Assembly: GCA_965247115.1 (NCBI GenBank)
Contig: CBDFGR010000003.1
Coordinates: 1,248,001 to 1,312,000, forward strand
Length of the DNA: 64,000 bases
DNA from: Myxococcota bacterium
GTDB taxonomy: Bacteria > Myxococcota_A > UBA9160 > SZUA-336
Direction: 5' to 3'
Position numbers and translations under genes: made by a program. Shown here one piece after another: positions 1-64,000 of the stretch (positions are counted from its first letter, which is position 1; each line of letters opens with the position of its first letter). The notes beneath the pieces are model-generated. The model had not been told where the DNA came from. It worked only from the letters and a program-made list of their open reading frames with translations, and searched no databases.

Positions 1-29
1 TCGCTCCCAAGGTACCCTTCGATGAGGAG

Positions 30-48
30 TTTTTCAGCAGCCTGCTAG
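30..48. mobile_element. Possible terminal inverted-repeat end of an IS5/IS1182-like element or MITE extending off the left edge
   Basis: TTTTTCAGCAGCCTGCTAG ends in CTAG and resembles recalled IS1182/IS5-type ends; the rest would lie outside the window. Confidence 0.35.
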
Positions 49-276
49 ATGACCGAATGCGCCGAGAGTCCCACCTCAGTGACCAGAAGTTCCGACTTCG
101 GCCATACAAGTTCGGATCAAGGACCGTCCCCAAGTTCGGATTCCGAGGAGAACCGGCAGCCTCCTCCGGGGCCTGGCAACCCTGCAAGCGCCGCGTTTCG
201 CGGCGCGCGCAGCGAAGGCCCTTGGCCTGAGCGGAGGTGGGTGGCCGCGGACGCCCGCGGCCGGGTCCCACAAGAC
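45..276 (+). repeat. Repeat family A, long copy (A1)
   Basis: CTAGATGA...GAGAGTCCCACCTCA...AAGGACCGTCCCCAAGTT...GCAAG-hairpin-CGCGCAGCGAA-hairpin-GAGCGGAGGTGGGTGG-hairpin-GGGTCCCACAAGAC; closely matches the reverse complement of 26090..26349. Confidence 0.9.
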
Positions 277-945
277 TCACATGTCGAGCGCGGACTCCGG
301 GAAGACGCCGAGGTAGGCGAGGCAGGTGTGGCTGAGCTCGGTGGTGATCTGGCTCTTGGTCCAGACGCGGCCGGAGAGGTCTACCAGGTCGTCAAAGAGC
401 AGGCGGTACACGAGCGTGCTCGTGATCAGGCGGGCCACGAACTCGGCGGCAACGGCCGGCTCCGGATGGAGGAGCTCGCGGCGACGCGCGATCATGAGGG
501 CCACAAAACCGTCGTTGAACTGCCTCGCGTAGCGCTGAGCGCGCGCAGCGAAGCCGCGATCGGTCACCGTGCGCATCGTGAAGGCCTTGAGCAGCCCCAC
601 GCGCTCACTGAAGATCCGGACCCGGAACGCGATGATGTCTTCGATGATCTCCGACACGGAGGAATGGCTCCAGCGCTGCGGATCGAGCATCCCCTCCGCG
701 GTCGCCTCCGCCTCGGCCATGTAGCGCTCGTGCAGGGCATTTAGCAGCCCGTCCTTGTCGCGAAAGCGCGAGTAGAAGGCGCCGACCGACGAGTCGGCTC
801 GCTGGGCAATGTCCGCGACGCCGACATCCTCCCAGGCCTTCTCGGTCAGCAGGGCCTCGGCCGCATCCAGAAGCCGATCGAGGGTGGCGCGACTGCGCGC
901 CTGGTGAGTGGGACGGATCCATTCGAGCTGCGGTGCAACGGACAA
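277..945 (-). CDS. TetR/AcrR family transcriptional regulator
   Basis: N-terminal HTH 'RLLDAAEALLTEKAWEDVGVADIAQRADSSVGAFYSRFRDKDGLL'; start moved to TTG 945 behind a GGAG RBS (ORF track start 1002). Confidence 0.9.
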   Translation of the reverse strand: MSVAPQLEWIRPTHQARSRATLDRLLDAAEALLTEKAWEDVGVADIAQRADSSVGAFYSRFRDKDGLLNALHERYMAEAEATAEGMLDPQRWSHSSVSEIIEDIIAFRVRIFSERVGLLKAFTMRTVTDRGFAARAQRYARQFNDGFVALMIARRRELLHPEPAVAAEFVARLITSTLVYRLLFDDLVDLSGRVWTKSQITTELSHTCLAYLGVFPESALDM

Positions 946-961
946 TTCGATCTCCAAACCA

Positions 962-1009
962 GAACGGGAATTCTGATTCGGATCTTCGCAAACCCGACTC
1001 AAATGTCAA
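962..1009 (-). promoter_or_regulatory. Candidate sigma70 -35 box (TTGACA, 1004..1009) and imperfect palindromic operator upstream of the TetR gene
   Basis: Minus strand has TTGACA followed by GAAtcaGAATTCccgTTC; the -10 box is weak. Confidence 0.35.
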
Positions 1010-1050
1010 GCGAATTCAACCTCTTGGCCGACAAATTCTCTGCCTCGGAA

Positions 1051-1079
1051 GCCGTCGGAGGTCGGGAAACGTCCCCCGA
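1051..1079. repeat. Repeat family B copy
   Basis: GCCGTCGGAGGTCGGGAAACGTCCCCCG matches 11122..11146 and the reverse complement of 11209..11238 and 57130..57160. Confidence 0.75.
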
Positions 1080-1092
1080 CTCCTTGCCGTAC

Positions 1093-1195
1093 TGGCAACC
1101 CGCAAGCGCCGCGAGCGCGGCGCGCGCAGCGAAGGCCGTAGGCCTGAGCGAAGGTGGGTGGCGCGCGACCGCTCGCGCGCCGGGTCCCACAAGAC
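1093..1195 (+). repeat. Repeat family A, short copy (A2)
   Basis: TGGCAACCCGCAAG...CGCGCAGCGAAGGCCGTAGGCCTGAGCG...GGGTCCCACAAGAC. Confidence 0.9.
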
Positions 1196-1209
1196 CGCTC
1201 GCGCCGGAA

Positions 1210-2898
1210 TTAGCGCGGGGAAGGCAGGCGGATGTCTTCCACCAGCTGCTGGACCTCAGCGGGGGGCGGGGGGGTCAGGTAGCTCACGACCAGAGTCACG
1301 GCGAAGTTGAGGAGCATTCCCACCGTCCCGATCCCCTCCGGGCTGATTCCGAGCAACCAATCCGCGGCCCCGGCATCTGGCCGGGCAGTGAAGTACACGA
1401 TGTAGGCCCCGGTGAAGCCGATCCCCGAGAGCATGCCGGCGATCGCACCCTCCTTGGTCACCCGCTTGCTGAACACCCCGAGCACCAGAATCGGGAAGAA
1501 GCTCGATGCGGCCAGCCCGAAGGCGTAGGCGACGACCTGGGCCACGAAACCGGGTGGATTGATGCCGAAGTAGCCCGCCACGAGTACGGCTGCACCGGCC
1601 GCCACTCGGGCCAGCAGCAGCTCGCGCCGGTCACTGATGCCGGGAGTGAAGATGGACTTGAACAGGTCGTGCGAGACCGAAGAGGAGATCACGAGCAGGA
1701 GGCCCGCCGCCGTGGACAGGGCCGCGGCCAGACCTCCGGCGGCCACGAGGGCAACGACCCAGGCCGGAAGCTGCGCGATCTCCGGGTTCGCGAGCACCAT
1801 GATGTCACGGTCCACCTGAAGCTCGTTGGTGGCGGCGTCTGGTGTGTAGGTGATCACGCCGTCGCCATCCTTGTCTTCGAAGCGGATCAGCCCGGTTTTC
1901 TCCCAGTTCGAGAACCAGACCGGCGCCTCGCTATACGGCGTGCTGTGCAGGGTCTGGATCATGTTGGCCCGCGCAAACGTCGCGACGGCCGGCGCCGTGG
2001 TGTAGAGCAGGCCAATGAAGATGAGCGCCCACATCACGCTCCAACGAGCCGCGCGCGCACTCCTGACCGTGTAGAAGCGAATCAGCACGTGGGGCAAGCC
2101 GGCGGTCCCGGCCATGAGCGCGAGCGTAATCGCGAACACGTCGAGCATGCCCTTCTTTCCCGCAACGAAGGCTGCCGTGTACTCGGGAAAGCCCAGATCC
2201 CGGTGGATCTGATCGATCGTCTCGAGCAGGTAGATGCCCGCGTTGGGGCCGCTCGACACCGTCGAACCGAAGCCGATCTGCGGGATCGGGTTTCCCGTCA
2301 TGGCCATGGATATGGCGCCGGCGGGAATCAGGTAGGCAATGATCAGCACGGTGTACTGCGCGACCTGCGTGTACGTGATCCCGCGCATGCCGCCGAGCGT
2401 CGCGTACAGAAAGACGAGCGCCATCCCGATCACAACCCCGGTGTCGACGGGAACCTCGAGAAAGCGCGAGAAGACGATCCCAACACCACGCATCTGACCC
2501 GCGACGTACGTGAACGACACGAAGATCGCGCAGCCCACGGAGACAACGCGCGCGAACTGCGAGTAGTACCGGTCGCCGACGAACTCCGGCACCGTGTACT
2601 TGCCGTACTTGCGAAGGTAGGGCGCGAGTAGCAGGGCGAGCAGCACGTAGCCACCCGTCCAGCCCATGAGGTAGATCGTTCCGGTGTACCCCATGAAGGA
2701 GATGAGTCCCGCCATCGAGATAAACGAGGCGGCGCTCATCCAATCTGCGCCCGTCGCCATGCCGTTCGCCACAGCGGGGACGCCCTGTCCTGCCACGTAG
2801 AAGTCTGAGGTCGAGCGGACGCGGCTCCAGACTGCGATACCGATGTAGAGCGCGAAGCTGAGCCCGATGATCAGGTAGGTCCAGCTCTGGATCCCCAA
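1210..2898 (-). CDS. actP: Sodium:solute symporter, ActP-like cation/acetate symporter family
   Basis: 'DFYVAGQGVPAVANGMATGADWMSAASFISMAG' and 'GTAGLPHVLIRFYTV' SSS motifs; multiple TM helices. Confidence 0.85.
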   Translation of the reverse strand: MGIQSWTYLIIGLSFALYIGIAVWSRVRSTSDFYVAGQGVPAVANGMATGADWMSAASFISMAGLISFMGYTGTIYLMGWTGGYVLLALLLAPYLRKYGKYTVPEFVGDRYYSQFARVVSVGCAIFVSFTYVAGQMRGVGIVFSRFLEVPVDTGVVIGMALVFLYATLGGMRGITYTQVAQYTVLIIAYLIPAGAISMAMTGNPIPQIGFGSTVSSGPNAGIYLLETIDQIHRDLGFPEYTAAFVAGKKGMLDVFAITLALMAGTAGLPHVLIRFYTVRSARAARWSVMWALIFIGLLYTTAPAVATFARANMIQTLHSTPYSEAPVWFSNWEKTGLIRFEDKDGDGVITYTPDAATNELQVDRDIMVLANPEIAQLPAWVVALVAAGGLAAALSTAAGLLLVISSSVSHDLFKSIFTPGISDRRELLLARVAAGAAVLVAGYFGINPPGFVAQVVAYAFGLAASSFFPILVLGVFSKRVTKEGAIAGMLSGIGFTGAYIVYFTARPDAGAADWLLGISPEGIGTVGMLLNFAVTLVVSYLTPPPPAEVQQLVEDIRLPSPR

Positions 2899-2907
2899 GT
2901 GCCTACC

Positions 2908-3165
2908 TCAGTCGACGTCGTAGCGACGATCGATCCGGTCCATCCAGCGTGCATACACCAGGATGAGCAGGATAAAGATGTAGATCGAGCCCTGCTGTGC
3001 GAACCAGAAGCCGAGCGGGAAGCCGCCGAGTGAGAGGGTGTTCAGGGGCTCCACGAAGAAGATCCCCAGGCCAAAGGAAGACACGAACCAGATGCTGAGC
3101 AGGATTGCCAGGATCCTGACGTTCGCGCGCCAGTACCCACTGGGATCGCTTCGACGCTCTGCCAC
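2908..3165 (-). CDS. DUF4212-type small subunit of the solute:sodium symporter
   Basis: 'YWRANVR...GFPLGFWFAQQGSIYIF'; usual partner directly upstream of the SSS gene. Confidence 0.85.
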   Translation of the reverse strand: MAERRSDPSGYWRANVRILAILLSIWFVSSFGLGIFFVEPLNTLSLGGFPLGFWFAQQGSIYIFILLILVYARWMDRIDRRYDVD

Positions 3166-4358
3166 TACCTGAGTCCGAAGTCCCAGCCGTCTCCTATCTT
3201 GTAAGACTTCAGAATACGGCGCGCTGTCGTGGTGATGTGTACCTCGTCGGCCCCGTCGTAGATGCGCGCGAAACGCGCGTGGCGGTACATGCTCTCCAGC
3301 GGCGTGTCCTCCGAGACTCCCTTTGCTCCAAAGACCTGAATTGCGCGGTCGATCACGTTGTGCAGCATCTGCGCGCCGACCACCTTGATCATGCCGATCT
3401 CGACCCGGGCCTCGTCTCCCTGATCGATCTTGTGCGCCGCGTTCAACGTCAGCATGCGGCTGGCCTGGATCTCACACAGGCTATCGAACACGAACTTCTG
3501 GATTTGCTGATGCTCGCCCAGCGTCTTGCCGAAGGCGACGCGTTCGTTCGCCCTATCGCACATGAGGTCGTAGGCGCGCTGCGCCTGGCCGAGCCAGCGC
3601 ATGCAGTGGAAGATCCGGCCGGGTCCAAGGCGCTTCTGCGCGATCTTGAAGCCCGCTCCGCGCGGTCCGAGCAGATTTGCAAACGGCACGCGCACGTTGT
3701 CGTATTCGACCTCGCAGTGGCCGCCATTCATGCCCATGACCCGCACGTCGCGAATGATGTTGTAGCCGGGCGTGTCGGTCGGCACGATGATCATGCTGAA
3801 CGCGTCGTGGGCGGCAACGTCGGGCTCGGTACGCAGCATCACCGTGGTGTAGGCCGCGCGATCGGCCCCGCTCGTGAACCACTTGCGGCCGTTGATCACC
3901 CACTCGTCGCCCTCGAGCACCGCCGTGGTCTGGAGCTGCGTCGGGTCGGAGCTCGCAACGTCCGGCTCGGTCATTCCAAAGCTAGGGAAGACCTCGCCGT
4001 CCACCAGCCGTTTCAAGTACTTGTCGCGCCACTCCTCGGAGGCGTACAAGTGCAGCATGATCGAGTCCTGCAGGGAGTGCGTGCCCAGTGCGACGGTGGC
4101 GAGTCCGGAGCGGCCGACCACCTCGTTCACGTATACGTAGTCGAGGAACGGGAGGCCCTGGCCACCGATCTCCTTCGGGTGGCCCAGTGCCCAGAGCCCC
4201 GCCTCCTTGGCCTCCTGCATCAGTCGGCGCATGACCTTGTCCGACTCGGGGCTGCCGCGCTCCTCGAAGAGGTGCTCTACCGGGTATACACGCTGCTCGA
4301 TGAACTCCGTGACCTGCTTGCGAATGGGCAACATGTGCTCTGGAACCTGGAAGCTCAT
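3165..4358 (-). CDS. Acyl-CoA dehydrogenase
   Basis: 'FGMTEPDVASSD', 'INGRKWFTSG', 'RIYDGADEVH'. Confidence 0.95.
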   Translation of the reverse strand: MSFQVPEHMLPIRKQVTEFIEQRVYPVEHLFEERGSPESDKVMRRLMQEAKEAGLWALGHPKEIGGQGLPFLDYVYVNEVVGRSGLATVALGTHSLQDSIMLHLYASEEWRDKYLKRLVDGEVFPSFGMTEPDVASSDPTQLQTTAVLEGDEWVINGRKWFTSGADRAAYTTVMLRTEPDVAAHDAFSMIIVPTDTPGYNIIRDVRVMGMNGGHCEVEYDNVRVPFANLLGPRGAGFKIAQKRLGPGRIFHCMRWLGQAQRAYDLMCDRANERVAFGKTLGEHQQIQKFVFDSLCEIQASRMLTLNAAHKIDQGDEARVEIGMIKVVGAQMLHNVIDRAIQVFGAKGVSEDTPLESMYRHARFARIYDGADEVHITTTARRILKSYKIGDGWDFGLR

Positions 4359-4452
4359 GATTCACTCCTCGCTCTTGATGGAGCTGGCCCAGCCTAGACT
4401 CCACCACCCATCAGGGGCAAGCCGCAGCCTTTTTCGCTACCAAGCCCCCCGG

Positions 4453-6786
4453 ATGTGGCGGCCCGGGAACAAGCTAGTTCACCCCTTTAACCCTGAGCTC
4501 GGCACCGGACTGGTTGTGGAGGTGTCAGGGCGCTTCCTCAAGGTCTACTTCCCGGCGGTCGAGCGGGAGATCACCCTGGCCGGGGAGGGAGCGGGCCTCG
4601 AGCCGCTCATCCTTCCGCCAGGCGCGCGCGCCCGCATCCTCGAAAGCGGCGACGAGGTCGAAATCGCGGGGTGGGACGGGGATGCGTACACCACGAGTGA
4701 CGGTCGAGTCGTAGGGGATGCGGAGCTCTGGCCGGTCGACACCTCCAACTCACCGCTGGAGCGACTCGCCCAGCTGCGCCTGGACCGCCTGGGGGCGCTG
4801 CGAAACCGGCTCGAGGGCCTCCGGCTGATCCAGATACGCGAGGCCGGAGGGCTCGGGAGCCTGCTCGGGGGCAGGATCGAGCTCTTCCCGCACCAGCTTC
4901 ACACCGCGCTCGTGGCGCTTTCGCAGGACCCGGTGCGCTGGCTGCTCGCGGACGAGGTCGGGCTCGGCAAGACCGTGGTCGCCAGCTTGATCCTCTCCTC
5001 ACTTGTCCGAACCGGGCGCGCCCAGCGCGCGCTCGTGATCGCACCAGAGACGCTGACGGTGCAGTGGCTCGGCGAGCTGTACCGCAAGTTCCACCAGGTC
5101 TTCGTGCTGCTCGATCCCGAGCGAATCGAGAGCGTCACGCGGGACTACGAGGAGGACGCGAACGCGTTCGACGTTCACCCCTTCGGGGTGATCTCCGCGG
5201 ACCTTCTCGCCGCGGACCCCGAGCTCGCGGCTCAGGCCCACAAGGTGGATCTCGACCTCGTCGTGGTCGATGAGGCGCATCGCCTGGCGAACCCCGAGGT
5301 CGAGACCGTCGTAGCGCCGCTCATCAAGCGCGCCAAGCACGCCCTGCTACTGACGGCAACGCCGCTCGCGGCCGACCGCAGGGGCTTCTACCGGCTGCTC
5401 GCGCTCCTGCAGCCCGAGCACTTCGGCTCCTTCGAGGACTTCGAGCAGAGGCTCGCGTCCGGCGAGGCCGCCTTCTCCTGTACGAGCGCGGTGCGGCGGG
5501 AAGACCTGGGCAGCTGGCCCCCGCGCCGAGCTCTCGCCATCGACCTCCCCGCCACACGGAAGGAGCCGAAGAACGATCCGCGCGCGGGGTGGATCGCGGC
5601 CCAGACGCGGAGCTGGCTCGAGAAGGGCGAGAAAGTACTGGTCTTCATTCACGAGACGAAGACGCTCGAGAAGCTGAAGAAGTTCCTCGAGGCCGAGACT
5701 CGGACGCGCGTGTCCGTGTTCCACCAGGCCCTGAACACGGCCCAGCGCGACATCGAGGTCGCGCGCTTCCGCGAGTCGAACACGCCCCTGCTCCTCGTCT
5801 CCGAGGCGGGAACGGAAGGCCGGAATTTCCAGTTCTGCGATCGGATGATCCACTACGACCTGCCGACCGATCCCGTATTGCTCGAACAGCGCATCGGAAG
5901 GCTCGACCGCATTGGACGCAGCAAGGACGTGGAGATCGTCTACTTCCGCTGCGAGAGGGCGCGACCCGACCTGGCGCCCCTGTTCGAACGTCTGGACCTG
6001 TTCGAGCGGCCCTCCGCGGGCCTCGACGCCGCGCTGGCACCCGTCACCGCGGCGATCGAGGAGGCGGCCCTGCCGAGAAAGTCCCTGGACATCGACGCGC
6101 TCGTCGCGCGTGTGGAGGCGGAGCGCGAGGTCTCACTCGACGTTCTCCGCGTCTTCTACAGCGACGCGTACAACGTCTCGCAGGAAGAGAAGATCCTGGC
6201 GCTCGTACCCGAAGAGCTGGAGCAGCGCACCCGCCGCTTCTGCCTCGGCGCAGCAAACAACCTCGGCATGAAGATCGTCGATAAGGGCGGCGAGGCCCTC
6301 TACTACCTGGAGCTGGGCGCGTCCCTGACGGTCGAGTCCCTGCCGGGCGTTCCCGAGGGATCCCGCTGGCTCGGTACCTTCGACCGAGGGGAGGCGGTCG
6401 ACAAGGAGGAGCTCGACTTCTACGCGAGCGGTCATCCCCTGGTCGAGGGCCTCCTCCTCGAGCTGGAGGACGGTCCGCGAGGCCGAGCCGCACTGTGCGA
6501 GATTCCCGACGCGGAGGAGACGGGGGCCGGATTGCTCCTGGTGTTCCGCGAGGGGCCCGAATGGAGCGCAGTCGTAGTCGACGACTCGGGGAAGCTGCGG
6601 CCCGACGTGGCGACGAAGCTCATCGAGGGTCTGGGCGAGGCCAAGCCAGTCGATCCCCAGGAGTGGAACCTGGACGCCGGCTGGGCCGATGCCATCCGCG
6701 AGCTGGGCGAGCAAGCTCTCGGCAGCTTTGACGGCGCCGCACCCGATCTGGAGCTCGTGCTCTTCTTCCGCTGGATTCCGGCCTAG
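4453..6786 (+). CDS. rapA: SNF2-family helicase, RapA/HepA-like
   Basis: 'LLADEVGLGKT', 'DEAH', 'LLLTATP', 'SEAGTEGRNFQF', 'EQRIGRLDRIG'; N-terminal 'NPELGTGLV'; start moved to ATG 4453. Confidence 0.8.
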   Translation: MWRPGNKLVHPFNPELGTGLVVEVSGRFLKVYFPAVEREITLAGEGAGLEPLILPPGARARILESGDEVEIAGWDGDAYTTSDGRVVGDAELWPVDTSNSPLERLAQLRLDRLGALRNRLEGLRLIQIREAGGLGSLLGGRIELFPHQLHTALVALSQDPVRWLLADEVGLGKTVVASLILSSLVRTGRAQRALVIAPETLTVQWLGELYRKFHQVFVLLDPERIESVTRDYEEDANAFDVHPFGVISADLLAADPELAAQAHKVDLDLVVVDEAHRLANPEVETVVAPLIKRAKHALLLTATPLAADRRGFYRLLALLQPEHFGSFEDFEQRLASGEAAFSCTSAVRREDLGSWPPRRALAIDLPATRKEPKNDPRAGWIAAQTRSWLEKGEKVLVFIHETKTLEKLKKFLEAETRTRVSVFHQALNTAQRDIEVARFRESNTPLLLVSEAGTEGRNFQFCDRMIHYDLPTDPVLLEQRIGRLDRIGRSKDVEIVYFRCERARPDLAPLFERLDLFERPSAGLDAALAPVTAAIEEAALPRKSLDIDALVARVEAEREVSLDVLRVFYSDAYNVSQEEKILALVPEELEQRTRRFCLGAANNLGMKIVDKGGEALYYLELGASLTVESLPGVPEGSRWLGTFDRGEAVDKEELDFYASGHPLVEGLLLELEDGPRGRAALCEIPDAEETGAGLLLVFREGPEWSAVVVDDSGKLRPDVATKLIEGLGEAKPVDPQEWNLDAGWADAIRELGEQALGSFDGAAPDLELVLFFRWIPA

Positions 6787-7511
6787 CCTGCCGCCGCGGC
6801 CAGCTGGCGCAGGCGTTCGGTGGCGATGGCGGACACCGCAGCTTGCAGATTGTAGCAGGGGATGAAGCCGGCCATCGGGATTCGGATCTTGGCGTGGCAA
6901 CGCTCCAGGATCTCGGGAGCGATCCCGCCGTTCTCCCCGCCCACGACAAACAGGCGCGGCCCGCAGAGATCGAGCTCCCAGGGCGCACGCTCGCCCGCCT
7001 CGTCGATGGCGTAGATCCCGTGGCCCGCGGCCTCAGCGCACGCAAGGATGTCCCAGGTCCGGTCCCAGTGCACGGGCATGAACTTGTCAGCGCGCATGGA
7101 GGCGCGCAGCGCCGCTTTGCGGCCCTCGCCATCGAACTTCGCGTCGACAACGACCCCCTCGGCACCCGAGACCTCCGCGGTTCGCACGACCATGCCCACA
7201 TTGCCAGGGTAGGCAACGCCCACGAGGAGCCAGCAGGCGCCCCCGGCGGCGATCATCTCGCCGACCCCTGCGCCGGGATCGCGCCCGACCAGCGCCAGGA
7301 CAGCGGCCATCCCGTCGACACTGAGTCGTGTCACTGCGCGCCGGCTCGTCTGGCGGACCGGGATCCGGAGCCGTTCCGCCTGCTCCAGCACGCCCTTGAT
7401 GTCGACCTCCGGCGCATCCCGCGCCACGAGGATCAGCCGCACCGCTGCGCCCTTCGTAAGCGCTGACTCGATGGCCGCGGCGCCAGGAATCTGGTAAACG
7501 CGGGGCTCCAC
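6783..7511 (-). CDS. TrmH/SpoU family RNA methyltransferase
   Basis: 'PGNVGMVVRTA', 'VGGENGGI', 'IRIPMAGFIPCYNL'; start uncertain (7511 or 7589). Confidence 0.85.
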   Translation of the reverse strand: MEPRVYQIPGAAAIESALTKGAAVRLILVARDAPEVDIKGVLEQAERLRIPVRQTSRRAVTRLSVDGMAAVLALVGRDPGAGVGEMIAAGGACWLLVGVAYPGNVGMVVRTAEVSGAEGVVVDAKFDGEGRKAALRASMRADKFMPVHWDRTWDILACAEAAGHGIYAIDEAGERAPWELDLCGPRLFVVGGENGGIAPEILERCHAKIRIPMAGFIPCYNLQAAVSAIATERLRQLAAAAG

Positions 7512-7575
7512 GCCGAGAGGGTAGTGTCCCCGAGCCGGGAGTGTCGACACCTGGGCGGCGGCTGGGCGCGGAGCT

Positions 7576-9579
7576 TCAGTACTCCGCACTCACACCAACG
7601 AAGCCTGCGAATCCCGAGCTCTGGAACCCGTGGGGGTCGTCGTACTCGCGGTCGAAGAGGTTTTCGATGCGGGAGAACAGCGTCCAGTGCCGGGAGAGTT
7701 CGAACGTGCCGGCCAGATTCACCACTGTGTAGCCGCCGAGCGAGATCCGGGCCCCCACCGGCGAGTTGGCATCGATGTCCTTGCGGTGACCGATGTAGCG
7801 CACCCCGAGGCTCACTGTCGAGCGCCGCCCAGGGCGCAGCTCGAGCGTGCCGAGGAGCGTGTGGGCCGGACGCCGTAGCAAGTCCTCGCCGCTGTCTAGA
7901 TCCTCGGCGCTCAGGTAGACGTGGTCCAAACGAAGGAAGACCCTGTCCCTGACTCGAACCGAGAGGGAGGACTCGAAGCCGTCCGTCTTTGCCCGCCCGA
8001 CGTTCCGCAGTGTCGTGAAGTCGGCGGTCGCCGCGATCAGGTTGCGGATCCGGTTCTGGAAGTAGGTGACGCCGACGCGCACGAGATCGCCAAAGAGTGG
8101 CTGCTCCACTCCGAGCTCCCACCCGCGACTGCGCTCCGGCTGGAGATCCGGGTTGCCGACGGAGAGCGAGGTGAAGAACGGGCTCGTGAAGACCGACACT
8201 CCGAAGAGATCATCGAGCGAGGGGGCCTTGAAGCCCGTGCCGATGCTGCCGTGGACCTTGGTGCCCGAGTCGGGGTGCACGTAGGCGACGGCCGTTCGGT
8301 AGGTAAGTTCCGAGCCGAACTCGTCGTGGTGCTCGAGGCGCCCCCCCACGACCCCGAAGACGTCACCGAACGTGAACTGCTCCTGCCCGAATACAGCACT
8401 CGAGCGCTGTGAGGCATGGCCACCCTTGGTGAACACGCCGAAGGCCGAGACCGACTCGAGCGAGGAGTCGATCGTCTCCCGCTCGGTCTCCAGCCCGAAC
8501 GTGAGCACGTGCTCCGGAGTAACAGTGAAATCGTGCTGCCAATCGAGCTTTAGTCGCCCGCCGTCGTGCGACTCGATCGAGGAGCCGAGCCCGGGTGGGT
8601 CGGCGTCGTCGAGCTCCTTCCGGTCGTGGTCGCTGAAGGAGACTCCAAGGCGCTGGCGCCACTTCCCATCGAGCAGCTCGAGCCGGCCCTCGGTGCGGAG
8701 GAAGAGCTGGCGTGTCTGGTTGCGGTTGTTCCGGTCCTCGAAGAACGGGTCAAGCTCGTTGTCAGTGTCGACGAAGCGCCCGACGAGCGAGATCTCGCTT
8801 GTGTCCGTGGGCGTGAAGCCGACTCTGCCCGAGAGCGTTCGGTTATCGTACCCGTCCCGCTCGTGCGCACCGCGGTCTTCGGCGACCGCTGTGTGCCCAC
8901 GCGTGTGCAGCGTCGTATAGCTGAGCGAGTAGTTCACAAGGTCATGACTCCCGCGAAGCGCGGTCGCCTGCTGGAACGTGTGGCGCGCGCCCGCCTCCCC
9001 CCAGGCCGTTAGTCGCGGCTTGCCGCGACCCTTGCGCGTGACGACGTTGATCACACCGCCGATGGCGTCGGAGCCGTAGAGCGTACTGAGCGGTCCGCGC
9101 ATCACCTCGACCCGCTCCACGTCCTCGGTCAGCAGGTGCGCGGGGTCGAATACGCCGCCAGGGAGGCTCGGGTCGGAGACCTCGATGCCGTCGAGCAGCA
9201 CGAGCGTGTGGTTCGACTCGGTGCCCCGGATGAAGATCGAGGTCTGCTTGCCAGTTCCCCCTGCCTGCGCCACCTGCACGCCGGGCACCGTGCGGAGCAC
9301 ATCGGTCAGTGTGCGGAGGCCTTTCCTCTCGATCTGGCTGCGTTGAATGACGGTGATCGATCCAGCCACGTGATCGACCGGAATCTCCATGCGGCGAGGC
9401 GCGCTGGCCATGGCAGGCTCGGTCGAGATCCCCATCACGCGCGACGAGGACGGAACGTCCGGCGGATCGGGCTCCGCGGCCGGCGCGAGCCGGGGCGCGA
9501 GAGCCATGAGTGCGGCGCTGAGGATGCAAGGAAGACAGGGACTACGCTTGGGCCCGCGGTCGGCCAATGGGGATCGCAT
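7576..9579 (-). CDS. btuB: TonB-dependent receptor, BtuB-like (vitamin B12)
   Basis: Plug motifs 'SIFIRGTESNHTLVLLDG' and 'RVEVMRGPLSTLYGSDAIGGVINVVT'; 'GNPDLQPE'; 'IENLFDREY'; cobalamin riboswitch directly upstream. Confidence 0.85.
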   Translation of the reverse strand: MRSPLADRGPKRSPCLPCILSAALMALAPRLAPAAEPDPPDVPSSSRVMGISTEPAMASAPRRMEIPVDHVAGSITVIQRSQIERKGLRTLTDVLRTVPGVQVAQAGGTGKQTSIFIRGTESNHTLVLLDGIEVSDPSLPGGVFDPAHLLTEDVERVEVMRGPLSTLYGSDAIGGVINVVTRKGRGKPRLTAWGEAGARHTFQQATALRGSHDLVNYSLSYTTLHTRGHTAVAEDRGAHERDGYDNRTLSGRVGFTPTDTSEISLVGRFVDTDNELDPFFEDRNNRNQTRQLFLRTEGRLELLDGKWRQRLGVSFSDHDRKELDDADPPGLGSSIESHDGGRLKLDWQHDFTVTPEHVLTFGLETERETIDSSLESVSAFGVFTKGGHASQRSSAVFGQEQFTFGDVFGVVGGRLEHHDEFGSELTYRTAVAYVHPDSGTKVHGSIGTGFKAPSLDDLFGVSVFTSPFFTSLSVGNPDLQPERSRGWELGVEQPLFGDLVRVGVTYFQNRIRNLIAATADFTTLRNVGRAKTDGFESSLSVRVRDRVFLRLDHVYLSAEDLDSGEDLLRRPAHTLLGTLELRPGRRSTVSLGVRYIGHRKDIDANSPVGARISLGGYTVVNLAGTFELSRHWTLFSRIENLFDREYDDPHGFQSSGFAGFVGVSAEY

Positions 9580-9669
9580 CGTCGGTTCCTCCGTAGTCGG
9601 TGTGGTTGGCTCACCGTCACCGAAACGGAAGGTCCGCCCCTCGAGATGCCCCGGCTCGCGGGTAGGTGA

Positions 9670-9852
9670 CGCGCGACGGCAGGTCTCCTGGCTCGCGGGT
9701 CACGGCCTTCGCCCCACCTTCCCGGATCTCCAGTGGTGTGTTGGAGCGAGGGCTCGCCGCTTACAGTTGCGGGGACAGCCACGGCCTTGGCCGGCTTCTT
9801 ACCGGACGCACCGTGTTCCCTTTCAATCCCTAGCGGGAACCGTCAGGCCGAG
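9670..9852 (-). ncRNA. Cobalamin (AdoCbl) riboswitch
   Basis: Minus strand reads AAAGGGAACACGGTG...GCTGTCCCCGCAACTGTAA...CCACTGG...GGGAAGG...GAGCCAGGAGACCTGCC (B12 box), in the leader of the TonB receptor. Confidence 0.95.
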
Positions 9853-9876
9853 CCTATTCCGGCGGCCCTCCGCGCG

Positions 9877-11088
9877 TCAACTATCTTCTGCAGAAGCCTC
9901 GACGGCGGCGAGAGCAGCTCGACTCGAGATGCCGGTGGAGCGACGGCCGGAACGGATGCCGTTGCGGTCGTGGCCGTTCGTGCAGTAGCCGAGCGAGATC
10001 CCCGTCGCGGGATCCGCCCAGCCGATCTGTCCACCAGCCCCGCCGTGGCCGAACGCGAGCTCGGAATTCGTGTGCCCGAAGCCGCGCGCGTTGCGGCTCT
10101 CGTCACCGGCGATGACCACGCCGAGCGCGCGATGGACCAGGTGGCCCATCAGCTCGTCTCGAAGCTCTCCGGTGCGAACCTCGAGCGCCGAGCGCAGCGT
10201 GGCAGGCTGCCAGATCTGCTCGCCGTCCAAGGACGTGCCGTTGTTGACCAGCCCCTGGTAGAAGAGAGCCAGCTCGGCCGCGGTCATCGTTCCACCACCA
10301 CCGGGGATTCCGGCCTCGCGCACCTCGGGCAAGTTGAAGCTGAGAATGGCCTCCTCCGTCACCTCGGTCAGCGGCGGCGGCGGAACGCCGAGCGCGCGAT
10401 AATCCGCGTCGGTAAGCGCTTCGCCCACGTGGACGCAGTCCGCAACCCTGCCGTGGAGCTCCCGCGGCAGTCCCACCCAGAGATCGTCCAGCCCGAGGGG
10501 CTCCGCGATCCGCCCGCGGATGAACTCGCCGTAGGCGATGCCGGAGCGGCGCTCGATGATCTCCGCGATCACATACATGCTGGAAGTCGCGTGGTACTCG
10601 AAGCGACTGCCCGGCTCCCAGTTGAGCTCCCACTCTGCAAAGCGCTCCAGTCGCCGCTCGCGGTCGAGGAACTCTGAGAGCCGGAACGGCGCGTGCGGAA
10701 AGCCTGCCGTGTGCGTGAAGAGCTGCTCCACCCGGATCCCGCCCTTGCCGTTCGTTCCGAACTCGGGAACGATGTCGGCCACGATCTCGTCGGTGCCGAG
10801 CTTGCCCTCCTGCATCAAGAGCCACCCCGCTGCCGAGGTCAGCGCCTTGGTGGAAGAGAACACACAATAGAGCGTCTCGTTCGTCGCCTCCGCCTCGCGG
10901 CCAGCATGCATCACGGTCCCGAAGGTGCGCATCCCGGCAATCCGGCCGTTCCGAGCGATCGCAATCTGCGCCGACGGAAGCAGCCCCTCACGCACCTCTT
11001 TCTCGGCCCGCGCGAACAGCTCCTCGAGCTTCCCCGAAGCGATTCCCACGTCTTCCGGCTTCTCTGCAAGAAACTCAGGGTTGACCAT
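9877..11088 (-). CDS. Serine hydrolase, beta-lactamase class C/esterase family
   Basis: SxxK 'FSSTKA', 'LFTHTAG', 'FEYHATS', 'FGHGGAGGQIGWADP'. Confidence 0.9.
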   Translation of the reverse strand: MVNPEFLAEKPEDVGIASGKLEELFARAEKEVREGLLPSAQIAIARNGRIAGMRTFGTVMHAGREAEATNETLYCVFSSTKALTSAAGWLLMQEGKLGTDEIVADIVPEFGTNGKGGIRVEQLFTHTAGFPHAPFRLSEFLDRERRLERFAEWELNWEPGSRFEYHATSSMYVIAEIIERRSGIAYGEFIRGRIAEPLGLDDLWVGLPRELHGRVADCVHVGEALTDADYRALGVPPPPLTEVTEEAILSFNLPEVREAGIPGGGGTMTAAELALFYQGLVNNGTSLDGEQIWQPATLRSALEVRTGELRDELMGHLVHRALGVVIAGDESRNARGFGHTNSELAFGHGGAGGQIGWADPATGISLGYCTNGHDRNGIRSGRRSTGISSRAALAAVEASAEDS

Positions 11089-11121
11089 GGCTCGAGATTA
11101 CCATGTGGGAATCAGCTGGGA

Positions 11122-11238
11122 GTCGGAGGTCGGGAACGTCCCCCGGGGGACTGTGGTAGCGGTATCCGAGGCGAAGAAGACCTCTGAGCACGCAGGGAGC
11201 GGAGTCCGCCGGGGGACGTTCCCGACCTTCGACGGCGT
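11122..11238. repeat. Repeat family B inverted pair (REPIN-like)
   Basis: GTCGGAGGTCGGGAACGTCCCCCGG (11122..11146) and CCGGGGGACGTTCCCGACCTTCGAC (from 11209) form a long inverted repeat. Confidence 0.8.
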
Positions 11239-11247
11239 GGGAAATCC

Positions 11248-12474
11248 CTACGCCTCGTCACCGGTGCCTCGCTTGATCTGAGAGGTCAGACCCGCACGCT
11301 CGACCTCGCCGACGCCACGAGCCAGGGAGCGATACCCGAAGCGGTCCTGGATCTCGTCGACGACGCGGTTCAGCCGGCCGCGGATCTCCCGGTCGGGGCC
11401 GGTCTCGTCCTGGAAGCTCAGCTGGGAGCCGACGGGCACTTCGATGTGCGAGACGGAGACGCCGAGCAAACGGACAGGCTCGCGCAGGGCCGCCCTGGCG
11501 AGCAGGCTGCGTCCGACGCGCGCGAGCTCCACACCATCGTCGGTCGGCTCGCGTAGCATTGCCGAACGTGTGAGCAGTGGGTACTTCCCTGCACCGAGGC
11601 CGCGGGCCAGCTTGAGCTTGACGGTCACTCCGCGGCCGCGCACGCCGTCGCGCCGGAGCCTCCGTGCGACCGCCTCGGCGTGCAGGCGTATCACCTTCTC
11701 CAGCTCGGCGTGATCGCCCACGTCGCGCTCGAACGTGTTCTCCTCGCTATAGGACTTGGCCGCTCGATAGGGCTCGACCTCGCGCGAATCCTCTCCGCGC
11801 GCCAGGCGCGCCGCCTCCAGGCCCCAGCTTCCGAGCACGCCACCGAGGCGCTCGTTGGGGGCTCGCGCGAGATCTCCGATCGTGCGGATCCCGATCCGTT
11901 CGAGTCGAGCGCGGGCAGCGGGACCGATCCCCCAGATCCTCCCGACGGGAAGCGGATCCAGAAACTCGCCGAGCTCACCCTGGTTGACCTGGAGCAGACC
12001 ATCCGGCTTGGCCAGGTCGCTGGCGATCTTCGCCACCATCTTCACGGGTGCGATCCCGACAGAGACCGCGAGCTCGGTCTCCGCGCGCACGTCAGCACGC
12101 AGCTTGCGACCGACCTCGGCAGGCGGGCCGAGCAGCTGCTCCGTACCGGTCAGATCGAGGAAGGCCTCGTCGAGCGACAGACCTTCGACGCTCGGCGTGA
12201 AGCGCCGGAAGATCTCGAAGATGCGCCGGCTCTCGCGACGGTACTGGGCCATGCGCCCGGGCACGAAGATCAGCTCGGGACAGCGCTGCCGTGCCTCTAC
12301 CGACGGCATCGCGGAGTGGATGCCGAACTTCCGCGCCTCGTAGCTGGCCGCCGAGACGACGCCACGCGCCGACGGCCCGCCGACGACTACGGGCTTGCCG
12401 CGCAGTGAGGGATCGTCGCGCTGCTCCACGGCCGCGTAGAAGGCGTCCATGTCGGCATGGAGAACGGTCCCCAA
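11248..12474 (-). CDS. dinB: DNA polymerase IV (Y family)
   Basis: 'LHADMDAFYAAVEQ', 'SAASYEAR', 'SLDEAFLD', 'KIASDLAKPDG'. Confidence 0.95.
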   Translation of the reverse strand: MGTVLHADMDAFYAAVEQRDDPSLRGKPVVVGGPSARGVVSAASYEARKFGIHSAMPSVEARQRCPELIFVPGRMAQYRRESRRIFEIFRRFTPSVEGLSLDEAFLDLTGTEQLLGPPAEVGRKLRADVRAETELAVSVGIAPVKMVAKIASDLAKPDGLLQVNQGELGEFLDPLPVGRIWGIGPAARARLERIGIRTIGDLARAPNERLGGVLGSWGLEAARLARGEDSREVEPYRAAKSYSEENTFERDVGDHAELEKVIRLHAEAVARRLRRDGVRGRGVTVKLKLARGLGAGKYPLLTRSAMLREPTDDGVELARVGRSLLARAALREPVRLLGVSVSHIEVPVGSQLSFQDETGPDREIRGRLNRVVDEIQDRFGYRSLARGVGEVERAGLTSQIKRGTGDEA

Positions 12475-12484
12475 AATCCCTCGC

Positions 12485-13270
12485 TCAGTTCCCTCCCAGG
12501 ATCAGCGGCAGGCCGTCGGGTCCCGATCCGATCACGACCACCTTCGCGTTGGCGCTGCTCGAGAGGCTTTCCGTGGCCTCGATCCCCTTCCAGCGCAGCA
12601 GGTCGGCGGTCAGCCCCTGCGAGACGATCTTCTGGAACTCCGCGATGCCCTCGGCCTCGATGGCCTTGCGCTGCGCCTCCTGGCGCTCGCGGGCGAGCGT
12701 GAAGACCATCTTCTCGGAGCGCTGCTCCTCCTCGAGCTTCTCGGAGATCGCGATCCGCAGCTTCTCTGGCAGCTCCACGTTGCGAATCAGGATGGCCTCG
12801 ACGATCACGTGCTTGTCCTCGAGCGCCGTCTCGATCCCCCCTATGATCGCGGTCTCGACCTCCTGGCGCTTGGTGGAATAGATCTCTTCCGGCGTGAACT
12901 GGCCGACGATCTTGCGCACCTCGGCGCGGATCGTCGGCTTGATGATCTTGGCGTAGTAGTTGGGGCCGATCTCCTGGTGTAGCGGGGGGAGCTCCGCAGC
13001 CATCGGCCGGAACCGGATCGAGACATCGAGGCCCACCGAGAGCCCGTTGCTCGCGAGGATGCTGAGCCGTTCCGGACCGTCCTGCACTCGGACGTCGTAG
13101 ACGTACATGGTGTCCCAGGGCCAGACGCGGTGAATGCCCTCCCCGAAGAAGCCCTGCTGCGTCCCCCCAAAGAGCTTGAAGAGCACTCCCTGGTGACCCG
13201 ACTCGATTCGAACGCAGCCCCCGCTGACGAGCGCCACCAGTACCCATAGAGTCGCCTTTCGGAACTTCAT
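12485..13270 (-). CDS. SPFH/prohibitin family membrane protein
   Basis: 'GHQGVLFKLFGG...EGIHRVWPW', 'AIEAEGIAEFQ', 'LLRWKGIEAT'; AGGAGG RBS before ATG 13270/13273. Confidence 0.9.
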   Translation of the reverse strand: MKFRKATLWVLVALVSGGCVRIESGHQGVLFKLFGGTQQGFFGEGIHRVWPWDTMYVYDVRVQDGPERLSILASNGLSVGLDVSIRFRPMAAELPPLHQEIGPNYYAKIIKPTIRAEVRKIVGQFTPEEIYSTKRQEVETAIIGGIETALEDKHVIVEAILIRNVELPEKLRIAISEKLEEEQRSEKMVFTLARERQEAQRKAIEAEGIAEFQKIVSQGLTADLLRWKGIEATESLSSSANAKVVVIGSGPDGLPLILGGN

Positions 13271-13453
13271 CATTCCTCCTCGTCCGGAGACGTGCCGCGG
13301 TCGCGCCGCCCAGGGGCATTGCGGCAGGTCTCGGATTCTAGCGCCCAGAGAGCGTGACGCGAAGCGACTCCCACGTCTAGTGCAGGCAGCGCCTTTCCGC
13401 TCTTCGACGCCCCGATCGAGCGCGATCCCGCTCCTGCTCGGTACGCTGACCCG

Positions 13454-14290
13454 ATGGCAGGAGACCCGCGCCACACACCCGCGGCTCCCGATCCGCAGGC
13501 GGCGTCGATCGACACGCAGCTGACCCCGTCAGGCACGGCCTTCGCGGCGGTGGCCCACGAGATCAACAACCCGATCACGTACGTGCTCGGAAACCTGGCG
13601 GAGCTGGAACGGCTCACCGCAGCGATGCGGGAGGTCATCGTGTCCTATCGCGAGCTCTCGCGCGGCAGCGCGCAGGGGGATGCGGCAGGCGTGATCGCCG
13701 GCATCGAGGCAAAGCTCGAGCAGTGTGGGGGAATCGCGTTGCTCGACGAGCTGCTCGCCGACACGCTCGAGGGGGCGCGCCGCATTCGCGACCTGGTTCG
13801 AGATCTGGACGCGGCGACTCGAGGAGCCGAGCTTCACAAAGAGGTGCTCGACGTAGCGCAGGTCATCGACTCGAGTCTGCGCCTGGTCGCGCCGCACTTC
13901 CCGCGTCCCGCCGAGCTCGAGCGCGACTATCGCGCGACGCGCTTCGTCCGGGCAGATCGCATGAAGCTCGATCAGGTGCTCCTCAACCTGCTCACTAACG
14001 CGGCCGATGCCTGTGCCGAGTCGGACAAGCCCTGCATCCGCATTCGTACCCGAGACTGTGACGGCGGCGTCGCGATCGAGATCGAAGACACGGGTCCAGG
14101 CGTCTGCGAAAGCACGCGTTCCCAGCTCTTTACTCCGTTCTTCACCACGAAGCAGCCTGGCGCCGGTACCGGGCTCGGGCTGTACATCAGCCGCCGCATC
14201 GTCGAAGAGCACGGCGGCTCCATCGGATTTCGCTGCCCGGAGTCCGGGGGTACCATCTTCTCTGTCTACCTGCCGGTCGAGGAGGCGTGA
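13454..14290 (+). CDS. Cytoplasmic histidine kinase (HisKA + HATPase, no sensor domain)
   Basis: H box 'AHEINNP', N box 'QVLLNLLTNAADA', G1 'DTGPG', F box 'FTPFFTTK', G2 'GTGLGL'. Confidence 0.9.
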   Translation: MAGDPRHTPAAPDPQAASIDTQLTPSGTAFAAVAHEINNPITYVLGNLAELERLTAAMREVIVSYRELSRGSAQGDAAGVIAGIEAKLEQCGGIALLDELLADTLEGARRIRDLVRDLDAATRGAELHKEVLDVAQVIDSSLRLVAPHFPRPAELERDYRATRFVRADRMKLDQVLLNLLTNAADACAESDKPCIRIRTRDCDGGVAIEIEDTGPGVCESTRSQLFTPFFTTKQPGAGTGLGLYISRRIVEEHGGSIGFRCPESGGTIFSVYLPVEEA

Positions 14291-14778
14291 TGGCCAGCCG
14301 AGTGACAGAGCTTCCCGGAGTCGGAACCAAGCACAGCATCGATCTCCCGGGGGGCGACGAGCTCGTCATCGTCGAGCACCGGGCCGGGCACTGGGAGCTC
14401 GCTCGGGTCGACACGGCCGGAAACACGACGCCGCTGATCCAGCTCCGCGGGCGCGAGGCCGGGGAGCTGGGCCGCATTCTCTCGCGCAGTGAGGTCCAGA
14501 AGGAGGACCCGCGCAAGCGCCTGCTCCTGGAGGAGTTCGGTCTCGAGTGGCTCAAGCTCGAAGAGGACTCGGCCCTGATCGGTGCCACACTCCAGAGCTC
14601 GGAGATCCGCGCGCGCACGGGCGTGAACGTGATCGCCGTGCTGCGAGAAGAGGGCTCGATCCTGAGCCCACCTCCCGACCAGCAGATCGAGTCGGGCGAC
14701 ACGCTCGTGGTCATGGGACACCGTGACCAGGTGGACCAGTTTCTCTCCAGCTTCTCCACGCTTCGCACCCAGGACTAG
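14287..14778 (+). CDS. khtT: Cation:proton antiporter regulatory subunit (KhtT-like, TrkA-C/RCK_C)
   Basis: 'ELPGVGTKH', 'IRARTGVNVIAVLR...PPPDQQIESGDTLVVMG'. Confidence 0.85.
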   Translation: MMASRVTELPGVGTKHSIDLPGGDELVIVEHRAGHWELARVDTAGNTTPLIQLRGREAGELGRILSRSEVQKEDPRKRLLLEEFGLEWLKLEEDSALIGATLQSSEIRARTGVNVIAVLREEGSILSPPPDQQIESGDTLVVMGHRDQVDQFLSSFSTLRTQD

Positions 14779-14787
14779 CCAGACGAC

Positions 14788-15942
14788 ATGGAGGGGAACC
14801 TCTTTCAGTTCTCGCTCCTGCTCGGCGTGCTGGGCGTCGCGGCCGCGGTCTCGATCACGCTGCGCTTTCCCGTGGTCCCGCTCTACATCCTCTCTGGCGT
14901 CGTACTGGGCAACTGGGTCGCTCCCGATGCGGTGGTCCAGTTTCTGGGCTCTCTCGGCGTCGTGTTCTTGCTGTTCTCGATGGGACTCGAGTTCTCGCTG
15001 GGCTCGGTGGCCAGCACTCCCCGCCGCTTTCTCAGCGCGGGCTCGCTCGATCTCTTGCTCAACTTCCCGATCGGTCTGCTCGCAGGCCTCGCCCTGGGCT
15101 GGACCTGGGCGGAGGCACTGTTTCTCGCCGGAATCCTCTACATGAGCTCGAGCGCTGTCGTCAGCAAATGCATCGTCGAGTTCGGTCGAGCCGCGCGCCC
15201 GGAGACGGAGACGATCCTCGGGATCATGGTCTTCGAGGATCTGGTGATCGCGATCTACCTGGTCCTGATCAACGCGCTCATTGTCGGAGGCGTGGCGGCG
15301 ACGAGCGGGTGGGCACAGGTGAGCGCCGTGGCGCGACCGCTTCTGTTCGTGGCGCTGCTTGCCGTGCTGGCCTGGCGGCTGCAAGCCCCGCTCGAGCGGC
15401 TGATCGCGTCTCGGTCGGACGAAGGCTTCACACTCTTGCTGTTCGCCTTCGTCCTCTTGATCGCCTCATCCGCACTCGGTGCGGGACTCTCGGAGGCGGT
15501 CGGGGCGTTCCTTGCCGGAATCGTGATCGGCTCGACGCGCCTCAAGGAGCGGGCGGCTCGGACGCTCCACCCCTTCCAGACCCTGTTTGCTGCACTGTTC
15601 TTCGTCTCGTTCGGCATGGGCATCGATCTGGCCAGCATCGGCGCCGTCGCTGCGCCGGCCTTCATCCTGATCGTGCTCGGCTTCTGCACCAAGGTTGTTG
15701 GCGGTTTTCTGGCCGGACGCAGCGCCGGACACACGCCGGCTCAGAGCGCGGTCGTCGGCCTGTCCCTGGTTCCGAAGGGCGAGTTCTCCATCGTCATCGC
15801 GGCCCTGGCCGCGGCAGCATCGGGAAGCGACTCCCAGATCGAGGCCCTGACCGGCATCTACGTCTTCACCCTCGCCTTCCTGGGCCCCGTCGGCATGCGC
15901 GAAGCTGACCGCATCTGGCGCGCCCTCTCCCAAAGAAGTTGA
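14788..15942 (+). CDS. khtU: CPA2 K+/H+ antiporter (KhtU-like)
   Basis: 'LLFSMGLEFS', 'SSSAVVSK', 'VFEDL', 'LVPKGEFSIVIA'; follows khtT. Confidence 0.85.
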   Translation: MEGNLFQFSLLLGVLGVAAAVSITLRFPVVPLYILSGVVLGNWVAPDAVVQFLGSLGVVFLLFSMGLEFSLGSVASTPRRFLSAGSLDLLLNFPIGLLAGLALGWTWAEALFLAGILYMSSSAVVSKCIVEFGRAARPETETILGIMVFEDLVIAIYLVLINALIVGGVAATSGWAQVSAVARPLLFVALLAVLAWRLQAPLERLIASRSDEGFTLLLFAFVLLIASSALGAGLSEAVGAFLAGIVIGSTRLKERAARTLHPFQTLFAALFFVSFGMGIDLASIGAVAAPAFILIVLGFCTKVVGGFLAGRSAGHTPAQSAVVGLSLVPKGEFSIVIAALAAAASGSDSQIEALTGIYVFTLAFLGPVGMREADRIWRALSQRS

Positions 15943-15954
15943 AGAAGTTAAGAA

Positions 15955-16035
15955 GGGGACGGTCCTTAATCTTAACTTCTGGATCGAAGCTATGGGCCCG
16001 GACCGGAAGTTATAACTAAGGACCGTCCCCAAGTT
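15955..16035. repeat. Inverted pair of the GGGGACGGTCCTTA module (shared with family A) between convergent genes
   Basis: GGGGACGGTCCTTAATCTTAACTTC / GAAGTTATAACTAAGGACCGTCCCC, 25-nt arms with 3 mismatches. Confidence 0.85.
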
Positions 16036-16048
16036 ATGCGGGGTGCCG

Positions 16049-16330
16049 CTAGACTTCCTCGGGGGTGAGGGTTTCCAGGGCCAGGGCGTGGATGGCGCCG
16101 CCCATGTGGGGGGCGAGGGCCGCGTACACGGTGCGGTGACGCTGGAGTCGGGGCTGGTTGCGGAAGCCATCCGAGACGATACGGACGCGGAAGTGGCCAC
16201 CGCCCGATGCGGCGCCCGCGTGGCCTCGGTGCAGGTGGCTCTCGTCCTGGACCTGGATTGATTGCGGGGCGAGAGCTTCGCGCAGCGTCTGCTCGATCCA
16301 CTCGCGCGCCGATGGCTCCAGCTCGGGCAT
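16049..16330 (-). CDS. bolA: BolA family protein
   Basis: 'DESHLHRGH...GHFRVRIVSDGF...RHRTVY...IHALAL'. Confidence 0.92.
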   Translation of the reverse strand: MPELEPSAREWIEQTLREALAPQSIQVQDESHLHRGHAGAASGGGHFRVRIVSDGFRNQPRLQRHRTVYAALAPHMGGAIHALALETLTPEEV

Positions 16331-16336
16331 GCCGTT

Positions 16337-19036
16337 TTACAAGAGCTCGCGGAGAACGTAGGGAAGGATGCCACCGTGCCGGTAGTAGTCGAGCTCCACG
16401 GGAGTGTCGATGCGGACGCGAGTGGTGAACTCGCGCGGGTCACCGGAGTCGGAGCGGGCGCGGACGCCGAGCTCCTGACCAGGCTGGATCGCGTCGAGTC
16501 CCTCGATGTCGAAGCTCTCCCGACCGGAGAGCCCGAGCTCCGCGACACCCTGTCCCTCGAGGAACTCCAGCGGCAGGATGCCCATGCCAATCAAATTGCT
16601 GCGGTGGATGCGTTCATAGCTCTTGACGATCACGGCCCGGATGCCGAGGAGCAGCGGTCCCTTCGCCGCCCAGTCGCGGGAGGAGCCTGTGCCGTACTCG
16701 AGCCCGCCGAGCGCGATCAGGGGAACCCCCTCTGCGCGGTACTGCTCGGCAGCGTCGAAGATCGGTACGACCTCGGCGTCGGGCAGGCGCACGGTGTAGC
16801 CGCCCTCAACTCCGGGGACGAGCTGATTCCGCAGCCGGACGTTGGCGAAGGTGCCTCGAGCCAGGACCTCGTGGTTGCCGCGCCGCGCTCCGAAGGAGTT
16901 GAAGTCCTTCTGCTCGATCCCGTGTTCGAGAAGGTAGCGGCCGGCGGGACCGTCGACGGGAATCGAGCCCGCCGGTGAGATGTGGTCCGTCGTGACGGAA
17001 TCACCGAGCACGACCAGCGCGCGCGCGCCGTGAACGTCCACGAGCGCTGCGGGCTTCCGAGTAATGCCCTGGAAGAAACTGGGGAGTCGCACGTAGGTGG
17101 AGTCGTGAGACCACGGGTAGCGGACCCCCGTCGGGATCTCGATCGCCTTCCAGGTCTCGTCGCCTTCGAACACGTTCGCGTAGCGCTCCCGAAACATCCC
17201 CCGCTTCACGGCTCCGGCGACCGTCCGCGCCACGTCGTCGCTGGTCGGCCAGATGTCGCGCAGCATGACCGGCCGCCCCGAGGGGTCCCTGCCGATCGCA
17301 TCCTCGCTCCAGTTGAAGTCCATGCGCCCGGCAAGGGCGTAGGCCACCACCAGGGGCGGCGAGGCGAGGTAGTTCGCGCGCACCCTGGCGTTCACCCGCC
17401 CCTCGAAGTTTCGATTGCCGGACAGCACCGCCGCTACGGCGAGCTCCGCGTCGTCGACGGCGGCAGCGATCGGCTCGGGCAGGGGGCCGCTGTTCCCGAT
17501 GCACGTCGTACAGCCGTAGCCCACCACGTTGAAGCGCAGCTTCTCCAGATACGCGAGCAGGCCCGCCTCGGCCAGGTAGTCGCTCACCACTCGCGAGCCG
17601 GGTGCGAGGCTGGTCTTGACCCAGGGTTTTACCTGGAGCCCGAGCTCCACCGCGTTCTTCGCCAGTAAGCCTGCAGCGACGAGGACGGATGGATTCGAGG
17701 TATTCGTGCAGCTCGTGATCGCAGCGATGACCACGTGTCCGTGCCCAAGCTCGTAGCTGCTGTCGCCGTCTCGCACACTGACCGTACGAGCGAGCTCGGC
17801 GTCGCTGACCGCGCCCGCTGGCGAGATCAGCTCGGGCAAGCAGCGGCTCCAGTCCGAGTGCGCCTCGGTGAGCGGCACTCGGTCCTGCGGCCGCTTCGGA
17901 CCCGCGAGGCTCGGAACCAGCGTCCCCAGGTCGAGGCTGAGTCGCGAGCTGTACTCGGGAACCGGATCGTCGGGGAGCGCGAACACGCCCTGGGCGCGCG
18001 CGTACGCCTCGACCAGCGCGATCTGCTCGTCCTCGCGCCCCGTGAGCTCCAGATACTCGAGCGTCTTCTCGTCGATGGGGAAATAACCAACGGTGGCCCC
18101 GTACTCGGGGGCCATGTTGGCCACGGTCGCACGATCTGCCACGGAGAGCGCGTTCAGACCCGAACCGAAAAACTCGACGAACTTCCCCACCACGCCGTGC
18201 GCCCGGAGCAGCTGCACGACTGTAAGCACCAGGTCGGTCGCAGTGGCCCCCTCCGGCAGGCGACCGCGCAGCTCGAAGCCCACCACATCGGGAATGAGCA
18301 TGGAGACGGGCTGGCCGAGCAGGCACGCCTCTGCCTCGATCCCGCCGACGCCCCAGCCCAACACACCCAACCCGTTGACCATAGTGGTATGGGAGTCCGC
18401 TCCCACCAGGGTGTCAGGGAAGGCCAGCCACTCGCCCTGCTGCTGCTGCGCGAACACGACCTGCGCCAGGTACTCGATGTTCACCTGGTGCACGATCCCG
18501 GTGGAAGGCGGAACCACGCTCAGACCCTCCAGGGCAGACTGTCCCCAGCGCAGGAACTCGTAGCGCTCCCGATTGCGCGTGAACTCGATCTCCGCGTTCA
18601 GCGCGAGGGCGTCCGGCGAGCCGAAGTGATCGATCTGAACCGAGTGGTCGACGACGAGCTCCACCGGGCACAGCGGGTTGATCCGAGCGGGATCGCCGCC
18701 GAGCTCGGCCATGGCGTCGCGCATGGCGGCCAGGTCAACGACGGCGGGGACACCCGTGAAGTCCTGCAACACTACACGCGCGGGCCGGAATGCGATCTCC
18801 GCTCGAGCCTTCGCCGAGGGTACCCAGCTGGCCAGCGCCGCGATGTCGCTGCGCGTGACGCTGCTCTCATCCTCGTGCCGCAGCAGATTCTCGAGCAAGA
18901 TCCGAATCGAGCGAGGCAGACGTGTCATGTCGCCGAGCCCGGCCTCCACGACCGCACCCAGGCGGGCGATGCGATAGGTTCGCCCGCCCACGTCGAGGGT
19001 CCCTGCGCTCCAGGTCGGGCTGCGCTGTGCCGCCAT
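16337..19036 (-). CDS. acnA: Aconitate hydratase AcnA
   Basis: 'LQDFTGVPAVVDLAAMRD', 'DSHTTM', 'AITSCTNTSNP', 'GYGCTTCIGNSG', 'GSSRDWAAKG'; start moved to ATG 19036 behind GAGGAG. Confidence 0.97.
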   Translation of the reverse strand: MAAQRSPTWSAGTLDVGGRTYRIARLGAVVEAGLGDMTRLPRSIRILLENLLRHEDESSVTRSDIAALASWVPSAKARAEIAFRPARVVLQDFTGVPAVVDLAAMRDAMAELGGDPARINPLCPVELVVDHSVQIDHFGSPDALALNAEIEFTRNRERYEFLRWGQSALEGLSVVPPSTGIVHQVNIEYLAQVVFAQQQQGEWLAFPDTLVGADSHTTMVNGLGVLGWGVGGIEAEACLLGQPVSMLIPDVVGFELRGRLPEGATATDLVLTVVQLLRAHGVVGKFVEFFGSGLNALSVADRATVANMAPEYGATVGYFPIDEKTLEYLELTGREDEQIALVEAYARAQGVFALPDDPVPEYSSRLSLDLGTLVPSLAGPKRPQDRVPLTEAHSDWSRCLPELISPAGAVSDAELARTVSVRDGDSSYELGHGHVVIAAITSCTNTSNPSVLVAAGLLAKNAVELGLQVKPWVKTSLAPGSRVVSDYLAEAGLLAYLEKLRFNVVGYGCTTCIGNSGPLPEPIAAAVDDAELAVAAVLSGNRNFEGRVNARVRANYLASPPLVVAYALAGRMDFNWSEDAIGRDPSGRPVMLRDIWPTSDDVARTVAGAVKRGMFRERYANVFEGDETWKAIEIPTGVRYPWSHDSTYVRLPSFFQGITRKPAALVDVHGARALVVLGDSVTTDHISPAGSIPVDGPAGRYLLEHGIEQKDFNSFGARRGNHEVLARGTFANVRLRNQLVPGVEGGYTVRLPDAEVVPIFDAAEQYRAEGVPLIALGGLEYGTGSSRDWAAKGPLLLGIRAVIVKSYERIHRSNLIGMGILPLEFLEGQGVAELGLSGRESFDIEGLDAIQPGQELGVRARSDSGDPREFTTRVRIDTPVELDYYRHGGILPYVLRELL

Positions 19037-19330
19037 GCTTCGCTCCTCTACGAGAGACAGGCGCAACATAGCGGAGCGGTGCGAGTGCCACCCGGCCGGG
19101 TCGGTGCAACAGGGCCGGTGAGGAGACTTGCGGTGGGAGTGCCTTGGCTTGGAGCGCCGTAGCGCTTCGCCCGAGCACGACCGGGTGGCCTCGGAGAGTG
19201 GATCAGAGCAGGATCCGTACCAAGCCAGCGTTATCTCCCGGAAAACGCAGCCAACGCGGGCAGCTTCGTCGACTCCTGCCACTCGGAACGAAGCCAACTG
19301 GAGGGAGGTTCGGAGGAAACCTTCCCTACT

Positions 19331-19783
19331 TTAGTCCCGGAGCTCCAGGCGGAGCTCGGCCTCCAGCTCCGGATCGAGCTCGGGCTCCCCCGCAGCACGG
19401 GTCACCCGCCGGAGCGCGGCCGTGAGGATGCCAAGGCCGGCGAGCAGGATCAGGCCGGGCAGCACCCAGCCGAGCGGCCCGCGCGGTACGGCGGACAGGT
19501 CCGTCTCTGGGATGCGCGCCTGCAACCGCGCGCGAATCTCGGCATCGGACACACCGGCGTCGACCCAGGCGCGGATCTCCTCCCGCCAGGCGGCCGCGTT
19601 CGGACTGGGACAGTCCGTCAGGGTCCGACCGGGACAGAACGGGCTCATCAGGTCGCCGCCCAGAGCGTAGGCTCGCCGGGAGCGCTCCGTGTCGGAACCG
19701 CTCACGGTCTGTGCAGAGCTGACCGACCCCAGCACCATACAGGCAACAACGAGCAGAGCTCCGAGCGAACGAGCAGCGATCAT
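19331..19783 (-). CDS. ccmH: Cytochrome c biogenesis protein CcmH/CycL-like
   Basis: Signal peptide, 'LMSPFCPGRTLTDCPS', 'EIRAWVDAGVSDAEI', C-terminal TM. Confidence 0.75.
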   Translation of the reverse strand: MIAARSLGALLVVACMVLGSVSSAQTVSGSDTERSRRAYALGGDLMSPFCPGRTLTDCPSPNAAAWREEIRAWVDAGVSDAEIRARLQARIPETDLSAVPRGPLGWVLPGLILLAGLGILTAALRRVTRAAGEPELDPELEAELRLELRD

Positions 19784-19834
19784 CTCGAGCCTGACAATAC
19801 CCGTCTTCGCGGGAATCCGCCGCGGCTGGCCGAC

Positions 19835-19882
19835 GTGTCCACACTGGATCAAGGGCGGGTGTCCACACTGAATCAAGGGCGG
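19835..19882. repeat. 24-bp tandem duplication
   Basis: GTGTCCACACTGGATCAAGGGCGG followed by GTGTCCACACTGAATCAAGGGCGG (1 mismatch). Confidence 0.9.
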
Positions 19883-19900
19883 AACGGGACACGCCGATTG
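19873..19900 (+). promoter_or_regulatory. Sigma-28 (FliA)-like promoter of motAB
   Basis: TCAAG-N15-GCCGATTG ending 14 nt before the motA GTG. Confidence 0.6.
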
Positions 19901-19914
19901 CATTAGCAGCCCTC

Positions 19915-20742
19915 GTGGACCTCACTACTCTCATTGGGATCGCCCTTGGCGCGAGCTGCATCCTCGTCGGGCAGGCGCTCGAGGGGGGCCAGCTGGGGTC
20001 CATGGTCCAGCTGACGGCCTTCGTGATCGTCATCGGAGGCACCCTTGGGGCGTTGATCACGCAGTTCCCAGCGCCCGAGCTCAAACGGGCACTGCGCGAA
20101 GTACGCCACGTGCTCGTCAGCCGCCGTCCGCGGCTCGAGCCGCTCATCGCACAGATGGTGGAGCTCGCGCGGCGCTCACGGCGTGACGGTCTGCTCGCCC
20201 TCGAAGACGACGTCGTGCGATCGAACGACCCGTTTCTCAGACAGGCGATCATGTCACTCGTCGACGGCTACGACGGTCCCACGCTGCGCTCCATGCTGGA
20301 GGGCATGATCGACTACGAAGAAGAGTGTCGCGCGCCGGGACCGCGCTTCTTCGAGGCCGCGGGTGGCTACGCGCCGACCATTGGGATCATCGGCGCGGTG
20401 ATGGGACTCATCCAGGTGATGGAGCATCTGGATGACCCGTCGCAGCTCGGCTCAGGCATCGCCGTCGCTTTTGTCGCGACCATCTACGGCGTCGCCAGCG
20501 CCAACCTCGTGTTCCTGCCTTTTGCCGAGAAGCTCAAGATGAAGATCCGCGCCGACCTGCGCTGCAAGGAAATGATCGTGGAGGGGATCTGCTCGATTCA
20601 GGAAGGCCTGCACCCCCAGACACTCGGCAAGCGCCTCGAGGTCTACACGCTGTTCGAGGCAAAGAGCCGCACAAGCGGGGCGAGCCCCGCACGCACGCCC
20701 ACACCGTGGAACGCGAGCAGTGAGAGCAAGAAGGACTTCTGA
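19915..20742 (+). CDS. motA: Flagellar-type stator protein MotA
   Basis: 'MDLTTLIGI', 'RRDGLLALE', 'GGYAPTIGIIGAVMGLI', 'GIAVAFVATIYGV'. Confidence 0.9.
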   Translation: MDLTTLIGIALGASCILVGQALEGGQLGSMVQLTAFVIVIGGTLGALITQFPAPELKRALREVRHVLVSRRPRLEPLIAQMVELARRSRRDGLLALEDDVVRSNDPFLRQAIMSLVDGYDGPTLRSMLEGMIDYEEECRAPGPRFFEAAGGYAPTIGIIGAVMGLIQVMEHLDDPSQLGSGIAVAFVATIYGVASANLVFLPFAEKLKMKIRADLRCKEMIVEGICSIQEGLHPQTLGKRLEVYTLFEAKSRTSGASPARTPTPWNASSESKKDF

Positions 20743-21490
20743 GCTGCGCCGCCGACCGCGGCAGGGGCACAGCGCGGGCTCCGCGCGCTGGCTGATCTCC
20801 TACGCCGACTTCATCACACTGCTCTTCGCTTTCTTCACGACGCTCTACGCCATCTCCGTCACCGACGCCACCAAGGCCGAACGCCTGGTTCACTCCATCC
20901 GCGAGTCGTTCGGCACCGCGCTGTTCGAGTTCGGACCGGAGGATGCCGGCCTGCTCGAGCAGTTTGGGGGAGCGGCCACGCGCAGCGGCGACGGCTCCGC
21001 GGCACACCCCGCCGAGCCGGAGCGCGGGCTCGACCTGTTGGGCGAGCGCGCGAGGGAGGTCTCCCGTCAGCTGGGGCGGGCCAGCGGGCTGGCCGTCAGG
21101 CGCACCGAGGAGGGTCTGGTGATCAGCCTGGCGGACACCGTCTTCTTCGGACTCGGCCAGCTGGAGCTCCTTACCAGTGCGCGCGCGCGACTCGCCGAGG
21201 TAGCAGCGCTATTGCGCGAGGTTCCCAACCACGTGCGCGTGGAGGGTCACAGCGACAACCAGCCGGTCGCCACGGCGCGCTTCCCGAGCAACTGGCACCT
21301 CTCATCCGCGCGAGCCGTCGAGGTGCTGCGCGAGCTCGAGGCGCTGGGGATCGCACGGGATCGGCTCTCGAGCGCGGGCTTTGCTGACCAGCGACCGCTC
21401 GTCTCGAACGGAACTGTGGAAGGCAGGCGCATCAATCGACGCGTGGACCTCGTCGTACTGCGCGCGCGGCTCTCGGCACACGATCCCTGA
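20720..21490 (+). CDS. motB: Stator protein MotB (OmpA-like peptidoglycan-binding domain)
   Basis: 'WLISYADFITLLFAFF', 'VEGHSDN', 'NWHLSSARA', 'NRRVDLV'. Confidence 0.9.
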   Translation: MRARRTSELRRRPRQGHSAGSARWLISYADFITLLFAFFTTLYAISVTDATKAERLVHSIRESFGTALFEFGPEDAGLLEQFGGAATRSGDGSAAHPAEPERGLDLLGERAREVSRQLGRASGLAVRRTEEGLVISLADTVFFGLGQLELLTSARARLAEVAALLREVPNHVRVEGHSDNQPVATARFPSNWHLSSARAVEVLRELEALGIARDRLSSAGFADQRPLVSNGTVEGRRINRRVDLVVLRARLSAHDP

Positions 21491-21512
21491 GCCGACACGC
21501 TATCCTCCTCTC

Positions 21513-23450
21513 ATGTCGGACCGACCCTGGATCCTCCGCACGTACTCCGGTCACTCGAGTGCGCGCGCATCGAACGAGCTCTACCGCAGCAACCTCGAAA
21601 AGGGTCAGACGGGACTGTCCATCGCCTTCGACCTACCGACGCAGACCGGCTACGACGCGGACCACGAGCTGTCGCAGGGTGAGGTCGGCCGAGTCGGTGT
21701 CCCGATTGGATCGATCGAAGACATGGAGGCGTTGCTCGACGGCATCCCGCTCGATCGCATGAACACGTCGATGACGATCAACGCTACGGCCGCCTGGCTG
21801 CTGGCACTGTACGTCGCCGTCGCGGAACGGCGAGGGATCAGCCGGTCGAGCCTCGCGGGCACCACGCAGAACGACATCATCAAGGAGTACCTCTCCCGAG
21901 GAACCTACATCTTTCCGCCACGCGCCTCGCTGAACCTGACGCGCCAGATCATCGAGTTCTCGGTGGAGGAGGTCCCGAGCTGGAACCCGATCAACATCTG
22001 CTCGTACCACCTGCAGGAGGTGGGCGCGACTCCCGTGCAGGAGGTCGCCTTCGCCCTCGCCAACGCACTGGCCGTCCTGGACGAGGTCGCAGTTCCAAAA
22101 GAGAAGCTTCCCTCAGTGTTCGGACGCATTTCGTTCTTCTGCAATGCGGGCATCCGCTTCGTGGAGGAGATGTGCAAGATGCGCGCTTTTACGCGCATGT
22201 GGGACCGGATTGGACGGGAGCGCTACGACGTCGACGATCCGAAGCTGCGGCGCTTCCGCTACGGCGTACAGGTGAACTCGCTCGGCCTCACCGAGGCACA
22301 GCCGGAGAACAACATCCCCCGCATCGCATTGGAGGCGCTCGGCGTAACACTGTCTCGTGACGCGCGTTGTCGCTCCCTTCAGCTGCCGGCCTGGAACGAA
22401 GCACTCGGGCTGCCGAGGCCCTGGGACCAGCAGTGGTCGCTGCGCATCCAGCAGATCCTGGCACACGAGACCGACCTCCTGGAGTACGGGGACGTGTTCG
22501 AAGGCTCGCGAGTCATCGAGGACAAGGTCGCGGAGATCGAGGAGGGTGCGTGGGCAGAGATCGCGCGTATCGAGGAGATGGGGGGCGCGATCAGCGCCGT
22601 CGAATCCGGCTACATGAAGCGTGCACTCGTCGAGTCAAATGCTCACCGCATCTCCCAGATCCAATCCGGCGAGCGGACCCTCGTCGGCGTGAACCGCTTC
22701 CAGGAGAGTAGCGCGTCTCCGCTCACGGACGGACAGATTGACGCGCTCCGGGTCGACGAGTCCGCAACGCGCGAGCAGATCGAGCGCCTGCGCGCACACC
22801 GCGCAACGCGCAGTAGCGGCGAGGTGGAGCGGGCGCTACGCGCCCTCAAGGGAGCGCTCGCGAAGGGCTCGAACGTCATGCCGGCGTCGATCGAGTGCGC
22901 CAACGCCGGGGTCACTACCGGCGAGTGGTCGGACACCCTGCGCAAGGCCTTTGGCGAGTACCGCGCGCCGACGGGCGTTGAGGCACCGATCCAGCTGCGT
23001 GAGTCCGGCGACATCGAGGCGCTGCGCCGACGCGTGGACGAGGTCTCGAAGCGGCTCGGACGCCGCCTCAAGGCCCTGATCGGCAAGCCAGGGCTCGACG
23101 GGCACTCGAGCGGGGCGGAGCAGATCGCGATCTTCGCACGGGAAGCGGGCTTCGAGGTCGTGTACCAGGGAATCCGGCTGACACCCGAGGAGATCGTGAG
23201 CTCGGCCGAGCAGGAGGGCGTGCACCTGATCGGACTCTCGATCCTGTCCGGGTCGCATCTCTTGCTCGCCCCAGAGGTTGCCCGGCGCGTCGCGGTCCCC
23301 GTTGTCGTCGGTGGGATCATTCCTGAGGCGGACGCTCGGACACTCCTCGAGAACGGAGTGGCGGCCGTGTACACCCCGCGCGACTACGACGTCCACCGGA
23401 TCATCGGCGAGATGATCGAGCTCAGCGCGCGGGCCCACGATCTTGGCTGA
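21513..23450 (+). CDS. ecm: Ethylmalonyl-CoA mutase (MeaA/Ecm), B12-dependent
   Basis: 'DRPWILRTYSGHSSARASNELYRSNL..GQTGLSIAFDLPTQTGYD'; B12 domain 'GKPGLDGHSSGAEQIA' of the Ecm subfamily; start moved to ATG 21513. Confidence 0.88.
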   Translation: MSDRPWILRTYSGHSSARASNELYRSNLEKGQTGLSIAFDLPTQTGYDADHELSQGEVGRVGVPIGSIEDMEALLDGIPLDRMNTSMTINATAAWLLALYVAVAERRGISRSSLAGTTQNDIIKEYLSRGTYIFPPRASLNLTRQIIEFSVEEVPSWNPINICSYHLQEVGATPVQEVAFALANALAVLDEVAVPKEKLPSVFGRISFFCNAGIRFVEEMCKMRAFTRMWDRIGRERYDVDDPKLRRFRYGVQVNSLGLTEAQPENNIPRIALEALGVTLSRDARCRSLQLPAWNEALGLPRPWDQQWSLRIQQILAHETDLLEYGDVFEGSRVIEDKVAEIEEGAWAEIARIEEMGGAISAVESGYMKRALVESNAHRISQIQSGERTLVGVNRFQESSASPLTDGQIDALRVDESATREQIERLRAHRATRSSGEVERALRALKGALAKGSNVMPASIECANAGVTTGEWSDTLRKAFGEYRAPTGVEAPIQLRESGDIEALRRRVDEVSKRLGRRLKALIGKPGLDGHSSGAEQIAIFAREAGFEVVYQGIRLTPEEIVSSAEQEGVHLIGLSILSGSHLLLAPEVARRVAVPVVVGGIIPEADARTLLENGVAAVYTPRDYDVHRIIGEMIELSARAHDLG

Positions 23451-24408
23451 CGAGCTCGCGGCGCTCGTTCAAAGAACACTCAAGCAGGAGCGCGCCGCCA
23501 TTGCGGAGGCGATCAGCCGCGTCGAAGACGTGCGCCCGCGCATGCTCCCAACGCAGCGCGAGCTGATCCGCCTACTCGAAGCAGAGACGCCTGCGGACCA
23601 CAGCGTGCTCGGGCTCACCGGCCCGCCAGGCGTCGGCAAGAGCACCCTCGCGGGCGCGCTCATCCAGCATTGGCTCGAGCAGGGGAACGGTGTGGGCATG
23701 GTTGCCGTGGATCCGTCGAGCCGGCGTTCCGGCGGGGCGCTGCTCGGCGATCGCGCCCGCCTGCGCTTCGAGTCGGAGGCCCGTGTCTTCGTGCGCTCCA
23801 TGGCCTCGGGGGAACAGCTCGGCGGACTCGCTCCAGCCACGCGCGCCGCCGTGGTCGTACTGCGCGCGGCATTCCACTGGACGCTCGTAGAGACGGTGGG
23901 TGTCGGCCAGTCCGAGGTCGACGTGGAGACCGTCACCGACACTGTGGTGCTGGTGCTTCAGCCCGGCTCCGGAGACACACTCCAGTTCATGAAGGCAGGA
24001 ATTCTCGAGATCCCGGACGTGCTCGTGATCCACAAGTGGGATCTGGGGGCCCCGGCCGAGCGCACCCGCGCCGACCTGGAGTCCATGCTCTCACTTCGCT
24101 CCCTTCCAGACGGAGCGTGGAAGCCGCCCGTGATCGGCGTGAGCGCGGAGACGGGGCATGGTGTCGCGACGCTCGCGAGCGAGATCGCGCGCCACCGCTC
24201 ACACCTCGAGGCGGCGGGCGAGCTCGAGCGCCGACGCAGGATGCAACGCGAGGCCTGGGTGATGGAGCTCTTCGAGCGCCGCTACGGCAGCTTCGGACTC
24301 GAGCGTCTCGGTGGCAGGAAGGCGCTGCGCGAGCTCACAAAAGAGAGCGGTGGCTCGGCGCTCGAGGTGTTCAGCCAGCTCTCCAGCCGAGCAGGACTCG
24401 AGCCGTAG
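23443..24408 (+). CDS. meaB: MeaB/ArgK GTPase, acyl-CoA mutase chaperone
   Basis: 'GLTGPPGVGKST', 'VDPSS...GGALLGDRAR', 'ETVGVGQSE'. Confidence 0.93.
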   Translation: MADELAALVQRTLKQERAAIAEAISRVEDVRPRMLPTQRELIRLLEAETPADHSVLGLTGPPGVGKSTLAGALIQHWLEQGNGVGMVAVDPSSRRSGGALLGDRARLRFESEARVFVRSMASGEQLGGLAPATRAAVVVLRAAFHWTLVETVGVGQSEVDVETVTDTVVLVLQPGSGDTLQFMKAGILEIPDVLVIHKWDLGAPAERTRADLESMLSLRSLPDGAWKPPVIGVSAETGHGVATLASEIARHRSHLEAAGELERRRRMQREAWVMELFERRYGSFGLERLGGRKALRELTKESGGSALEVFSQLSSRAGLEP

Positions 24409-24973
24409 CAGGGTCGAGGTCCATCGACTCGATCAGGGTGTCGTAGTCGCTGAGCACCTGAAGCCGCACGCCCGCAGCCTCGAATTCGCGTTCCGCCTCC
24501 GGAAAGCCATAGCTGAAGATCGCCTGAACGCCGACCACCTTGCCGCCCTCTTCCTCGAGGGCGCGAACTGCAGAGAGCGCGCTGCCACCCAGGGATACGA
24601 GGTCTTCGATCAGCACGACGCGCTCGCCCTCGAGCGGCTTGCCCTCCACGCGCTTCGCCTGCCCGTGTCCCTTCACCGTGCCGCGCACGTAGACCATGGG
24701 ACGCTGCAGACGTTCCGCGACCCAAGCAGCGAAGGGGATGGCGGCGGTCGCGGTCCCCGCAACCACCTCGGCGTGGGGGAACCCACTTCGCACCTGGTCC
24801 GCGAGCGCGTTGGCCACGCGGTCGCGCGCGTACGGATACGAGATCAGCACACGGTTGTCGCAGTAGATGGGCGCGCGCTTGCCCGAGGTCCAGGTGAACC
24901 AATCCTCGGGCTCCGTGCGCAGCTCGACCGCCCCCGTCTCGAGCAGGAGCCCGATCACCTCGCGCTGGTTCAT
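24371..24973 (-). CDS. pyrE: Orotate phosphoribosyltransferase
   Basis: 'FTWTSGKRAPIYCDNR', PRPP motif 'VVLIEDLVSLGGS'. Confidence 0.93.
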   Translation of the reverse strand: MNQREVIGLLLETGAVELRTEPEDWFTWTSGKRAPIYCDNRVLISYPYARDRVANALADQVRSGFPHAEVVAGTATAAIPFAAWVAERLQRPMVYVRGTVKGHGQAKRVEGKPLEGERVVLIEDLVSLGGSALSAVRALEEEGGKVVGVQAIFSYGFPEAEREFEAAGVRLQVLSDYDTLIESMDLDPATARVLLGWRAG

Positions 24974-25533
24974 CGCTCGCGCCCCGACCAGGCGGTCTCG
25001 CCCTCACCCGCCCGGTGGTTCGCTGTGCGCGCCATGACAAAGAGCAGGTCGGACAGACGATTCAGATAGCGGATCAGCAACGGAGCGACGGCTTCGCGAG
25101 CGGCCAGCGCGATCACCTGCCGTTCGGCACGCCGACAAACCGTTCGAGCCAGGTGCAGCGTGGCCGCAGCTCGCGTTCCGCCCGGCAGGATGAACTGACG
25201 CAGGGGCGTGAGCTCCGTCTCCATCTGGTCGATCCAGCGCTCCAGCTGCTCGACCTCCGCTTCGGCCACCCGGGGCAATCCCTTGCCCTTCCCCTCCAGC
25301 GCCTCGACATCTGGGATCGCGAGCTCTCCCCCCAGATCGAAGAGCGAGGATTGAATGGTCAACAGCCACCCACTCAGATCCTGCTCCTCGAGCTCCGCCC
25401 GCGCCGATCCCACCGCCGCGTTCAACTCGTCGACCTCACCGTAAGCGGCGACACGGGCCGAGTCCTTACGCACACGCTGGCCTCCGAAGAGCCCCGTCTC
25501 GCCACCGTCACCGGCCCGCGTGTAGACCTTCAC
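24970..25533 (-). CDS. pduO: PduO-type cob(I)alamin adenosyltransferase
   Basis: 'KVYTRAGDGGET', 'YGEVDELN', 'RTVCRRAER', 'YLNRLSDLLF'. Confidence 0.95.
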   Translation of the reverse strand: MKVYTRAGDGGETGLFGGQRVRKDSARVAAYGEVDELNAAVGSARAELEEQDLSGWLLTIQSSLFDLGGELAIPDVEALEGKGKGLPRVAEAEVEQLERWIDQMETELTPLRQFILPGGTRAAATLHLARTVCRRAERQVIALAAREAVAPLLIRYLNRLSDLLFVMARTANHRAGEGETAWSGRER

Positions 25534-25548
25534 GCCGCCGAGTATAGA

Positions 25549-25732
25549 CTTGTGGGACCCGGCCGCGGGCGTCCGCGGCCACCCACCTCCGCTCAGGCCC
25601 AGGGCCTTCGCTGCGCGCGCCGCGTCCGCAGCGCTTGCATTCTTGTGGGACCCGGCCGCGGGCGTCCGCGGCCACCCACTCTTCGTTCGGCTTCGTCTCG
25701 CTGCGCGTCCCGCCTACGGCGGGACTTGCGGG
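25549..25732 (-). repeat. Repeat family A, two tandem short copies (A3 25549..25639; A4 variant 25641..25732)
   Basis: Both begin CTTGTGGGACCCGGCCGCGGGCGTCCGCGGCCACCCAC; A4 carries a different hairpin, TCCCGCC-TAC-GGCGGGA. Confidence 0.9.
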
Positions 25733-25795
25733 CGCCACGACCCAAGTGGGGTCAGAGGGGTTGATGAGTCGGTGCCGATTTCCGATGGATAGGGG

Positions 25796-26089
25796 GTGGG
25801 TAGAGAATCGACCGCTCCGGTGGCTGGAACCTGCGACAGGTGCGGCTGCGCGCTCGGCTACCACGCCAGCTACCGGGCTGATGCCTGGTATTGCTGCGGC
25901 GCCTGCGCCGGGAGTGATCGCTGCGCGTGCGGCTGCAAGCCCGAATTCGCGCGCGAGGCTCCGACCGATGCCTACGTGCCGACGCGCAGGATGTTCGCCT
26001 CGCGGCACTCCGACGAACTGAAGACCAGACAGGACGACGAGCAGCGCTCCCGTGCCTTCCCCTTCGCAGATCGCAGGCGCGGCCGGTAG
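25796..26089 (+). CDS. Small Cys-rich protein, bacterial metallothionein-like
   Basis: 'CDRCGC...WYCCGACA...CACGC' resembles the SmtA/BmtA Cys pattern; start uncertain. Confidence 0.55.
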   Translation: MGRESTAPVAGTCDRCGCALGYHASYRADAWYCCGACAGSDRCACGCKPEFAREAPTDAYVPTRRMFASRHSDELKTRQDDEQRSRAFPFADRRRGR

Positions 26090-26349
26090 GTCTTGTGGGA
26101 CCCGGCCGCGGGCCTGTCTTGCGGGACCCTGCGCGCGAGCGGTCGCGCGCCACCCGCTCTCCGCTCAGGGCTTCGCCCTTCGCTGCGCGCACCGCGTTCG
26201 CGGCGCTTGCAGGTTGCCAAGCCCCGTAGGAGGTTGCCGGTGCTTCACGGAATCAGAACTTGGGGACGGTCCTTAATCCGAACTTGTTTGGCTGGAGTCG
26301 GAACTTCTAGTCATTGAGGTGGGACTCTCGGGCACATTCGTTCATCTAG
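26090..26349 (-). repeat. Repeat family A, long copy (A5)
   Basis: Reverse-complement match to 45..276, ending at CTAG (26346..26349); the GTCTTG(T/C)GGGACCC end is duplicated internally. Confidence 0.9.
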
Positions 26350-26377
26350 GCGTCGCCGCGGTCGTCTCACGCGGAAT

Positions 26378-26617
26378 AAGTTCGGATTAAGGACCGTCCC
26401 CAAGTTCGGTTTCTTGCTCCGAGAACAAGTTCGGATTAAGGACCGTCCCTAAGTTCAGTTCTGACGGCCGTCGCAGGTGCAGATTCCGTGGAGCACCGGC
26501 AACCTCCTACGGGGCTTGGCAACCTGCAAGCGCCGCGCTAGCGGCGCGCGCAGCGAAGGCCAAAGGCCTGAGCGGAGGTGGGTGGCCGCGGCCGCCCGCG
26601 GCCGGGTCCCACAAGAC
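26378..26617 (+). repeat. Repeat family A copy (A6) with doubled AAGTTCGGATTAAGGACCGTCCC module
   Basis: Ends GGGTCCCACAAGAC flush against the stop codon at 26618; forms an inverted pair with A5. Confidence 0.9.
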
Positions 26618-27631
26618 TCAAAGCCTGGTCAGCCCGGGTGCGGCCAGCTCGTAGCCGGATAGAAGCTCGAGGCGCGCGCGGAGTGCACCCGAGCCGATGA
26701 GCTCTCCCAGCGCCTGAATTCCTGGCAGCTCTGTGAAGGGCTCGCCGATCCAGAGCTCCACACGGTGTTCCTCGAGCGGCTCGAAGGTGAGCTCGTAGGC
26801 ACGGGCGCAGGGCTCGATTGTGAGCGCGCCGTCCACTTCGCCCAGCGATGCGCGCCTGGCGGCGTCGATGTGGCTCGCGGCGATCGGCCCGCGCACGCGC
26901 GCGCTCGATCCCACCCGGCGCAGGGCCCGCGAGAGTGCCTTCTGGGCAGAGGCGCCCGGATCGCGCTGGGCGAGGCGGATCGACGCGTCCACCAGCGCCT
27001 CGAGGCGCAGATCGCTCGACGCAGCCGACGCGATACCCACGCGCCAGCGCGCCAGCGCGTAGCCGGCCGTGTCCGACGGCCGGCTACGCAGGTCGCTGGA
27101 ACGTCCGTGAACCAGTGCCGCATGGCAGCGCCCCGCCGCGAGAGCCCGGCGGGCAGCAGCGGTGGTGGCGTGAACGGGGACGGCGCGGTGACCGCGGGTC
27201 GGTAGCAGATCCGCGATCAGACCGAGAGCCGGGTCGCAGCCCGCGAGCACCACTCCGCGCGTCTCGGAGCCGGGATGGATCTGGACGCGACCATCCCGCA
27301 ACACCGCGTCGGGTGCCCGAAATAGCTCGGCTCCCGCGCCGCGATCGGCGAGCGCCGCGTACACGAGACGATCGCCCACCCGACCGACGCGCAGGGCAGC
27401 CCCGTCGCGAGCCGGAGCAACCACGGGTACCGCCTCGACCGGGGCACTGGGGAAGAGCTCCTCCAGGGGAACATCGAGCGCCCGGGCCAGGGCTAGAGCG
27501 GTTGTCACACTGGGAACGTGACGTCCGCCCTCGATGGCGGAGACTTGGGCCCGACTCACTCCGGCCTCGCGCGCGAGCTCGGCCTGCGTCCAGCTCGTGG
27601 CGACGCGGCGTTCGCGCACGGCACTCGTCAT
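26618..27631 (-). CDS. XRE-HTH regulator fused to a PBP-like (molybdate-binding type) domain
   Basis: 'WTQAELAREAGVSRAQVSAIEGGRHVPS', 'LAGCDPALG', 'QRDPGASAQ'; divergent from modABC. Confidence 0.85.
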   Translation of the reverse strand: MTSAVRERRVATSWTQAELAREAGVSRAQVSAIEGGRHVPSVTTALALARALDVPLEELFPSAPVEAVPVVAPARDGAALRVGRVGDRLVYAALADRGAGAELFRAPDAVLRDGRVQIHPGSETRGVVLAGCDPALGLIADLLPTRGHRAVPVHATTAAARRALAAGRCHAALVHGRSSDLRSRPSDTAGYALARWRVGIASAASSDLRLEALVDASIRLAQRDPGASAQKALSRALRRVGSSARVRGPIAASHIDAARRASLGEVDGALTIEPCARAYELTFEPLEEHRVELWIGEPFTELPGIQALGELIGSGALRARLELLSGYELAAPGLTRL

Positions 27632-27635
27632 ACAA

Positions 27636-27660
27636 GTATCCTATCGTTCTGACAGAATAC
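27636..27660. promoter_or_regulatory. Imperfect palindromic operator between the regulator and modA
   Basis: GTATCCTATC-gttct-GACAGAATAC (8/10 arm complementarity) in an AT-rich 40-bp gap. Confidence 0.55.
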
Positions 27661-27671
27661 CATCAATCCGA

Positions 27672-28451
27672 ATGAGCTGTTCGAACGCTACAGTCGGCCA
27701 GTGGGGGCGTGCGCTCAGCGGGGCCCTGCTGGCGCTCCAGCTGGGCTGCCCACGAAGCGACGTGCCTCGTACGGACGTGGTGGTGCTGGCGGCCGCCTCG
27801 CTGAGCGACGTGTTCCGCGAGATCGGGCGAGCGTTCGAAGCCGCTCACGGCGGCCGCGTGCTGCTCAGCTTCGCGGGCTCACAGACCGTTGCCACGCAGG
27901 TCCGCGAAGGGATCCCCGCGGATGTCATCGCGGTTGCCGACCCGGCCATCGTGGCCGAGCTCGTCGCGCAGGACCTGGTGGAAGGGCCACGCTACTTCGC
28001 GAGCACGAGGCTCGTCTGGGCGCTGCGCCGCGCCCCTGACGGATCGTCGCTTGGGGATCCCGAGGATCTCCCGGACTCCGACTGGGCACTCGTCCTGGCG
28101 GTCCCCGAGGTGCCGGCCGGAGCCTACGCGCGTCGGGCGCTGGACGCGCTCGATCTACGTACGGCGGCCGAAGCGCGCCTGGTGTCTCATGAGCTCGACG
28201 TACGCGGGGTGATCGCCAAGCTGCGCCTGGCAGGGGCTGACCTCGGCATGGTCTACGCAACGGATGTGAGCCCGGAAGATCCAGAGCTCGAGCTGGTGGA
28301 GCTTCCGCAGCGCGCACAGATCATCGCCCGCTATCCCGCCGCGATGGTGCGCGGAATCCGGAATCCGGACGGCGCAGAGGCCTTCCTCGAGTTTCTCCAG
28401 GGCCCCGAGACGGGCGCGATCCTGCGACGCGCAGGCTTCGGGCCGCCATGA
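27672..28451 (+). CDS. modA: Molybdate ABC transporter substrate-binding protein
   Basis: 'VLAAASLSDVF', 'SFAGSQTVATQVREG', 'VPAGAYA', 'VYATDV'; start moved to ATG 27672. Confidence 0.9.
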   Translation: MSCSNATVGQWGRALSGALLALQLGCPRSDVPRTDVVVLAAASLSDVFREIGRAFEAAHGGRVLLSFAGSQTVATQVREGIPADVIAVADPAIVAELVAQDLVEGPRYFASTRLVWALRRAPDGSSLGDPEDLPDSDWALVLAVPEVPAGAYARRALDALDLRTAAEARLVSHELDVRGVIAKLRLAGADLGMVYATDVSPEDPELELVELPQRAQIIARYPAAMVRGIRNPDGAEAFLEFLQGPETGAILRRAGFGPP

Positions 28452-29230
28452 CATTGCGCGCCCTCCAGCTCGCCGCGCTCTACCTCGCGGCAGGCCTGGG
28501 TCTCGTGCTGACCCTGACGCCCCTGGTCGGCCTCTCGGCCCGAGCACCCTGGGCCTCTGCGTTGGAGCTACTGCAGCTGCCGGAAATCCGCTCTGCGATC
28601 TGGCTCTCCCTCACCGTCTCGCTGGCGGCTGTTGCCGCATCGCTCCTGTTCGGCTTTCCGCTGGCCTGGCTGCTCGCACGCACGAACCTGCCGGGCAAGC
28701 GCTGGCTGAGAACCTTGCTGACGTTGCCGCTGGTGCTTCCGCCGGTCGTCGCCGGAGTGGCGCTGCTCGCGGCTTTTGGTCGCTACGGATTGCTCGGCGG
28801 GTCACTCGACGCCCTCGGAATCCGGCTGCCGTTCTCAACGCTGGCCGCGGTCATCGCGGCGACCTTCGTCTCGGCTCCCCTGCTCGTGACCAGCCTCGAG
28901 AGCGCTCTCATCCAGGCCGAGGAACGCCTGGAGCAGGTCGCTGCCACGCTCGGCGCCTCCCCCTGGCGCAGCTTCTGGACCGTCCTCATGCCGTCGATCC
29001 GTCCCGCGCTTCTCGCGGGCCTGGCCCTCTGCTGGGCTCGAGCGCTCGGGGAGTTCGGTGCCACAATCACGTTTGCGGGCAACCTGGAAGGGCGCACGCA
29101 GACCCTGCCCCTCGCGATCTACCAGCTGCTGCAGAGCCGACCGCAAGCCGCCCTCCTGCTGGGCGCGCTGCTGCTCGGGGTGTCGGTGCTCGTGCTGGCT
29201 GCCCTGCGCGGGCAGCGGCCGGCCGCGTGA
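28448..29230 (+). CDS. modB: Molybdate ABC transporter permease
   Basis: 'LPLVLPPVVAG', 'WARALGEFGATITFAGN', 'TQTLPLAIY'. Confidence 0.93.
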   Translation: MTLRALQLAALYLAAGLGLVLTLTPLVGLSARAPWASALELLQLPEIRSAIWLSLTVSLAAVAASLLFGFPLAWLLARTNLPGKRWLRTLLTLPLVLPPVVAGVALLAAFGRYGLLGGSLDALGIRLPFSTLAAVIAATFVSAPLLVTSLESALIQAEERLEQVAATLGASPWRSFWTVLMPSIRPALLAGLALCWARALGEFGATITFAGNLEGRTQTLPLAIYQLLQSRPQAALLLGALLLGVSVLVLAALRGQRPAA

Positions 29231-30297
29231 GTCTCGAAGCTCGAGTGCAACTCTCGAGGGGCGCGTTCACGCTCGACGTCGCCCTTTCGGCCGCGCCGGG
29301 CGAGACGATCGGGCTGCTCGGTCCGAACGGCTCGGGGAAATCGACCCTGGTGGAAGCGCTCGCGGGGCTTCTCACGCTCGAGTCGGGCGAGATCACCCTC
29401 GACGGTAACGCAATCGAGCGCCCAGCGGACAGGATTCGCCTGGCTCCACAAGAGCGCCCCTTCGGCGTCATGTTTCAGGGCCTCTGGTTGTTTCCGCACC
29501 TGGACGTGCTCGAGAACGTAGCCTTCGGTCCGCGCGCGCGCGGCGTGAGTCGGCGCGACGCCCGAAGCCGAGCCGAGCAACTCATGGCGCGGCTCGAGCT
29601 GTCCGCGCTTGCGGCGCGCAAGCCCTCCGAGCTATCCGGTGGCGAGGCACAGCGGGTTGCGCTCGCACGCGCGCTGGCAGTGGAGCCGCGCGTCCTGCTG
29701 CTCGACGAGCCCCTCTCCGCGCTCGACCTGGAGGCCCGCCCGCGCACGCGCAGCCTGCTGCAGCAAATGTTGCAGGAGTTTGACGGGGTGCGTCTCGTAA
29801 TCACGCACGATCCGCTCGAGGCGCTGCTCTTCGCCGACCGCCTCGTCATCCTCGAGGATGGGCGCATCGTACAGTCCGGCCCGGCGGACCTCGTACGCCG
29901 ACGTCCGCTCACTCCGTACGTTGCCGGCCTGAGCGGAGTGACGCTGCTCCGGGGTCGGCTGCGCCGCGTGAATGGCACTCCGGAGCTCGATGTCGATGGC
30001 CTTCGGCTCTGCGTTCCGCACCTGGACGTCGCTGCGGCCAGCGCAGTCCTGGCCACCGTACCGCCCGAGGCGGTTCGGCTCACGACGGCCAAGCCGGGGT
30101 CGGACGGAGGCGTGCTGCTCGCCGGGGAGATCGAGGGCATCGAGCTCGCCTCCCATCGCAGTCTCGTACGTCTGCAGACGCGACCACGGCTGTGCGCGGC
30201 GGTGCCGACCGAGTCCGTCTCCCGACAGGGTTTGAGACCGGGACTCCGGGTCTGGGCCAGCATCGACACGAGCGCCATCGACGTCTATTCCAGCTGA
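29227..30297 (+). CDS. modC: Molybdate ABC transporter ATPase
   Basis: 'GPNGSGKST', 'LSGGEAQRVALARAL', 'LLLDEP'; C-terminal TOBE-like region. Confidence 0.9.
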   Translation: MSLEARVQLSRGAFTLDVALSAAPGETIGLLGPNGSGKSTLVEALAGLLTLESGEITLDGNAIERPADRIRLAPQERPFGVMFQGLWLFPHLDVLENVAFGPRARGVSRRDARSRAEQLMARLELSALAARKPSELSGGEAQRVALARALAVEPRVLLLDEPLSALDLEARPRTRSLLQQMLQEFDGVRLVITHDPLEALLFADRLVILEDGRIVQSGPADLVRRRPLTPYVAGLSGVTLLRGRLRRVNGTPELDVDGLRLCVPHLDVAAASAVLATVPPEAVRLTTAKPGSDGGVLLAGEIEGIELASHRSLVRLQTRPRLCAAVPTESVSRQGLRPGLRVWASIDTSAIDVYSS

Positions 30298-30447
30298 CAG
30301 AATTGTTGCGTTAGCCCCCCGATCGACCTGTGTAGTTCTGGAAACGTTTGACAACTCTGTGGGGCTTCGGGTGGAATACCCGCGAGTGTGCAGGGCTGCT
30401 CGCTCGACGTCACGTCTCATCATCCGAGGGCGGAGGGAATTGACCGA

Positions 30448-31146
30448 ATGGAGCTTTTTACTCAAGACGGCTGGCTGTTCTTGCTCAGGTGGGTCCACTT
30501 CCTAGCGGGCATCACCTGGATCGGCGTTCTCTACTACTTCAACTTCATCCAGACTCCGTTCTTCGGCACCGACCTCGGGGGACAAGCGCGCGGGGCGATG
30601 ATGCGGGGCCTCGTGCCGAACGCACTCTGGTGGTTCCGCTGGGGGGCGATGTTCACGTTCGTGACCGGCTGGCTGATCGTGATCACCCATATGGTTACGG
30701 GCACCGCGGGCATGGCCTACTACACGCTGATCCTGACGGGCGGTCTGATGGGCACGCTCATGTGGTACAACGTCTGGTTCGTGATCTGGCCCATTCAGCG
30801 CGGCCTGATCGCGAACGCCGAGGCGACGGCGTCCGGTGGCGAGGCAGACGCGGCGCTTGCCGCGAGGGCTCCGATTGCCGCGCGCGCATCGCGCACCAAC
30901 ACCCTCTTCTCGATCCCCATGCTCTTCTTCATGGGATCCGCGCGGCATCTCGCGCTGGTCAGTCACGAGAGCCCGGCCTACGGGACCTACTGGATCGTGG
31001 CTCTCGTGCTGATCCTGCTCGTCGAGCTCAACGCCTTCGCGGGCACCGCGGCCACCCAGAAGCCACTCGGCAGCGTGTCGGGCACACTCTACTCGGGGTT
31101 CGGGCTCACGTTGGTCCTCTTCCTGGTGGGGTCGCGGCTGCTGTAA
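30448..31146 (+). CDS. Urate hydroxylase PuuD-like membrane protein (Urate_ox_N type, no cytochrome c domain)
   Basis: 'LLRWVHFLAGITWIGVLYYFNF', 'LWWFRWGAMFT', 'NVWFVIWPIQR', 'SRTNTLFSIPMLFFM'. Confidence 0.7.
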   Translation: MELFTQDGWLFLLRWVHFLAGITWIGVLYYFNFIQTPFFGTDLGGQARGAMMRGLVPNALWWFRWGAMFTFVTGWLIVITHMVTGTAGMAYYTLILTGGLMGTLMWYNVWFVIWPIQRGLIANAEATASGGEADAALAARAPIAARASRTNTLFSIPMLFFMGSARHLALVSHESPAYGTYWIVALVLILLVELNAFAGTAATQKPLGSVSGTLYSGFGLTLVLFLVGSRLL

Positions 31147-31188
31147 AACCGTTGCCCGAGCGACGGCCGCGCGCAAGAAACGACAAGC

Positions 31189-31506
31189 TCAGGGCAGGGC
31201 GAGGTAAGCCGCGAGCGACTCGATCTGCGGCCTGAGGAAGGGCTGCGCCGGCATCAGGCCCGTATCCCGCTTGGGCTCGTAGCCCGGCGGGTACTCGGCC
31301 CGCATGATCCGAGCCTCGATCAGCTCCTGTGAGCTGCCTGCGATCGCGGGACCCAACACTCCCTCTCGCTTCGGATCGGAGTGGTGACAGGCGATGCAGT
31401 TCGCCATGTAGGCCCTGCGGCCTCTCTCGGTGAGATCCAGCGTTCCCTGATCCTGGCAGGCGAGAACGGTGAACGTGACCGCGATCGGGATCCATGCTCG
31501 ACTCAC
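31189..31506 (-). CDS. Small monoheme c-type cytochrome (putative lipoprotein)
   Basis: 'VLAC' lipobox-like motif, 'CIACH', distal 'LMP'. Confidence 0.85.
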   Translation of the reverse strand: MSRAWIPIAVTFTVLACQDQGTLDLTERGRRAYMANCIACHHSDPKREGVLGPAIAGSSQELIEARIMRAEYPPGYEPKRDTGLMPAQPFLRPQIESLAAYLALP

Positions 31507-31574
31507 GCGCCGGCTCGCTCGCCCGAGCGCGCGAGACTAGCATCGGGGAAGACGCGTGTTTGCGAGGAGGAGAG

Positions 31575-31982
31575 ATGGAGAACCCGCTCGAAGAGGGAAC
31601 CCGGTTGCAGCTCGACTTCGACAAGCTCACCGCTGTTGCGGGCGCGAGCCGGCCCGTCGTCCCCGTCGTGCTGCAGAATGCCGACAGCGACGAGGTGCTC
31701 TTCGTCGCCTACGCGGACGCGGAGGCGCTGCGGGAGACCCTGCGCAGCCGGACGGCCGTGCTCTGGTCGACGTCTCGCGACGAGCTCTGGCACAAGGGGT
31801 CGTCCTCCGATGACGTCCTCGATCTGGTCGAGGTGCGCGTGAACTGCGAGCAAAACTCCCTCCTGTACCGTGTGCGGTTGCGCGGCGGTGCCTGCCATAC
31901 CCGGGACGAGACCGGCGCGACGCGGCGCTCCTGCTACTACCGCACCCTCGTCTCGGACGAGCAGCTGGACTTCCCGTCCTGA
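31575..31982 (+). CDS. hisI: Phosphoribosyl-AMP cyclohydrolase
   Basis: 'LWSTSRDELWHKGSSS', 'VNCEQNSLLYRV', 'ACHT...SCYYR'; GGAGG RBS. Confidence 0.88.
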   Translation: MENPLEEGTRLQLDFDKLTAVAGASRPVVPVVLQNADSDEVLFVAYADAEALRETLRSRTAVLWSTSRDELWHKGSSSDDVLDLVEVRVNCEQNSLLYRVRLRGGACHTRDETGATRRSCYYRTLVSDEQLDFPS

Positions 31983-31985
31983 CTG

Positions 31986-34900
31986 TTATTCCTTGAGCCA
32001 GCCGATCAGGGCAGGTCGGAGCTCCTTTGGCTCGATGATCGATTCCAGCGAGCCCACCTCCCTGGCGCGCTCGACCGTGTGCGTGGCATCGAACTCTGCC
32101 GCGACCTCGGCCTGCTTCTCGAGGGTCACCTCTTCGAGCAGGCGGTCGAGCTGGGCTCTGCGCGCGACGCGTGTCGGCACATCCGCGGCCGCGTCAACTC
32201 GCGCGCGGGCCTCGCGCACACGGGGGTCGGCGACGGCCCGCCGTCTCACATCGCGTCCGAACACGACCGCTGCTGCGGCGGCACCCCCGATGACCGAGGC
32301 GTAGGAGCCCGAGAGCGCGACCGCGTGCATGCCGTCGTTGAGCTCGCGCGAGAACACGACATAGGCCCCGCCGTGGTAGCGCGAGACCACCGTGAAGACC
32401 AGCTTCCCCTGGAAGCGAACGACGGCGCGCGCGATCTCTGCGCCGAACTCCAGGATCCCCCGGCGCATCGACTCCGGCGAGCCATCGAAACCAGAGAGGT
32501 TCGCCAGGATCACGACGGGCCGATTGCCGCTCGCCGCGTTGAGCGCGCGCGCGACCTTCTTGGACGAGTACGGGAACAGGGTGCCCGCCGTCCAGCTGTC
32601 CGGACCGTCGTTCGGTGTGTAGCCCAGACGGGGCAGAGGTCGGCTCTCGATCCCGATCAACGAGATCGGGAAGCCGCCGAGATGCGCATCCCACACGATC
32701 GCCGTCTCCGCCCCCTGCCAGATGGGCCAGCGCTCGAGGAAGCCGCAGTCCTGGTCGATCACCGAGCGCATGAGCGGACGCATCGCGAACGGCCGCTTGC
32801 GCTCGGGGTTCGCCTCGCGCGAGAAGATGTCCCCCACCCTCTGAAAGTCCTCCTCTCCCTCGTACGGGGAGAGGGTCACGTCCCGGCCATCGGGGTCACC
32901 CGTCTGGTAGCGGCGCGGGCCGGGTTCGCCGCGGCTCCGATAGCTGCAGGCGTAGTGCTCGAGCAGGATTTCGTAGGCATCCGGCAGCGTCCGAGCCTGA
33001 TGGTGGGCGTGACCGTTCGGTCCCATGATCCGCTCGTAGCCGCCGATACCCACCTCGTCCTCCGCTGCGACTCCTCCCGAGAACTCGAGCGCCGCACGGC
33101 CCGTGAGGACCATGTAGGCGCGTGGCAGCATGATCAGGATCCCACGGCTCTGCAGGCCCATGGTGGCCAGCGCGTCGAAGTAGCTCTGCGCGCCGACGTT
33201 GACACCCGGCAGGACCAGGTTCACCTCCCCATCCGCATCAGTGAAGGTCACCAGGCGCCGTACCACGCGCGCCGTCGCATCCAGGTTCTCGGTGCCGCTC
33301 TCCATCGCAATCCGCGCCCCCGAGGAGACGCCGACCCACTCGACCGGGAGTTCCTCGCGTTCGGCGAGATCGATGGCAGCGACGATCGCGCCGCATTCGG
33401 GCTCGCCGAGCGCGCCCATCCCGCGCGTCGGATCGCCGATCAAGAGCACGCGTCGCATGCCTTCGGGGTGCTTCACGGTCGGCGTCGTGATGATCCCGAA
33501 GACGACGCCACAGTCGTTGTCGCCCGGATCACGAACCACACGGGCGACCTTGCCCTCGTACAGGGCGTACTCCTCGAACACTCCAGGTCCGGTGGGGGTT
33601 CCGAGCCCGCCCCGCCTGCCCTCGTCGGGCTCCGCCGTGAAGAGCCGGGCGACCTCGTAGGGGTAGAAGAGCCCCCGGGCGCGCGCAGCGGCCATGCGGC
33701 GTTCGGCGGGTGTGGCCGGCTGGAGCGACCTCGTGTGTGGCTCTCGAATGCTCCACTCCACGCGCGTGCCCACGGGCGTTCCGGCCAGCACCTCGATCTT
33801 TCTCGGGACCGAGTCGATGTCGGTCTTCTCGACGCTGGCCAGGCGCACGACCACCCACTCCAGGCCGAGGTGCGCGGTCTCCGGTGCCAGCCTGCGCAGC
33901 AGGTCCTGGAGGAGCTCATCCGCGAGCACCAGCGGGGGGCGGACGAAGAGGTACAGCCGGTTCCAGCGCAGCCGGTGCTCGGGGTCGCGCTGTCCGCGCA
34001 ACGAGCGCATCGCCTCGATCGCCTCGTGGAAACGCTGCTGGAACTTCGCGCGATCGGGCGCGTTCGGCAACGCGAAACCGATGTCGGTCACCTCCGCAAA
34101 GCAAAACAGCCGGGCGTCGCCCGGGTCGTCGCGGGAGCGGGCGTAGAAGCCGTGGATACCCTCGAAGCGCTCGATCTCGATGGGCTCGAGCTCGAAACGG
34201 TCGAGACGCCAGAGCTCGATGCGGCGTGCCAGATCCACGGGCAGGCCGAGCTCGCGCGCACGCCGTTCGAGGGCATCGGGATCGGGCGGTGGCACGAGGG
34301 TATGCGCCAGGTCGACGGCGGGCGCGATGGAGGCCTCGCCCGCGGCCTTCCCACTCGCGCGATCGAAGAGCGCGTAGTGCGCCTGCGCCGCCAGGTCCGC
34401 GACCGTCTCCGACACCGCCCCCCGCAGCAGGGTGAGCCGGTCCAGGGCCCCTGCCAGCTCTGGGTGCCTCGAGAAGGTCTCGCCCTGCTCCCCCAGACGG
34501 ATCAGAGTATGGAGCAACGCCTCGATCAGGCGCGCGCGCAGCCCCAGAGTTGTGCGCGTGGCATAGAGACGCAGGGCTGCGCGCTCGAGCGAGTCGCTCG
34601 GCTCCAGGGAGTCGACGTCGTAGTGAGCGAGCGCCCGACGCAGCAGCTCCAGAAAACCCGGGTCGATCCCCGCGCCGGCCGCACTCATCCGGCGCAGATA
34701 CCTGGCCATCCGTGCGTCGTTCGACGGCCCCAGCTCGTCAACCGCGACGCGCGTCGGTGCCGTGTCGAAGAGCGTCTCGATGTCGCTGAAGAGCGCCACC
34801 GCACCAGCGAGCTGGGCGAGCTGTGCCTGGAATGCCTCGGAGACGCCGGCCACGGGCGATTCGAGAATCTCCACCAGGCGTTCCGCGCGGTCCGGATTCA

Positions 34901-37064
34901 CGTCGTAGCCCATCAGCACACGTCGTGTCTCTGAGCGCAGCGCCGCAATCCCGGCGGCTCGCTGCGATGCGGGCAGCTTGGTCGCCCCCTCGGGTGACAC
35001 CTGCCCGTCACTGGCGAAGAAGATCTCCAGGGGGTCCTCCTCCGGCGCCAGCCCGAGCGGAGCTGTCGGTGGGTCGGCGGAATCCTGATCGAAGCTGGGT
35101 TCGATCACGAGGATCACGTCACCGGCCGAGACGCGTTCTCCAGCCCTTACAAGGACCTCGCGCACCAGACCCGCTACGGGTGCAAAGAAGGCCGTCTCGG
35201 TCTTCATCGCTTCCAGCAAGCCGAGACGCTGTCCCGCCGCAACACCCTCTCCCGCCCGAACCGCAAGCTCGATCACGAGGGCGGGCGCCGGCGCGCGCAC
35301 CTTCCCTCCAATGTCTCTCTGTACGCGGTGATGCTGGCCATCGAGCTCGATCCGGAGCTCGACCTCGGATTCGCCGATGAGCACCTGGTGGCTGCGCTCG
35401 CCCACGTGGAGGGTGCGCGTGTGCGGTCCGTGCTCGAGCAGCCCCACCTGCGCCACGCTGTCGCCCAGGTGGACGCGGTACGACCAGTTTCCGATGGCGT
35501 AGACGGTAAGCCGGTAGGCGACGCCCACGAAGACGAGGTCGATCTCCGCCCCCATCGAGGGGGGGATCCGCTGAGGACGTCCTCCTTCCGCATAGAAGTT
35601 TGCACGCACGGCCGCGCGCTCACGCTGATACACGTGGATGGCAGCGACCAGAAGCACCTCGATGCACGGATCCGGCGACGCGGCAAGCTCCGCCTCGGCG
35701 AGCCAGCCCGTATCGACGGAGCCACTCCGGAAGCGCGGGTGGTTCAGCACGTCCAGGAGAAAGCCCTTGTTCGTCATCCCGCCGTCGACCACGACACGGA
35801 CGTCGGAGACGGCCCGCTCGAGTCGGGCACGAGCCTCCTCGCGGGATGCCCCGTGCGCCATGACCTTCGCAATCATGGAGTCGAACTCCGCGGGGATGAT
35901 GTCTCCGGCGGCGATGCCTGCGTCGACCCGAATCCCGGGACCCGCGGGCAGCTCGAGCTGCGTGACGAGGCCCGGGCTGGGAGCGAAGTCCGCGGATGGA
36001 TCCTCCGCGCAGAGCCGGACCTCCATCGAGCAACCTCGGGGCTGCGGCGCGACGTCTGGCAGCCGCTCGCCTCGTGCGATGCGAATCTGCCATTTGACGA
36101 GGTCGAAGCCGCAGAGAAGCTCCGTGATGCCGTGCTCGACCTGGAGCCGCGGGTTCACCTCGAGGAAATAGAACGACCCATCGCCGGCAACGAGGAACTC
36201 GCAGGTCGCGACTCCCACATACTCGGCCGCCTGCAGCATGCGGATCGACGCCTCGCGCATCGCGCGCGCGAGCTCATCCGGGATCCCCGGGGGCGGTGCC
36301 TCCTCGATCACCTTCTGGTGCCGTCGCTGCACGGAGCAGTCGCGCAGCCCCAGGGCGAGCACGCCGCCGTGCTCATCTGCAGCGAGCTGCACTTCGATGT
36401 GACGCGCTGCGCCAATCTGAGACTCGAGGAACAGCGTGCCGTCTCCGAACGCGTGAGCAGCTTCTGCTCCAGAGCTGTCGAAGGCGGACTCGAGCTCGGA
36501 GGCATCGCGTACGAGGCGGATACCACGCCCTCCGCCCCCCGCCGACGCCTTTAGCATCAGCGGGAAGCCGATGCGCTCGGCATGCCGCAGCACGTCAGAG
36601 CGTTCGACCGGACCGCCGCTCCACGGGATGACCGGAACGTCGACCTCCGCGGCGAGCTGCTTGGAGCGAATCTTGTCACCGAGCAGGCGCATCGTCTCAG
36701 AGCGCGGTCCGAGAAAGATCAGCTCCGAGGCCTCGAGCTTCTCGACGAAGGAGGGATCCTCGGCGAGAAATCCCCAGCCCGGCCAGACGCTGTCCGCGCG
36801 CATCGCGCGCAGCGCGGCCAGAACCCGATCGCGGTCGAGATAGGCGGGTCTCTCCGCCGCGCCTCCGACGCGTCGCAGCGCCGGGCCCAGGGAGATCGTC
36901 TCATCCGCCTCGCGGACAAAGGGCGCGAAGCGATCTGGGTCTGTGTAGAGAGCGATCCCGACGAGATCGCTCTTCTCCTCGCTGCGCAGCTCGCGGATCG
37001 CGCGCAGGAAGCGCGTAGCGGCTTCGCCTCGGTTCAGGATGGCGACCCTCTGAACCTTTGCCAT
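31986..37064 (-). CDS. Single-chain multidomain acyl-CoA carboxylase (BC-BCCP-central-CT)
   Basis: BC 'NRGEAA', 'WPGWGFLAE', 'KASAGGGGRGIR', 'RDCSVQRRHQK', 'EVNPRLQVEH'; biotinyl 'EAMKTE'; CT 'SSGARI', 'LANLSGFDG', 'GGAYVV'. Confidence 0.93.
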   Translation of the reverse strand: MAKVQRVAILNRGEAATRFLRAIRELRSEEKSDLVGIALYTDPDRFAPFVREADETISLGPALRRVGGAAERPAYLDRDRVLAALRAMRADSVWPGWGFLAEDPSFVEKLEASELIFLGPRSETMRLLGDKIRSKQLAAEVDVPVIPWSGGPVERSDVLRHAERIGFPLMLKASAGGGGRGIRLVRDASELESAFDSSGAEAAHAFGDGTLFLESQIGAARHIEVQLAADEHGGVLALGLRDCSVQRRHQKVIEEAPPPGIPDELARAMREASIRMLQAAEYVGVATCEFLVAGDGSFYFLEVNPRLQVEHGITELLCGFDLVKWQIRIARGERLPDVAPQPRGCSMEVRLCAEDPSADFAPSPGLVTQLELPAGPGIRVDAGIAAGDIIPAEFDSMIAKVMAHGASREEARARLERAVSDVRVVVDGGMTNKGFLLDVLNHPRFRSGSVDTGWLAEAELAASPDPCIEVLLVAAIHVYQRERAAVRANFYAEGGRPQRIPPSMGAEIDLVFVGVAYRLTVYAIGNWSYRVHLGDSVAQVGLLEHGPHTRTLHVGERSHQVLIGESEVELRIELDGQHHRVQRDIGGKVRAPAPALVIELAVRAGEGVAAGQRLGLLEAMKTETAFFAPVAGLVREVLVRAGERVSAGDVILVIEPSFDQDSADPPTAPLGLAPEEDPLEIFFASDGQVSPEGATKLPASQRAAGIAALRSETRRVLMGYDVNPDRAERLVEILESPVAGVSEAFQAQLAQLAGAVALFSDIETLFDTAPTRVAVDELGPSNDARMARYLRRMSAAGAGIDPGFLELLRRALAHYDVDSLEPSDSLERAALRLYATRTTLGLRARLIEALLHTLIRLGEQGETFSRHPELAGALDRLTLLRGAVSETVADLAAQAHYALFDRASGKAAGEASIAPAVDLAHTLVPPPDPDALERRARELGLPVDLARRIELWRLDRFELEPIEIERFEGIHGFYARSRDDPGDARLFCFAEVTDIGFALPNAPDRAKFQQRFHEAIEAMRSLRGQRDPEHRLRWNRLYLFVRPPLVLADELLQDLLRRLAPETAHLGLEWVVVRLASVEKTDIDSVPRKIEVLAGTPVGTRVEWSIREPHTRSLQPATPAERRMAAARARGLFYPYEVARLFTAEPDEGRRGGLGTPTGPGVFEEYALYEGKVARVVRDPGDNDCGVVFGIITTPTVKHPEGMRRVLLIGDPTRGMGALGEPECGAIVAAIDLAEREELPVEWVGVSSGARIAMESGTENLDATARVVRRLVTFTDADGEVNLVLPGVNVGAQSYFDALATMGLQSRGILIMLPRAYMVLTGRAALEFSGGVAAEDEVGIGGYERIMGPNGHAHHQARTLPDAYEILLEHYACSYRSRGEPGPRRYQTGDPDGRDVTLSPYEGEEDFQRVGDIFSREANPERKRPFAMRPLMRSVIDQDCGFLERWPIWQGAETAIVWDAHLGGFPISLIGIESRPLPRLGYTPNDGPDSWTAGTLFPYSSKKVARALNAASGNRPVVILANLSGFDGSPESMRRGILEFGAEIARAVVRFQGKLVFTVVSRYHGGAYVVFSRELNDGMHAVALSGSYASVIGGAAAAAVVFGRDVRRRAVADPRVREARARVDAAADVPTRVARRAQLDRLLEEVTLEKQAEVAAEFDATHTVERAREVGSLESIIEPKELRPALIGWLKE

Positions 37065-37129
37065 CTCCGAGATGTTAGCCCAGTTCTCGCGGCAAGATCG
37101 CATGAACCACGAGACGGCGAGACCCGGGA

Positions 37130-38422
37130 CTAGCTCTTTGCAGGAAGGGCGCCAGGAAAGACACGAGCGAACGCGAAGAAACAGAGGAAGAAGAGTCCGG
37201 GAAAGCCCAATCCGATCCCGAGCTCAATCGTCGAGAATGGTGTGACCGGCGCGCCGGCGAGTACGTCGGCCGGCGAAACCAGCGAGGGCGTCACCAGGAT
37301 GTAGCGCTCCAGCCAGAAGCCGATCACGGAGCCCGCCGCGACGCTACCCAGGATCGCAGGGGTCTTCTTCGGGAGCGCACCCAGCAGCACCCAGAACGGA
37401 ATCACCCAGAGCAGGAGCCACGTGGACAGGGTGATCCTCGCGTAGGGCTCTGCGACGCGCTCCCAGAATCCGGTCAGGTACCAGGTGTCCTGGACGAACT
37501 GCGACCCGAGTCGGTCGACGATGAAACCGGTCTCTTCCGGGATGTTCGCGTACCAGATTACGAAGTACTGCGACCAGAACAGGTACATCCAGAAGATCGA
37601 GAACGCAAAGATCATTTTGCCGAGGTCGTGGCGCCGGCTCACGGTGATCTCTCCGCTGAGCTCCTGGGAGTTGCGCATGACGAGACAGATGATCGTGAGC
37701 AGAGAGATCGCGGACAGGAAGCCGCCCCAGGAGAAGTAGGCGGGGAACATGGTGCTGACCCATTCCGGTGACAGCGACATGATCATGTCCATTGCGAGCA
37801 GCGAGTAGCAGATCGCGTACGAGACGATCAGCACCACCGCCATCTTGCGCAGGCGCCGCTCTGCGAGCTCGCGTTCGCGCGACTCGCCGCGCCAGCCGCT
37901 GGTCCATCTTGCATACAGTCCGGCGAAACGCCCAGACCCGTTCTCCCGAGCCTCTCCCAGCATCGGACGTACCGACAGGTACAAGTAGAATAGAGACACG
38001 AACGTGATCCAGAGCAGGGCGAAGAGGTCGCGTCCAAAGGTGAAGCCCTCCCGGTACCACCATTCCTTGCCGTGAACTTCGTGGTCCACCCACTCGAAGA
38101 GCTCGTGACGCCCGAGGAAGACGACGAAGAAGAGCACCAGGGTGACCGGGATGTAGGCGCCCATCGAATCGGCGACGCGGTGAATCGGACCCTGCCAGCG
38201 TGCGTTCGTGAGGCGCATGGCACAGGAGAGCACCAGTGCGCCCTGTGCGAGGGCTCCCCACAGCAGCCAGTTGTGAAGGAAGACGCGGTAGGTGCGCTCG
38301 CTCGTGGCCTCACTGCCCGCGATGCCGGCAACGAACGTGATCACGCCGAGCGCGGCGAGGGCCCCGAAGATGGTCAGGGTCCTCGTCGAAAGGGATCTCG
38401 GACTCGCTACGTCGGCGCTCAC
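37130..38422 (-). CDS. actF: Alternative complex III subunit ActF
   Basis: Polytopic; 'MSLSPEWVSTMFP', 'HDLGKMIFAFSIFWMYLFWSQYFVIWYANIPEE'. Confidence 0.9.
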   Translation of the reverse strand: MSADVASPRSLSTRTLTIFGALAALGVITFVAGIAGSEATSERTYRVFLHNWLLWGALAQGALVLSCAMRLTNARWQGPIHRVADSMGAYIPVTLVLFFVVFLGRHELFEWVDHEVHGKEWWYREGFTFGRDLFALLWITFVSLFYLYLSVRPMLGEARENGSGRFAGLYARWTSGWRGESRERELAERRLRKMAVVLIVSYAICYSLLAMDMIMSLSPEWVSTMFPAYFSWGGFLSAISLLTIICLVMRNSQELSGEITVSRRHDLGKMIFAFSIFWMYLFWSQYFVIWYANIPEETGFIVDRLGSQFVQDTWYLTGFWERVAEPYARITLSTWLLLWVIPFWVLLGALPKKTPAILGSVAAGSVIGFWLERYILVTPSLVSPADVLAGAPVTPFSTIELGIGLGFPGLFFLCFFAFARVFPGALPAKS

Positions 38423-38425
38423 AGC

Positions 38426-38968
38426 TCAGCCTCCAAAAAGGGTCCGGAGGTAGTTGACGGTATGCCAGCGATCCTCCGACGAGATCTGGGGGTACCCCGG
38501 CATGAGCGGCTTTCCGTACAGGATCTTCGTGAAGATCTGACCGTCTGTGTAGGCGACGGTAGTGGACAGCGGAAACGGTGGAGCCCCCGACTCGGCGAGG
38601 CGTCGCGCCAGCGGGCTGCTCGCGGGGCTCGCCATGCCGTCCGCAGCGTGACAGACCGCGCAGAACGTCGTGTATAGCTCTCTTCCGCGCGCGATCGACT
38701 CATCGGTCGCGGGAATCGGGTTCACGAGCGCGCGGGCCTCCACCGCGTGCATCGGATTCACGAAGAGCGGATTGTCCTCCTCGATCCGGATCGTGTAGCC
38801 GCCAACGGGGACCGTGCCCTCGGGCGGAGCGAAGGGCTCGGCCTCGAGGGCCTGAATGGCCGGCTGCTCCTTCATCTGCGCGAACCAGCCCTTCGAGACC
38901 TGCTCCCAGCAGCCAGTGCCGAGCAAGGCGACAGCGGCGAGCGCGAAAACGCTCCTAACTCTCGACAA
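38426..38968 (-). CDS. actE: Alternative complex III subunit ActE, monoheme cytochrome c lipoprotein
   Basis: Lipobox 'LGTGC', 'PPEGTVP', 'CAVCH', 'LMPGY...EDRW'; TTG start 38968 with GGAGG. Confidence 0.85.
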   Translation of the reverse strand: MSRVRSVFALAAVALLGTGCWEQVSKGWFAQMKEQPAIQALEAEPFAPPEGTVPVGGYTIRIEEDNPLFVNPMHAVEARALVNPIPATDESIARGRELYTTFCAVCHAADGMASPASSPLARRLAESGAPPFPLSTTVAYTDGQIFTKILYGKPLMPGYPQISSEDRWHTVNYLRTLFGG

Positions 38969-39458
38969 CGCGCACCTCCGCGCACCCGGCACTCCCGAGC
39001 AGCTCCTGCACGCGGGAGATCTGGTCGGGGTGACAGCCGACCACACAGCCGAACTCGTCGCCGCTGAAGCTGGGGCGGTAGGCATCGTGTCCCTTCCGCG
39101 CCATGTAGAGCCCGTGAATCAGGAGCCCGACGACCGTGAGGATGCCCCCAAAAAGGATGTTCAGCTCGAAGCCGATGATCGTATAAGCAGGGATCGAGGC
39201 GAACGGCTTGCCTCCGATGACGAGGGGCCAGTTGTACGCCATCCAGATCTGCATGATGTACGCGAGCGTGACCCCCGTGAGGCAACCGATCAGCGTGTAG
39301 AGACGTACCCGACTCGGTGCACGACCGATCGCCTCTTCGATCTCGTGGCTCGGACAGGGCGAGTAGACCTCGAGATCATCGAAGCCCGCCTGCTTGAGCG
39401 TCCGCACCGCGCCTACAGTCGCCTCCGGAGAGCTCAGCACTCCCAACACGCTCGCCAT
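38955..39458 (-). CDS. actD: Alternative complex III subunit ActD (DUF3341)
   Basis: 'LEVYSPCP', 'NWPLVIGGKPF', 'FELNILFG'; real start ATG 39458 (C-terminal part of ORF 38955..40598). Confidence 0.88.
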   Translation of the reverse strand: MASVLGVLSSPEATVGAVRTLKQAGFDDLEVYSPCPSHEIEEAIGRAPSRVRLYTLIGCLTGVTLAYIMQIWMAYNWPLVIGGKPFASIPAYTIIGFELNILFGGILTVVGLLIHGLYMARKGHDAYRPSFSGDEFGCVVGCHPDQISRVQELLGSAGCAEVRVVES

Positions 39459-40795
39459 CAGTGTGAGTCCTCTGCCAGCGCGTGGTAGTGCAGCTCCTTG
39501 ACCTCCTGGATCGCAATCACCGGGAACAGCCGCAGGAAGATCAGGAACATGGTCAGGAAGAGCGCAAAGCTGGCGGCCAGGATCGTCAGCTCCACGACGC
39601 TCGGCACGTAGTAGCCCCACGCCGCGGGATCGTACTCGTGAGAGAGCCCCGTCGTGATGATCACGTAGCGCTCGAACCACATGCCCACGTTGATGAAGAT
39701 GGAGATCACCCACATGACCGAGGCGCTCTCGCGCAACTTCTTCACCCAGAGGGGAAGGGGCGCGACGACGTTGCAGATGATCATGATCCAGGTCGAGGTC
39801 CAGTGGTAGCCGAAGCCGCGATGCCAGAAAGAGCCCTGCTCGTAGGGGTTCGCGCTGTACCAGGCGCTGAAGAACTCCATCCCGTACGAGTACCCCACGA
39901 TGGAGGAGGTCAGCAGGATGAGCTTCCCCACGTTGTCGAAGTGGCTCGGCGTCAGGTAGCGCTCGAGACCAAAGGCCTTGCGCACCGGCACCAGCAGGGT
40001 GATGACCATCGCGAGTCCGGAGAAGATCGCGCCCGCGACAAAGTACGGGGCAAAGATGGTGGTGTGCCAGCCCGGCACGAGGGAGGTCGCGAAGTCCCAC
40101 GAGACGACGCTGTGCACCGAGAGCACGAGCGGCGTGGCCAGGCCCGAGAGGTGCAAGACTGCGCGCGCGTGGTGGCGCCACTGCTGCGACGAGCCCTTCC
40201 AGCCAAGGGCGAGCACGCGGTAGACGTGTCGCCGCCAGTCGCGCACCCGATCCCGAGCCGCAGCGATGTCCGGGATGAGGCCGACCGCAAAGAACAGGAT
40301 CGAGATCAGCATGTACGTGTTGATCGCGAAGAGGTCCCAGACGAGTGGGGACTTGAAGTTGACCCACAGGCCGCGCTGGTTCGGATAGGGAATCATGAAG
40401 TAGAACTTCCACAGGCGACCGATGTGGATCAGCGGGAACATCGCCGCGATGAGAACGGCGAATACCGTCATCGCCTCGGCGCCGCGGTTGACCGCGTTCC
40501 GCCATTTCGCGCGGAACAAGTACAGGATGGCGGAGATCAGTGTGCCGGCGTGCGCGATCCCCACCCAGAACACGAAGGTCGTGATGTACACGCCCCACAT
40601 GACGGGATGCTGCAGGCCCGTGACACCGAAGCCAAAGTACGTCTGATACAGAAGTGCGCCGACGCCCGCACCGACGATGCCGATGCAGGCGAGCACGCCG
40701 AGCACGTACAGCGGCGTCGGCGGCTCCAAGACGCGCAGGATGTCGTCGTTGATCTGATCCGCTGTTGGCGGAACGAGCTCGGTCGCGGCGGCCAT
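39458..40795 (-). CDS. actC: Alternative complex III subunit ActC (NrfD/PsrC family)
   Basis: 'WGVYITTFVFWVGIAHAGTLISAIL', 'FKSPLVWD', 'LVLSVHSVVSWDFA', 'WHTTIFAPYFVAGAIFSG'. Confidence 0.93.
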   Translation of the reverse strand: MAAATELVPPTADQINDDILRVLEPPTPLYVLGVLACIGIVGAGVGALLYQTYFGFGVTGLQHPVMWGVYITTFVFWVGIAHAGTLISAILYLFRAKWRNAVNRGAEAMTVFAVLIAAMFPLIHIGRLWKFYFMIPYPNQRGLWVNFKSPLVWDLFAINTYMLISILFFAVGLIPDIAAARDRVRDWRRHVYRVLALGWKGSSQQWRHHARAVLHLSGLATPLVLSVHSVVSWDFATSLVPGWHTTIFAPYFVAGAIFSGLAMVITLLVPVRKAFGLERYLTPSHFDNVGKLILLTSSIVGYSYGMEFFSAWYSANPYEQGSFWHRGFGYHWTSTWIMIICNVVAPLPLWVKKLRESASVMWVISIFINVGMWFERYVIITTGLSHEYDPAAWGYYVPSVVELTILAASFALFLTMFLIFLRLFPVIAIQEVKELHYHALAEDSH

Positions 40796-40796
40796 C

Positions 40797-43736
40797 CTAG
40801 GCCTCGCGCTTCACGGCCCGCAGATACGAGACTCCGGGACGCGTGTAGAGGTGCTCGAAGATGCGGTAGGCCCGGGGGTCCACCCGAAGCTTCGACACGT
40901 CGCTCTCCGGGTCGCGCAGGTTTCCGAAGCTGATCGCGTTCGAGGGACACGCTTGCTGGCAGGCGGTCTGCATCTCGCCGTCGCGTACGGTGCGATTCTC
41001 GAGGACGGCCTGATCCTTGGCCGAAGTGATCCGCTGCAGGCACATCGTGCACTTCTCCATTACGCCCTTGGAGCGCACCGTCACGTCCGGGTTCAGAATC
41101 AGCTCCTCGGGCTCGCGATAGAAGAAATCGTACGGCCAGTAGTTGAAGCGGCGCGCCTTGTACGGGCAGTTGTTGCTGCAGAAGCGCGTGCCGATGCAGC
41201 GGTTCGGCACCATCACGTTCAGCCCGTCCTCGCTGTGGTACGTGGCGATGGGCGGGCAGACGCTCTCGCACGGAGCGGCGCCGCAGTGCTGGCACATCAT
41301 GGGGACTGTCCGCACGTCGATCTGACCGTCGTCTCCGAGCTCGACGTAGCGCTCGACCCGGATCCAGTGCATCTCCCGGCCGGTACGCGCGTTGTCCGGG
41401 CCGACCACGGGGATGTTGTTCTCCGTATTACAGGCCATGATGCACGCATCACAGCCCACACAGGCGTCGAGGTCCACGGACATCCCCCAGCGGTAGGGAC
41501 TGTCCGGGTGGGCGTCCGCGGCCGGGTCGTACTCCTTCGTGACAAGATGCTCGGACGAGGCAGGCGCGTGCATGTCGGGTGCCTCGTGGGCCGCGTCTTC
41601 GGCCTCGTGGTCGTCATGCCCCATGAGTGCCGCGAGCGTGGTCGCCTTGGCCACCCCGCGCGTCTCCTGATCGAACGTGATCTGGGCGCGCGCCACGAGC
41701 TTGCGAGCTCCGGTCGGACGCACTGCTGCTCGCGTCGAGAGCCAGGCGAGCCCGCCGCTCTCGGGGTCGAGTCGCCCCGGCACGATCTCGAGCGCGTTCA
41801 CTCCGACCGTGTTGCGCTGCTGCTGGTAATCGGGATCTGGAGCGTTCGGATCTACCGGCTGGTGGCCCTGACCCACCGAGATCGCGACCACGCCGGGCCG
41901 GACAGCCAGGTGAGGATAGACGGCGAGCTCGAGAGAGCCCGCGTCGGTCGAGACCTCGACCACGTCGCCCACATCGACCCCCAGCTCGAGCGCCGTCTCC
42001 GGATTGAGCTCGGCGTAGCTGCCCCACATCGTCTTCGTGACCGGATCGGGAATCTCGTTGAGCGCGGCCAGGCGCTGACTGCGCCCGTCATAGAAGTGAA
42101 GCGACGGGTAGACCACCAGGGCAAGACCGTCTTCCTCGCCGGAGAGTCGCGCCGGCTCGAAGCTCAGGTTCTCCGCACCTGCGGCGAGCGAGACGCCACG
42201 GCTGCCAACGGTCCTGAACTCTCCTCCGCTAGCGACCTTCTGGTCGAAGCCTTCCGCTCCCCAGCGCGCCTTGAGCACGTCCTGGAAGCTTCCTCCTGGC
42301 AGGCTCCCGGCTTTTCCGAGCGCGCGGCCGGCGTCGAGAAGCACGTCGCCAATCGCGCGGGTGTCATTGAGCGGGCGGATCGTCGGCTGCTGCAGGCGCC
42401 GAATCCCGCGAATGGGCTCCGCGTCGCCCCACGCCTCGAACGGGGTGTGGTCCGGCAACACGAGGTCCGCCAGCGCCGTGGTCTCGTCGTTGGCGCTCGA
42501 GAAGCTGACCGTGTACACGCCGCTCGACCCCATCGCATCTGCGAAGCCGACCTGCGGCGCGGTGTATACGGGGTTCGCCCCGTGCACGAGCAGAACGCTG
42601 ACCTCACCGCCCCGCAGCTCTCCCGCCAGCTCCTTCAGGTCGCTGAAGCGAGCCAGCTTGCCCACGTTGTGGTCCGGACCGAACTCGACGGTCTTCCCGA
42701 TTGCGCCGCTCACGTAGTTGAGGATCTGTACGGCAGCCGCGAAGCTGGCCGCGTTCGTGCCCTGGACCTCGATCCCGGGCGGGAGCGCGAGCGGGGCGGA
42801 CGCGCCCACGATCCGCTGCGCCAGCGTTCGGATCTGCCCCGCCTCGAGCCCCGCCTGAGCGGCCACTGCTTCGACCGTGAAGTCGGCCAGCATGCGTCGC
42901 AGCGCGGGCTCAGCCCGCCTCTCTTCCGCAACTTCATGCGCCAGGGCAAGGGCGACCAGCACCTCGGTACCGGGCGCCGCGGCCAGCCAGAGATCCGTGT
43001 TGCCGCCGGAGATGCCGAGGCGCGGGCCCACGTAGGCGGCAAAGCCATGGCCGTTCGCCCTCGCGGTAGCGAGGTTTCGCTGGTTCTGCAGCGGGTTCAG
43101 CCAGGTCTCCAGGAAGTCGGTCCCGAACGCCACGATGACGTCGGCCTTGTCGAGCGCGAAGTGCGGAACCGCATCGGTACCGAAGACCCTCTCGTTCGCG
43201 CTGCGAAGCGCCTCGTGGGCGTAGAGCTCGAAGCGCAGCCGCTTCGAGGAGCCGAGGGCCGTCAGGAAGGCGTCGACGATGCCGTCCAGGGTGCCGGTCT
43301 CGGCTCCGCCGAGAAATGCGACCCGGCCGTTCGCCGCACCGAGCTTCTCGACCAGGAACTCCATGCCCTCGTCCCAGCGGATCGGAACGAGATCCCCCCC
43401 CTCGCGCCGCATGGGGCCCTTGAAGCGGGCCGAATCGTAGGTGCGGTGCAGCCCGGCCTGGCCGCGGACACACAGACTGCCGCCGTCGATCGGGTCGTCG
43501 GGGTTCCCGTCCACCTTGATGGGACGCCCCTCGCGCGTCTTCACACGGATTCCGCAGGCGGCAGGGCACTCCCGGCAGGTGCTGTTGTAGTAGGTCGCGA
43601 TGCCGGGCACGACCTCTTCGGGCTGGTTCAAGTATGGGATGACCGCTTCGAGCGGGTCCTGGCAGGCGACCGTTGCCGCAGCACCGGCGCTCATGCCCAC
43701 GATCTTCAGGAAATCTCGCCGGTCGAGCTCGGACAT
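40797..43736 (-). CDS. actB: Alternative complex III subunit ActB (molybdopterin-oxidoreductase-like + Fe-S domain)
   Basis: Tat motif 'DRRDFLK', 'GRPIKVDGNP', 'CVGCDACIMAC', 'CQHCGAAPCESVCP', 'CIGTRFCSNNCPY', 'KCTMC...CQQACP'. Confidence 0.92.
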   Translation of the reverse strand: MSELDRRDFLKIVGMSAGAAATVACQDPLEAVIPYLNQPEEVVPGIATYYNSTCRECPAACGIRVKTREGRPIKVDGNPDDPIDGGSLCVRGQAGLHRTYDSARFKGPMRREGGDLVPIRWDEGMEFLVEKLGAANGRVAFLGGAETGTLDGIVDAFLTALGSSKRLRFELYAHEALRSANERVFGTDAVPHFALDKADVIVAFGTDFLETWLNPLQNQRNLATARANGHGFAAYVGPRLGISGGNTDLWLAAAPGTEVLVALALAHEVAEERRAEPALRRMLADFTVEAVAAQAGLEAGQIRTLAQRIVGASAPLALPPGIEVQGTNAASFAAAVQILNYVSGAIGKTVEFGPDHNVGKLARFSDLKELAGELRGGEVSVLLVHGANPVYTAPQVGFADAMGSSGVYTVSFSSANDETTALADLVLPDHTPFEAWGDAEPIRGIRRLQQPTIRPLNDTRAIGDVLLDAGRALGKAGSLPGGSFQDVLKARWGAEGFDQKVASGGEFRTVGSRGVSLAAGAENLSFEPARLSGEEDGLALVVYPSLHFYDGRSQRLAALNEIPDPVTKTMWGSYAELNPETALELGVDVGDVVEVSTDAGSLELAVYPHLAVRPGVVAISVGQGHQPVDPNAPDPDYQQQRNTVGVNALEIVPGRLDPESGGLAWLSTRAAVRPTGARKLVARAQITFDQETRGVAKATTLAALMGHDDHEAEDAAHEAPDMHAPASSEHLVTKEYDPAADAHPDSPYRWGMSVDLDACVGCDACIMACNTENNIPVVGPDNARTGREMHWIRVERYVELGDDGQIDVRTVPMMCQHCGAAPCESVCPPIATYHSEDGLNVMVPNRCIGTRFCSNNCPYKARRFNYWPYDFFYREPEELILNPDVTVRSKGVMEKCTMCLQRITSAKDQAVLENRTVRDGEMQTACQQACPSNAISFGNLRDPESDVSKLRVDPRAYRIFEHLYTRPGVSYLRAVKREA

Positions 43737-43757
43737 AGACGGTGCCTTGCCCCCCTT

Positions 43758-44354
43758 TTAGAAGTGGCACGCGGAGCAATCGTCCTCGGCTCCGCGTTCC
43801 AGATGACAATCCATGCACCAGCCCATCTCTAGCTTTGCGGCGGGCAGGAAACCGCTGTAGGGCCGCAGCACCGTGTCTGGTGTCAGGTAGACCCGGTTCA
43901 TCTCCTGAACCTGTCCGTGACACTCCTGGCACTCGACGCCCGCGTTGAGGTGGCGAAAGTGCTTGAACTGCACGTACTCGGGCAGATTGTGGATTCGGAT
44001 CCAGGGAATCGACTCGCCGTTCGCGTAGTACTCCCGGAGCTTGGCGATCTCTTCCGCGCTGCCCTCCGTGCGGCCTTCGGCCACGTGAGTGTGGCAGCCC
44101 ATGCAGGTCGACACGGCGGGAATGGTGGCGTGCTGGCTCTTCTCTGCGGCGCTATGGCAGTACAGGCACTGGATGCCGAGGTCGCCGTCCTCCGCGCTGC
44201 CAGCATGGATCTTGTGGCTGAACTCGATCGGCTGGATCGGGGCTTCGAGCTCCTCGTCGCTGTAGTCGTAGAGCCCCGCTGCGGCAGCGCTCAAGACCAG
44301 TGCAAAGGCGCACACGGCGGCCAGGGGGATCAAAGTGCGCTTCCGGTGACGCAT
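43758..44354 (-). CDS. actA: Alternative complex III subunit ActA, pentaheme cytochrome c
   Basis: Five CxxCH motifs (CLYCH, CMGCH, CQECH, CMDCH, CSACH); 'QPIEFSHKIH'. Confidence 0.92.
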   Translation of the reverse strand: MRHRKRTLIPLAAVCAFALVLSAAAAGLYDYSDEELEAPIQPIEFSHKIHAGSAEDGDLGIQCLYCHSAAEKSQHATIPAVSTCMGCHTHVAEGRTEGSAEEIAKLREYYANGESIPWIRIHNLPEYVQFKHFRHLNAGVECQECHGQVQEMNRVYLTPDTVLRPYSGFLPAAKLEMGWCMDCHLERGAEDDCSACHF

Positions 44355-44365
44355 GTCGCGGCGCA

Positions 44366-44394
44366 GAAGTAGCCATCGCCAGTCGGAAGGTCAA
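44366..44394 (-). promoter_or_regulatory. Candidate sigma70 promoter of the act operon
   Basis: Minus strand TTGACC-N17-TACTTC ending 11 nt before the actA ATG. Confidence 0.3.
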
Positions 44395-44559
44395 GGAGTA
44401 TCGGGAAAGTTCCAGCGGAACAGCGCATCGAGAGGGTCCCGCGGCAGGCCCGGCACCAGAGCGCTGTCGTCCTCTGGTACGAGGTAAAAGCGTGGCTCGG
44501 GCAGAGGCTTAGGAGCGATCCCTCAGGCGAAGCCGGGCGCTCACCCCAAGCCTGCGCGC

Positions 44560-45162
44560 CTACATGGGTATGGCGTCCCGCTTCCAGACGTAGATCTTCA
44601 TCGGGGGAATGTTCCAGAAGCCGCTGTGCGTCTCTGCCGGACCGAGAACGGGCTCGGCGATCCGCCTGACCGCACTCCGGAACTGGTAGGCCACGAAGCG
44701 CCCGTTCTCTCCCAGGACGCGCTTTGCCGCTTCGAGCGTACGCCTGCCGACACCACCCTCGAGCGTCGAGAAGGGGATCCCGGACACCACCAGATCCGCC
44801 TGGAGCTCACCGGCTTCGGCGAGGGCGCGCTCGAGATCTGCCGAGCAGCCCTCGTAGACGCTGAAGCGGGGATCGGACCAGCTGGACCGGAGCAGCTCGG
44901 CAAACTCCGGCAGGATCTCGATCGCGACGAGCTTCCCGTCGGCCGGCATGCGTCCGAGGATCTGGCTCGTGAGCACCCCCGTGCCGGGGCCTAGCTCGAC
45001 GACGACTCTCGCTGTCGAGACGCGCCCACACTCGAGCACACGGCGGGCTAGAAAGCGTGAGCTCGGCACCACGGAACCGACCTCTTTGGGGTTGCGAAGG
45101 AAACCCTTGAAAAACTCGAGCGGCAGATTGACTGCTTCGCTGCGCCGTATTGACGATCTCAT
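44560..45162 (-). CDS. SAM-dependent methyltransferase, phospholipid N-methyltransferase (PmtA-like)
   Basis: 'FLRNPKEVGSVVPSSRFLA', 'VELGPGTG', 'VVSGIPF', 'NIPP'. Confidence 0.8.
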   Translation of the reverse strand: MRSSIRRSEAVNLPLEFFKGFLRNPKEVGSVVPSSRFLARRVLECGRVSTARVVVELGPGTGVLTSQILGRMPADGKLVAIEILPEFAELLRSSWSDPRFSVYEGCSADLERALAEAGELQADLVVSGIPFSTLEGGVGRRTLEAAKRVLGENGRFVAYQFRSAVRRIAEPVLGPAETHSGFWNIPPMKIYVWKRDAIPM

Positions 45163-45238
45163 TCAGGCTCCGTAACAACAGTGCGCAGAGCTGATCCAAC
45201 GCCCGCCGCCTGGGTTTTATCCCGGGGCCGAATGCCGG

Positions 45239-45997
45239 TCAACCTCGGCCGTCCACGAGCGCCGGGATCGTCGCGAGATGTGCGCGGGTCCGCGTGCTCA
45301 GGCGACGCATCAGATCACGCGCACAACGCTCTGCGCTGTCGGCATCGCGCGCCTCGATGGTGACCGCAAGGCGCTGCAGGATCGGGCGGAAGCCGCGACG
45401 CTCGCGCGGTCCCAGCCAGGTCCTCAGCACCGGGCCGGCGCGGCCCAAGAAGCGCTGTATCGAGTTCGCGAGCAGGAGCGCGACGCGATTGCCTCCGAGC
45501 TCGCACAGGGTCGCCGGGAGGGCGAGCAGCGATTCGACGAACTCGCGCTCGGAGAGCTCTGTACTCGCGGTGCCGCGCAGCAACGCCGCCGCCGAGTCCA
45601 GCCTGTCCGGAGTCGCGTTCTCGATGATGCCGCGTACCAGGGCAGGCATCAGCACTTCCCGCAGCTCCAGCAAGTCGGTGATCCACGGGAGGCTCGGGCG
45701 CCCACCCGAGCGGGAGAGCTCCCAGACCAGCTCCAGGCTGGCGTGCCGCGCGTCGCGGATGCGCGTCCCCGAGCCATGCTGAATGTCGATCAGGCGCAGC
45801 TCCTCCAGCTTCTTGAGGGCCTCACGCAGGGAGCTGCGGTTTACGTGGAGCTGCTGGGCCAGCTCCCGCTCCGGGGGAAGGCAATCCCCCACACGCAGCG
45901 ATCCCTCCAGAATCCCGGTCAGGACTCGTTCCACTACGAGCTCCGGCACCGGCCGGCGCCCGTTCTCGCGCTCACGCGAGGCGCGCTGCTCCCCCAC
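45239..45997 (-). CDS. GntR/FadR family transcriptional regulator
   Basis: 'LPPERELAQQLHVNRSSLREALKKLEELRLIDIQHGSGT'; start uncertain (GTG 45997). Confidence 0.85.
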   Translation of the reverse strand: MGEQRASRERENGRRPVPELVVERVLTGILEGSLRVGDCLPPERELAQQLHVNRSSLREALKKLEELRLIDIQHGSGTRIRDARHASLELVWELSRSGGRPSLPWITDLLELREVLMPALVRGIIENATPDRLDSAAALLRGTASTELSEREFVESLLALPATLCELGGNRVALLLANSIQRFLGRAGPVLRTWLGPRERRGFRPILQRLAVTIEARDADSAERCARDLMRRLSTRTRAHLATIPALVDGRG

Positions 45998-46111
45998 TGC
46001 CGCTATCAGATCCCCAGGGAAGGGGACTGTCAACCCTCGCGCTTGAACCCGCCTGGCCGAGCCCTCATCATGCCACGCGGCGGGCGGTGAAAGATGAGAG
46101 GAGCAGGAACC

Positions 46112-47269
46112 ATGCCCCGTGCGTACTCGATCAGTGCGGAGTCCATCGCGAAGGAGACCGCGCGTGTGGACAGCGACCTCTTGAAGTTCGATGTCTCGCG
46201 TGTGATCGAGCTCGACGAGCTCGAGCTCCGTCCCGTGGGTCGGTTCGACGTGCACCTGCGGATCCTTGCCGTCTCCGCCGAACACAACGTCGACCACGCG
46301 GCTCTTGCGGACACCATCAATATTGCGGAGGCCCGTGGGGGCAAGATCTATCCGGGGAACTCCGCGGTCGGCGAGGTCCTGGCGGTCGGCGAGGGGGTCA
46401 GCAAGTTCCAGCCGGGCGAGATCGTCGTCACCCACTGCAACGGAGCGCCGGACAGGTTCGGCTTCCCGCTGCGCATCTGGGCCTACGATCAGCCGGACTC
46501 GGTCGGATGGTACGCAGAGGAGGCGATTGTCGAGGAGTGGCAGATCGTCTCTTGCCCGGTCGGTTGCGGGCTCAACCTTTGGGAGATCGCAGCCCTGCCC
46601 CTCCGCGCGCCCACGGCGTACCACATGTGGCGCCGGGCACTCGGGATCTATCGGCTGAAGGTGCCCGTGGAGAGGCAGGCCGTGCTCAACGTCCTCGGCT
46701 TTGGCGGGGGCGTGTCGGAGCTCTTCCTGATGCTGGCAAAGTCACAGGGCCACAACGTCTTTTTCTGCTCTGGCAGCCCAGAGCGGCGCGACGCCCTGGC
46801 CAGGCTCGGCATCGTCGGGATCGATCAGCAGACCTGGAACCGCTTTGCCACCCGCGACGACGTGAGAGCGTTCAGCCGGGAGGTCCGCAAGCTCACCGAT
46901 GGCGAGAACATGCACCTGGTCTGTGACATGCTGCGCGGCCCGGTCGGCGACGCGGGAATCGCCGTGTCCGCTCGTCAGGGCGTCAACGTGAGTGCGGGCT
47001 GGATGCTGGCCCAGCAGGTCACGTACAACTCGACCTTGCTGTCGGTCAAGCAGGTGACGCTCGACCACGTCCACTTCGAGACGCTGGAGGGCGTCGCTGC
47101 TGCAACCGAGCTCTACGGCAGGGTATTCAAGCCTACGGTCCACAAGGAAGTGTACAGCTTCGAGGATCTTCCTCGCTGCATGCACGAGATGCATCGGAAC
47201 ACACAGACGGGGATCCCGATCGTCCGAGTCGCGGCCGAGCTACCCGCCGCGTTCCGCGAAAACTCGTAG
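46112..47269 (+). CDS. MDR-superfamily enoyl-thioester reductase, divergent crotonyl-CoA carboxylase/reductase-like
   Basis: 'GEVLAVGEGVSKFQPGEIVVTHC', 'RIWAY', 'LWEIAALPLRAPTAY' parallel Ccr; no Zn-ADH GHE motif; GAGGAG RBS. Confidence 0.6.
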   Translation: MPRAYSISAESIAKETARVDSDLLKFDVSRVIELDELELRPVGRFDVHLRILAVSAEHNVDHAALADTINIAEARGGKIYPGNSAVGEVLAVGEGVSKFQPGEIVVTHCNGAPDRFGFPLRIWAYDQPDSVGWYAEEAIVEEWQIVSCPVGCGLNLWEIAALPLRAPTAYHMWRRALGIYRLKVPVERQAVLNVLGFGGGVSELFLMLAKSQGHNVFFCSGSPERRDALARLGIVGIDQQTWNRFATRDDVRAFSREVRKLTDGENMHLVCDMLRGPVGDAGIAVSARQGVNVSAGWMLAQQVTYNSTLLSVKQVTLDHVHFETLEGVAAATELYGRVFKPTVHKEVYSFEDLPRCMHEMHRNTQTGIPIVRVAAELPAAFRENS

Positions 47270-47275
47270 CCGACG

Positions 47276-47707
47276 ATGGCTCGCGCCTTCTGGCTCGCGA
47301 AGTCCGAGCCGGGCTCCTATTCGTGGGACGACCTCGAGGCGGACGGCGCCACCTACTGGGACGGGGTCCGAAATCCCCAGGCCAGAAACAACCTGCAGGC
47401 GATGAAGAAGGGGGACCTCGTCCTCTTCTACCACTCGGTGAAGGACCCGGCCGTCGTGGGCATCGCCCGCGTCACCCGCACCGCGTATCCAGATCCAACG
47501 ACCGACGACCCCCGCTGGGTCGTCGTCGACATCGAGCCAGCGCGCAAGCTGACGAGCCCCGTCTCGCTCGCGGCAATCAAGGCCGAGCCACGACTCCAGG
47601 AAATGGCGCTCGTGAGGCAATCGCGGCTCTCCGTCATGCCGGTCGACAAGGCGGAGCTCGAGCGGATCCTCGCGCTGGGAAAGACCAAGCTCCCGAGGGG
47701 GAAGTAG
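47276..47707 (+). CDS. EVE domain protein
   Basis: 'FWLAKSEPGSYSWDDL', 'WDGVRNPQARN', 'GDLVLFYHS', 'RLSVMPV'. Confidence 0.92.
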   Translation: MARAFWLAKSEPGSYSWDDLEADGATYWDGVRNPQARNNLQAMKKGDLVLFYHSVKDPAVVGIARVTRTAYPDPTTDDPRWVVVDIEPARKLTSPVSLAAIKAEPRLQEMALVRQSRLSVMPVDKAELERILALGKTKLPRGK

Positions 47708-47709
47708 GC

Positions 47710-49197
47710 ATGTCTCTCAACCTGGGAACGATTCTCTCAACATCCGCACGCGAGAGACCGGAGCACGCGGCCGTCCGGCTCAACGACACAGAGCTCTCCT
47801 ACGCGGAGGTCGACCGGGCTGCGCGCGGCATTGCGACCGGGCTGCACGAGATCGGAATCCACCCCGGCGACCACGTGGCGCTGATGCTGCCGAACGTGCT
47901 GGAATTTCCGCAGGCGTACTTCGGGATCCTCTACGCCGGCTGCACGGTCGTGCCGTTGAACGTGCTGCTGTCCGCTCCCGAGGTGAGCTACCACCTCCAG
48001 GACTCCGACTCGAAGCTGCTCATCGCCCACCCGTTGTTCGAAGGACCCGCCAGCGAGGGCGCGCAGGGTGCCGGCGTGTCGGTGGTCTGGGCCGCCGAAG
48101 GATCGCCCGGGCTTCACGACCTTGCCCTCCGCGAGCCGCTCCAGGCTCTGTACCCGACCGACGAGCAGGACACGGCCGTCATCCTCTATACCTCCGGTAC
48201 GACCGGCAAGCCGAAGGGGGCGGAGCTCACGCACAGCAATCTGCTGCTCAACTGCAGCGCTGTCGTGCCACGCCTCATCCCGCTCGCAAAGGACGACGTC
48301 GCGCTGGGAACTCTGCCGCTGTTCCACTCCTTCGGCCAGACGTGCATTCAGAACGCGACGGTCGCAGCGGGCGGCACCATGACGCTGCTGCCTCGCTTCA
48401 CACCCCAAGACGCGCTCGAGATCATGCAGCGCGATCGCGTCACGCTGTTCGCGGGCGTACCCACCATGTACTTCGCGATCCTCAACCACGAAGGCGGCGA
48501 TCAGTACGACCTTTCGAGCCTGCGCTATTCCCTGACCGGCGGCGCGGCCATGCCCGTCGAGGTCATGAAGCGCTTCGAGGAGAAGTACCCGGTCCAGATC
48601 CTCGAGGGCTACGGGCTATCCGAGACCTCGCCAGTCGCGAGCTTCAACAAGCTCGATCGTCCCCGCAAGGCGGGCTCCATCGGCTACCCCGTCTGGGGCG
48701 TAGAGATGGCCATCCTCGATGAGAAGGATCGCCCGATACCGGATGGCGAGCGTGGCGAGATCTGCATCCGCGGCCACAACATCATGAAGGGCTACTACAA
48801 GCGTCCCGATGCGAGCGCCGAGACCTTGCGCAACGGCTGGTTCCACTCGGGCGACATCGGCATCCGCGACGAAGACGGCTCCTACCGGATCGTCGACCGC
48901 CTCAAGGACATGATCATCCGCGGGGGCTACAACGTCTATCCTCGCGAAGTTGAAGAGACCCTGTACGCCCACCCCGCCATCATCGAAGCAGCCGTCATCG
49001 GCATCCCCCACGAAAGCCTTGGCGAAGAAATCAAGGCCGTCGTCACGCTAGGCGCTGGCCAGCACACCACCCCCGACGAGATCATCGACTATTGCAAACA
49101 ACATCTCGCCGCCTACAAGTACCCCCGCCAGGTCGAGTTCATCGAAGCCCTCCCCAAGGGCCCGACAGGAAAGATCCTGAAGCGCGAGCTGAGCTAG
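47710..49197 (+). CDS. Long-chain fatty acid--CoA ligase
   Basis: 'YTSGTTGKPKG', 'EGYGLSET', 'WFHSGD', 'DRLKDMIIRGGYNVYPREVE'. Confidence 0.93.
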   Translation: MSLNLGTILSTSARERPEHAAVRLNDTELSYAEVDRAARGIATGLHEIGIHPGDHVALMLPNVLEFPQAYFGILYAGCTVVPLNVLLSAPEVSYHLQDSDSKLLIAHPLFEGPASEGAQGAGVSVVWAAEGSPGLHDLALREPLQALYPTDEQDTAVILYTSGTTGKPKGAELTHSNLLLNCSAVVPRLIPLAKDDVALGTLPLFHSFGQTCIQNATVAAGGTMTLLPRFTPQDALEIMQRDRVTLFAGVPTMYFAILNHEGGDQYDLSSLRYSLTGGAAMPVEVMKRFEEKYPVQILEGYGLSETSPVASFNKLDRPRKAGSIGYPVWGVEMAILDEKDRPIPDGERGEICIRGHNIMKGYYKRPDASAETLRNGWFHSGDIGIRDEDGSYRIVDRLKDMIIRGGYNVYPREVEETLYAHPAIIEAAVIGIPHESLGEEIKAVVTLGAGQHTTPDEIIDYCKQHLAAYKYPRQVEFIEALPKGPTGKILKRELS

Positions 49198-49288
49198 GAT
49201 CTCTCTCGAGAGTTCATGATCTGGATCCGGATCTGCGACGGCAAAGCCGGACGCTGCCTCTTTCTCATTCCCGCCGCTCTACGTCAGA

Positions 49289-50338
49289 CTACCCCCGGGG
49301 GCTGTGGTCGCGGCTTACGAAGCACGCCATGTGCGCGGCCCCATAGTCCTGCAGCGCCGCATAACGGTTGTGGCCCCGACACCGCAGCTCGATTCGGTCG
49401 ATCGAGTGCCGCTTTGCCCTGGCCCATGGATCCACGTGATGGAACTCGAGGAAGTCCTGCGAACTGCAGCGGGGACCGTTCGCGGCGACGAATGCGCACC
49501 GACCTCCATCCCGCGCGAAGACGGCACGTTTGATCTCCGCCGGGATGTGCCGAGACGCGGCTCCGCGCTTCTGCGAAGCCTTCGATCCACGTCGGGGTCT
49601 CGATGTCTGGCAGAACTTCTTCCGCTTCGCCTCATCGAGCAGCAGAGTGAGGGCTCGATCGAAGATCTCCGCGAGATCGCCGTCCGGAATCTGGTGGCGG
49701 AGCAACGCCTGCACCTCACGGAGCTTTCCGCAGAGGCCCTGGCTGCCCGTGAACTGGATCTTGAACCGCCTGCCCCCAAGGGGGACTGGACGTGATACGC
49801 CCAGAACGGGCGGCGACACAGCCGCTCTACAGCTAGAAGTCTCTTGCGACGGACCACCGGTCTTGGAGCGCAACTGGGCCGCAGGTACAGGCCGCCTGGG
49901 GTCGGGGAGCTTCCTCACCCGCCCCGGCACGTCAGGTTTCGGAGCGCGATTGGCGAGCAGCACCTCGATCGCACGCTTGCTCTTGTGGTGCGCCAGGTCG
50001 AGTAGCTCGACGTGGTTATCCAGGGTGAGCGCAGGCGCGAGCAGGTTCGCTCCCGAAAGGTGAATGGCGCCCTCGCGGATACGCTCGAGCAGAAGGGGAT
50101 AAGAGCGCGCGGCACGCGCAGCGCGGATCCGATGGAAGGCCGTCGCCTCCGAGAAGTGGAGCACCTCGGTGCAGTAGCGATACATGCACGAGCAGCCTTG
50201 TTCGAGATAGAGCTCGCGCCGATCGACCTCCGCAAGGTGCGCGAGCAGTTCCGCCTCGTCATGGTGGCTCTTCGCCACGAGCTCGTCGAGTTCTCGGAGG
50301 AGTTTGTGATTGGAAAGGGTCTTCAGGGAGATGTTCAT
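49289..50338 (-). CDS. DUF222-like N-terminal domain + C-terminal HNH-type nuclease domain
   Basis: 'LLAHLAEVDRRELY...MYRYCTEVLHFSEATAFHRIRAARA'; 'RHIPAEIKRAVFARDGGRCAF...RC...LEFHHVDPWA...LRCRGHN'; start moved to ATG 50338. Confidence 0.8.
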   Translation of the reverse strand: MNISLKTLSNHKLLRELDELVAKSHHDEAELLAHLAEVDRRELYLEQGCSCMYRYCTEVLHFSEATAFHRIRAARAARSYPLLLERIREGAIHLSGANLLAPALTLDNHVELLDLAHHKSKRAIEVLLANRAPKPDVPGRVRKLPDPRRPVPAAQLRSKTGGPSQETSSCRAAVSPPVLGVSRPVPLGGRRFKIQFTGSQGLCGKLREVQALLRHQIPDGDLAEIFDRALTLLLDEAKRKKFCQTSRPRRGSKASQKRGAASRHIPAEIKRAVFARDGGRCAFVAANGPRCSSQDFLEFHHVDPWARAKRHSIDRIELRCRGHNRYAALQDYGAAHMACFVSRDHSPRG

Positions 50339-50590
50339 CGTGTCTTTCGTTTTGGGACCAAGAAGAAGTGAGGCCGGAACGGTAGCACGACGTATTTCGG
50401 TGTCGGAGGATCTGCTACGTCGACCGATCAAAGGCGCGTGCGACTTCGAGGACGGAACTCGCGCAAAGATTCAGCAGAGAGGCGTCCGGTATCGAGCAAC
50501 GCAGCTACGGCGCAGAACTCGGCTCGAGCCTGCGAGTTCTCAAAATCTGTCAAGGACTTTCTTGCTGTTTTTTCGAAAAGTCATCTTGCC

Positions 50591-50618
50591 GGACTACTGC
50601 CCCCGGGGGCAGTAGTCC
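50591..50618. repeat. Perfect 28-bp palindrome
   Basis: GGACTACTGCCCCCGGGGGCAGTAGTCC equals its own reverse complement. Confidence 0.95.
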
Positions 50619-50678
50619 ATTGCAGTCCAGCTCGCGTTCTGGGCGGAGTCAATGAACAACGCCGAGCTCGGGGAGGAG

Positions 50679-51122
50679 TCAGCTCTTGCGGTCTAGGGCT
50701 TCTATCTTCGCGATGCGTCGGGCGTGGCGGTTGCCTTGGAAGGGCTGGTCGAGCCAAATGCGGACCCACTTGAGGAGGTCTGCGCTCGGGAACTCTCCAG
50801 CGCCAAGGCAGAGGACGTTCGAGTCGTGGTGGTTGCGAGTCATGGCAGCGCCTCGCTCGCTGTACACGAGGGCGGCGCGCACGCCGGGGATCCGGTTCGC
50901 CAGCATCGACATGCCGATGCCGTTCGTGCAGGCCAGGATCGCCCTGTGCGTTTCGCCCTGGGCGGTGCTCTGCGCTGCGGGGATACCGAAGTCGGGGTAG
51001 TCGCAGGACTCGGTGGAGTCGGTGCCGAAGTCCTCGACCTCGTGCCCGAGTCCTTCGAGCTCGGAGATGAGCTCGCGCTTGAAGTCGTAGCCAGCGTGAT
51101 CGGTGGCGACCGCAATCTTCAT
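50679..51122 (-). CDS. rpiB: Ribose-5-phosphate isomerase B
   Basis: 'MKIAVATDHAG', 'DYPD', 'CTNGIGMSMLANRIPGVRA', 'RHARRIAKI'. Confidence 0.93.
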   Translation of the reverse strand: MKIAVATDHAGYDFKRELISELEGLGHEVEDFGTDSTESCDYPDFGIPAAQSTAQGETHRAILACTNGIGMSMLANRIPGVRAALVYSERGAAMTRNHHDSNVLCLGAGEFPSADLLKWVRIWLDQPFQGNRHARRIAKIEALDRKS

Positions 51123-51141
51123 CCGCGTGGCTCGGCCCCTG

Positions 51142-52077
51142 TCAGACCGCGGCCCGGTAGATGTCCATGACGGCGTGCAAGAGCTCGATGGCCTCCGACT
51201 TTTCGCGCTGGAAGGAGTTGCGGCCGATGATCGAGCCGAAGCCGCCACCGTCGGCGATCCCCTGGATCTCGTCGAGCAGGCCCTGGCGATCCTTGGCGGG
51301 TCCGCCGGAGAAGATCACGATGCGGCGACCGCCGAAGGCGCTCTGCACGACGTGGCTCACGCGCTCCGCGAGCGAGCTCACGGGAATGCCCTGCGCCTCG
51401 TAGACCTTGCGAGCAGCGTCCTGCTCGATGTGATCCGTCGGCGGCTTGATCTTGATGACGTGCGCTCCGAGCTGCGCCGCGATCTGCGCCGCGTAGGCGC
51501 AGACGTCGATCGCCGTCTCGCCCTGCTTGGACACGCCGGAGCCCCGGGGGTACGACCAGACGACGACCGCGAGGCCCGCCTGCTTGGCCTCCTCGCCGAG
51601 CGCGCGAATCTGCTCGTACATCTCGTTGCGGCTCGCGGAGCCGGGATAGACGGTGAAGCCGATCGCCGAGCAGCCGAGCCGCAGCGCGTCCTCGACAGAG
51701 CCGGTCACGGCCGGACACGGATCCTCGCCGCTGTAGAGCGAGTCCGAGTTGTTGAGCTTGAGAATGAGCGGGATGTCCCCCGCGTAGTCCGCCGCGCCCG
51801 CCTCGAGAAAGCCGAGCGGGGCCGCATAGGCATTGCAGCCTGCAGCGATGGCGAGCTCGAAGTGGTAGCGCGGATCGTAGGCGGGTGCGTTCGGCGCGAA
51901 GCTCCGAGCGGGGCCGTGCTCGAAGCCCTGGTCTACTGGCAGGATGACCATCTTGCCGGTGCCGCCCAGGCGCCCGTGGTTCAACATCCGCGCGAGATTC
52001 GCGCGGGTCCCCGGGCTATCGGACGAGTACCAGGCAAGGATGTCCTGGACTCGCTTGCTGCTCACGGCGTCTCCCAT
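51142..52077 (-). CDS. fbaB: Class I fructose-bisphosphate aldolase (DhnA/FbaB type)
   Basis: 'ILPVDQGFEHGP', 'VVWSYPRG', 'AHVIKIK', 'GSIIGRNSFQR'. Confidence 0.9.
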   Translation of the reverse strand: MGDAVSSKRVQDILAWYSSDSPGTRANLARMLNHGRLGGTGKMVILPVDQGFEHGPARSFAPNAPAYDPRYHFELAIAAGCNAYAAPLGFLEAGAADYAGDIPLILKLNNSDSLYSGEDPCPAVTGSVEDALRLGCSAIGFTVYPGSASRNEMYEQIRALGEEAKQAGLAVVVWSYPRGSGVSKQGETAIDVCAYAAQIAAQLGAHVIKIKPPTDHIEQDAARKVYEAQGIPVSSLAERVSHVVQSAFGGRRIVIFSGGPAKDRQGLLDEIQGIADGGGFGSIIGRNSFQREKSEAIELLHAVMDIYRAAV

Positions 52078-52175
52078 CTCTCCTTGCTCGACGCTCGAAG
52101 TCTAGCAACCCCCGGGCCCCGAGGTGAACCACATTCCGGGCTAGCAGCGTAGAATCTGGGAAACGGAGGGAAGAA

Positions 52176-52949
52176 ATGGCCGATCTCGAACTCAGTGTCG
52201 ATCGCTCGATCGCAACGGTCCTATTGAACCGACCCGATAGCCTGAACGCGCTATCGGCCTCGCTGGTCGACGAGCTCGACGACGCCGTCACGAAGATCCA
52301 CGACTCGGAGGAAATCGAGGCGGTAATCGTGACGGGCGCCGGGCGCGCCTTCGTGGCGGGTGCTGACATCGAGGAGATCTCGCGCCTGGACCCGTCCGCC
52401 GGCCTGCGCTTCTGCACGCGCGGCCAGGCCGTCTTCTCGCGCTTGGAGCGACTCCAGAAGCCGATCGTCGCGGCCGTGAACGGCTTCGCCCTTGGCGGGG
52501 GCTGCGAGCTCGCGCTGGCCTGCCACATGCGCGTGGCATCGGACCGCGCCCGGTTCGGGCAGCCCGAGGTCAAGCTCGGCATCCTGCCGGGCTTCGGCGG
52601 CACGCAGCGTCTACCGCGGCTGGTCGGTCGCGGTGTGGCGACACAGCTCATCCTGAGCGGTGCGATGATCGACGCCAAGGAGGCGCTCCGAATCGGGCTC
52701 GTGAACGAGGTGGTGGAGCCCGACGCCCTGCTCGAGCGCGCGCGGGCGGTACTGGAGGAGTGCCTCGCGAACGGACCACGCGCCATCGCCGCGTCGCTGG
52801 CCGCGATTCGCGACGGTCTCGACCTACCGCTGGAGGACGGACTCGGAGTCGAGGCGAAGCTTTTCTCCGCGGTCTGCGGCACGGACGAGATGCGCGAGGG
52901 AACCGCGGCCTTCCTCGCGAAGCGCGACCCCGAGTTTCGCCGCTCCTGA
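52176..52949 (+). CDS. Enoyl-CoA hydratase (crotonase-like)
   Basis: 'AFVAGADI', 'NGFALGGGCELA', 'GQPEVKLGILPGFGGTQRL'. Confidence 0.93.
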   Translation: MADLELSVDRSIATVLLNRPDSLNALSASLVDELDDAVTKIHDSEEIEAVIVTGAGRAFVAGADIEEISRLDPSAGLRFCTRGQAVFSRLERLQKPIVAAVNGFALGGGCELALACHMRVASDRARFGQPEVKLGILPGFGGTQRLPRLVGRGVATQLILSGAMIDAKEALRIGLVNEVVEPDALLERARAVLEECLANGPRAIAASLAAIRDGLDLPLEDGLGVEAKLFSAVCGTDEMREGTAAFLAKRDPEFRRS

Positions 52950-52951
52950 GG

Positions 52952-54493
52952 CTAGATCACGGCCTCGACCAGGTAGGGTCCCGGCGCGGCGAGGGCACGC
53001 TCCAGTGCCGTAACGAATTCGTCGGCCGTCTCTGCCCGCTCTGCCGGGACGCCCTGGGCCTTTGCGAGTCCCACCCAGTCGATCACCGGATCTCCGAGAT
53101 CGGTGAGCGAGCGCGCGGCCGGGCCTGGCTGCACGATGTCCGCGCGCCCGAGCTCGAGCTTCAGGATCCGATACTCGCGGTTCGCACAGATCACGGTCTT
53201 GACGTTCAGGTTCTCGCGGGCCTGGGTCCAGAGCGACTGCATCGTGTACATCCCGCTGCCGTCGGCCTGGAACGCGATCACCGGTCGATCCGGACACGCA
53301 ACGGCGGCGCCGGTCGCGCAGGGCAGTCCCTGACCGATCGCCCCACCCGTGAGACAGAGCAGCGTGTGCGGGGGGCAGCCGATCGAGGTGCCGTGGAAGG
53401 CGGCCGCCGAGGTGGCTGCTTCGTCCATGACGATGGCACCTTCGGGGAGAAGGGCAGCGAGTGCGATCCCCAGCGAACCTACGCTGAGCTCACCCGAAGG
53501 AGCCTCCGGGCGTTCGAGCGCGGCGAGCACCCCCCCGTCGCGTGCGTCCAGGACCTGGGCCAGCTCTTCGAGCGCGGCCGTGCAGTCTTCCCCCGCTCCG
53601 GCCATCACCTGCACACTGCACGTTTCGGGAATGGGGTGACTGGGCAGACCCGGGTAGCCAAAGAAGCTCACCGGCGAGCGGGTGCCGATCGCGATCAGGT
53701 GGGCAAACGGCTCGAGCGCCTCCGTCACCTGCTCGGGAAAATACGGCAACCGCGTGACCACCGGGAGTCCCGCCCCGCGCTCCGCCCGGGCGATGAAGGT
53801 GTCCGCCAGCAGGCGCGTGCCGGTACGGGCCGCGATGCGTGCGGCGATCTTGAGCTCGGCTGCGCGCAGCGCAGACCCACCGAGCAGGATGGCAGACGGA
53901 GCGTCTTCGCGGAGAACGGCCGCCGCCGCCTCGATTCGGGTGGCCGGTACGGGTGCCGGGGCCCGCGCAAGGACGGGCCTGGCGGGGCCGCCAGCCTGAT
54001 CCCAGGCACAGTCGGCTGGAATGATCAGGGTCGCCGCTCCCGAGGGGGCGCTGCTGGAGGCCGCGATGGCGTCGGCCATGTCGCTTCCCACATCCTTGGC
54101 ACTGCTCGTGGTCCGGACCCAGTTCGACACGGGCCGGGCCAACGACTCGATGTCGGAGGTGAGCGGAGCGTCTGCCGCAACGTGCCAGGTCGCCTGGTCG
54201 CCGACCACGTTCACGATCGGGCTGCGTGCGCGGCGGGCGTTGTGCAGGTTCGCGATGCCGTTCGCGAAGCCGGGACCGAGGTGCAGCAGCGTGAGCGCCG
54301 GCCGCTCGGTCATCCGCGCGTAGCCATCGGCGGCTCCCGTGACCACGCCTTCGAACAGACCCAGCACGGTGCGCACGCCGGGCACCGCATCCAGCGCGGC
54401 GACCAGGTGCATCTCCGTGGTCCCGGGATTCGCAAAGCACACCTCGACCCCCGCATCCACCGCCGTCTGGAGCGCACTCTCAGCGCCGTTCAT
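52952..54493 (-). CDS. TPP-dependent enzyme, acetolactate synthase large subunit-like
   Basis: 'CFANPGTTEMH', 'TGAADGYAR', TPP motif 'ADGSGMYT...CANREY'. Confidence 0.88.
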   Translation of the reverse strand: MNGAESALQTAVDAGVEVCFANPGTTEMHLVAALDAVPGVRTVLGLFEGVVTGAADGYARMTERPALTLLHLGPGFANGIANLHNARRARSPIVNVVGDQATWHVAADAPLTSDIESLARPVSNWVRTTSSAKDVGSDMADAIAASSSAPSGAATLIIPADCAWDQAGGPARPVLARAPAPVPATRIEAAAAVLREDAPSAILLGGSALRAAELKIAARIAARTGTRLLADTFIARAERGAGLPVVTRLPYFPEQVTEALEPFAHLIAIGTRSPVSFFGYPGLPSHPIPETCSVQVMAGAGEDCTAALEELAQVLDARDGGVLAALERPEAPSGELSVGSLGIALAALLPEGAIVMDEAATSAAAFHGTSIGCPPHTLLCLTGGAIGQGLPCATGAAVACPDRPVIAFQADGSGMYTMQSLWTQARENLNVKTVICANREYRILKLELGRADIVQPGPAARSLTDLGDPVIDWVGLAKAQGVPAERAETADEFVTALERALAAPGPYLVEAVI

Positions 54494-54501
54494 GCTTTCA
54501 C

Positions 54502-55377
54502 CTATAACCGTTGTGTGTCGCCGGGCTCTTCGATGACCGGATTCTCGAGCGTCCCGATCCGCTCGATCTCGATCCGGACAGACTGGCCTGACTTCAAGAA
54601 ACCAGGAGGCGACATGGCGGCGCCGACGCCGGAAGATGTACCCGTGGACACGACGTCGCCGGGTTCGAGGGTGCACACTGTGGAGAGTGTTGCCACAAGG
54701 TTGAAGCAATCGAACAGCAAGTGTTTGGTGTTGGACTGCTGCCGGAGATCGCTGTCCACGTAGGTCTCCAGCCCGAGCGAGTGGGGATCGCCAATCTCGT
54801 CCGGGGTCACGAGCCACGGTCCCATGGGACCGTGGGTATCCCATGACTTGCCGAGCGTCATCGTGGGCGAGCGCCGTTGCCAGTCCCGGACGCTCACGTC
54901 GTTCACGATCGTGTAGCCAGCGATCACCTCGCTGGCCCGTTCCTCCGGAACATGGCGGCAGCGCTTGCCGATCACGAACGCGAGCTCTCCCTCGTAGTCG
55001 ACGGCGCTCGACGCGCGCGGGATGTGAATGGGATCCCGGTGCGCGATCACGCAGCTCGTCTGCTTGTTGAAGACCATCGGGAAGGCTGGCGGCTTCTGCC
55101 CGGTCTCTTCGATGTGATCCGTGTAGTTCAAGCCGATGGCGAGGAGCTTTGGCGGGTGCGGTACCGGAGCCTCGAGGCGCACGTGGGTTAGCGCGAGGCG
55201 CGGCTGGGCTGCATCGACCGCTCTCTGCGCGGCCTCCTGCGCACTCCGCCCGGCCTCGAGAAACGCGCACATCTCCTTCGGCAGATCGGGCGCCGTCGCG
55301 GCCAGGTCGACAATTTCATCGCCCACTGCCACGCCCATTCGCGTGGTTCCCGCCTCCGTGAACGTCACCAGCCGCAT
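54502..55377 (-). CDS. Fumarylacetoacetate hydrolase family protein
   Basis: 'IGLNYTDH', 'DYEGEL', 'NDVSVRDWQ', 'GKSWDT', 'PGDVVSTGT'. Confidence 0.93.
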   Translation of the reverse strand: MRLVTFTEAGTTRMGVAVGDEIVDLAATAPDLPKEMCAFLEAGRSAQEAAQRAVDAAQPRLALTHVRLEAPVPHPPKLLAIGLNYTDHIEETGQKPPAFPMVFNKQTSCVIAHRDPIHIPRASSAVDYEGELAFVIGKRCRHVPEERASEVIAGYTIVNDVSVRDWQRRSPTMTLGKSWDTHGPMGPWLVTPDEIGDPHSLGLETYVDSDLRQQSNTKHLLFDCFNLVATLSTVCTLEPGDVVSTGTSSGVGAAMSPPGFLKSGQSVRIEIERIGTLENPVIEEPGDTQRL

Positions 55378-55420
55378 GTCGTCCTCCTCAGCGGGCAGTA
55401 TACCGCGTGCTACCATTCCG

Positions 55421-55906
55421 ATGATGTCGGACGAGCTCGTAGCAATTGCGCGCTATCACTCGTCGAACGAGGCCAACCTGGCGCGTGCTAGATTGCAATC
55501 CGCCGGAATCGACTCCACCCTGGCAGACGAGACGGGTGCCGAGGTCAGCGGGGAGCTCGAGAATCAGCTCCCGGTCCAGCTTGCGGTCATGCGTACGCAA
55601 GCGCGACAGGCGCTCGAGATTCTGCGCCAGGCCGCGGCGGAGCCCGCTCCGGAGCCCAAGTGGTCAGATCGCGTCGAGTCCGAGCGCTGCCCGGTCTGCG
55701 AGTCCTCCTTCACCCAGGTCCAGGATGCGTCGATGCTGGGGAGGATCCTTCGCGCGGTGCTCACGAGCCTGGTACCGCTGCCCGCCTCCGCTCTGGAGAG
55801 CAAGTCCCGCTCGTGTGGCGTCTGCGGACACCGCTGGAGGAGCTCCGCTCCTGAGGGCGAAGCGGCCCCTGACCAGCAAAGTCCACGCCCCGGCCCCTGG
55901 AGCTGA
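55421..55906 (+). CDS. DUF2007-like domain + C-terminal zinc ribbon protein
   Basis: 'EANLARARLQSAGIDSTLADE'; 'CPVCES...CGVCGHRW'. Confidence 0.65.
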   Translation: MMSDELVAIARYHSSNEANLARARLQSAGIDSTLADETGAEVSGELENQLPVQLAVMRTQARQALEILRQAAAEPAPEPKWSDRVESERCPVCESSFTQVQDASMLGRILRAVLTSLVPLPASALESKSRSCGVCGHRWRSSAPEGEAAPDQQSPRPGPWS

Positions 55907-55913
55907 TACGTCG

Positions 55914-56825
55914 GTGCGCGTTGCCTCTCTCCTGCCGAGCAGTACAGAGATCGCCTGTGCCGTGGGCGCGCGCAGCCAGCTCGTCGCTCGCTCGCACGAG
56001 TGCGACTTTCCCGCAGACGTGGCGAGCCTGCCCCCACTCACCTCTGCGCGCATCGACCCGGAGGTACCCAGCTTCGAGATCGACAGGGACGTGAGGGCTC
56101 TACTGGCGGAGGGACTTTCGATTTACAACGTGGACGCCGAGCGACTTCGCGAGCTCGCTCCAGAGGTGATCCTGACGCAGACTCTCTGCGAGGTCTGCGC
56201 GATCACCCCGAGAGACCTCGAGCAGGCGCTAGCGGATTGGACAGGCGTCGCGCCCCAGCTCGTCTCTCTCGAGCCCTTGCGACTCGAGGACGTATGGTCC
56301 GACATCGAGCGCGTGGGCACGGCTCTGGGCCTCGCGCGAGAGGGGCAGCAGCTCGCGGACGGGCTGCGGGCTCGGGTCGAGTCACTGGCCGAGCAAATCG
56401 CCGGGGTGGCCGAGCGGCCGAGCGTCGCGACACTGGAGTGGATCAATCCGCTCATGGCGGCCGGAAACTGGATGCCGGAGCTTGTCGAGCTCGCGGGAGG
56501 GCGGAACCTGTTCGGACTCGCAGGCGAGCACTCACCCTGGCTCGAGTGGGAGGCGCTTCAAAAGAGCGATCCGGAGCTGCTCCTGGTCCTGCCGTGCGGC
56601 TTCGGGCTCGAACGAACTCGTGCCGAGCTCGGCCCCCTGCTCGAGCAAACGGGCTTCGCGGAGCTCGACTGCGCCCGGAGCGGGCGGATCTACCTGCTCG
56701 AGGGCAACCAGTTCTTCAACAGGCCGGGACCGCGTCTGGCCGAGTCGCTGGAAATCCTTTGCGAGGTGCTGCACCCCCAAAGCTTCGACTTCGGCCACTC
56801 GGGCACCGGCTGGCAGTCCTTATAG
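55914..56825 (+). CDS. Cobalamin/iron-siderophore-type binding protein (BtuF-like, no evident signal peptide)
   Basis: 'RVASLLPSSTEI', 'RSHECDFP', 'LEWINPLMAAGNWMPELV', 'NRPGPRL'. Confidence 0.85.
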   Translation: MRVASLLPSSTEIACAVGARSQLVARSHECDFPADVASLPPLTSARIDPEVPSFEIDRDVRALLAEGLSIYNVDAERLRELAPEVILTQTLCEVCAITPRDLEQALADWTGVAPQLVSLEPLRLEDVWSDIERVGTALGLAREGQQLADGLRARVESLAEQIAGVAERPSVATLEWINPLMAAGNWMPELVELAGGRNLFGLAGEHSPWLEWEALQKSDPELLLVLPCGFGLERTRAELGPLLEQTGFAELDCARSGRIYLLEGNQFFNRPGPRLAESLEILCEVLHPQSFDFGHSGTGWQSL

Positions 56826-57124
56826 TGGGACCCGGCCCGTCTTGTGGGACCCAGCCCGCGGGCGGCCGCGGGCCACCCACCTCCGCTCAGGCCTACGGCC
56901 TTCGCTGCGCGCGCCGCGTTCCGCTGCGCTTGCAGGGAGGTGCAACGGCGGTCAGAACTGAAGACTAAGGACCGTCCCAAGTTAGATTCCGTGGAGAACC
57001 GGCAACCTCCTACGGGGCTCGGCAACCATGCAAGCGCCGCGGAACGCGGCGCGCGCAGCGAAGGGCAAAGCCCTGAGCAGAGGTGGGTGGCGCGCGACCG
57101 CTCGCGCGCCGGGTCCCACAAGAC
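56825..57124. repeat. Repeat family A inverted pair (A7 minus 56825..56937; A8 plus 56966..57124), REPIN-like
   Basis: Starts GTGGGACCC overlapping the TAG stop and ends GGGTCCCACAAGAC; central module TTCAGTTCTGAC shared with A6. Confidence 0.9.
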
Positions 57125-57129
57125 GCGCG

Positions 57130-57160
57130 CCGGGGGACGTTCCCACCCTCCGACGGCGTC
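57130..57160. repeat. Repeat family B copy
   Basis: CCGGGGGACGTTCCCACCCTCCGACGGCGT matches 11209..11238. Confidence 0.75.
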
Positions 57161-57194
57161 GGTCCGAGTCGCGCGGCGGTGGGCGCCGCCGCCT

Positions 57195-57974
57195 CTAGCT
57201 CGTGAAGTCGAGGATCGTCTTCGCGAGGGCCTCGGGGGCATCGAAGTCCACGCGGTGACCCGCGCCCTCAATGGAGCGGATCGTCGTCTCGGCGGAGATC
57301 CCGTCGGCAAAGCGCTTCGCGTAGCTGGCGGGGACGATGCGATCGTCGCTCCCCCACACCAGCAATGTGTCGGCTGTGATGCGGTGAAGCCGCTTGCGCA
57401 AACCCAGGTCGCCCGTCGGCCACAACAACCTGGCTGCAGCCTCCGCGGCGCGCACCTGCTCTACCTGCCACTCGATCTCCTCGACCCCTTTGGGACAGCG
57501 CAGCTCGCCCGCGAACTCCTCCGGCCTCGCGGAGTGGAGCGCAGGAATCTCGCTTACCCGTCGAGCCCAGACGTCGGCCACGGGGTCCGCCTCGTCAAAG
57601 AGTCCGAACGGAGCGACGAGGACTAGCGATCCGACGCTTGCACGCGAGAGCGCAGCCACCTCCGCGGCGAGGGCACCCCCCACTCCCAGTCCGATCAGAT
57701 CAGCGCCATCGAGCTCAGCAGCCTCGAGCAGATCCAGGATGGCGCTGACCCAGTCCGGCAGATCGTCCAGTTCACGGTGACCGTCCCCACCGGGGAAGCC
57801 CGGCAGCGAGGGCACGATCACCTGTCGACTTCCCGACAACCGCTCCAGAAAGGGCGACCAGCTCGGGAACCCGCCGAGCCCAGCGAGCACGCCGAGCTTG
57901 GGTCCGACGCCTTTTCGCCAGACGCGACACGCCGCACCGTTGACCTGTACCCTCCTCTCGGAGGGCTCGCTCAT
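57195..57974 (-). CDS. Alpha/beta hydrolase fold protein
   Basis: 'PSLPGFPG', elbow-like 'IGLGVGG' (no Ser), 'WGSDDRIVP', 'GAGHRV'. Confidence 0.8.
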   Translation of the reverse strand: MSEPSERRVQVNGAACRVWRKGVGPKLGVLAGLGGFPSWSPFLERLSGSRQVIVPSLPGFPGGDGHRELDDLPDWVSAILDLLEAAELDGADLIGLGVGGALAAEVAALSRASVGSLVLVAPFGLFDEADPVADVWARRVSEIPALHSARPEEFAGELRCPKGVEEIEWQVEQVRAAEAAARLLWPTGDLGLRKRLHRITADTLLVWGSDDRIVPASYAKRFADGISAETTIRSIEGAGHRVDFDAPEALAKTILDFTS

Positions 57975-59233
57975 CGAACGACCTCGCGCGGAACCGCCCG
58001 ATCCTCCCTCTGCATGGGTGTGGGCCACCACTTGTTCTCCCACTCGTCCTCGAACAGGTCGGTGAGCTGTGGAAAGACCCGCTTGGCGAACATCTCGGTG
58101 TTGTAGAGCGTGAGGTCCTTGCTCATGTTTCCATACTGGAGCAGCAGCATGAGCTGTCCCACGTTCATGGTGACGGCGACCTCGCGCAGCTGCTCCGCCA
58201 CCTCGTCGGGACTGCCGATGATCACGTACCCCTTGTCGACGATCTCCTCGAAGCCTGGAGCGCTGAACGCCTCCCGGTCCGTAGAGCGCTCGCTCGCCCG
58301 CGTCGCGGCCTGCACTACCTGCGACTGGATGCGCGAACGGATCGTCGCCTCGCTGGAGTAGCCAGGAGGCATCGCGTAGCGGGCGTCGACGTGGAGGCAG
58401 CGGTTGTAGAAATACTCCGCCGGCTCCCGGTACAGGTCCAGGGCTTCCTCACGCGACTCCGCCACACCGACGAACTGGAGGAAACCCGCGCGGAAGGGAT
58501 TCCGATCCTTGCCGAGCTCCTTCATCTCGTTCCAGAAGCCCTGCATCGTCGCCAGCCCGGACTGGTAGCCGAAGTAGGACAGGTAGGCGTAGACGTAGTC
58601 GAGCTCCGCGCACCAGTGCCAGGTTTCGACCGAGCCCCCGCCCGGAATCCAGATGGGCGGATGGGGCTTCTGCACCGGCCGTGGCCACGGGTTTACGTAG
58701 CGCAGCTTCGTGAAGCGTCCGTTGAAGACGAAGGGATCCGGGTCCTGCCAGGCCTTCATCACAAGATCGTGCGCCTCGTAGTAGCGCTCACGCAGCTGGC
58801 TCGGATTGGCGCCATAGGCGTAGCAGGTATCCATGGGGCTGCCCACGGGGAAGCCCGCGACGAGTCGGCCGCCGGAGATGACGTCGAGCATGGCGAACTC
58901 TTCCGCGACCCGTACCGGCGGGTTGTAGAGCGCGAGCGAGTTCCCCATGACGACGATCGCCGCATCGCGCGTGCGACGCGCAAGGCTGCTGGCGATCAGG
59001 TTCGGGGAGGGCATGAGCCCGTACGCGTTCTGGTGGTGCTCGTTCACGCAGACGCCGTCAAAGCCGATCTCGGCCGCGAACTCGAGCTCGTCCATGAAAT
59101 CGTTGTACATGCCGTGCGCCTTCTCGGGGTCGAACAGGCGCGAGTCGATGTCGACCCAGACCGACGGGTGGTCCTCCTTGAAGGAGTCCGGGAGCTCGGT
59201 GTAAGGCATGAGGTGAAACCAGAGAATCTTCAT
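57971..59233 (-). CDS. LLM-class flavin-dependent oxidoreductase (luciferase-like)
   Basis: 'GFDGVCVNEHH', 'PVRVAEEFAMLDVISGGRL', 'PRPVQKPHPPIW'. Confidence 0.92.
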   Translation of the reverse strand: MKILWFHLMPYTELPDSFKEDHPSVWVDIDSRLFDPEKAHGMYNDFMDELEFAAEIGFDGVCVNEHHQNAYGLMPSPNLIASSLARRTRDAAIVVMGNSLALYNPPVRVAEEFAMLDVISGGRLVAGFPVGSPMDTCYAYGANPSQLRERYYEAHDLVMKAWQDPDPFVFNGRFTKLRYVNPWPRPVQKPHPPIWIPGGGSVETWHWCAELDYVYAYLSYFGYQSGLATMQGFWNEMKELGKDRNPFRAGFLQFVGVAESREEALDLYREPAEYFYNRCLHVDARYAMPPGYSSEATIRSRIQSQVVQAATRASERSTDREAFSAPGFEEIVDKGYVIIGSPDEVAEQLREVAVTMNVGQLMLLLQYGNMSKDLTLYNTEMFAKRVFPQLTDLFEDEWENKWWPTPMQREDRAVPREVVR

Positions 59234-59254
59234 TTCGTCTTTTCCTTGCCGCGA

Positions 59255-60031
59255 CTACTTGCCCTTCCACTGGGGTGGACGCTTCTCTGCGAATGCCTTT
59301 GGACCTTCGACGAAGTCCTCGCTCTTCACCATCTCCGCGATGGCGGGGTAGCGGCCGGTCTTCATGGCCTCCTGCAGATCCGCGACGTCCTGACTGCGGC
59401 TCGCGGTCTGCTTGCTCGCGCGAATGGAGAGCGGGGAGCACTCCAGGATCTGCTCCGCCCAGGCCCGCGCGGACTTGAGCAGGTCGGCGTGGGGAACCAC
59501 GTCGGTCACGAAGCCCAGCTCTTTCCCCTCCTGCGCGCCGACCCGACGACCGGTCAGGATCATGCCCATCGCATGCTTCAGCGGGATCATGCGCGGCAAG
59601 CGCTGCAGCCCACCCGCGAGGGCGGCCAGACCGACACGCGGCTCCGGCAGGGCGAAGACCGCCTGCTCCGAGGCGATGATCAGATCGCAGGCGAGCGCGA
59701 TCTCGAAGCCCCCGCCCATCGCCACGCCGTTCACCGCAGCGATCACCGGCTTGACGAGGTCGAAGCGGGACGTGAGCCCGCCGAAGCCTGCGCGCTGCTG
59801 CTCGCCGCGCCCGCCGGACGCCTGGAACTTCAAGTCGTTGCCAGCGGAGAAAGCGCGATCCCCCTCTCCCGTAATGATGCCCACCCAGAGCTCCGGGTCG
59901 GCCGCAAAATCGTCCCAGACCTTTGCCAGCGCCTGGTTTGCGGGCGGGTGAAGGCTGTTCATCACTTCGGGGCGAGTGATGGTGACGGTCAACACCCGAC
60001 CGTCGCGCTCGCTCTTGCAGAATTCTGACAT
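59255..60031 (-). CDS. Enoyl-CoA hydratase/carnitinyl-CoA dehydratase-like
   Basis: 'AFSAGNDLK', 'NGVAMGGGFEIALACD', 'ALPEPRVG'. Confidence 0.92.
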   Translation of the reverse strand: MSEFCKSERDGRVLTVTITRPEVMNSLHPPANQALAKVWDDFAADPELWVGIITGEGDRAFSAGNDLKFQASGGRGEQQRAGFGGLTSRFDLVKPVIAAVNGVAMGGGFEIALACDLIIASEQAVFALPEPRVGLAALAGGLQRLPRMIPLKHAMGMILTGRRVGAQEGKELGFVTDVVPHADLLKSARAWAEQILECSPLSIRASKQTASRSQDVADLQEAMKTGRYPAIAEMVKSEDFVEGPKAFAEKRPPQWKGK

Positions 60032-60140
60032 TCCTCACTGACCTCCTGTTTTTCCTGGTCGATGATACCTCAGTAAGGGGATCCACCGCGCCAGGACCCC
60101 GACCTCGGCGTTGCGTCGGTCGAAGCGTTAGCCTGTCGTC

Positions 60141-60809
60141 GTGCACACGGGGGGTGCCTGGCTCGCGGTCGTTCTGCTCGGACTGCTCATGGGCTGCGAC
60201 CGCCCTCCGGAGACTCCGGAAGCCCGCATTCGCGCGTTGTTCTCGGAGGTGGAGCGCGCTTCGAGGGAGCGGGACCTCGGCACGCTCCGAGACATGATCT
60301 CCGAGACCTACTCGGACACGAGAGGTCGCAACCAGGAAGACGTACGCGCGATCCTGACGGCGTACTACCTGCGCCGCGGCTCGATTTACGTGCTCACACG
60401 CGTGCGCACCCTCGAGCTCCAGGAGAACGGACGCGCGCGCGCAAGCGTCCTCGCCGGCCTCGCCCGCGCCCCAACCCTCGACTTCGGCGACCTCCGCCGC
60501 CCCCAAGCCGACGTCTACGTTTTCGACCTGGACCTCGCGGAGGAGGAAGACACGCGCTGGCGCGTAACGGCGGCGAGCTGGCGCCAGGCCCTGTGGGACC
60601 CGGCCGCGGGCGGCCGCGGCCACCCACCTCCGCTCAGGCCCAGGGCCTTCGCTGCGCGCGCCGCGTTCGCGGCGCTTGCACGGTTGCCAAGCCTCGTAGG
60701 CAGTTGCCGGTTCTCAACGGAATCTGAACTTGGGGACGGTCCGGCGCCGGCGGGGTTAGCGCGATCTTTGCTTCCATGCGAAGCGCGAGAGGTCCACTCG
60801 GCCGCGTAG
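60141..60809 (+). CDS. Putative lipoprotein (NTF2-like), C-terminus apparently extended through repeat A9
   Basis: 'LLMGC' lipobox-like motif; after 'WRVTAASWRQA' the frame reads through repeat-derived sequence. Confidence 0.6.
   Translation: MHTGGAWLAVVLLGLLMGCDRPPETPEARIRALFSEVERASRERDLGTLRDMISETYSDTRGRNQEDVRAILTAYYLRRGSIYVLTRVRTLELQENGRARASVLAGLARAPTLDFGDLRRPQADVYVFDLDLAEEEDTRWRVTAASWRQALWDPAAGGRGHPPPLRPRAFAARAAFAALARLPSLVGSCRFSTESELGDGPAPAGLARSLLPCEAREVHSAA
60592..60742 (-). repeat. Repeat family A copy (A9)
   Basis: TGTGGGACCCGGCCGCGGGCGGCCGCGGCCACCCACC...AACTTGGGGACGGTCC. Confidence 0.9.
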
Positions 60810-61070
60810 GTCGAACTCGATTCCCTCGTCTTCTAGGAGCTCTCGCTGTAGCTCGTCGGGACCGTTGATGCCGCGCGGGCTCACCTGTCCCCGCGCGTTC
60901 AGTACGCGCTGCCACGGAACCTCGTCGTGGGAGAGCGCGTGGAGCGCGTAGCCGACGAGGCGGGCCTGGTTCGGTAGGCCTGCCAGGCGCGCGACCTGGC
61001 CGTAGGTTGCGACCTTGCCGCGCGGGATGCGGCGCACCACGCGATAGATCTGGTCGTACAGGCTCGCCAC
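60756..61070 (-). CDS. Alkyltransferase-like protein (ATL/YbaZ, MGMT family)
   Basis: 'IPRGKVATYGQVA', 'ARLVGYAL', 'PWQRV' with Trp in place of the catalytic Cys. Confidence 0.88.
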   Translation of the reverse strand: MASLYDQIYRVVRRIPRGKVATYGQVARLAGLPNQARLVGYALHALSHDEVPWQRVLNARGQVSPRGINGPDELQRELLEDEGIEFDLRGRVDLSRFAWKQRSR

Positions 61071-61090
61071 AGTCGCGAGTCTACCCGGCG

Positions 61091-61108
61091 CTAATCTTGA
61101 CGGATTAG
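61091..61108 (+). promoter_or_regulatory. Inverted repeat enclosing a -35-like box upstream of mrp
   Basis: CTAATC-TTGACG-GATTAG within an AT-rich patch. Confidence 0.5.
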
Positions 61109-61150
61109 TATATTTTGATACCTGTCGAGCGAATTGCAGCAGGAGCCGCC

Positions 61151-62251
61151 ATGAGCAGCGTGACCGAGGGTGAGGTGCTGAATGCGCTGCGCCCGATCGA
61201 GGATCCGGACTTCAAGCGCTCCATCGTCGATCTCGGCTTCGTGAAGAACATCGCGATCGACGGCTCCCGCGTCTCCTTCTCGATCGAGCTCACGACGCCC
61301 GCCTGTCCTGTCAAGGAGAAGTTCGAGGGCGCCGCGCGAGCGGCGGTCGGCGCGCTGGACGGGGTCGAGGAGGTCTCCGTGAACATGACCGCACAGACTC
61401 GCGGCACCAGCCATCAGGGCAAGCCCGAGGGCCTCGAGCACGTGCAGAACGCGATCGCGGTCGCCAGCGGTAAGGGCGGCGTGGGAAAGTCGACCATCTC
61501 CGTCAACCTCGCGCTGGCGCTCGCAGCGGGCGGCGCGAAGGTGGGGCTGCTCGACTGCGACATTTACGGTCCGTCGATTCCGCTCATGCTCGGGATCCAG
61601 GGTAGGCCCGAGGTGACGCAGGAGAAGAAGATCATCCCGCTGGAGAGCTTCGGCCTCCAGCTCATGTCGATCGGCTTCCTTGCTGGTGAGAACGGACCGG
61701 TCATTTGGCGCGGACCCATGGTCCACGGAGTCATTCGTCAGTTCCTCGCCGACGTGCGCTGGGGTGAGCTCGACTACCTGGTGCTCGATCTGCCGCCCGG
61801 TACGGGCGACGCCGCACTCACACTGACCCAAACGGCCCCACTCGCTGGCGCGGTCATCGTCACGACACCACAGGAGGTCGCCCTGATCGACGCGCGCAAG
61901 GGACTGCAGATGTTCCAACGCGTGAACGTACCGGTGCTCGGGATCGTGGAGAACATGAGCTACTTCGTCTGCGATGGCTGCGACACCCGACACACCCTCT
62001 TCGGCGAGGGCGGGGGTGCGCGCGCAGCTCGTGAGCTCGGCACCGAGCTTCTCGTCCAGGTCCCCTTCGAGCCGCAGGTAGTGGAGGCCGGCGACGCCGG
62101 CAAGCCAACGCTGATCTCAGAGCCCGACTCGGCCAGCGCCGTGGCCATCCGCGAGCTCGCCGGGCTCGTGGCCCGCAAGCTCTCGATTCTGAACACGGAC
62201 GCACCGCCCGTGCTCGACACCAACATCCAGTGGGTGGACACGCCTGGATGA
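61151..62251 (+). CDS. mrp: Mrp/ApbC Fe-S cluster carrier ATPase with N-terminal DUF59
   Basis: 'DPDFKRSIVDLG...LTTPACP', 'ASGKGGVGKST', 'WRGPM', 'DLPPGTGD', 'ENMSYFVCDGC'. Confidence 0.93.
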   Translation: MSSVTEGEVLNALRPIEDPDFKRSIVDLGFVKNIAIDGSRVSFSIELTTPACPVKEKFEGAARAAVGALDGVEEVSVNMTAQTRGTSHQGKPEGLEHVQNAIAVASGKGGVGKSTISVNLALALAAGGAKVGLLDCDIYGPSIPLMLGIQGRPEVTQEKKIIPLESFGLQLMSIGFLAGENGPVIWRGPMVHGVIRQFLADVRWGELDYLVLDLPPGTGDAALTLTQTAPLAGAVIVTTPQEVALIDARKGLQMFQRVNVPVLGIVENMSYFVCDGCDTRHTLFGEGGGARAARELGTELLVQVPFEPQVVEAGDAGKPTLISEPDSASAVAIRELAGLVARKLSILNTDAPPVLDTNIQWVDTPG

Positions 62252-62571
62252 AGGTCGTTCGCTGGGACTCCGCAGCTCAGCGCTTTGCGTCGGAGAAGAT
62301 GCAGAAGGTCGGTCTGTTCTCGTCTGAGCGCTTCTTTCTCGACCTCTACTGCCTGGAGCCGGGTCAGTCACAGAAGACGCACGCCCATGACGGGTCGGAC
62401 AAGGTCTATCTGGTGGCTCTGGGTGAGGGACGCTTCCAGATCGGCGAGGAGAGCCGGACGCTCGTCACAGGCGAGGCCGTCATGGCTGCCGCGGGCGAGC
62501 TTCACGGGATCACGAACGACTCCAGCGCGCGTCTGGTAGTCCTGACCCTGATGGCCCCGCCACCCTCGTAA
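62248..62571 (+). CDS. Cupin domain protein
   Basis: 'LEPGQSQKTHAH...YLVALGEG...GELHGITN'. Confidence 0.85.
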   Translation: MKVVRWDSAAQRFASEKMQKVGLFSSERFFLDLYCLEPGQSQKTHAHDGSDKVYLVALGEGRFQIGEESRTLVTGEAVMAAAGELHGITNDSSARLVVLTLMAPPPS

Positions 62572-62572
62572 G

Positions 62573-63355
62573 GTGAAGAGCGCGCTTGCGATCGCCGGCT
62601 CGGATCCCAGCGGCGGGGCCGGAATTCAGCTCGACCTTCAGGTCTTCGCGCTCCACGGAGTGCACGGGATGGCGGTCCCGACGGCGCTCACGGTGCAGAC
62701 GAGCGTCGGCATCCGCCGCTCGCTACCCGTCTTCCCGAACGTGGTCGGCGAGCAGCTGAGCGCTCTCCTGGACGACATCCGCCCAGACGTCATCAAGATC
62801 GGCATGCTCGCGACCGACGACGTGCTGCTCCGGGTGTCGAGTGTGCTGGAGCGCTTCGACTTGCCTTGCATCGTCGACCCCGTGCTGCGGGCGTCGGACG
62901 GCTCGTTCCTGCTGGAGCGCAGGGCGCTGCGAAATCTGGCGGAGCGCGTGATTCCCGGTGCCAGCCTGGTCACGCCGAACCTGTCGGAGGCCGAGGTTCT
63001 GACCGGAACCACGGATCCGGAGCGCGCGGCCCGCGCGCTGCTAGATATGGGCGCCGGCGCCGCTCTCATAAAGGGCGGACACGCCGAGGGCCCGGCGGAC
63101 GACTTTCTGCTGACCGAGCAGGGTGAGTGCTGGATCTCCAGCGACCGCGTCCCCGGCGGCAGCGTTCACGGCACCGGGTGTGCGCTCTCCTCGTCGATCG
63201 CGGCTCGCTGCGCGCGTGGGGAGGGACTCGAGGAGTCCGTACGCGGAGCCAAGCGCTGGCTCACGAAGGCGATCGTGGAGGCCGAGCAGCTCGGTAAGGG
63301 CCAGCTGTACCTGCGCCTCCGGCCGGATCGAGATTACTTGGAGCGCTCGATGTAG
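62573..63355 (+). CDS. thiD: Hydroxymethylpyrimidine/phosphomethylpyrimidine kinase
   Basis: 'IAGSDPSGGAGIQLD', 'TPNLSEA', 'KGGH', 'HGTGCALSS'. Confidence 0.93.
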   Translation: MKSALAIAGSDPSGGAGIQLDLQVFALHGVHGMAVPTALTVQTSVGIRRSLPVFPNVVGEQLSALLDDIRPDVIKIGMLATDDVLLRVSSVLERFDLPCIVDPVLRASDGSFLLERRALRNLAERVIPGASLVTPNLSEAEVLTGTTDPERAARALLDMGAGAALIKGGHAEGPADDFLLTEQGECWISSDRVPGGSVHGTGCALSSSIAARCARGEGLEESVRGAKRWLTKAIVEAEQLGKGQLYLRLRPDRDYLERSM

Positions 63356-63900
63356 CGAAGCTCGCCGGGATCCACGCGGATCCGGTCCCCCGCGTCGATG
63401 AAGGGGGGCACCTGAAGGCTCACGCCGTTGTCGAGCACGGCGGGCTTGCTCGACTTGGCCGCGGTCTGGCCCTTGACGACGGGCTCCGCCTCGCGCACGC
63501 CAATCTCGACTGTCTTCGGCAGCTGCAGGCCGATCGGGTTCCCGTCGAGGAGCTCCACGTGGAGGCGCATGCCTTCGCTGAGCCATGGAGCCGCGTCTCC
63601 GAGCGCTTCCTTCGGCAGGCTGAGCTGCTCGTAGTTCTCCGTGTCCATGAATATGGCCGCAGCGGGCTCCGCGTAGAGGTACTCCATCTCGCGGGCCTCG
63701 ACATGGGCCCGCTCGATGAACTCCGAGGCGGAGAATCTCACCTCGCGCTGTGTGCCGTCGAGCAGGTTGCGTAGCTTGGTCTGCACGAAGCCGCGTTTGT
63801 TGCCTGGCGTGCGGTGCTCGAACTGGAGCACGCGATACGGAACCCCTTCGTGAACGATGGGTGTTCCACGTCTCAGACCGGTCGCCTGGATCTCCGCCAT
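63334..63900 (-). CDS. efp: Elongation factor P
   Basis: 'FVQTKLRNLLDG', 'FMDTENYEQ', 'KPAVLDNG..VPPFI..GDRIRVD'. Confidence 0.93.
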   Translation of the reverse strand: MAEIQATGLRRGTPIVHEGVPYRVLQFEHRTPGNKRGFVQTKLRNLLDGTQREVRFSASEFIERAHVEAREMEYLYAEPAAAIFMDTENYEQLSLPKEALGDAAPWLSEGMRLHVELLDGNPIGLQLPKTVEIGVREAEPVVKGQTAAKSSKPAVLDNGVSLQVPPFIDAGDRIRVDPGELRYIERSK

Positions 63901-63905
63901 CTTGC

Positions 63906-64000
63906 CTAACCCTGCTTGAGCCTCGCGAGCAAGCGCTCCCAGATGCCGCCGAAGGCCCCGTTCGACATGATCAGGGCCACGTCAGCGCCGGTCCGACCCG
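63906..64000 (-). CDS. mpl: 3' end of murein peptide ligase Mpl (partial)
   Basis: Minus-strand translation '...DVALIMSNGAFGGIWERLLARLKQG*' matches the Mpl C-terminal MSNGxFGGI motif. Confidence 0.7.
   Translation of the reverse strand, partial: GRTGADVALIMSNGAFGGIWERLLARLKQG

Follow-up and report, generated by a model that had tools for sequence, protein, structure and literature searches.

A polar three-hairpin repeat of Myxococcota, probably a REP-like single-stranded DNA element

Among described systems, the closest counterparts of the repeat reported here are the REP/BIME sequences of E. coli and Pseudomonas with their TnpA-REP (RAYT) transposase. As presented in excerpts of PMC3333891 and PMC8266576, they comprise hundreds of extragenic hairpins, often situated after stops, that form mosaics and tandem arrays, carry loops and a bulge on one strand and in some genomes lack the cognate gene, and in all these respects our repeat resembles them. 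TnpA-REP reads one strand via the loops and bulges (PMC8266576, excerpt) and is able to build tandem BIMEs (PMC3333891, excerpt), in P. fluorescens SBW25 the terminal ~6 bp stay in place when a REPIN is excised (PMC3116915, excerpt), and CGTC repeats without a transposase are also known (PMC3733652). The present repeat, termed core A, comes from a 64-kb stretch (the window) of the genome of an uncultured Myxococcota bacterium (G000). Its many copies, its fixed end at stop codons, the upstream DNA shared between loci and the turnover of variants between relatives make it likely to be a selfish ssDNA element related to REP repeats. It bears on how such repeats spread, why they lie at stop codons and how families devoid of a flanking transposase persist.

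Core A is a unit of ~95 nt with three hairpins that occurs about 190 times in G000. Searches with nhmmer gave 195 copies with a profile built on the copies of this genome and 193 with one built on those of other genomes, spread over 151 loci, while the reversed genome gave no match with either profile. The copies are mainly extragenic, 7 parsed ones lying well inside ORFs, and assembled contigs of sequencing runs break at the repeats and so yielded no demonstrable empty site. Across the 225 genomes of the Myxococcota class, the 5' hairpin is present in 128, with copy numbers of the repeat ranging from 0 to 626 per genome; plasmids and viral contigs searched for core A gave no match. At the gathering score, Rfam recognized only a cobalamin riboswitch within the window and no repeat family, the single hit by E-value at 25500-26700 (E 0.22) was judged to be due to chance, and no description of core A was found in the open-access literature. 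The original prediction, which had proposed both the genome-wide collection and the Rfam search, placed nine copies of a 100-260-nt unit in the window, built on a GCAAG-stem scaffold with exchanged stems. All nine are present where predicted, with the scaffold and the stem exchanges. The unit is indeed more complex than classical REPs, but it is a mosaic: only the ~95-nt core is common to all nine, and the extra length of the long copies consists of unrelated modules, namely B, a spacer and C (Table 1). The copy predicted at 45..276 likewise contains core A1, but positions 1-45 belong to an IS5 end that cuts the composite. Of the 28 nearly identical copies of this IS5 in the genome, 3 lie within or next to the repeats described here, and it was dismissed as a mover of core A.

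Table 1. Repeat modules and adjoining features of the window. Positions refer to the whole 64-kb stretch; gene calls are from our own simple model, which missed at least one small gene.
Feature	Position	Strand	Remarks
IS5-family right end with TAG duplication	1..48	.	Bystander; inserted at CTAG of B-spacer, split A1 composite
Half of conserved ~105-nt mini-TIRtron spacer (A1 passenger)	49..107	+	
Module B, TIR of subclass-2.1 RAYT (TIRYT) element	108..136	+	Same sequence flanks RAYT ORF, inverted
Module C linker, with a small hairpin enclosed by two GGCAACC repeats	137..183	+	5' flank family common to 37 loci
Core A1	184..276	+	3' end touches TGA stop (277-279) of TetR-type gene, - strand
Half-copy of another repeat family (D), adjoining the 5' side of A2	1049..1092	-	
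Core A2	1102..1195	+	14 nt from stop of sodium/solute symporter gene, - strand
Core A3, tandem with A4	25549..25639	-	15 nt upstream of cob(I)yrinic acid adenosyltransferase gene start
Core A4, stem 1 TCCCGCC/GGCGGGA	25641..25730	-	G002 (same genus) holds same type at this site
Footprint: 3' end of older copy, other stem-3 variant	26090..26115	-	Touches TAG (26087-26089) of small Cys-rich ORF
Core A5	26116..26211	-	
Module C of A5	26212..26256	-	
Mini-TIRtron	26257..26406	.	Two B copies in inverted orientation (26257-26285 and 26378-26406) around the conserved spacer
Second B copy (26427-26455), linker and module C of A6	26427..26524	+	
Core A6	26526..26617	+	Touches TGA stop (26618-26620) of HTH/periplasmic-binding gene, - strand
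14-nt footprint	56825..56838	-	Overlaps TAG stop of ABC substrate-binding gene; matches end of different G002 copy there
Core A7, 3'-outward partner of A8	56839..56934	-	
Partial B and module C of A8	56966..57029	+	
Core A8, then family-D half at about 57132-57160	57030..57124	+	
Core A9	60591..60679	-	3' end inside + strand gene 60141-
Module C and partial B of A9	60680..60742	-	

Folded as ssDNA, copies of the window lie below dinucleotide shuffles (z -2.3 to -4.1, 5 of 5 folds). In 30 copies of our choosing (6 from the window, 24 from other genomes), 12 of the 19 named stem pairs are altered on both sides, with 83 cells of double-sided change against 29.0 +/- 3.8 in shuffles, none of 500 reaching the observed value, and at most 13 in slid controls; the predicted covariation of the stems is confirmed. 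The exchanges between A1 and A4 are seen as well, although stem 2 of A4 is short and imperfect; stem 1 of A3 and of A7 contains a T.G, and in two sequencing runs one copy lacks 10 bases of its stem 3. The expected pairing of GTGGG with CCCAC is borne out by 151 distinct copies, in which the T of GTGG covaries with the A of CCCAC (T-A 125, C-G 22, T.G 4, C.A 0). The suggestion that GTGG is a REP-type head fails, as GTGG/GCGG covaries with CCAC/CCGC and forms a paired stem rather than a free head, and relatives carry other heads. Template switching can produce covariation in palindromes even where nothing is selected, and it is the kept asymmetries alone that speak against this here.

The loop c[GNA]g occurs in 94 of the 151 distinct copies, compared with 4 that are reversed (c[TNC]g), in 18 of 27 copies of G002, a genome of the same genus, and in 17 of 24 copies from other genomes, none being reversed. 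Some other genomes show the opposite polarity of the stem-3 loop (c[TTC]g, c[TTT]g). Tandem G.A pairs are situated on one strand, with C-G (139) or T-A (10) as the closing pair, and the wobbles of stem 1 are G.T in 12 cases versus A.C in one. GCGNAGC mini-hairpins are very stable as DNA, whereas their RNA counterpart is far less so (PMC13037366, excerpt). Because of these loops and tandem G.A pairs, the sequences point to ssDNA rather than RNA as the acting form of core A, so that the proposed selection for structure on ssDNA or RNA is upheld in its former version. The GNA strand shows no preference with respect to transcription (among copies into which a single gene reads, it is sense in 35 and antisense in 33), which, together with the DNA-type loops, disfavours the ncRNA half of the proposal of an undescribed non-autonomous mobile element or ncRNA; a non-autonomous REP-like mobile repeat without an Rfam match is what stands. 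Assembled contigs of one low-share RNA run covered the window in scattered fragments.

The unit is also polar. Its sharp 3' end adjoins stop codons or ribosome-binding sites: 72 of 140 3' ends are at a convergent stop codon, against a null expectation of 7% (per base) or 24% (per gap), and the count for a distance of at most 10 nt is 60 of 140. Sharing of flanks is one-sided, since 45 of 136 5' flanks are common to another locus, over 28-241 nt and in 5 families, the largest having 37 members, while 10 of 141 3' flanks have anything in common, all of it pieces of core A's own end of at most 38 nt. The 5' passengers are of variable, nested lengths. Characterised TnpA-REPs cut between C and T or between C and A; here a T directly follows the 3' end in 26 of 48 stop-abutting copies, as expected from stop codons, and in 6 of 35 others. 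A strict CTAG target was rejected, TAG accounting for 31 of 60 abutted stops versus 39% genome-wide, a weak excess (p 0.045), and no replication-strand bias of core A was seen with rough proxies for replication direction. The fixed 3' end, the nested 5' lengths and the repeated 3' ends of 33 of 140 copies would also suit a SINE-like element that is transcribed and inserted by target-primed reverse transcription with 5' truncation. We nevertheless consider such an RNA-mediated origin highly improbable, given the DNA-type triloops and sheared G.A pairs, a sole RVT_1 match in G000 that is partial and lies in a region free of core A copies, and footprints that belong to other variants.

Inverted pairs of core A less than 600 bp apart have one orientation, with 22 having their 3' ends outward and none inward (21:0 in a separate count). 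The outer strand starts with GTGGGA, as in SBW25 group I (PMC3116915, excerpt), three of the linkers between pair members are each found at two loci, and the linker of A7 and A8 is found again at G000:C2:433292-433599; some whole inverted pairs were evidently copied together, fitting REPINs. The predicted REP/REPIN pattern therefore holds as to orientation, but the model fits only partly, because pair members make up 44 of 193 copies (23%) and are hardly better conserved than singles (46.0 versus 44.0 bits, p 0.025; stem mismatches 16/794 or 2.0% versus 27/1635 or 1.7%). A classical REPIN, that is, a 3'-outward pair with its spacer moved by a RAYT and leaving singles with partial 5' flanks as decay products, is in our opinion unlikely: doublets reach 61% in SBW25 (PMC3116915, excerpt), partner arms and linkers differ within the 37-member passenger family, the T of GTGG lies within a stem and is replaced by C in many relatives, and none of the RAYT loci surveyed is flanked by core A.

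A RAYT gene flanked by copies had been anticipated, and G000 does contain one (G000:C3:2177114-2177944), but it is flanked, in inverted orientation, by module B and not by the three-stem core. The gene is a Y1 of the subclass-2.1 type with NHYH and YVHLNP, and module B resembles the TIRtrons (TIRYT, TnpA-Y1 subclass 2.1) in its GGGGAC-type TIR inverted around such a RAYT and in its many gene-less dimers (PMC3733652, PMC6006769). This likeness is limited to the passenger, whose motif (GGGGACGG / GGGGACGT) is one mismatch from the published GGGG[AT][CG]A[CG] (GGGGWSAS); core A does not flank such genes. With a strict motif, TIR pairs of this kind were found at 19 of 30 loci in the class. Module B has 95 copies at 63 loci in G000, forming 28 inverted pairs, one of which encloses the RAYT; the conserved spacer within B pairs occurs 15 times in the genome, always at a distance of 17-68 bp from a core A. 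Judged by its sequence, module B is the TIR of a TIRtron, separate from core A, which likely picked it up as cargo. In one sequencing run, other letters of similar length stand in place of the TIRYT gene.

As to an enzyme for core A itself, the full core was found on both sides of Y1 genes at 0 of 30 and 0 of 137 loci in two surveys, and none of the 16 intact clade-2 Y1 genes in G000 lies less than 2.7 kb from a core A. In the genome G017, which has 8 hits to the pattern of the 5' module, this module is found 250-450 bp upstream of 4 of 4 clade-2 Y1 genes, one copy being degenerate, and overall the 5' motif lies upstream of 4 of 50 clade-2 loci (3 from G017) versus 0 of 30 clade-1 loci. Clade-2 Y1 genes are present in 32 of 72 repeat-rich genomes of the class versus 20 of 153 others, kin among these not being independent, and 26 of the 72 have neither clade at the cut-offs used, including one (G010) with 426 repeat hits and 100% completeness. 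This divergent, multi-copy clade, which has no match among solved structures, is the best lead to a candidate enzyme. Other genes were considered in G000: a single weak DUF559 match lies within a 1543-aa frame, IS91 is represented by one partial match, a four-helix-bundle IVP is absent, and IS110 genes lie 0.5-137 kb from core A copies, the one at 0.5 kb being a 59-aa fragment. Genes between close core A copies are, among the matches listed, ordinary metabolic ones.

One-ended transposition is a trait of IS91, and IS91-type genes occur in 24 of 41 relatives. Moreover, stem 1 of A4 is similar to the core of NTS, the Neisseria sequence that SsnA cuts (PMC11893778, excerpt). However, it is very doubtful that core A is the substrate of another ssDNA nuclease, whether Ssn/GIY-YIG, IS91 Y2, PD-(D/E)xK or a further family. 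Core A is present at 0 of 30 IS91 loci, the DNA downstream of 25 IS91 genes is unlike it, and PDDEXK_3 was found in 0 of 41 relatives. The GIY-YIG gene flanked by copies that had been envisaged did not materialize: G000 has no stand-alone GIY-YIG gene, repeat-rich relatives have one long, UvrC-sized frame or none, and no small one with the repeat on its flanks was found in either.

Comparison with G002, of the kind originally proposed, indicated turnover. Of 25 syntenic copy sites in G002, 14 also hold a copy in G000, mostly of another variant: at 11 comparable sites the orthologous copy was the closest once (median rank 90 of 155), and A3 is absent at the corresponding site. Seven of eight footprints of at least 13 nt come from another stem-3 variant than the adjoining copy, though three have a sequence in common and are perhaps not independent; terminal bases also remain after REPIN excision in SBW25 (PMC3116915, excerpt). 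At least two window sites have lost neighbouring bases at the 3' junction. The + strand gene 60141- lacks the last 6 codons and the stop present in G002 and reads on through A9, while its G001 and G014 orthologues stop at the same place as in G002; by this comparison, its stop codon is replaced by A9. The genes purD, dnaE2 and one for an AddA/RecB-like helicase also contain in-frame copies. Core A alters the ends of genes and is found in frame within essential ones, so it matters for the annotation of these genomes. REP hairpins near stop codons are said to affect translation, and the proximity of the 3' ends to stops, the 14 shared sites and the existence of repeat-rich genomes without Y1 would accord with a gene-end element kept by the host (mRNA stabiliser, terminator or translation brake) and made uniform by gene conversion and slippage, with no enzyme of its own. 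We find this quite unlikely, in view of the even strand count, the range of copy numbers across the class, the in-frame copies and the lost stop; besides, stop-abutting genes transcribe the strand without the GNA loops and G.A pairs, and footprints of other variants cannot come from slippage.

Taken together, core A is probably a polar, REP/BIME-like, one-ended ssDNA element copied in trans by an HUH/Y1-type nuclease. The folded strand would be cut near its CAAG-bearing 3' end, and the copied strand would run back a variable distance, carrying upstream DNA with it. Its joining may favour gene ends and sites within or next to older copies, with frequent loss of a few bases, and selection against deletions into genes would cause 3' ends to pile up at stop codons. 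More tentatively, core A might represent a class-wide family of self-targeting, one-ended ssDNA mini-elements that are read via DNA mini-hairpins and sheared G.A pairs, not via a GTAG head, that start from a fixed 3' end when copied and can take upstream DNA, including the ends of other elements, with them, and that replace older copies at gene ends; an uncharacterised Y1 clade or another nuclease would drive them. If true, the family would represent a small-scale equivalent, in prokaryotes, of ISCR/Helitron capture, found in half of a Myxococcota class at as many as 600 copies per genome. Each step can be read from the traces left by core A, namely its fixed end, its passengers, the replacement of copies and the deletion of a stop codon; it also yields a candidate enzyme, the multi-copy Y1 clade, together with a defined ssDNA substrate.

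One-ended transposition of IS91/ISCR and Helitron capture share with core A one fixed and one variable end and the capture of adjacent DNA, yet core A is unlike the IS91 ends in these genomes and absent beside the 30 IS91 loci. Ssn motifs (NTS/SRM, CGTC-type), which go with the GIY-YIG nuclease SsnA (PMC11893778, excerpt), are likewise oriented ssDNA hairpin repeats, with an NTS core similar to A4 stem 1, but their flanking consensus differs and no stand-alone GIY-YIG gene was found in repeat-rich genomes. Unlike the 20-40-nt single hairpin of REP/BIME (PMC3333891, PMC8266576, excerpts), core A has three stacked domains over ~95 nt, without an unpaired GTAG head and, away from stops, seemingly without a C-T cleavage rule; no REPtron flanked by it was found, and it captures upstream DNA one-sidedly. 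With the SBW25 REPINs (PMC3116915, excerpt) it has in common inverted pairs of one orientation, GTGGGA outermost, terminal footprints and insertion into or beside existing copies, whereas its pairs account for 23% rather than 61% of copies and are not clearly better conserved, and its singles carry passengers.

The repeat unit here is a core of about 95 nt with three hairpins (core A), and the nine copies of the original prediction (A1–A9), with conserved linkers and swapped stems, all lie where it had placed them. Its unit of 100–260 nt stands in part: core A is present in all nine, and the longer copies proved to be mosaics with extra modules, namely the linker C, the inverted repeat B of 29 nt and a spacer of ~105 nt. 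The core reads GCAAG, stem 1, GCGCAG-YGA, stem 2, GA-RCG, then GYGGG, stem 3, a bulge and CCCR-CAAG. In the source genome (G000; 5.17 Mb, 66% GC), whose contig C3 carries the window at 1248001-1312000, nhmmer detected 195 copies with a profile from the genome's own copies and 193 with one built from those of other genomes, spread over 151 loci, and none in the reversed control. The proposed Rfam check assigned no family to the repeat, its sole match in the window being a cobalamin riboswitch; a search of the open-access literature found no description of core A. Some copies interrupt coding sequence: purD contains three, dnaE2 one (present too in the same-genus genome G002) and an AddA/RecB-like helicase gene one, in frame in each of these genes, and a further copy fuses an LpxI frame with a dehydrogenase frame. 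Long stretches free of core A, rich in duplicated phage-like DNA, occur past 1.79 Mb on contig C2 and past 2.39 Mb on C3.

Core A is probably a REP/BIME-like single-stranded DNA element served in trans by an HUH/Y1 enzyme acting from its 3' end; the observed features are its structure, its strand signature and polarity, the passengers, the replacement of copies and the deletions at junctions. Among the 155 copies parsed by regular expression in G000 (151 distinct), stems exchange whole pairs. Of the distinct copies, 125 have T-A as the long-range pair, 22 have C-G, 4 T.G and 0 C.A; flanking the tandem G.A on its outer side, 139 have C-G and 10 T-A. The tandem G.A and the bulge are kept. In 30 hand-picked copies, 12 of 19 pairs vary on both sides, with 83 both-side cells, compared with 29.0 in shuffles and no more than 13 in slid controls, a count inflated by kinship among copies and subject to the caveat that hairpins may self-correct by template switching. 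The strand asymmetries weigh more than such counts. The stem-2 loop is c[GNA]g in 94 of the 151 distinct copies and reversed in 4, and has this form in 18/27 G002 copies and 17/24 copies of other genomes. GCGNAGC mini-hairpins are described in PMC13037366 as exceptionally stable as DNA and much less so as RNA. In some relatives stem 3 has the opposite loop polarity, which counts against one simple strand. REP hairpins near stop codons are reported to affect translation. For genes that read into core A, the strand bearing the c[GNA]g loops is the sense strand 35 times and the antisense strand 33 times, which is not what an mRNA element predicts.

By our own gene model, 72 of 140 final 3' ends of core A fall at a convergent stop (nulls: 7% by base, 24% by gap), within 10 nt of it in 60/140, and 19/140 lie ahead of a start. 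A host gene-end element subject to gene conversion is another account of core A, though an improbable one. All 22 inverted pairs less than 600 bp apart are 3'-outward. The 5' flank is common to another locus in 45 of 136 cases, over 28–241 nt and in five families (37, 2, 2, 2 and 2) that include B and D passengers; 3' flanks show any sharing in 10/141, solely pieces of core A's own end. On the single-stranded DNA reading, the folded strand would be cleaved by the HUH/Y1 enzyme and transferred into older copies or gene ends, and selection would leave core A ends at stop codons.

Comparison with G002 indicates turnover of copies at orthologous sites. Of its 27 core A loci, 25 are syntenic, and 14 of these are occupied in G000. 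At the 11 comparable sites (13, less 2 without a parsed copy), the ranks of the orthologous copy among 155 are 0, 7, 21, 48, 66, 90, 91, 93, 103, 106 and 141, which implies that most copies were replaced or arrived independently. The A4 type is common to both genomes at the same site, A3 is an addition 3' of A4 with about 10 flanking bases lost, and in G002 the A5/A6 interval, bounded by the same pair of stop codons, holds another variant. G002 has no A9, and the gene that A9 abuts in G000 lacks 6 codons and the stop found in G002; the counterparts in two further relatives (G001 and G014) end where that of G002 does. The 14-nt footprint beyond A7 is identical to the end of the different copy at the G002 site, and 7 of 8 footprints of at least 13 nt in G000 derive from a stem-3 variant unlike the adjacent copy. 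For REPIN excision in SBW25, PMC3116915 likewise reports that the last ~6 bp stay in place. A small Cys-rich ORF, metallothionein-like by eye and with no Pfam match, lies in a region with similarity to G002, and its stop is touched by the footprint of A5.

Module B lies inverted on both sides of a RAYT ORF and adds a member to the TIRtrons. This ORF carries the subclass-2.1 motifs NHYH and YVHLNP (PMC6006769), scores 76.2 bits against NF047646 (cut-off 80) and shifts frame past about residue 156; TIRYT is the name given in PMC3733652 to such a RAYT with terminal inverted repeats. Thirteen sequencing runs contain at least half of the window's sequence words, and one contig of run X8 spans the TIRYT gene site with 927 different letters instead of 947, likely a divergent allele in close strains. 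GGGGAC-type inverted repeats surround 19 of 30 subclass-2.1 genes of the class. There are 95 copies of B at 63 loci in G000, 38 of these loci less than 400 bp from core A, and 15 B pairs, each 17–68 bp from core A, have a conserved spacer in common; one mini-TIRtron stands alone in the window. An IS5 (28 copies in G000) sits in the CTAG of a B-spacer, and the halves of one B-spacer adjoin different IS5 copies, which suggests IS5-mediated rearrangement or an assembly mis-join. Repeat family D, with 47 half-sites in G000 and none in the reversed control, adjoins A2 and A8; it has GCAAG and GAGCGGAG in common with core A, and GGGGACGTT with the TIRYT ends.

Table. Coordinates of features in the window and elsewhere in the source genome
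Feature	Position	Strand	Remarks
IS5 in B-spacer CTAG	window 45-48		
Split B-spacer halves	G000:C2:1720742; C3:1248048		
Repeat family D	window 1049-1092, about 11120-11240, about 57132-57160		inverted pair of ~130 bp
Cobalamin riboswitch	window 9661-9859	-	Rfam, 122 bits
Mini-TIRtron	window about 15953-16035		B pair, 42-nt spacer; missing from the original prediction
Cys-rich ORF	window 25820-26089	+	89 aa; CxxCxC ... YCCxxC ... CxCxC
Core A in purD, dnaE2, AddA/RecB-like, LpxI-dehydrogenase	G000:C2:1437771, C3:1786422, C3:1794425, C2:1554043-1554308		in frame in purD, dnaE2 and AddA/RecB-like
RAYT ORF (TIRYT)	G000:C3:2177114-2177944		
TIRYT site, run X8	L302:18102-19048		
Clade-2 Y1 gene	G000:C3:1243209-1243841		just ahead of window

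Seven of 401 phylum genomes, each from the source genome's family, contain the full strict pattern of core A. BLAST finds the core in 22/41 relatives; tandem arrays are frequent in relatives. Plasmids and viral contigs gave no match. The 5' G.A hairpin alone is present in 128/225 class genomes, with at most 626 copies (control hits at most 2). Among the families examined no enzyme for core A was found, and stand-alone GIY-YIG, PDDEXK_3, IVP, RT, IS91, IS110 and IS5 all fail to fit. One-ended transposition is a trait of IS91. Handling of core A by another nuclease is very unlikely, and an RT-mediated element the least likely of the accounts considered. For the favoured HUH/Y1 reading the lead is clade 2, a divergent multi-copy Y1 clade with 16 intact genes in G000, the motifs HxH ... 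YVLLN, DPASS and WLLxxGW, IS remnants and a conserved stretch resembling a promoter upstream, and no match to solved structures. None of the 16 lies within 2.7 kb of core A in G000. In the relative G017 (8 pattern hits), the 5' module lies 250–450 bp upstream of 4/4 clade-2 genes, which may share descent. The 5' motif is upstream of 4 and downstream of 2 of 50 clade-2 loci, upstream of 0 and downstream of 1 of 30 subclass-2.1 loci, and near 1/60 control loci. Clade 2 is present in 52/225 class genomes, 32/72 repeat-rich ones (at least 20 hits) versus 20/153 others; for subclass 2.1 the figures are 26/72 and 21/153, and 26/72 repeat-rich genomes have neither. We regard clade 2 as a candidate and make no assignment.

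Among known systems, TnpA-REP is characterized in PMC8266576 as strand-specific and as using loops and bulges, and it can build tandem units, according to PMC3333891. That core A is a REPIN proper is unlikely, doublets making up just 44 of 193 copies. It has neither the unpaired GTAG head nor the copy-flanked RAYT that define REPs, yet it behaves as they do.

Follow-up and report, generated by a model that had tools for sequence, protein, structure and literature searches.

A divergent crotonyl-CoA carboxylase/reductase-like family predicted to serve the ethylmalonyl-CoA pathway in Myxococcota and other bacteria

We report a gene whose product, P0001, is probably an NADPH-dependent crotonyl-CoA carboxylase/reductase (Ccr) of the ethylmalonyl-CoA pathway. 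It would convert crotonyl-CoA, CO2 and NADPH into ethylmalonyl-CoA and so take part in acetyl-CoA assimilation through this pathway. The gene lies in a 64,000-nt stretch of a Myxococcota contig, hereafter the window. P0001 and its close relatives form a family that we call clade X, and a more diverse sister group is called clade Y. We infer the carboxylase activity from the four conserved CO2-pocket positions, an ECR-like fold, the mutual exclusion with Ccr, the sharing of gene slots with Ccr, and the co-occurrence with the ethylmalonyl-CoA mutase Ecm. P0001 likely represents a second, so far overlooked lineage of crotonyl-CoA carboxylases outside the curated Ccr family.

P0001 is encoded by an open frame of 385 amino acids, with a purine-rich GAGGAG stretch directly ahead of the ATG (Table 1). 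A separate DNA run carried the whole stretch on one contig with zero indels, and 12 of the 14 listed substitutions within the ORF fell at third codon positions (hand count), indicating that the frame is real and apparently under selection. All motifs that an earlier note had picked out by eye as Ccr-like were located in the translation: SAEHNVDH (residues 55–62), PGNSAVGEV (81–89), VVTHC (105–109), RIWAYDQ (121–127), LWEIAALPLRAPTAY (156–170), VLGFGGGV (194–201), and HVHFET (319–324). Pfam assigned generic MDR domains only (ADH_N and ADH_zinc_N).

Table 1 Features of the window discussed in the text, with positions in the whole stretch.
Feature	Position	Strand	Evidence or remark
Ecm/MeaA ethylmalonyl-CoA mutase, downstream pathway partner	21513..23450	+	59% identity to annotated 'protein meaA'
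MeaB GTPase chaperone of the mutase	23443..24408	+	TIGR00750 over cut-off
Divergent GntR/FadR-type regulator (start approximate)	45239..46033	-	next to the clade X gene in 12 of 80 loci
Sigma-70-like element TTGAAC-N17-CATCAT, 5' of clade X gene, likely promoter	46043..46071	+	by eye; nine other clade X loci
Clade X gene P0001, divergent Ccr-like MDR enzyme	46112..47269	+	ORF, profile, fold, homologues
Asn59 codon (KsCcr Asn81, CO2 anchor)	46286..46288	+	N in 121/121 clade X
Tyr125-Asp126 codons (KsCcr Phe170-Glu171)	46484..46489	+	Y and D in 121/121 clade X
His321 codon (KsCcr His365)	47072..47074	+	H in 121/121 clade X

The sigma-70-like element ahead of the gene is likely its promoter, judging from its sequence and recurrence; it fell under the threshold of the promoter scan and was not listed by it. 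The pattern TTGA-N19-CATCAT was conserved 5' of ten clade X genes, with copies at positions 7965–7993 in three loci (L010, L012, L075). The second hexamer ended 7 nt ahead of the ATG in several clade X loci, a spacing that suggests leaderless mRNAs there; the window copy differs from these in having a longer leader, which contains the GAGGAG stretch. Three metatranscriptome runs from a single study yielded contigs over parts of the gene, which were too short and low in depth to be accepted as proof of transcription.

The best NCBIfam match of P0001 was the Ccr model TIGR01751 (E = 3.8e-20). The score of 71.9 bits (70.5 when the genome was searched) is below the cut-off of 378.55, which leaves P0001 outside the Ccr equivalog. 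Ccrs were six of the top seven phmmer matches among PDB sequences, and a profile-profile comparison with Ccr gave a probability of 99.4% over 326 columns. By these three measures the likeness to Ccr is above chance. The sub-threshold score and the identity to Ccr of 20–25%, which is in the same range as the identity to unrelated MDRs (17–26%), count against a carboxylase. On the archaeal acryloyl-CoA reductase model P0001 scored only 13.7 bits.

Of 7999 candidates scored in a homologue search with P0001, 2165 reached E ≤ 0.001, and the best 120 of these were 72–98% identical along their whole length. The JGI label 'crotonyl-CoA carboxylase/reductase' was attached to 16 of these 120 listed homologues, the others being mostly labelled dehydrogenase or quinone reductase, or unlabelled. 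The earlier expectation that pipelines would see only a Zn-binding dehydrogenase thus does not always hold. Among GTDB contigs, 191 stretches encoded a relative, and 80 were kept, their titles naming Myxococcota, Deltaproteobacteria, Acidimicrobiales/Actinomycetota, Binatia, Polyangiales, and others. Clade X is a conserved family (~70–80% identity) in Myxococcota-, Acidimicrobiales-, and Binatia-labelled genomes. The second full-length group, clade Y, came from a profile search of 1.84 billion representatives and was 23–30% identical to P0001. A plasmid search returned four clade Y matches and no clade X member, the solved structures searched included none for either clade, and the ESM Atlas offered only automatic dehydrogenase cluster names for clade X.

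An IQ-TREE phylogeny of 32 rows, from which 23 of 55 rows had been removed for long branches, odd composition, or redundancy, resolved three separate groups: X+Y (support 100/100), canonical Ccrs (99/96), and other MDRs (99/98). The 55-row quick tree was concordant, its outgroup being less well supported (84). When the root is placed on the other MDRs, and with CinF, AntE, PCS, AER, and AcuI outside the tree, X+Y is sister to the sampled Ccrs and not nested among them.

The structure of P0001 was modelled with AlphaFold from 140 X and Y sequences (pLDDT 94.8, pTM 0.93), replacing a first model built from 30 sequences (pLDDT 77.8, poor at residues 276–314). Foldseek with the 140-sequence model returned ECRs only down to rank 17 (TMq 0.78–0.84), and the best non-ECR had a TMq of 0.75. 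VIA, run on the first model, placed ECRs in its top nine rows (Z 30.7–32.9, rmsd 2.7–3.2, 323–343 residues), and ordinary dehydrogenases followed from rank 10 at Z 30.3 and lower, a small margin. The predicted fold is nearest to ECRs by a modest margin. The likeness to Ccr/ECR put forward in the earlier note therefore held up in both comparisons, with ECRs as the closest folds and TIGR01751, under its cut-off, as the best NCBIfam match.

To identify the pocket residues, L099, a canonical Ccr found in a related genome, was aligned by phmmer to Kitasatospora setae Ccr (KsCcr; 6NA3 and 6OWE) and then to P0001 by profile-profile comparison. This bridge equated KsCcr N81, F170, E171, and H365 with N59, Y125, D126, and H321, the same Asn, Tyr, Asp, and His that had been proposed by eye, and all four were invariant in the 121 clade X sequences. 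The pattern N, F/Y, D/E, H was present in 121/121 clade X, 119/120 clade Y, and 10/10 canonical Ccr sequences, and in none of the 14 other MDRs of the same genome. Tyrosine occupied the F170 position in five of the ten canonical Ccrs compared. According to Table 1 of Stoffel et al. 2019 (PMC6628652), KsCcr F170Y kept 100% carboxylation and E171A kept 97% with a 17-fold lower kcat, suggesting that tyrosine is tolerated and the acid dispensable at this pocket; N81L and F170A fell to 19% and 17%, respectively. The aspartate found in all clade X members corresponds to E171D, a substitution outside that table.

The second shell is rebuilt in clade X. Relative to KsCcr, the changes are N79 to E57, T82 to V/I60, S119 to N83, D120 to S84, W84 to H62, and G363 to H319, and all of them except position 60 are invariant. 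Thr82 and Ser119, which orient Asn81, are thus replaced by V/I60 and N83, and this weighs against a carboxylase, as T82D and S119A lowered the turnover of KsCcr more than 50-fold, with almost full carboxylation (PMC6628652). Three of the ten canonical Ccrs also lack the threonine, having asparagine instead. Given this second shell, neither the rate nor the carboxylation fraction of clade X can be predicted. At the CoA-binding positions K296 and R303 of Ccr, clade X was basic in 95 and 111 of 121 sequences, respectively. The replacement of Q165, Y328, and K332 is a further point against carboxylation; these five residues are among those tested by DeMirci et al. (PMC9413435). A look-alike pocket may also not suffice, since PCS and the archaeal acrylyl-CoA reductase are described as barely carboxylating until engineered (PMC7918591, PMC10176493).

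The zinc-ligand positions speak to a different reading, in which P0001 would be an ordinary zinc-dependent alcohol dehydrogenase or a quinone reductase, the identity suggested by its Pfam domains, the source labels, and the ESM Atlas cluster names. All 121 clade X sequences carry E57, N83, and L164 there, where the other MDRs of the genome mostly have C, H, and C, and the four-cysteine lobe that provides structural zinc ligands is absent. The residues at the ligand positions argue that P0001 is not a zinc dehydrogenase, and the context and distribution of clade X, described below, track Ccr. We give this reading almost no weight.

The cofactor is probably NADPH, as the segment S/A220-G221-S/T222-x-x-R225 has no acidic residue at position 220, unlike 9 of the 14 other MDRs, which carry Asp there. 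The nucleotide-binding loop VLGFGGGV, previously called atypical, proved only mildly so: G199-G200 are kept and F197 is the main difference.

The genome that contains the window (G000) is 98% complete in three contigs. A TIGR01751 profile search of it gave no match over the cut-off, so that the check for a canonical ccr suggested in the earlier note detected none. The best match (L001, 141.9 bits), considered as a hidden canonical Ccr, was rejected as a quinone-reductase-like MDR of 335 aa that lacks the pocket. Isocitrate lyase (ICL) was not found in the genome, nor was a PF01274 match for malate synthase. As ICL was detected in only 3 of the 121 genomes of the same class, replacement of the glyoxylate shunt by the ethylmalonyl-CoA pathway fits.

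Ecm, which had been reported in the same window, was confirmed there (Table 1). It lies ~23 kb from the clade X gene, hence non-adjacent, and is distinct from the genome's own methylmalonyl-CoA mutase (37% identity). Homologues of the full set Ecm, Mcd, Mch, Mcl, Pcc, and Mcm were present in the genome, the last five elsewhere in the genome, and for the upstream steps only thiolase homologues were seen; the names Mcd, Mch, Mcl, and SucCD-like denote likeness and context, mostly under curated cut-offs. At G000:C1:145604-152238, a 1162-aa IcmF-like mutase ORF (labelled by length and sequence likeness only) is clustered with a 715-aa Mcm, MeaB, and a carboxyltransferase-like gene.

The immediate neighbours of the clade X gene, a GntR/FadR-type regulator gene, an EVE-domain gene, and an acyl-CoA ligase gene, were little informative. 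The regulator gene adjoins the clade X gene in 12 of 80 loci, and its product possibly regulates it. No pathway gene stands beside P0001, and the queried pathway markers, of which at least one was present in 45 of the 80 loci, were missing from 35, which counts against a carboxylase. Elsewhere in the window, genes for a multihaem cytochrome c, a molybdopterin/Fe-S subunit, and membrane subunits are clustered at 37130–44354 on the minus strand (by eye), a cluster that we take to resemble alternative complex III. A 380-aa ORF at 49289–50431 (minus strand) has an HNH-like C-terminal motif and, by eye, resembles mobile endonuclease domain proteins.

The pathway also has a gap, in that a canonical epimerase is mostly missing, another point against the carboxylase. 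The best candidate in the genome (G000:C3:48460-48828) scored 86.4 bits against a cut-off of 114.95, and canonical epimerases exceeded the cut-off in 1 of 23 genomes of the same family, in none of 5 other carriers, and, among canonical-Ccr genomes of the class, in 1 of 5. The gap is class-wide and not tied to clade X, and the class, despite having Ecm, Mcm, and Pcc, likely uses a divergent or unrelated epimerase. The missing epimerase would fit an enzyme that makes the (2R) product directly, which we regard as highly doubtful. It was rejected as a sign of (2R) specificity because the epimerase is found in only one of the five canonical-Ccr genomes, and the clade X gene adjoins an epimerase gene in 21 of 80 loci.

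To compare the distributions of clade X, Ccr, and Ecm, we surveyed 303 genomes: 121 from the class of the studied genome, 101 from the order of G122 (taken as Acidimicrobiales from the titles of loci with the same layout), and 81 from the class of G123 (named from a Binatia record). These counts include three unpublished genomes (G305 and G325 in the order, G439 in the class of G123). The class of G122 was uninformative, with clade X in 1 of 151 genomes, and the search was moved to the order. Overall, canonical Ccr was found in 11 of 124 clade X carriers compared with 115 of 179 non-carriers. Ecm was found in 117 of the 124 carriers, a favourable outcome of the co-occurrence check that the earlier note had called for.

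Within the first class, clade X was found in 104 genomes, 93 of them without canonical Ccr. Canonical Ccr was found in 24 genomes, divided between 11 of the clade X carriers and 13 of the 17 non-carriers, and Ecm in 110, including 97 of the carriers. Four genomes had neither clade X nor Ccr; three of them had no Ecm match and two had ICL. The 11 genomes with both enzymes, and the 7 of 104 carriers without an Ecm match, are exceptions that count against the carboxylase. In the order of G122, clade X (9 genomes) and Ccr (61 genomes) did not overlap, and the 72 Ecm-positive genomes comprised 60 with Ccr, all 9 with clade X, and 3 with neither. The class of G123 likewise had no overlap between clade X (11 genomes, all with Ecm) and Ccr over the cut-off (41 genomes). 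Only 25 of these 41 Ccr genomes were matched by the Ecm query, which may miss divergent mutases. Twelve more genomes of this class had a distant Y-like match, 2 of them with Ccr and 10 with Ecm. Five further clade X carriers (G122 and G123 already counted) all had Ecm, with no matches to Ccr or ICL. Fisher tests gave p values of 4e-8, 1e-4, and 2e-4, which overstate the significance because the genomes are related and are not independent samples; they are also partly incomplete.

The same counts bear on whether P0001 is a reductive carboxylase or reductase for another enoyl-CoA, such as acrylyl-CoA or longer chains, linked to the pathway via propionyl-CoA or fatty-acid handling. The FadR-type regulator and the acyl-CoA ligase next to the gene would suit such a substrate, and ECRs are known to take various enoyl-CoAs (PMC9413435). 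However, Ecm-positive carriers that lack Ccr need a source of ethylmalonyl-CoA, and in the order of G122 clade X was present in 9 of 12 Ecm-positive, Ccr-negative genomes and in none of the 29 Ecm-negative ones. This reading is improbable in our estimate, and we favour crotonyl-CoA as the substrate.

Gene order placed clade X in positions held elsewhere by canonical Ccr. The class has a recurrent block, Mch/PntAB – [slot] – SucCD-like ligase – Mcl – NadA – Ecm – MeaB, and clade X occupied the slot in 11 of 11 fetched regions, which had been picked for clade X near ecm on one contig. Of the 13 Ccr genomes lacking clade X, 10 had a Streptomyces-type canonical Ccr in that slot; the other three were one with a short contig without visible neighbours and two (G087, 830 contigs; G096, 490 contigs) whose Ccr is of another type and lies elsewhere. 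Where a genome had both enzymes (11 cases), the canonical Ccr was always outside the block, and ten were of the other type. Three of these ten adjoin PKS/NRPS-like genes, and second-type canonical Ccrs of the class (L231, L232, L238, L242) lie near PKS/NRPS-like and glycosyltransferase-like genes. In 27 of the 30 loci returned for the order of G122, canonical Ccr was flanked by a divergent thiolase and an epimerase, and the same thiolase/[slot]/epimerase arrangement held clade X in 16 of the 80 clade X loci. Clade X and canonical Ccr thus swap within the same gene slot in two lineages. A second succinate/malate-CoA ligase pair and the PntAB transhydrogenase accompany the Ccr slot in L106-L116 and L098-L103, which suggests malyl-CoA handling and NADPH supply.

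Clade Y showed two kinds of context. Of the 82 clade Y loci, 17 had a compact operon with Mcl-, Mcd-, Mch-, or Ecm-like genes, and an NRPS module was found in 13 loci by one query and 26 by clustering; by the one-query count no locus had both. Known ECRs are likewise split between primary metabolism and assembly lines, as summarised in a review. In L153, L158, L187, L206, and L208, the clade Y gene is the first of a compact operon that also encodes a divergent member of the citrate lyase family, an acyl-CoA dehydrogenase of 547 aa, a mesaconyl-CoA hydratase, and a mutase, which in L158 is only 42% identical to the Ecm of the window. Members in L148, L149, L172, L179, L180, and L195 adjoin NRPS/PKS, thioesterase, P450, TauD, and halogenase genes, and one clade Y protein (P0205) is fused to a carrier-protein domain. 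The NRPS/PKS-adjacent members are possibly unrecognised extender-unit suppliers.

The synteny and the exclusion pattern would be explained equally well by a plain crotonyl-CoA reductase that forms butyryl-CoA, from which an ATP-costing biotin-dependent acyl-CoA carboxylase makes ethylmalonyl-CoA, so that two steps fill the slot of Ccr. Pcc accepts butyryl-CoA, and the genome has PccAB-like genes and the IcmF-like mutase ORF. The second shell is altered, and its invariant acid E57 near the active site could donate a proton; a review also describes non-carboxylating relatives. However, clades X and Y retain all four pocket positions although they are only 23–30% identical, a reductase would have no evident need for N59, Y125, and D126 together, and clade Y also adjoins NRPS/PKS genes, as do extender-supplying ECRs. 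We therefore regard a plain reductase as unlikely, more plausible than the other alternatives, and prefer the reductive carboxylase. By analogy with Ccr chemistry, NADPH would transfer a hydride to C3 of crotonyl-CoA to give an enolate, CO2 would be positioned by N59 and by a water held by D126 and H321, and Y125 would exclude water.

We lean towards regarding X+Y as a second natural family of reductive carboxylases beside the sampled Ccrs, with a rebuilt Asn-Tyr-Asp-His pocket and an E57/N83/S84 second shell, fixing CO2 in the ethylmalonyl-CoA pathway of several uncultured groups and, through clade Y, supplying NRPS/PKS extender units. ECRs are among the fastest CO2-fixing enzymes known, synthetic fixation cycles are built around them, and the ethylmalonyl-CoA pathway has ccr as its marker gene. 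The cut-off of this marker misses clade X at ~22% identity, so that most genomes of the class (93/121, with clade X and no canonical Ccr) would be taken to have an incomplete pathway or none. With clade X, nature provides a test of whether the four residues are enough for carboxylation when the second shell differs; the clade also may inform the origin of ECRs from reductases, and adds hundreds of new enzymes to screen; clade Y flags possible unusual extender units in NRPS/PKS clusters.

No description of clade X was found in the literature, in a search that reached few subscription papers and possibly missed MDR family surveys. The available text of studies of Binatota (PMC8262859, bioRxiv 2020.09.14.296780), Myxococcota (PMC10576062), and Acidimicrobiales (PMC4337565) reports the ethylmalonyl-CoA pathway with ccr and mentions no divergent form.

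Compared with the reference Ccrs of K. setae (6OWE, 6NA3), Streptomyces collinus (3HZZ), and S. coelicolor (3KRT), with 4GI2, and with TIGR01751, clade X shares the MDR fold (TMq up to 0.84), N/aromatic/acid/H at the CO2-pocket positions, the HC and IW motifs, TAY, the R-x-F...R-x-x-T helix, a mostly basic character at the K296 and R303 positions, the gene slots, and the co-occurrence with Ecm. It differs in being ~30–60 residues shorter, in having Asp for Glu171 and GFGGGV in place of GASGGL, in its second shell (E57, V/I60, N83, S84, H62, H319), and in forming a separate branch of the tree. The secondary-metabolism ECRs CinF (4A0S, 4A10) and AntE (4Y0K) were the top VIA fold matches of P0001 and recall clade Y, which also occurs near NRPS/PKS genes; unlike them, clade X is spread across its class at close to one copy per genome and is tied to primary metabolism. 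PCS of Erythrobacter sp. NAP1 and the archaeal acrylyl-CoA reductase of Nitrosopumilus maritimus are likewise MDR enoyl-CoA reductases outside Ccr with CO2-binding potential (PMC7918591, PMC10176493). They are described there as natural reductases with little carboxylation, whereas clade X tracks Ecm.
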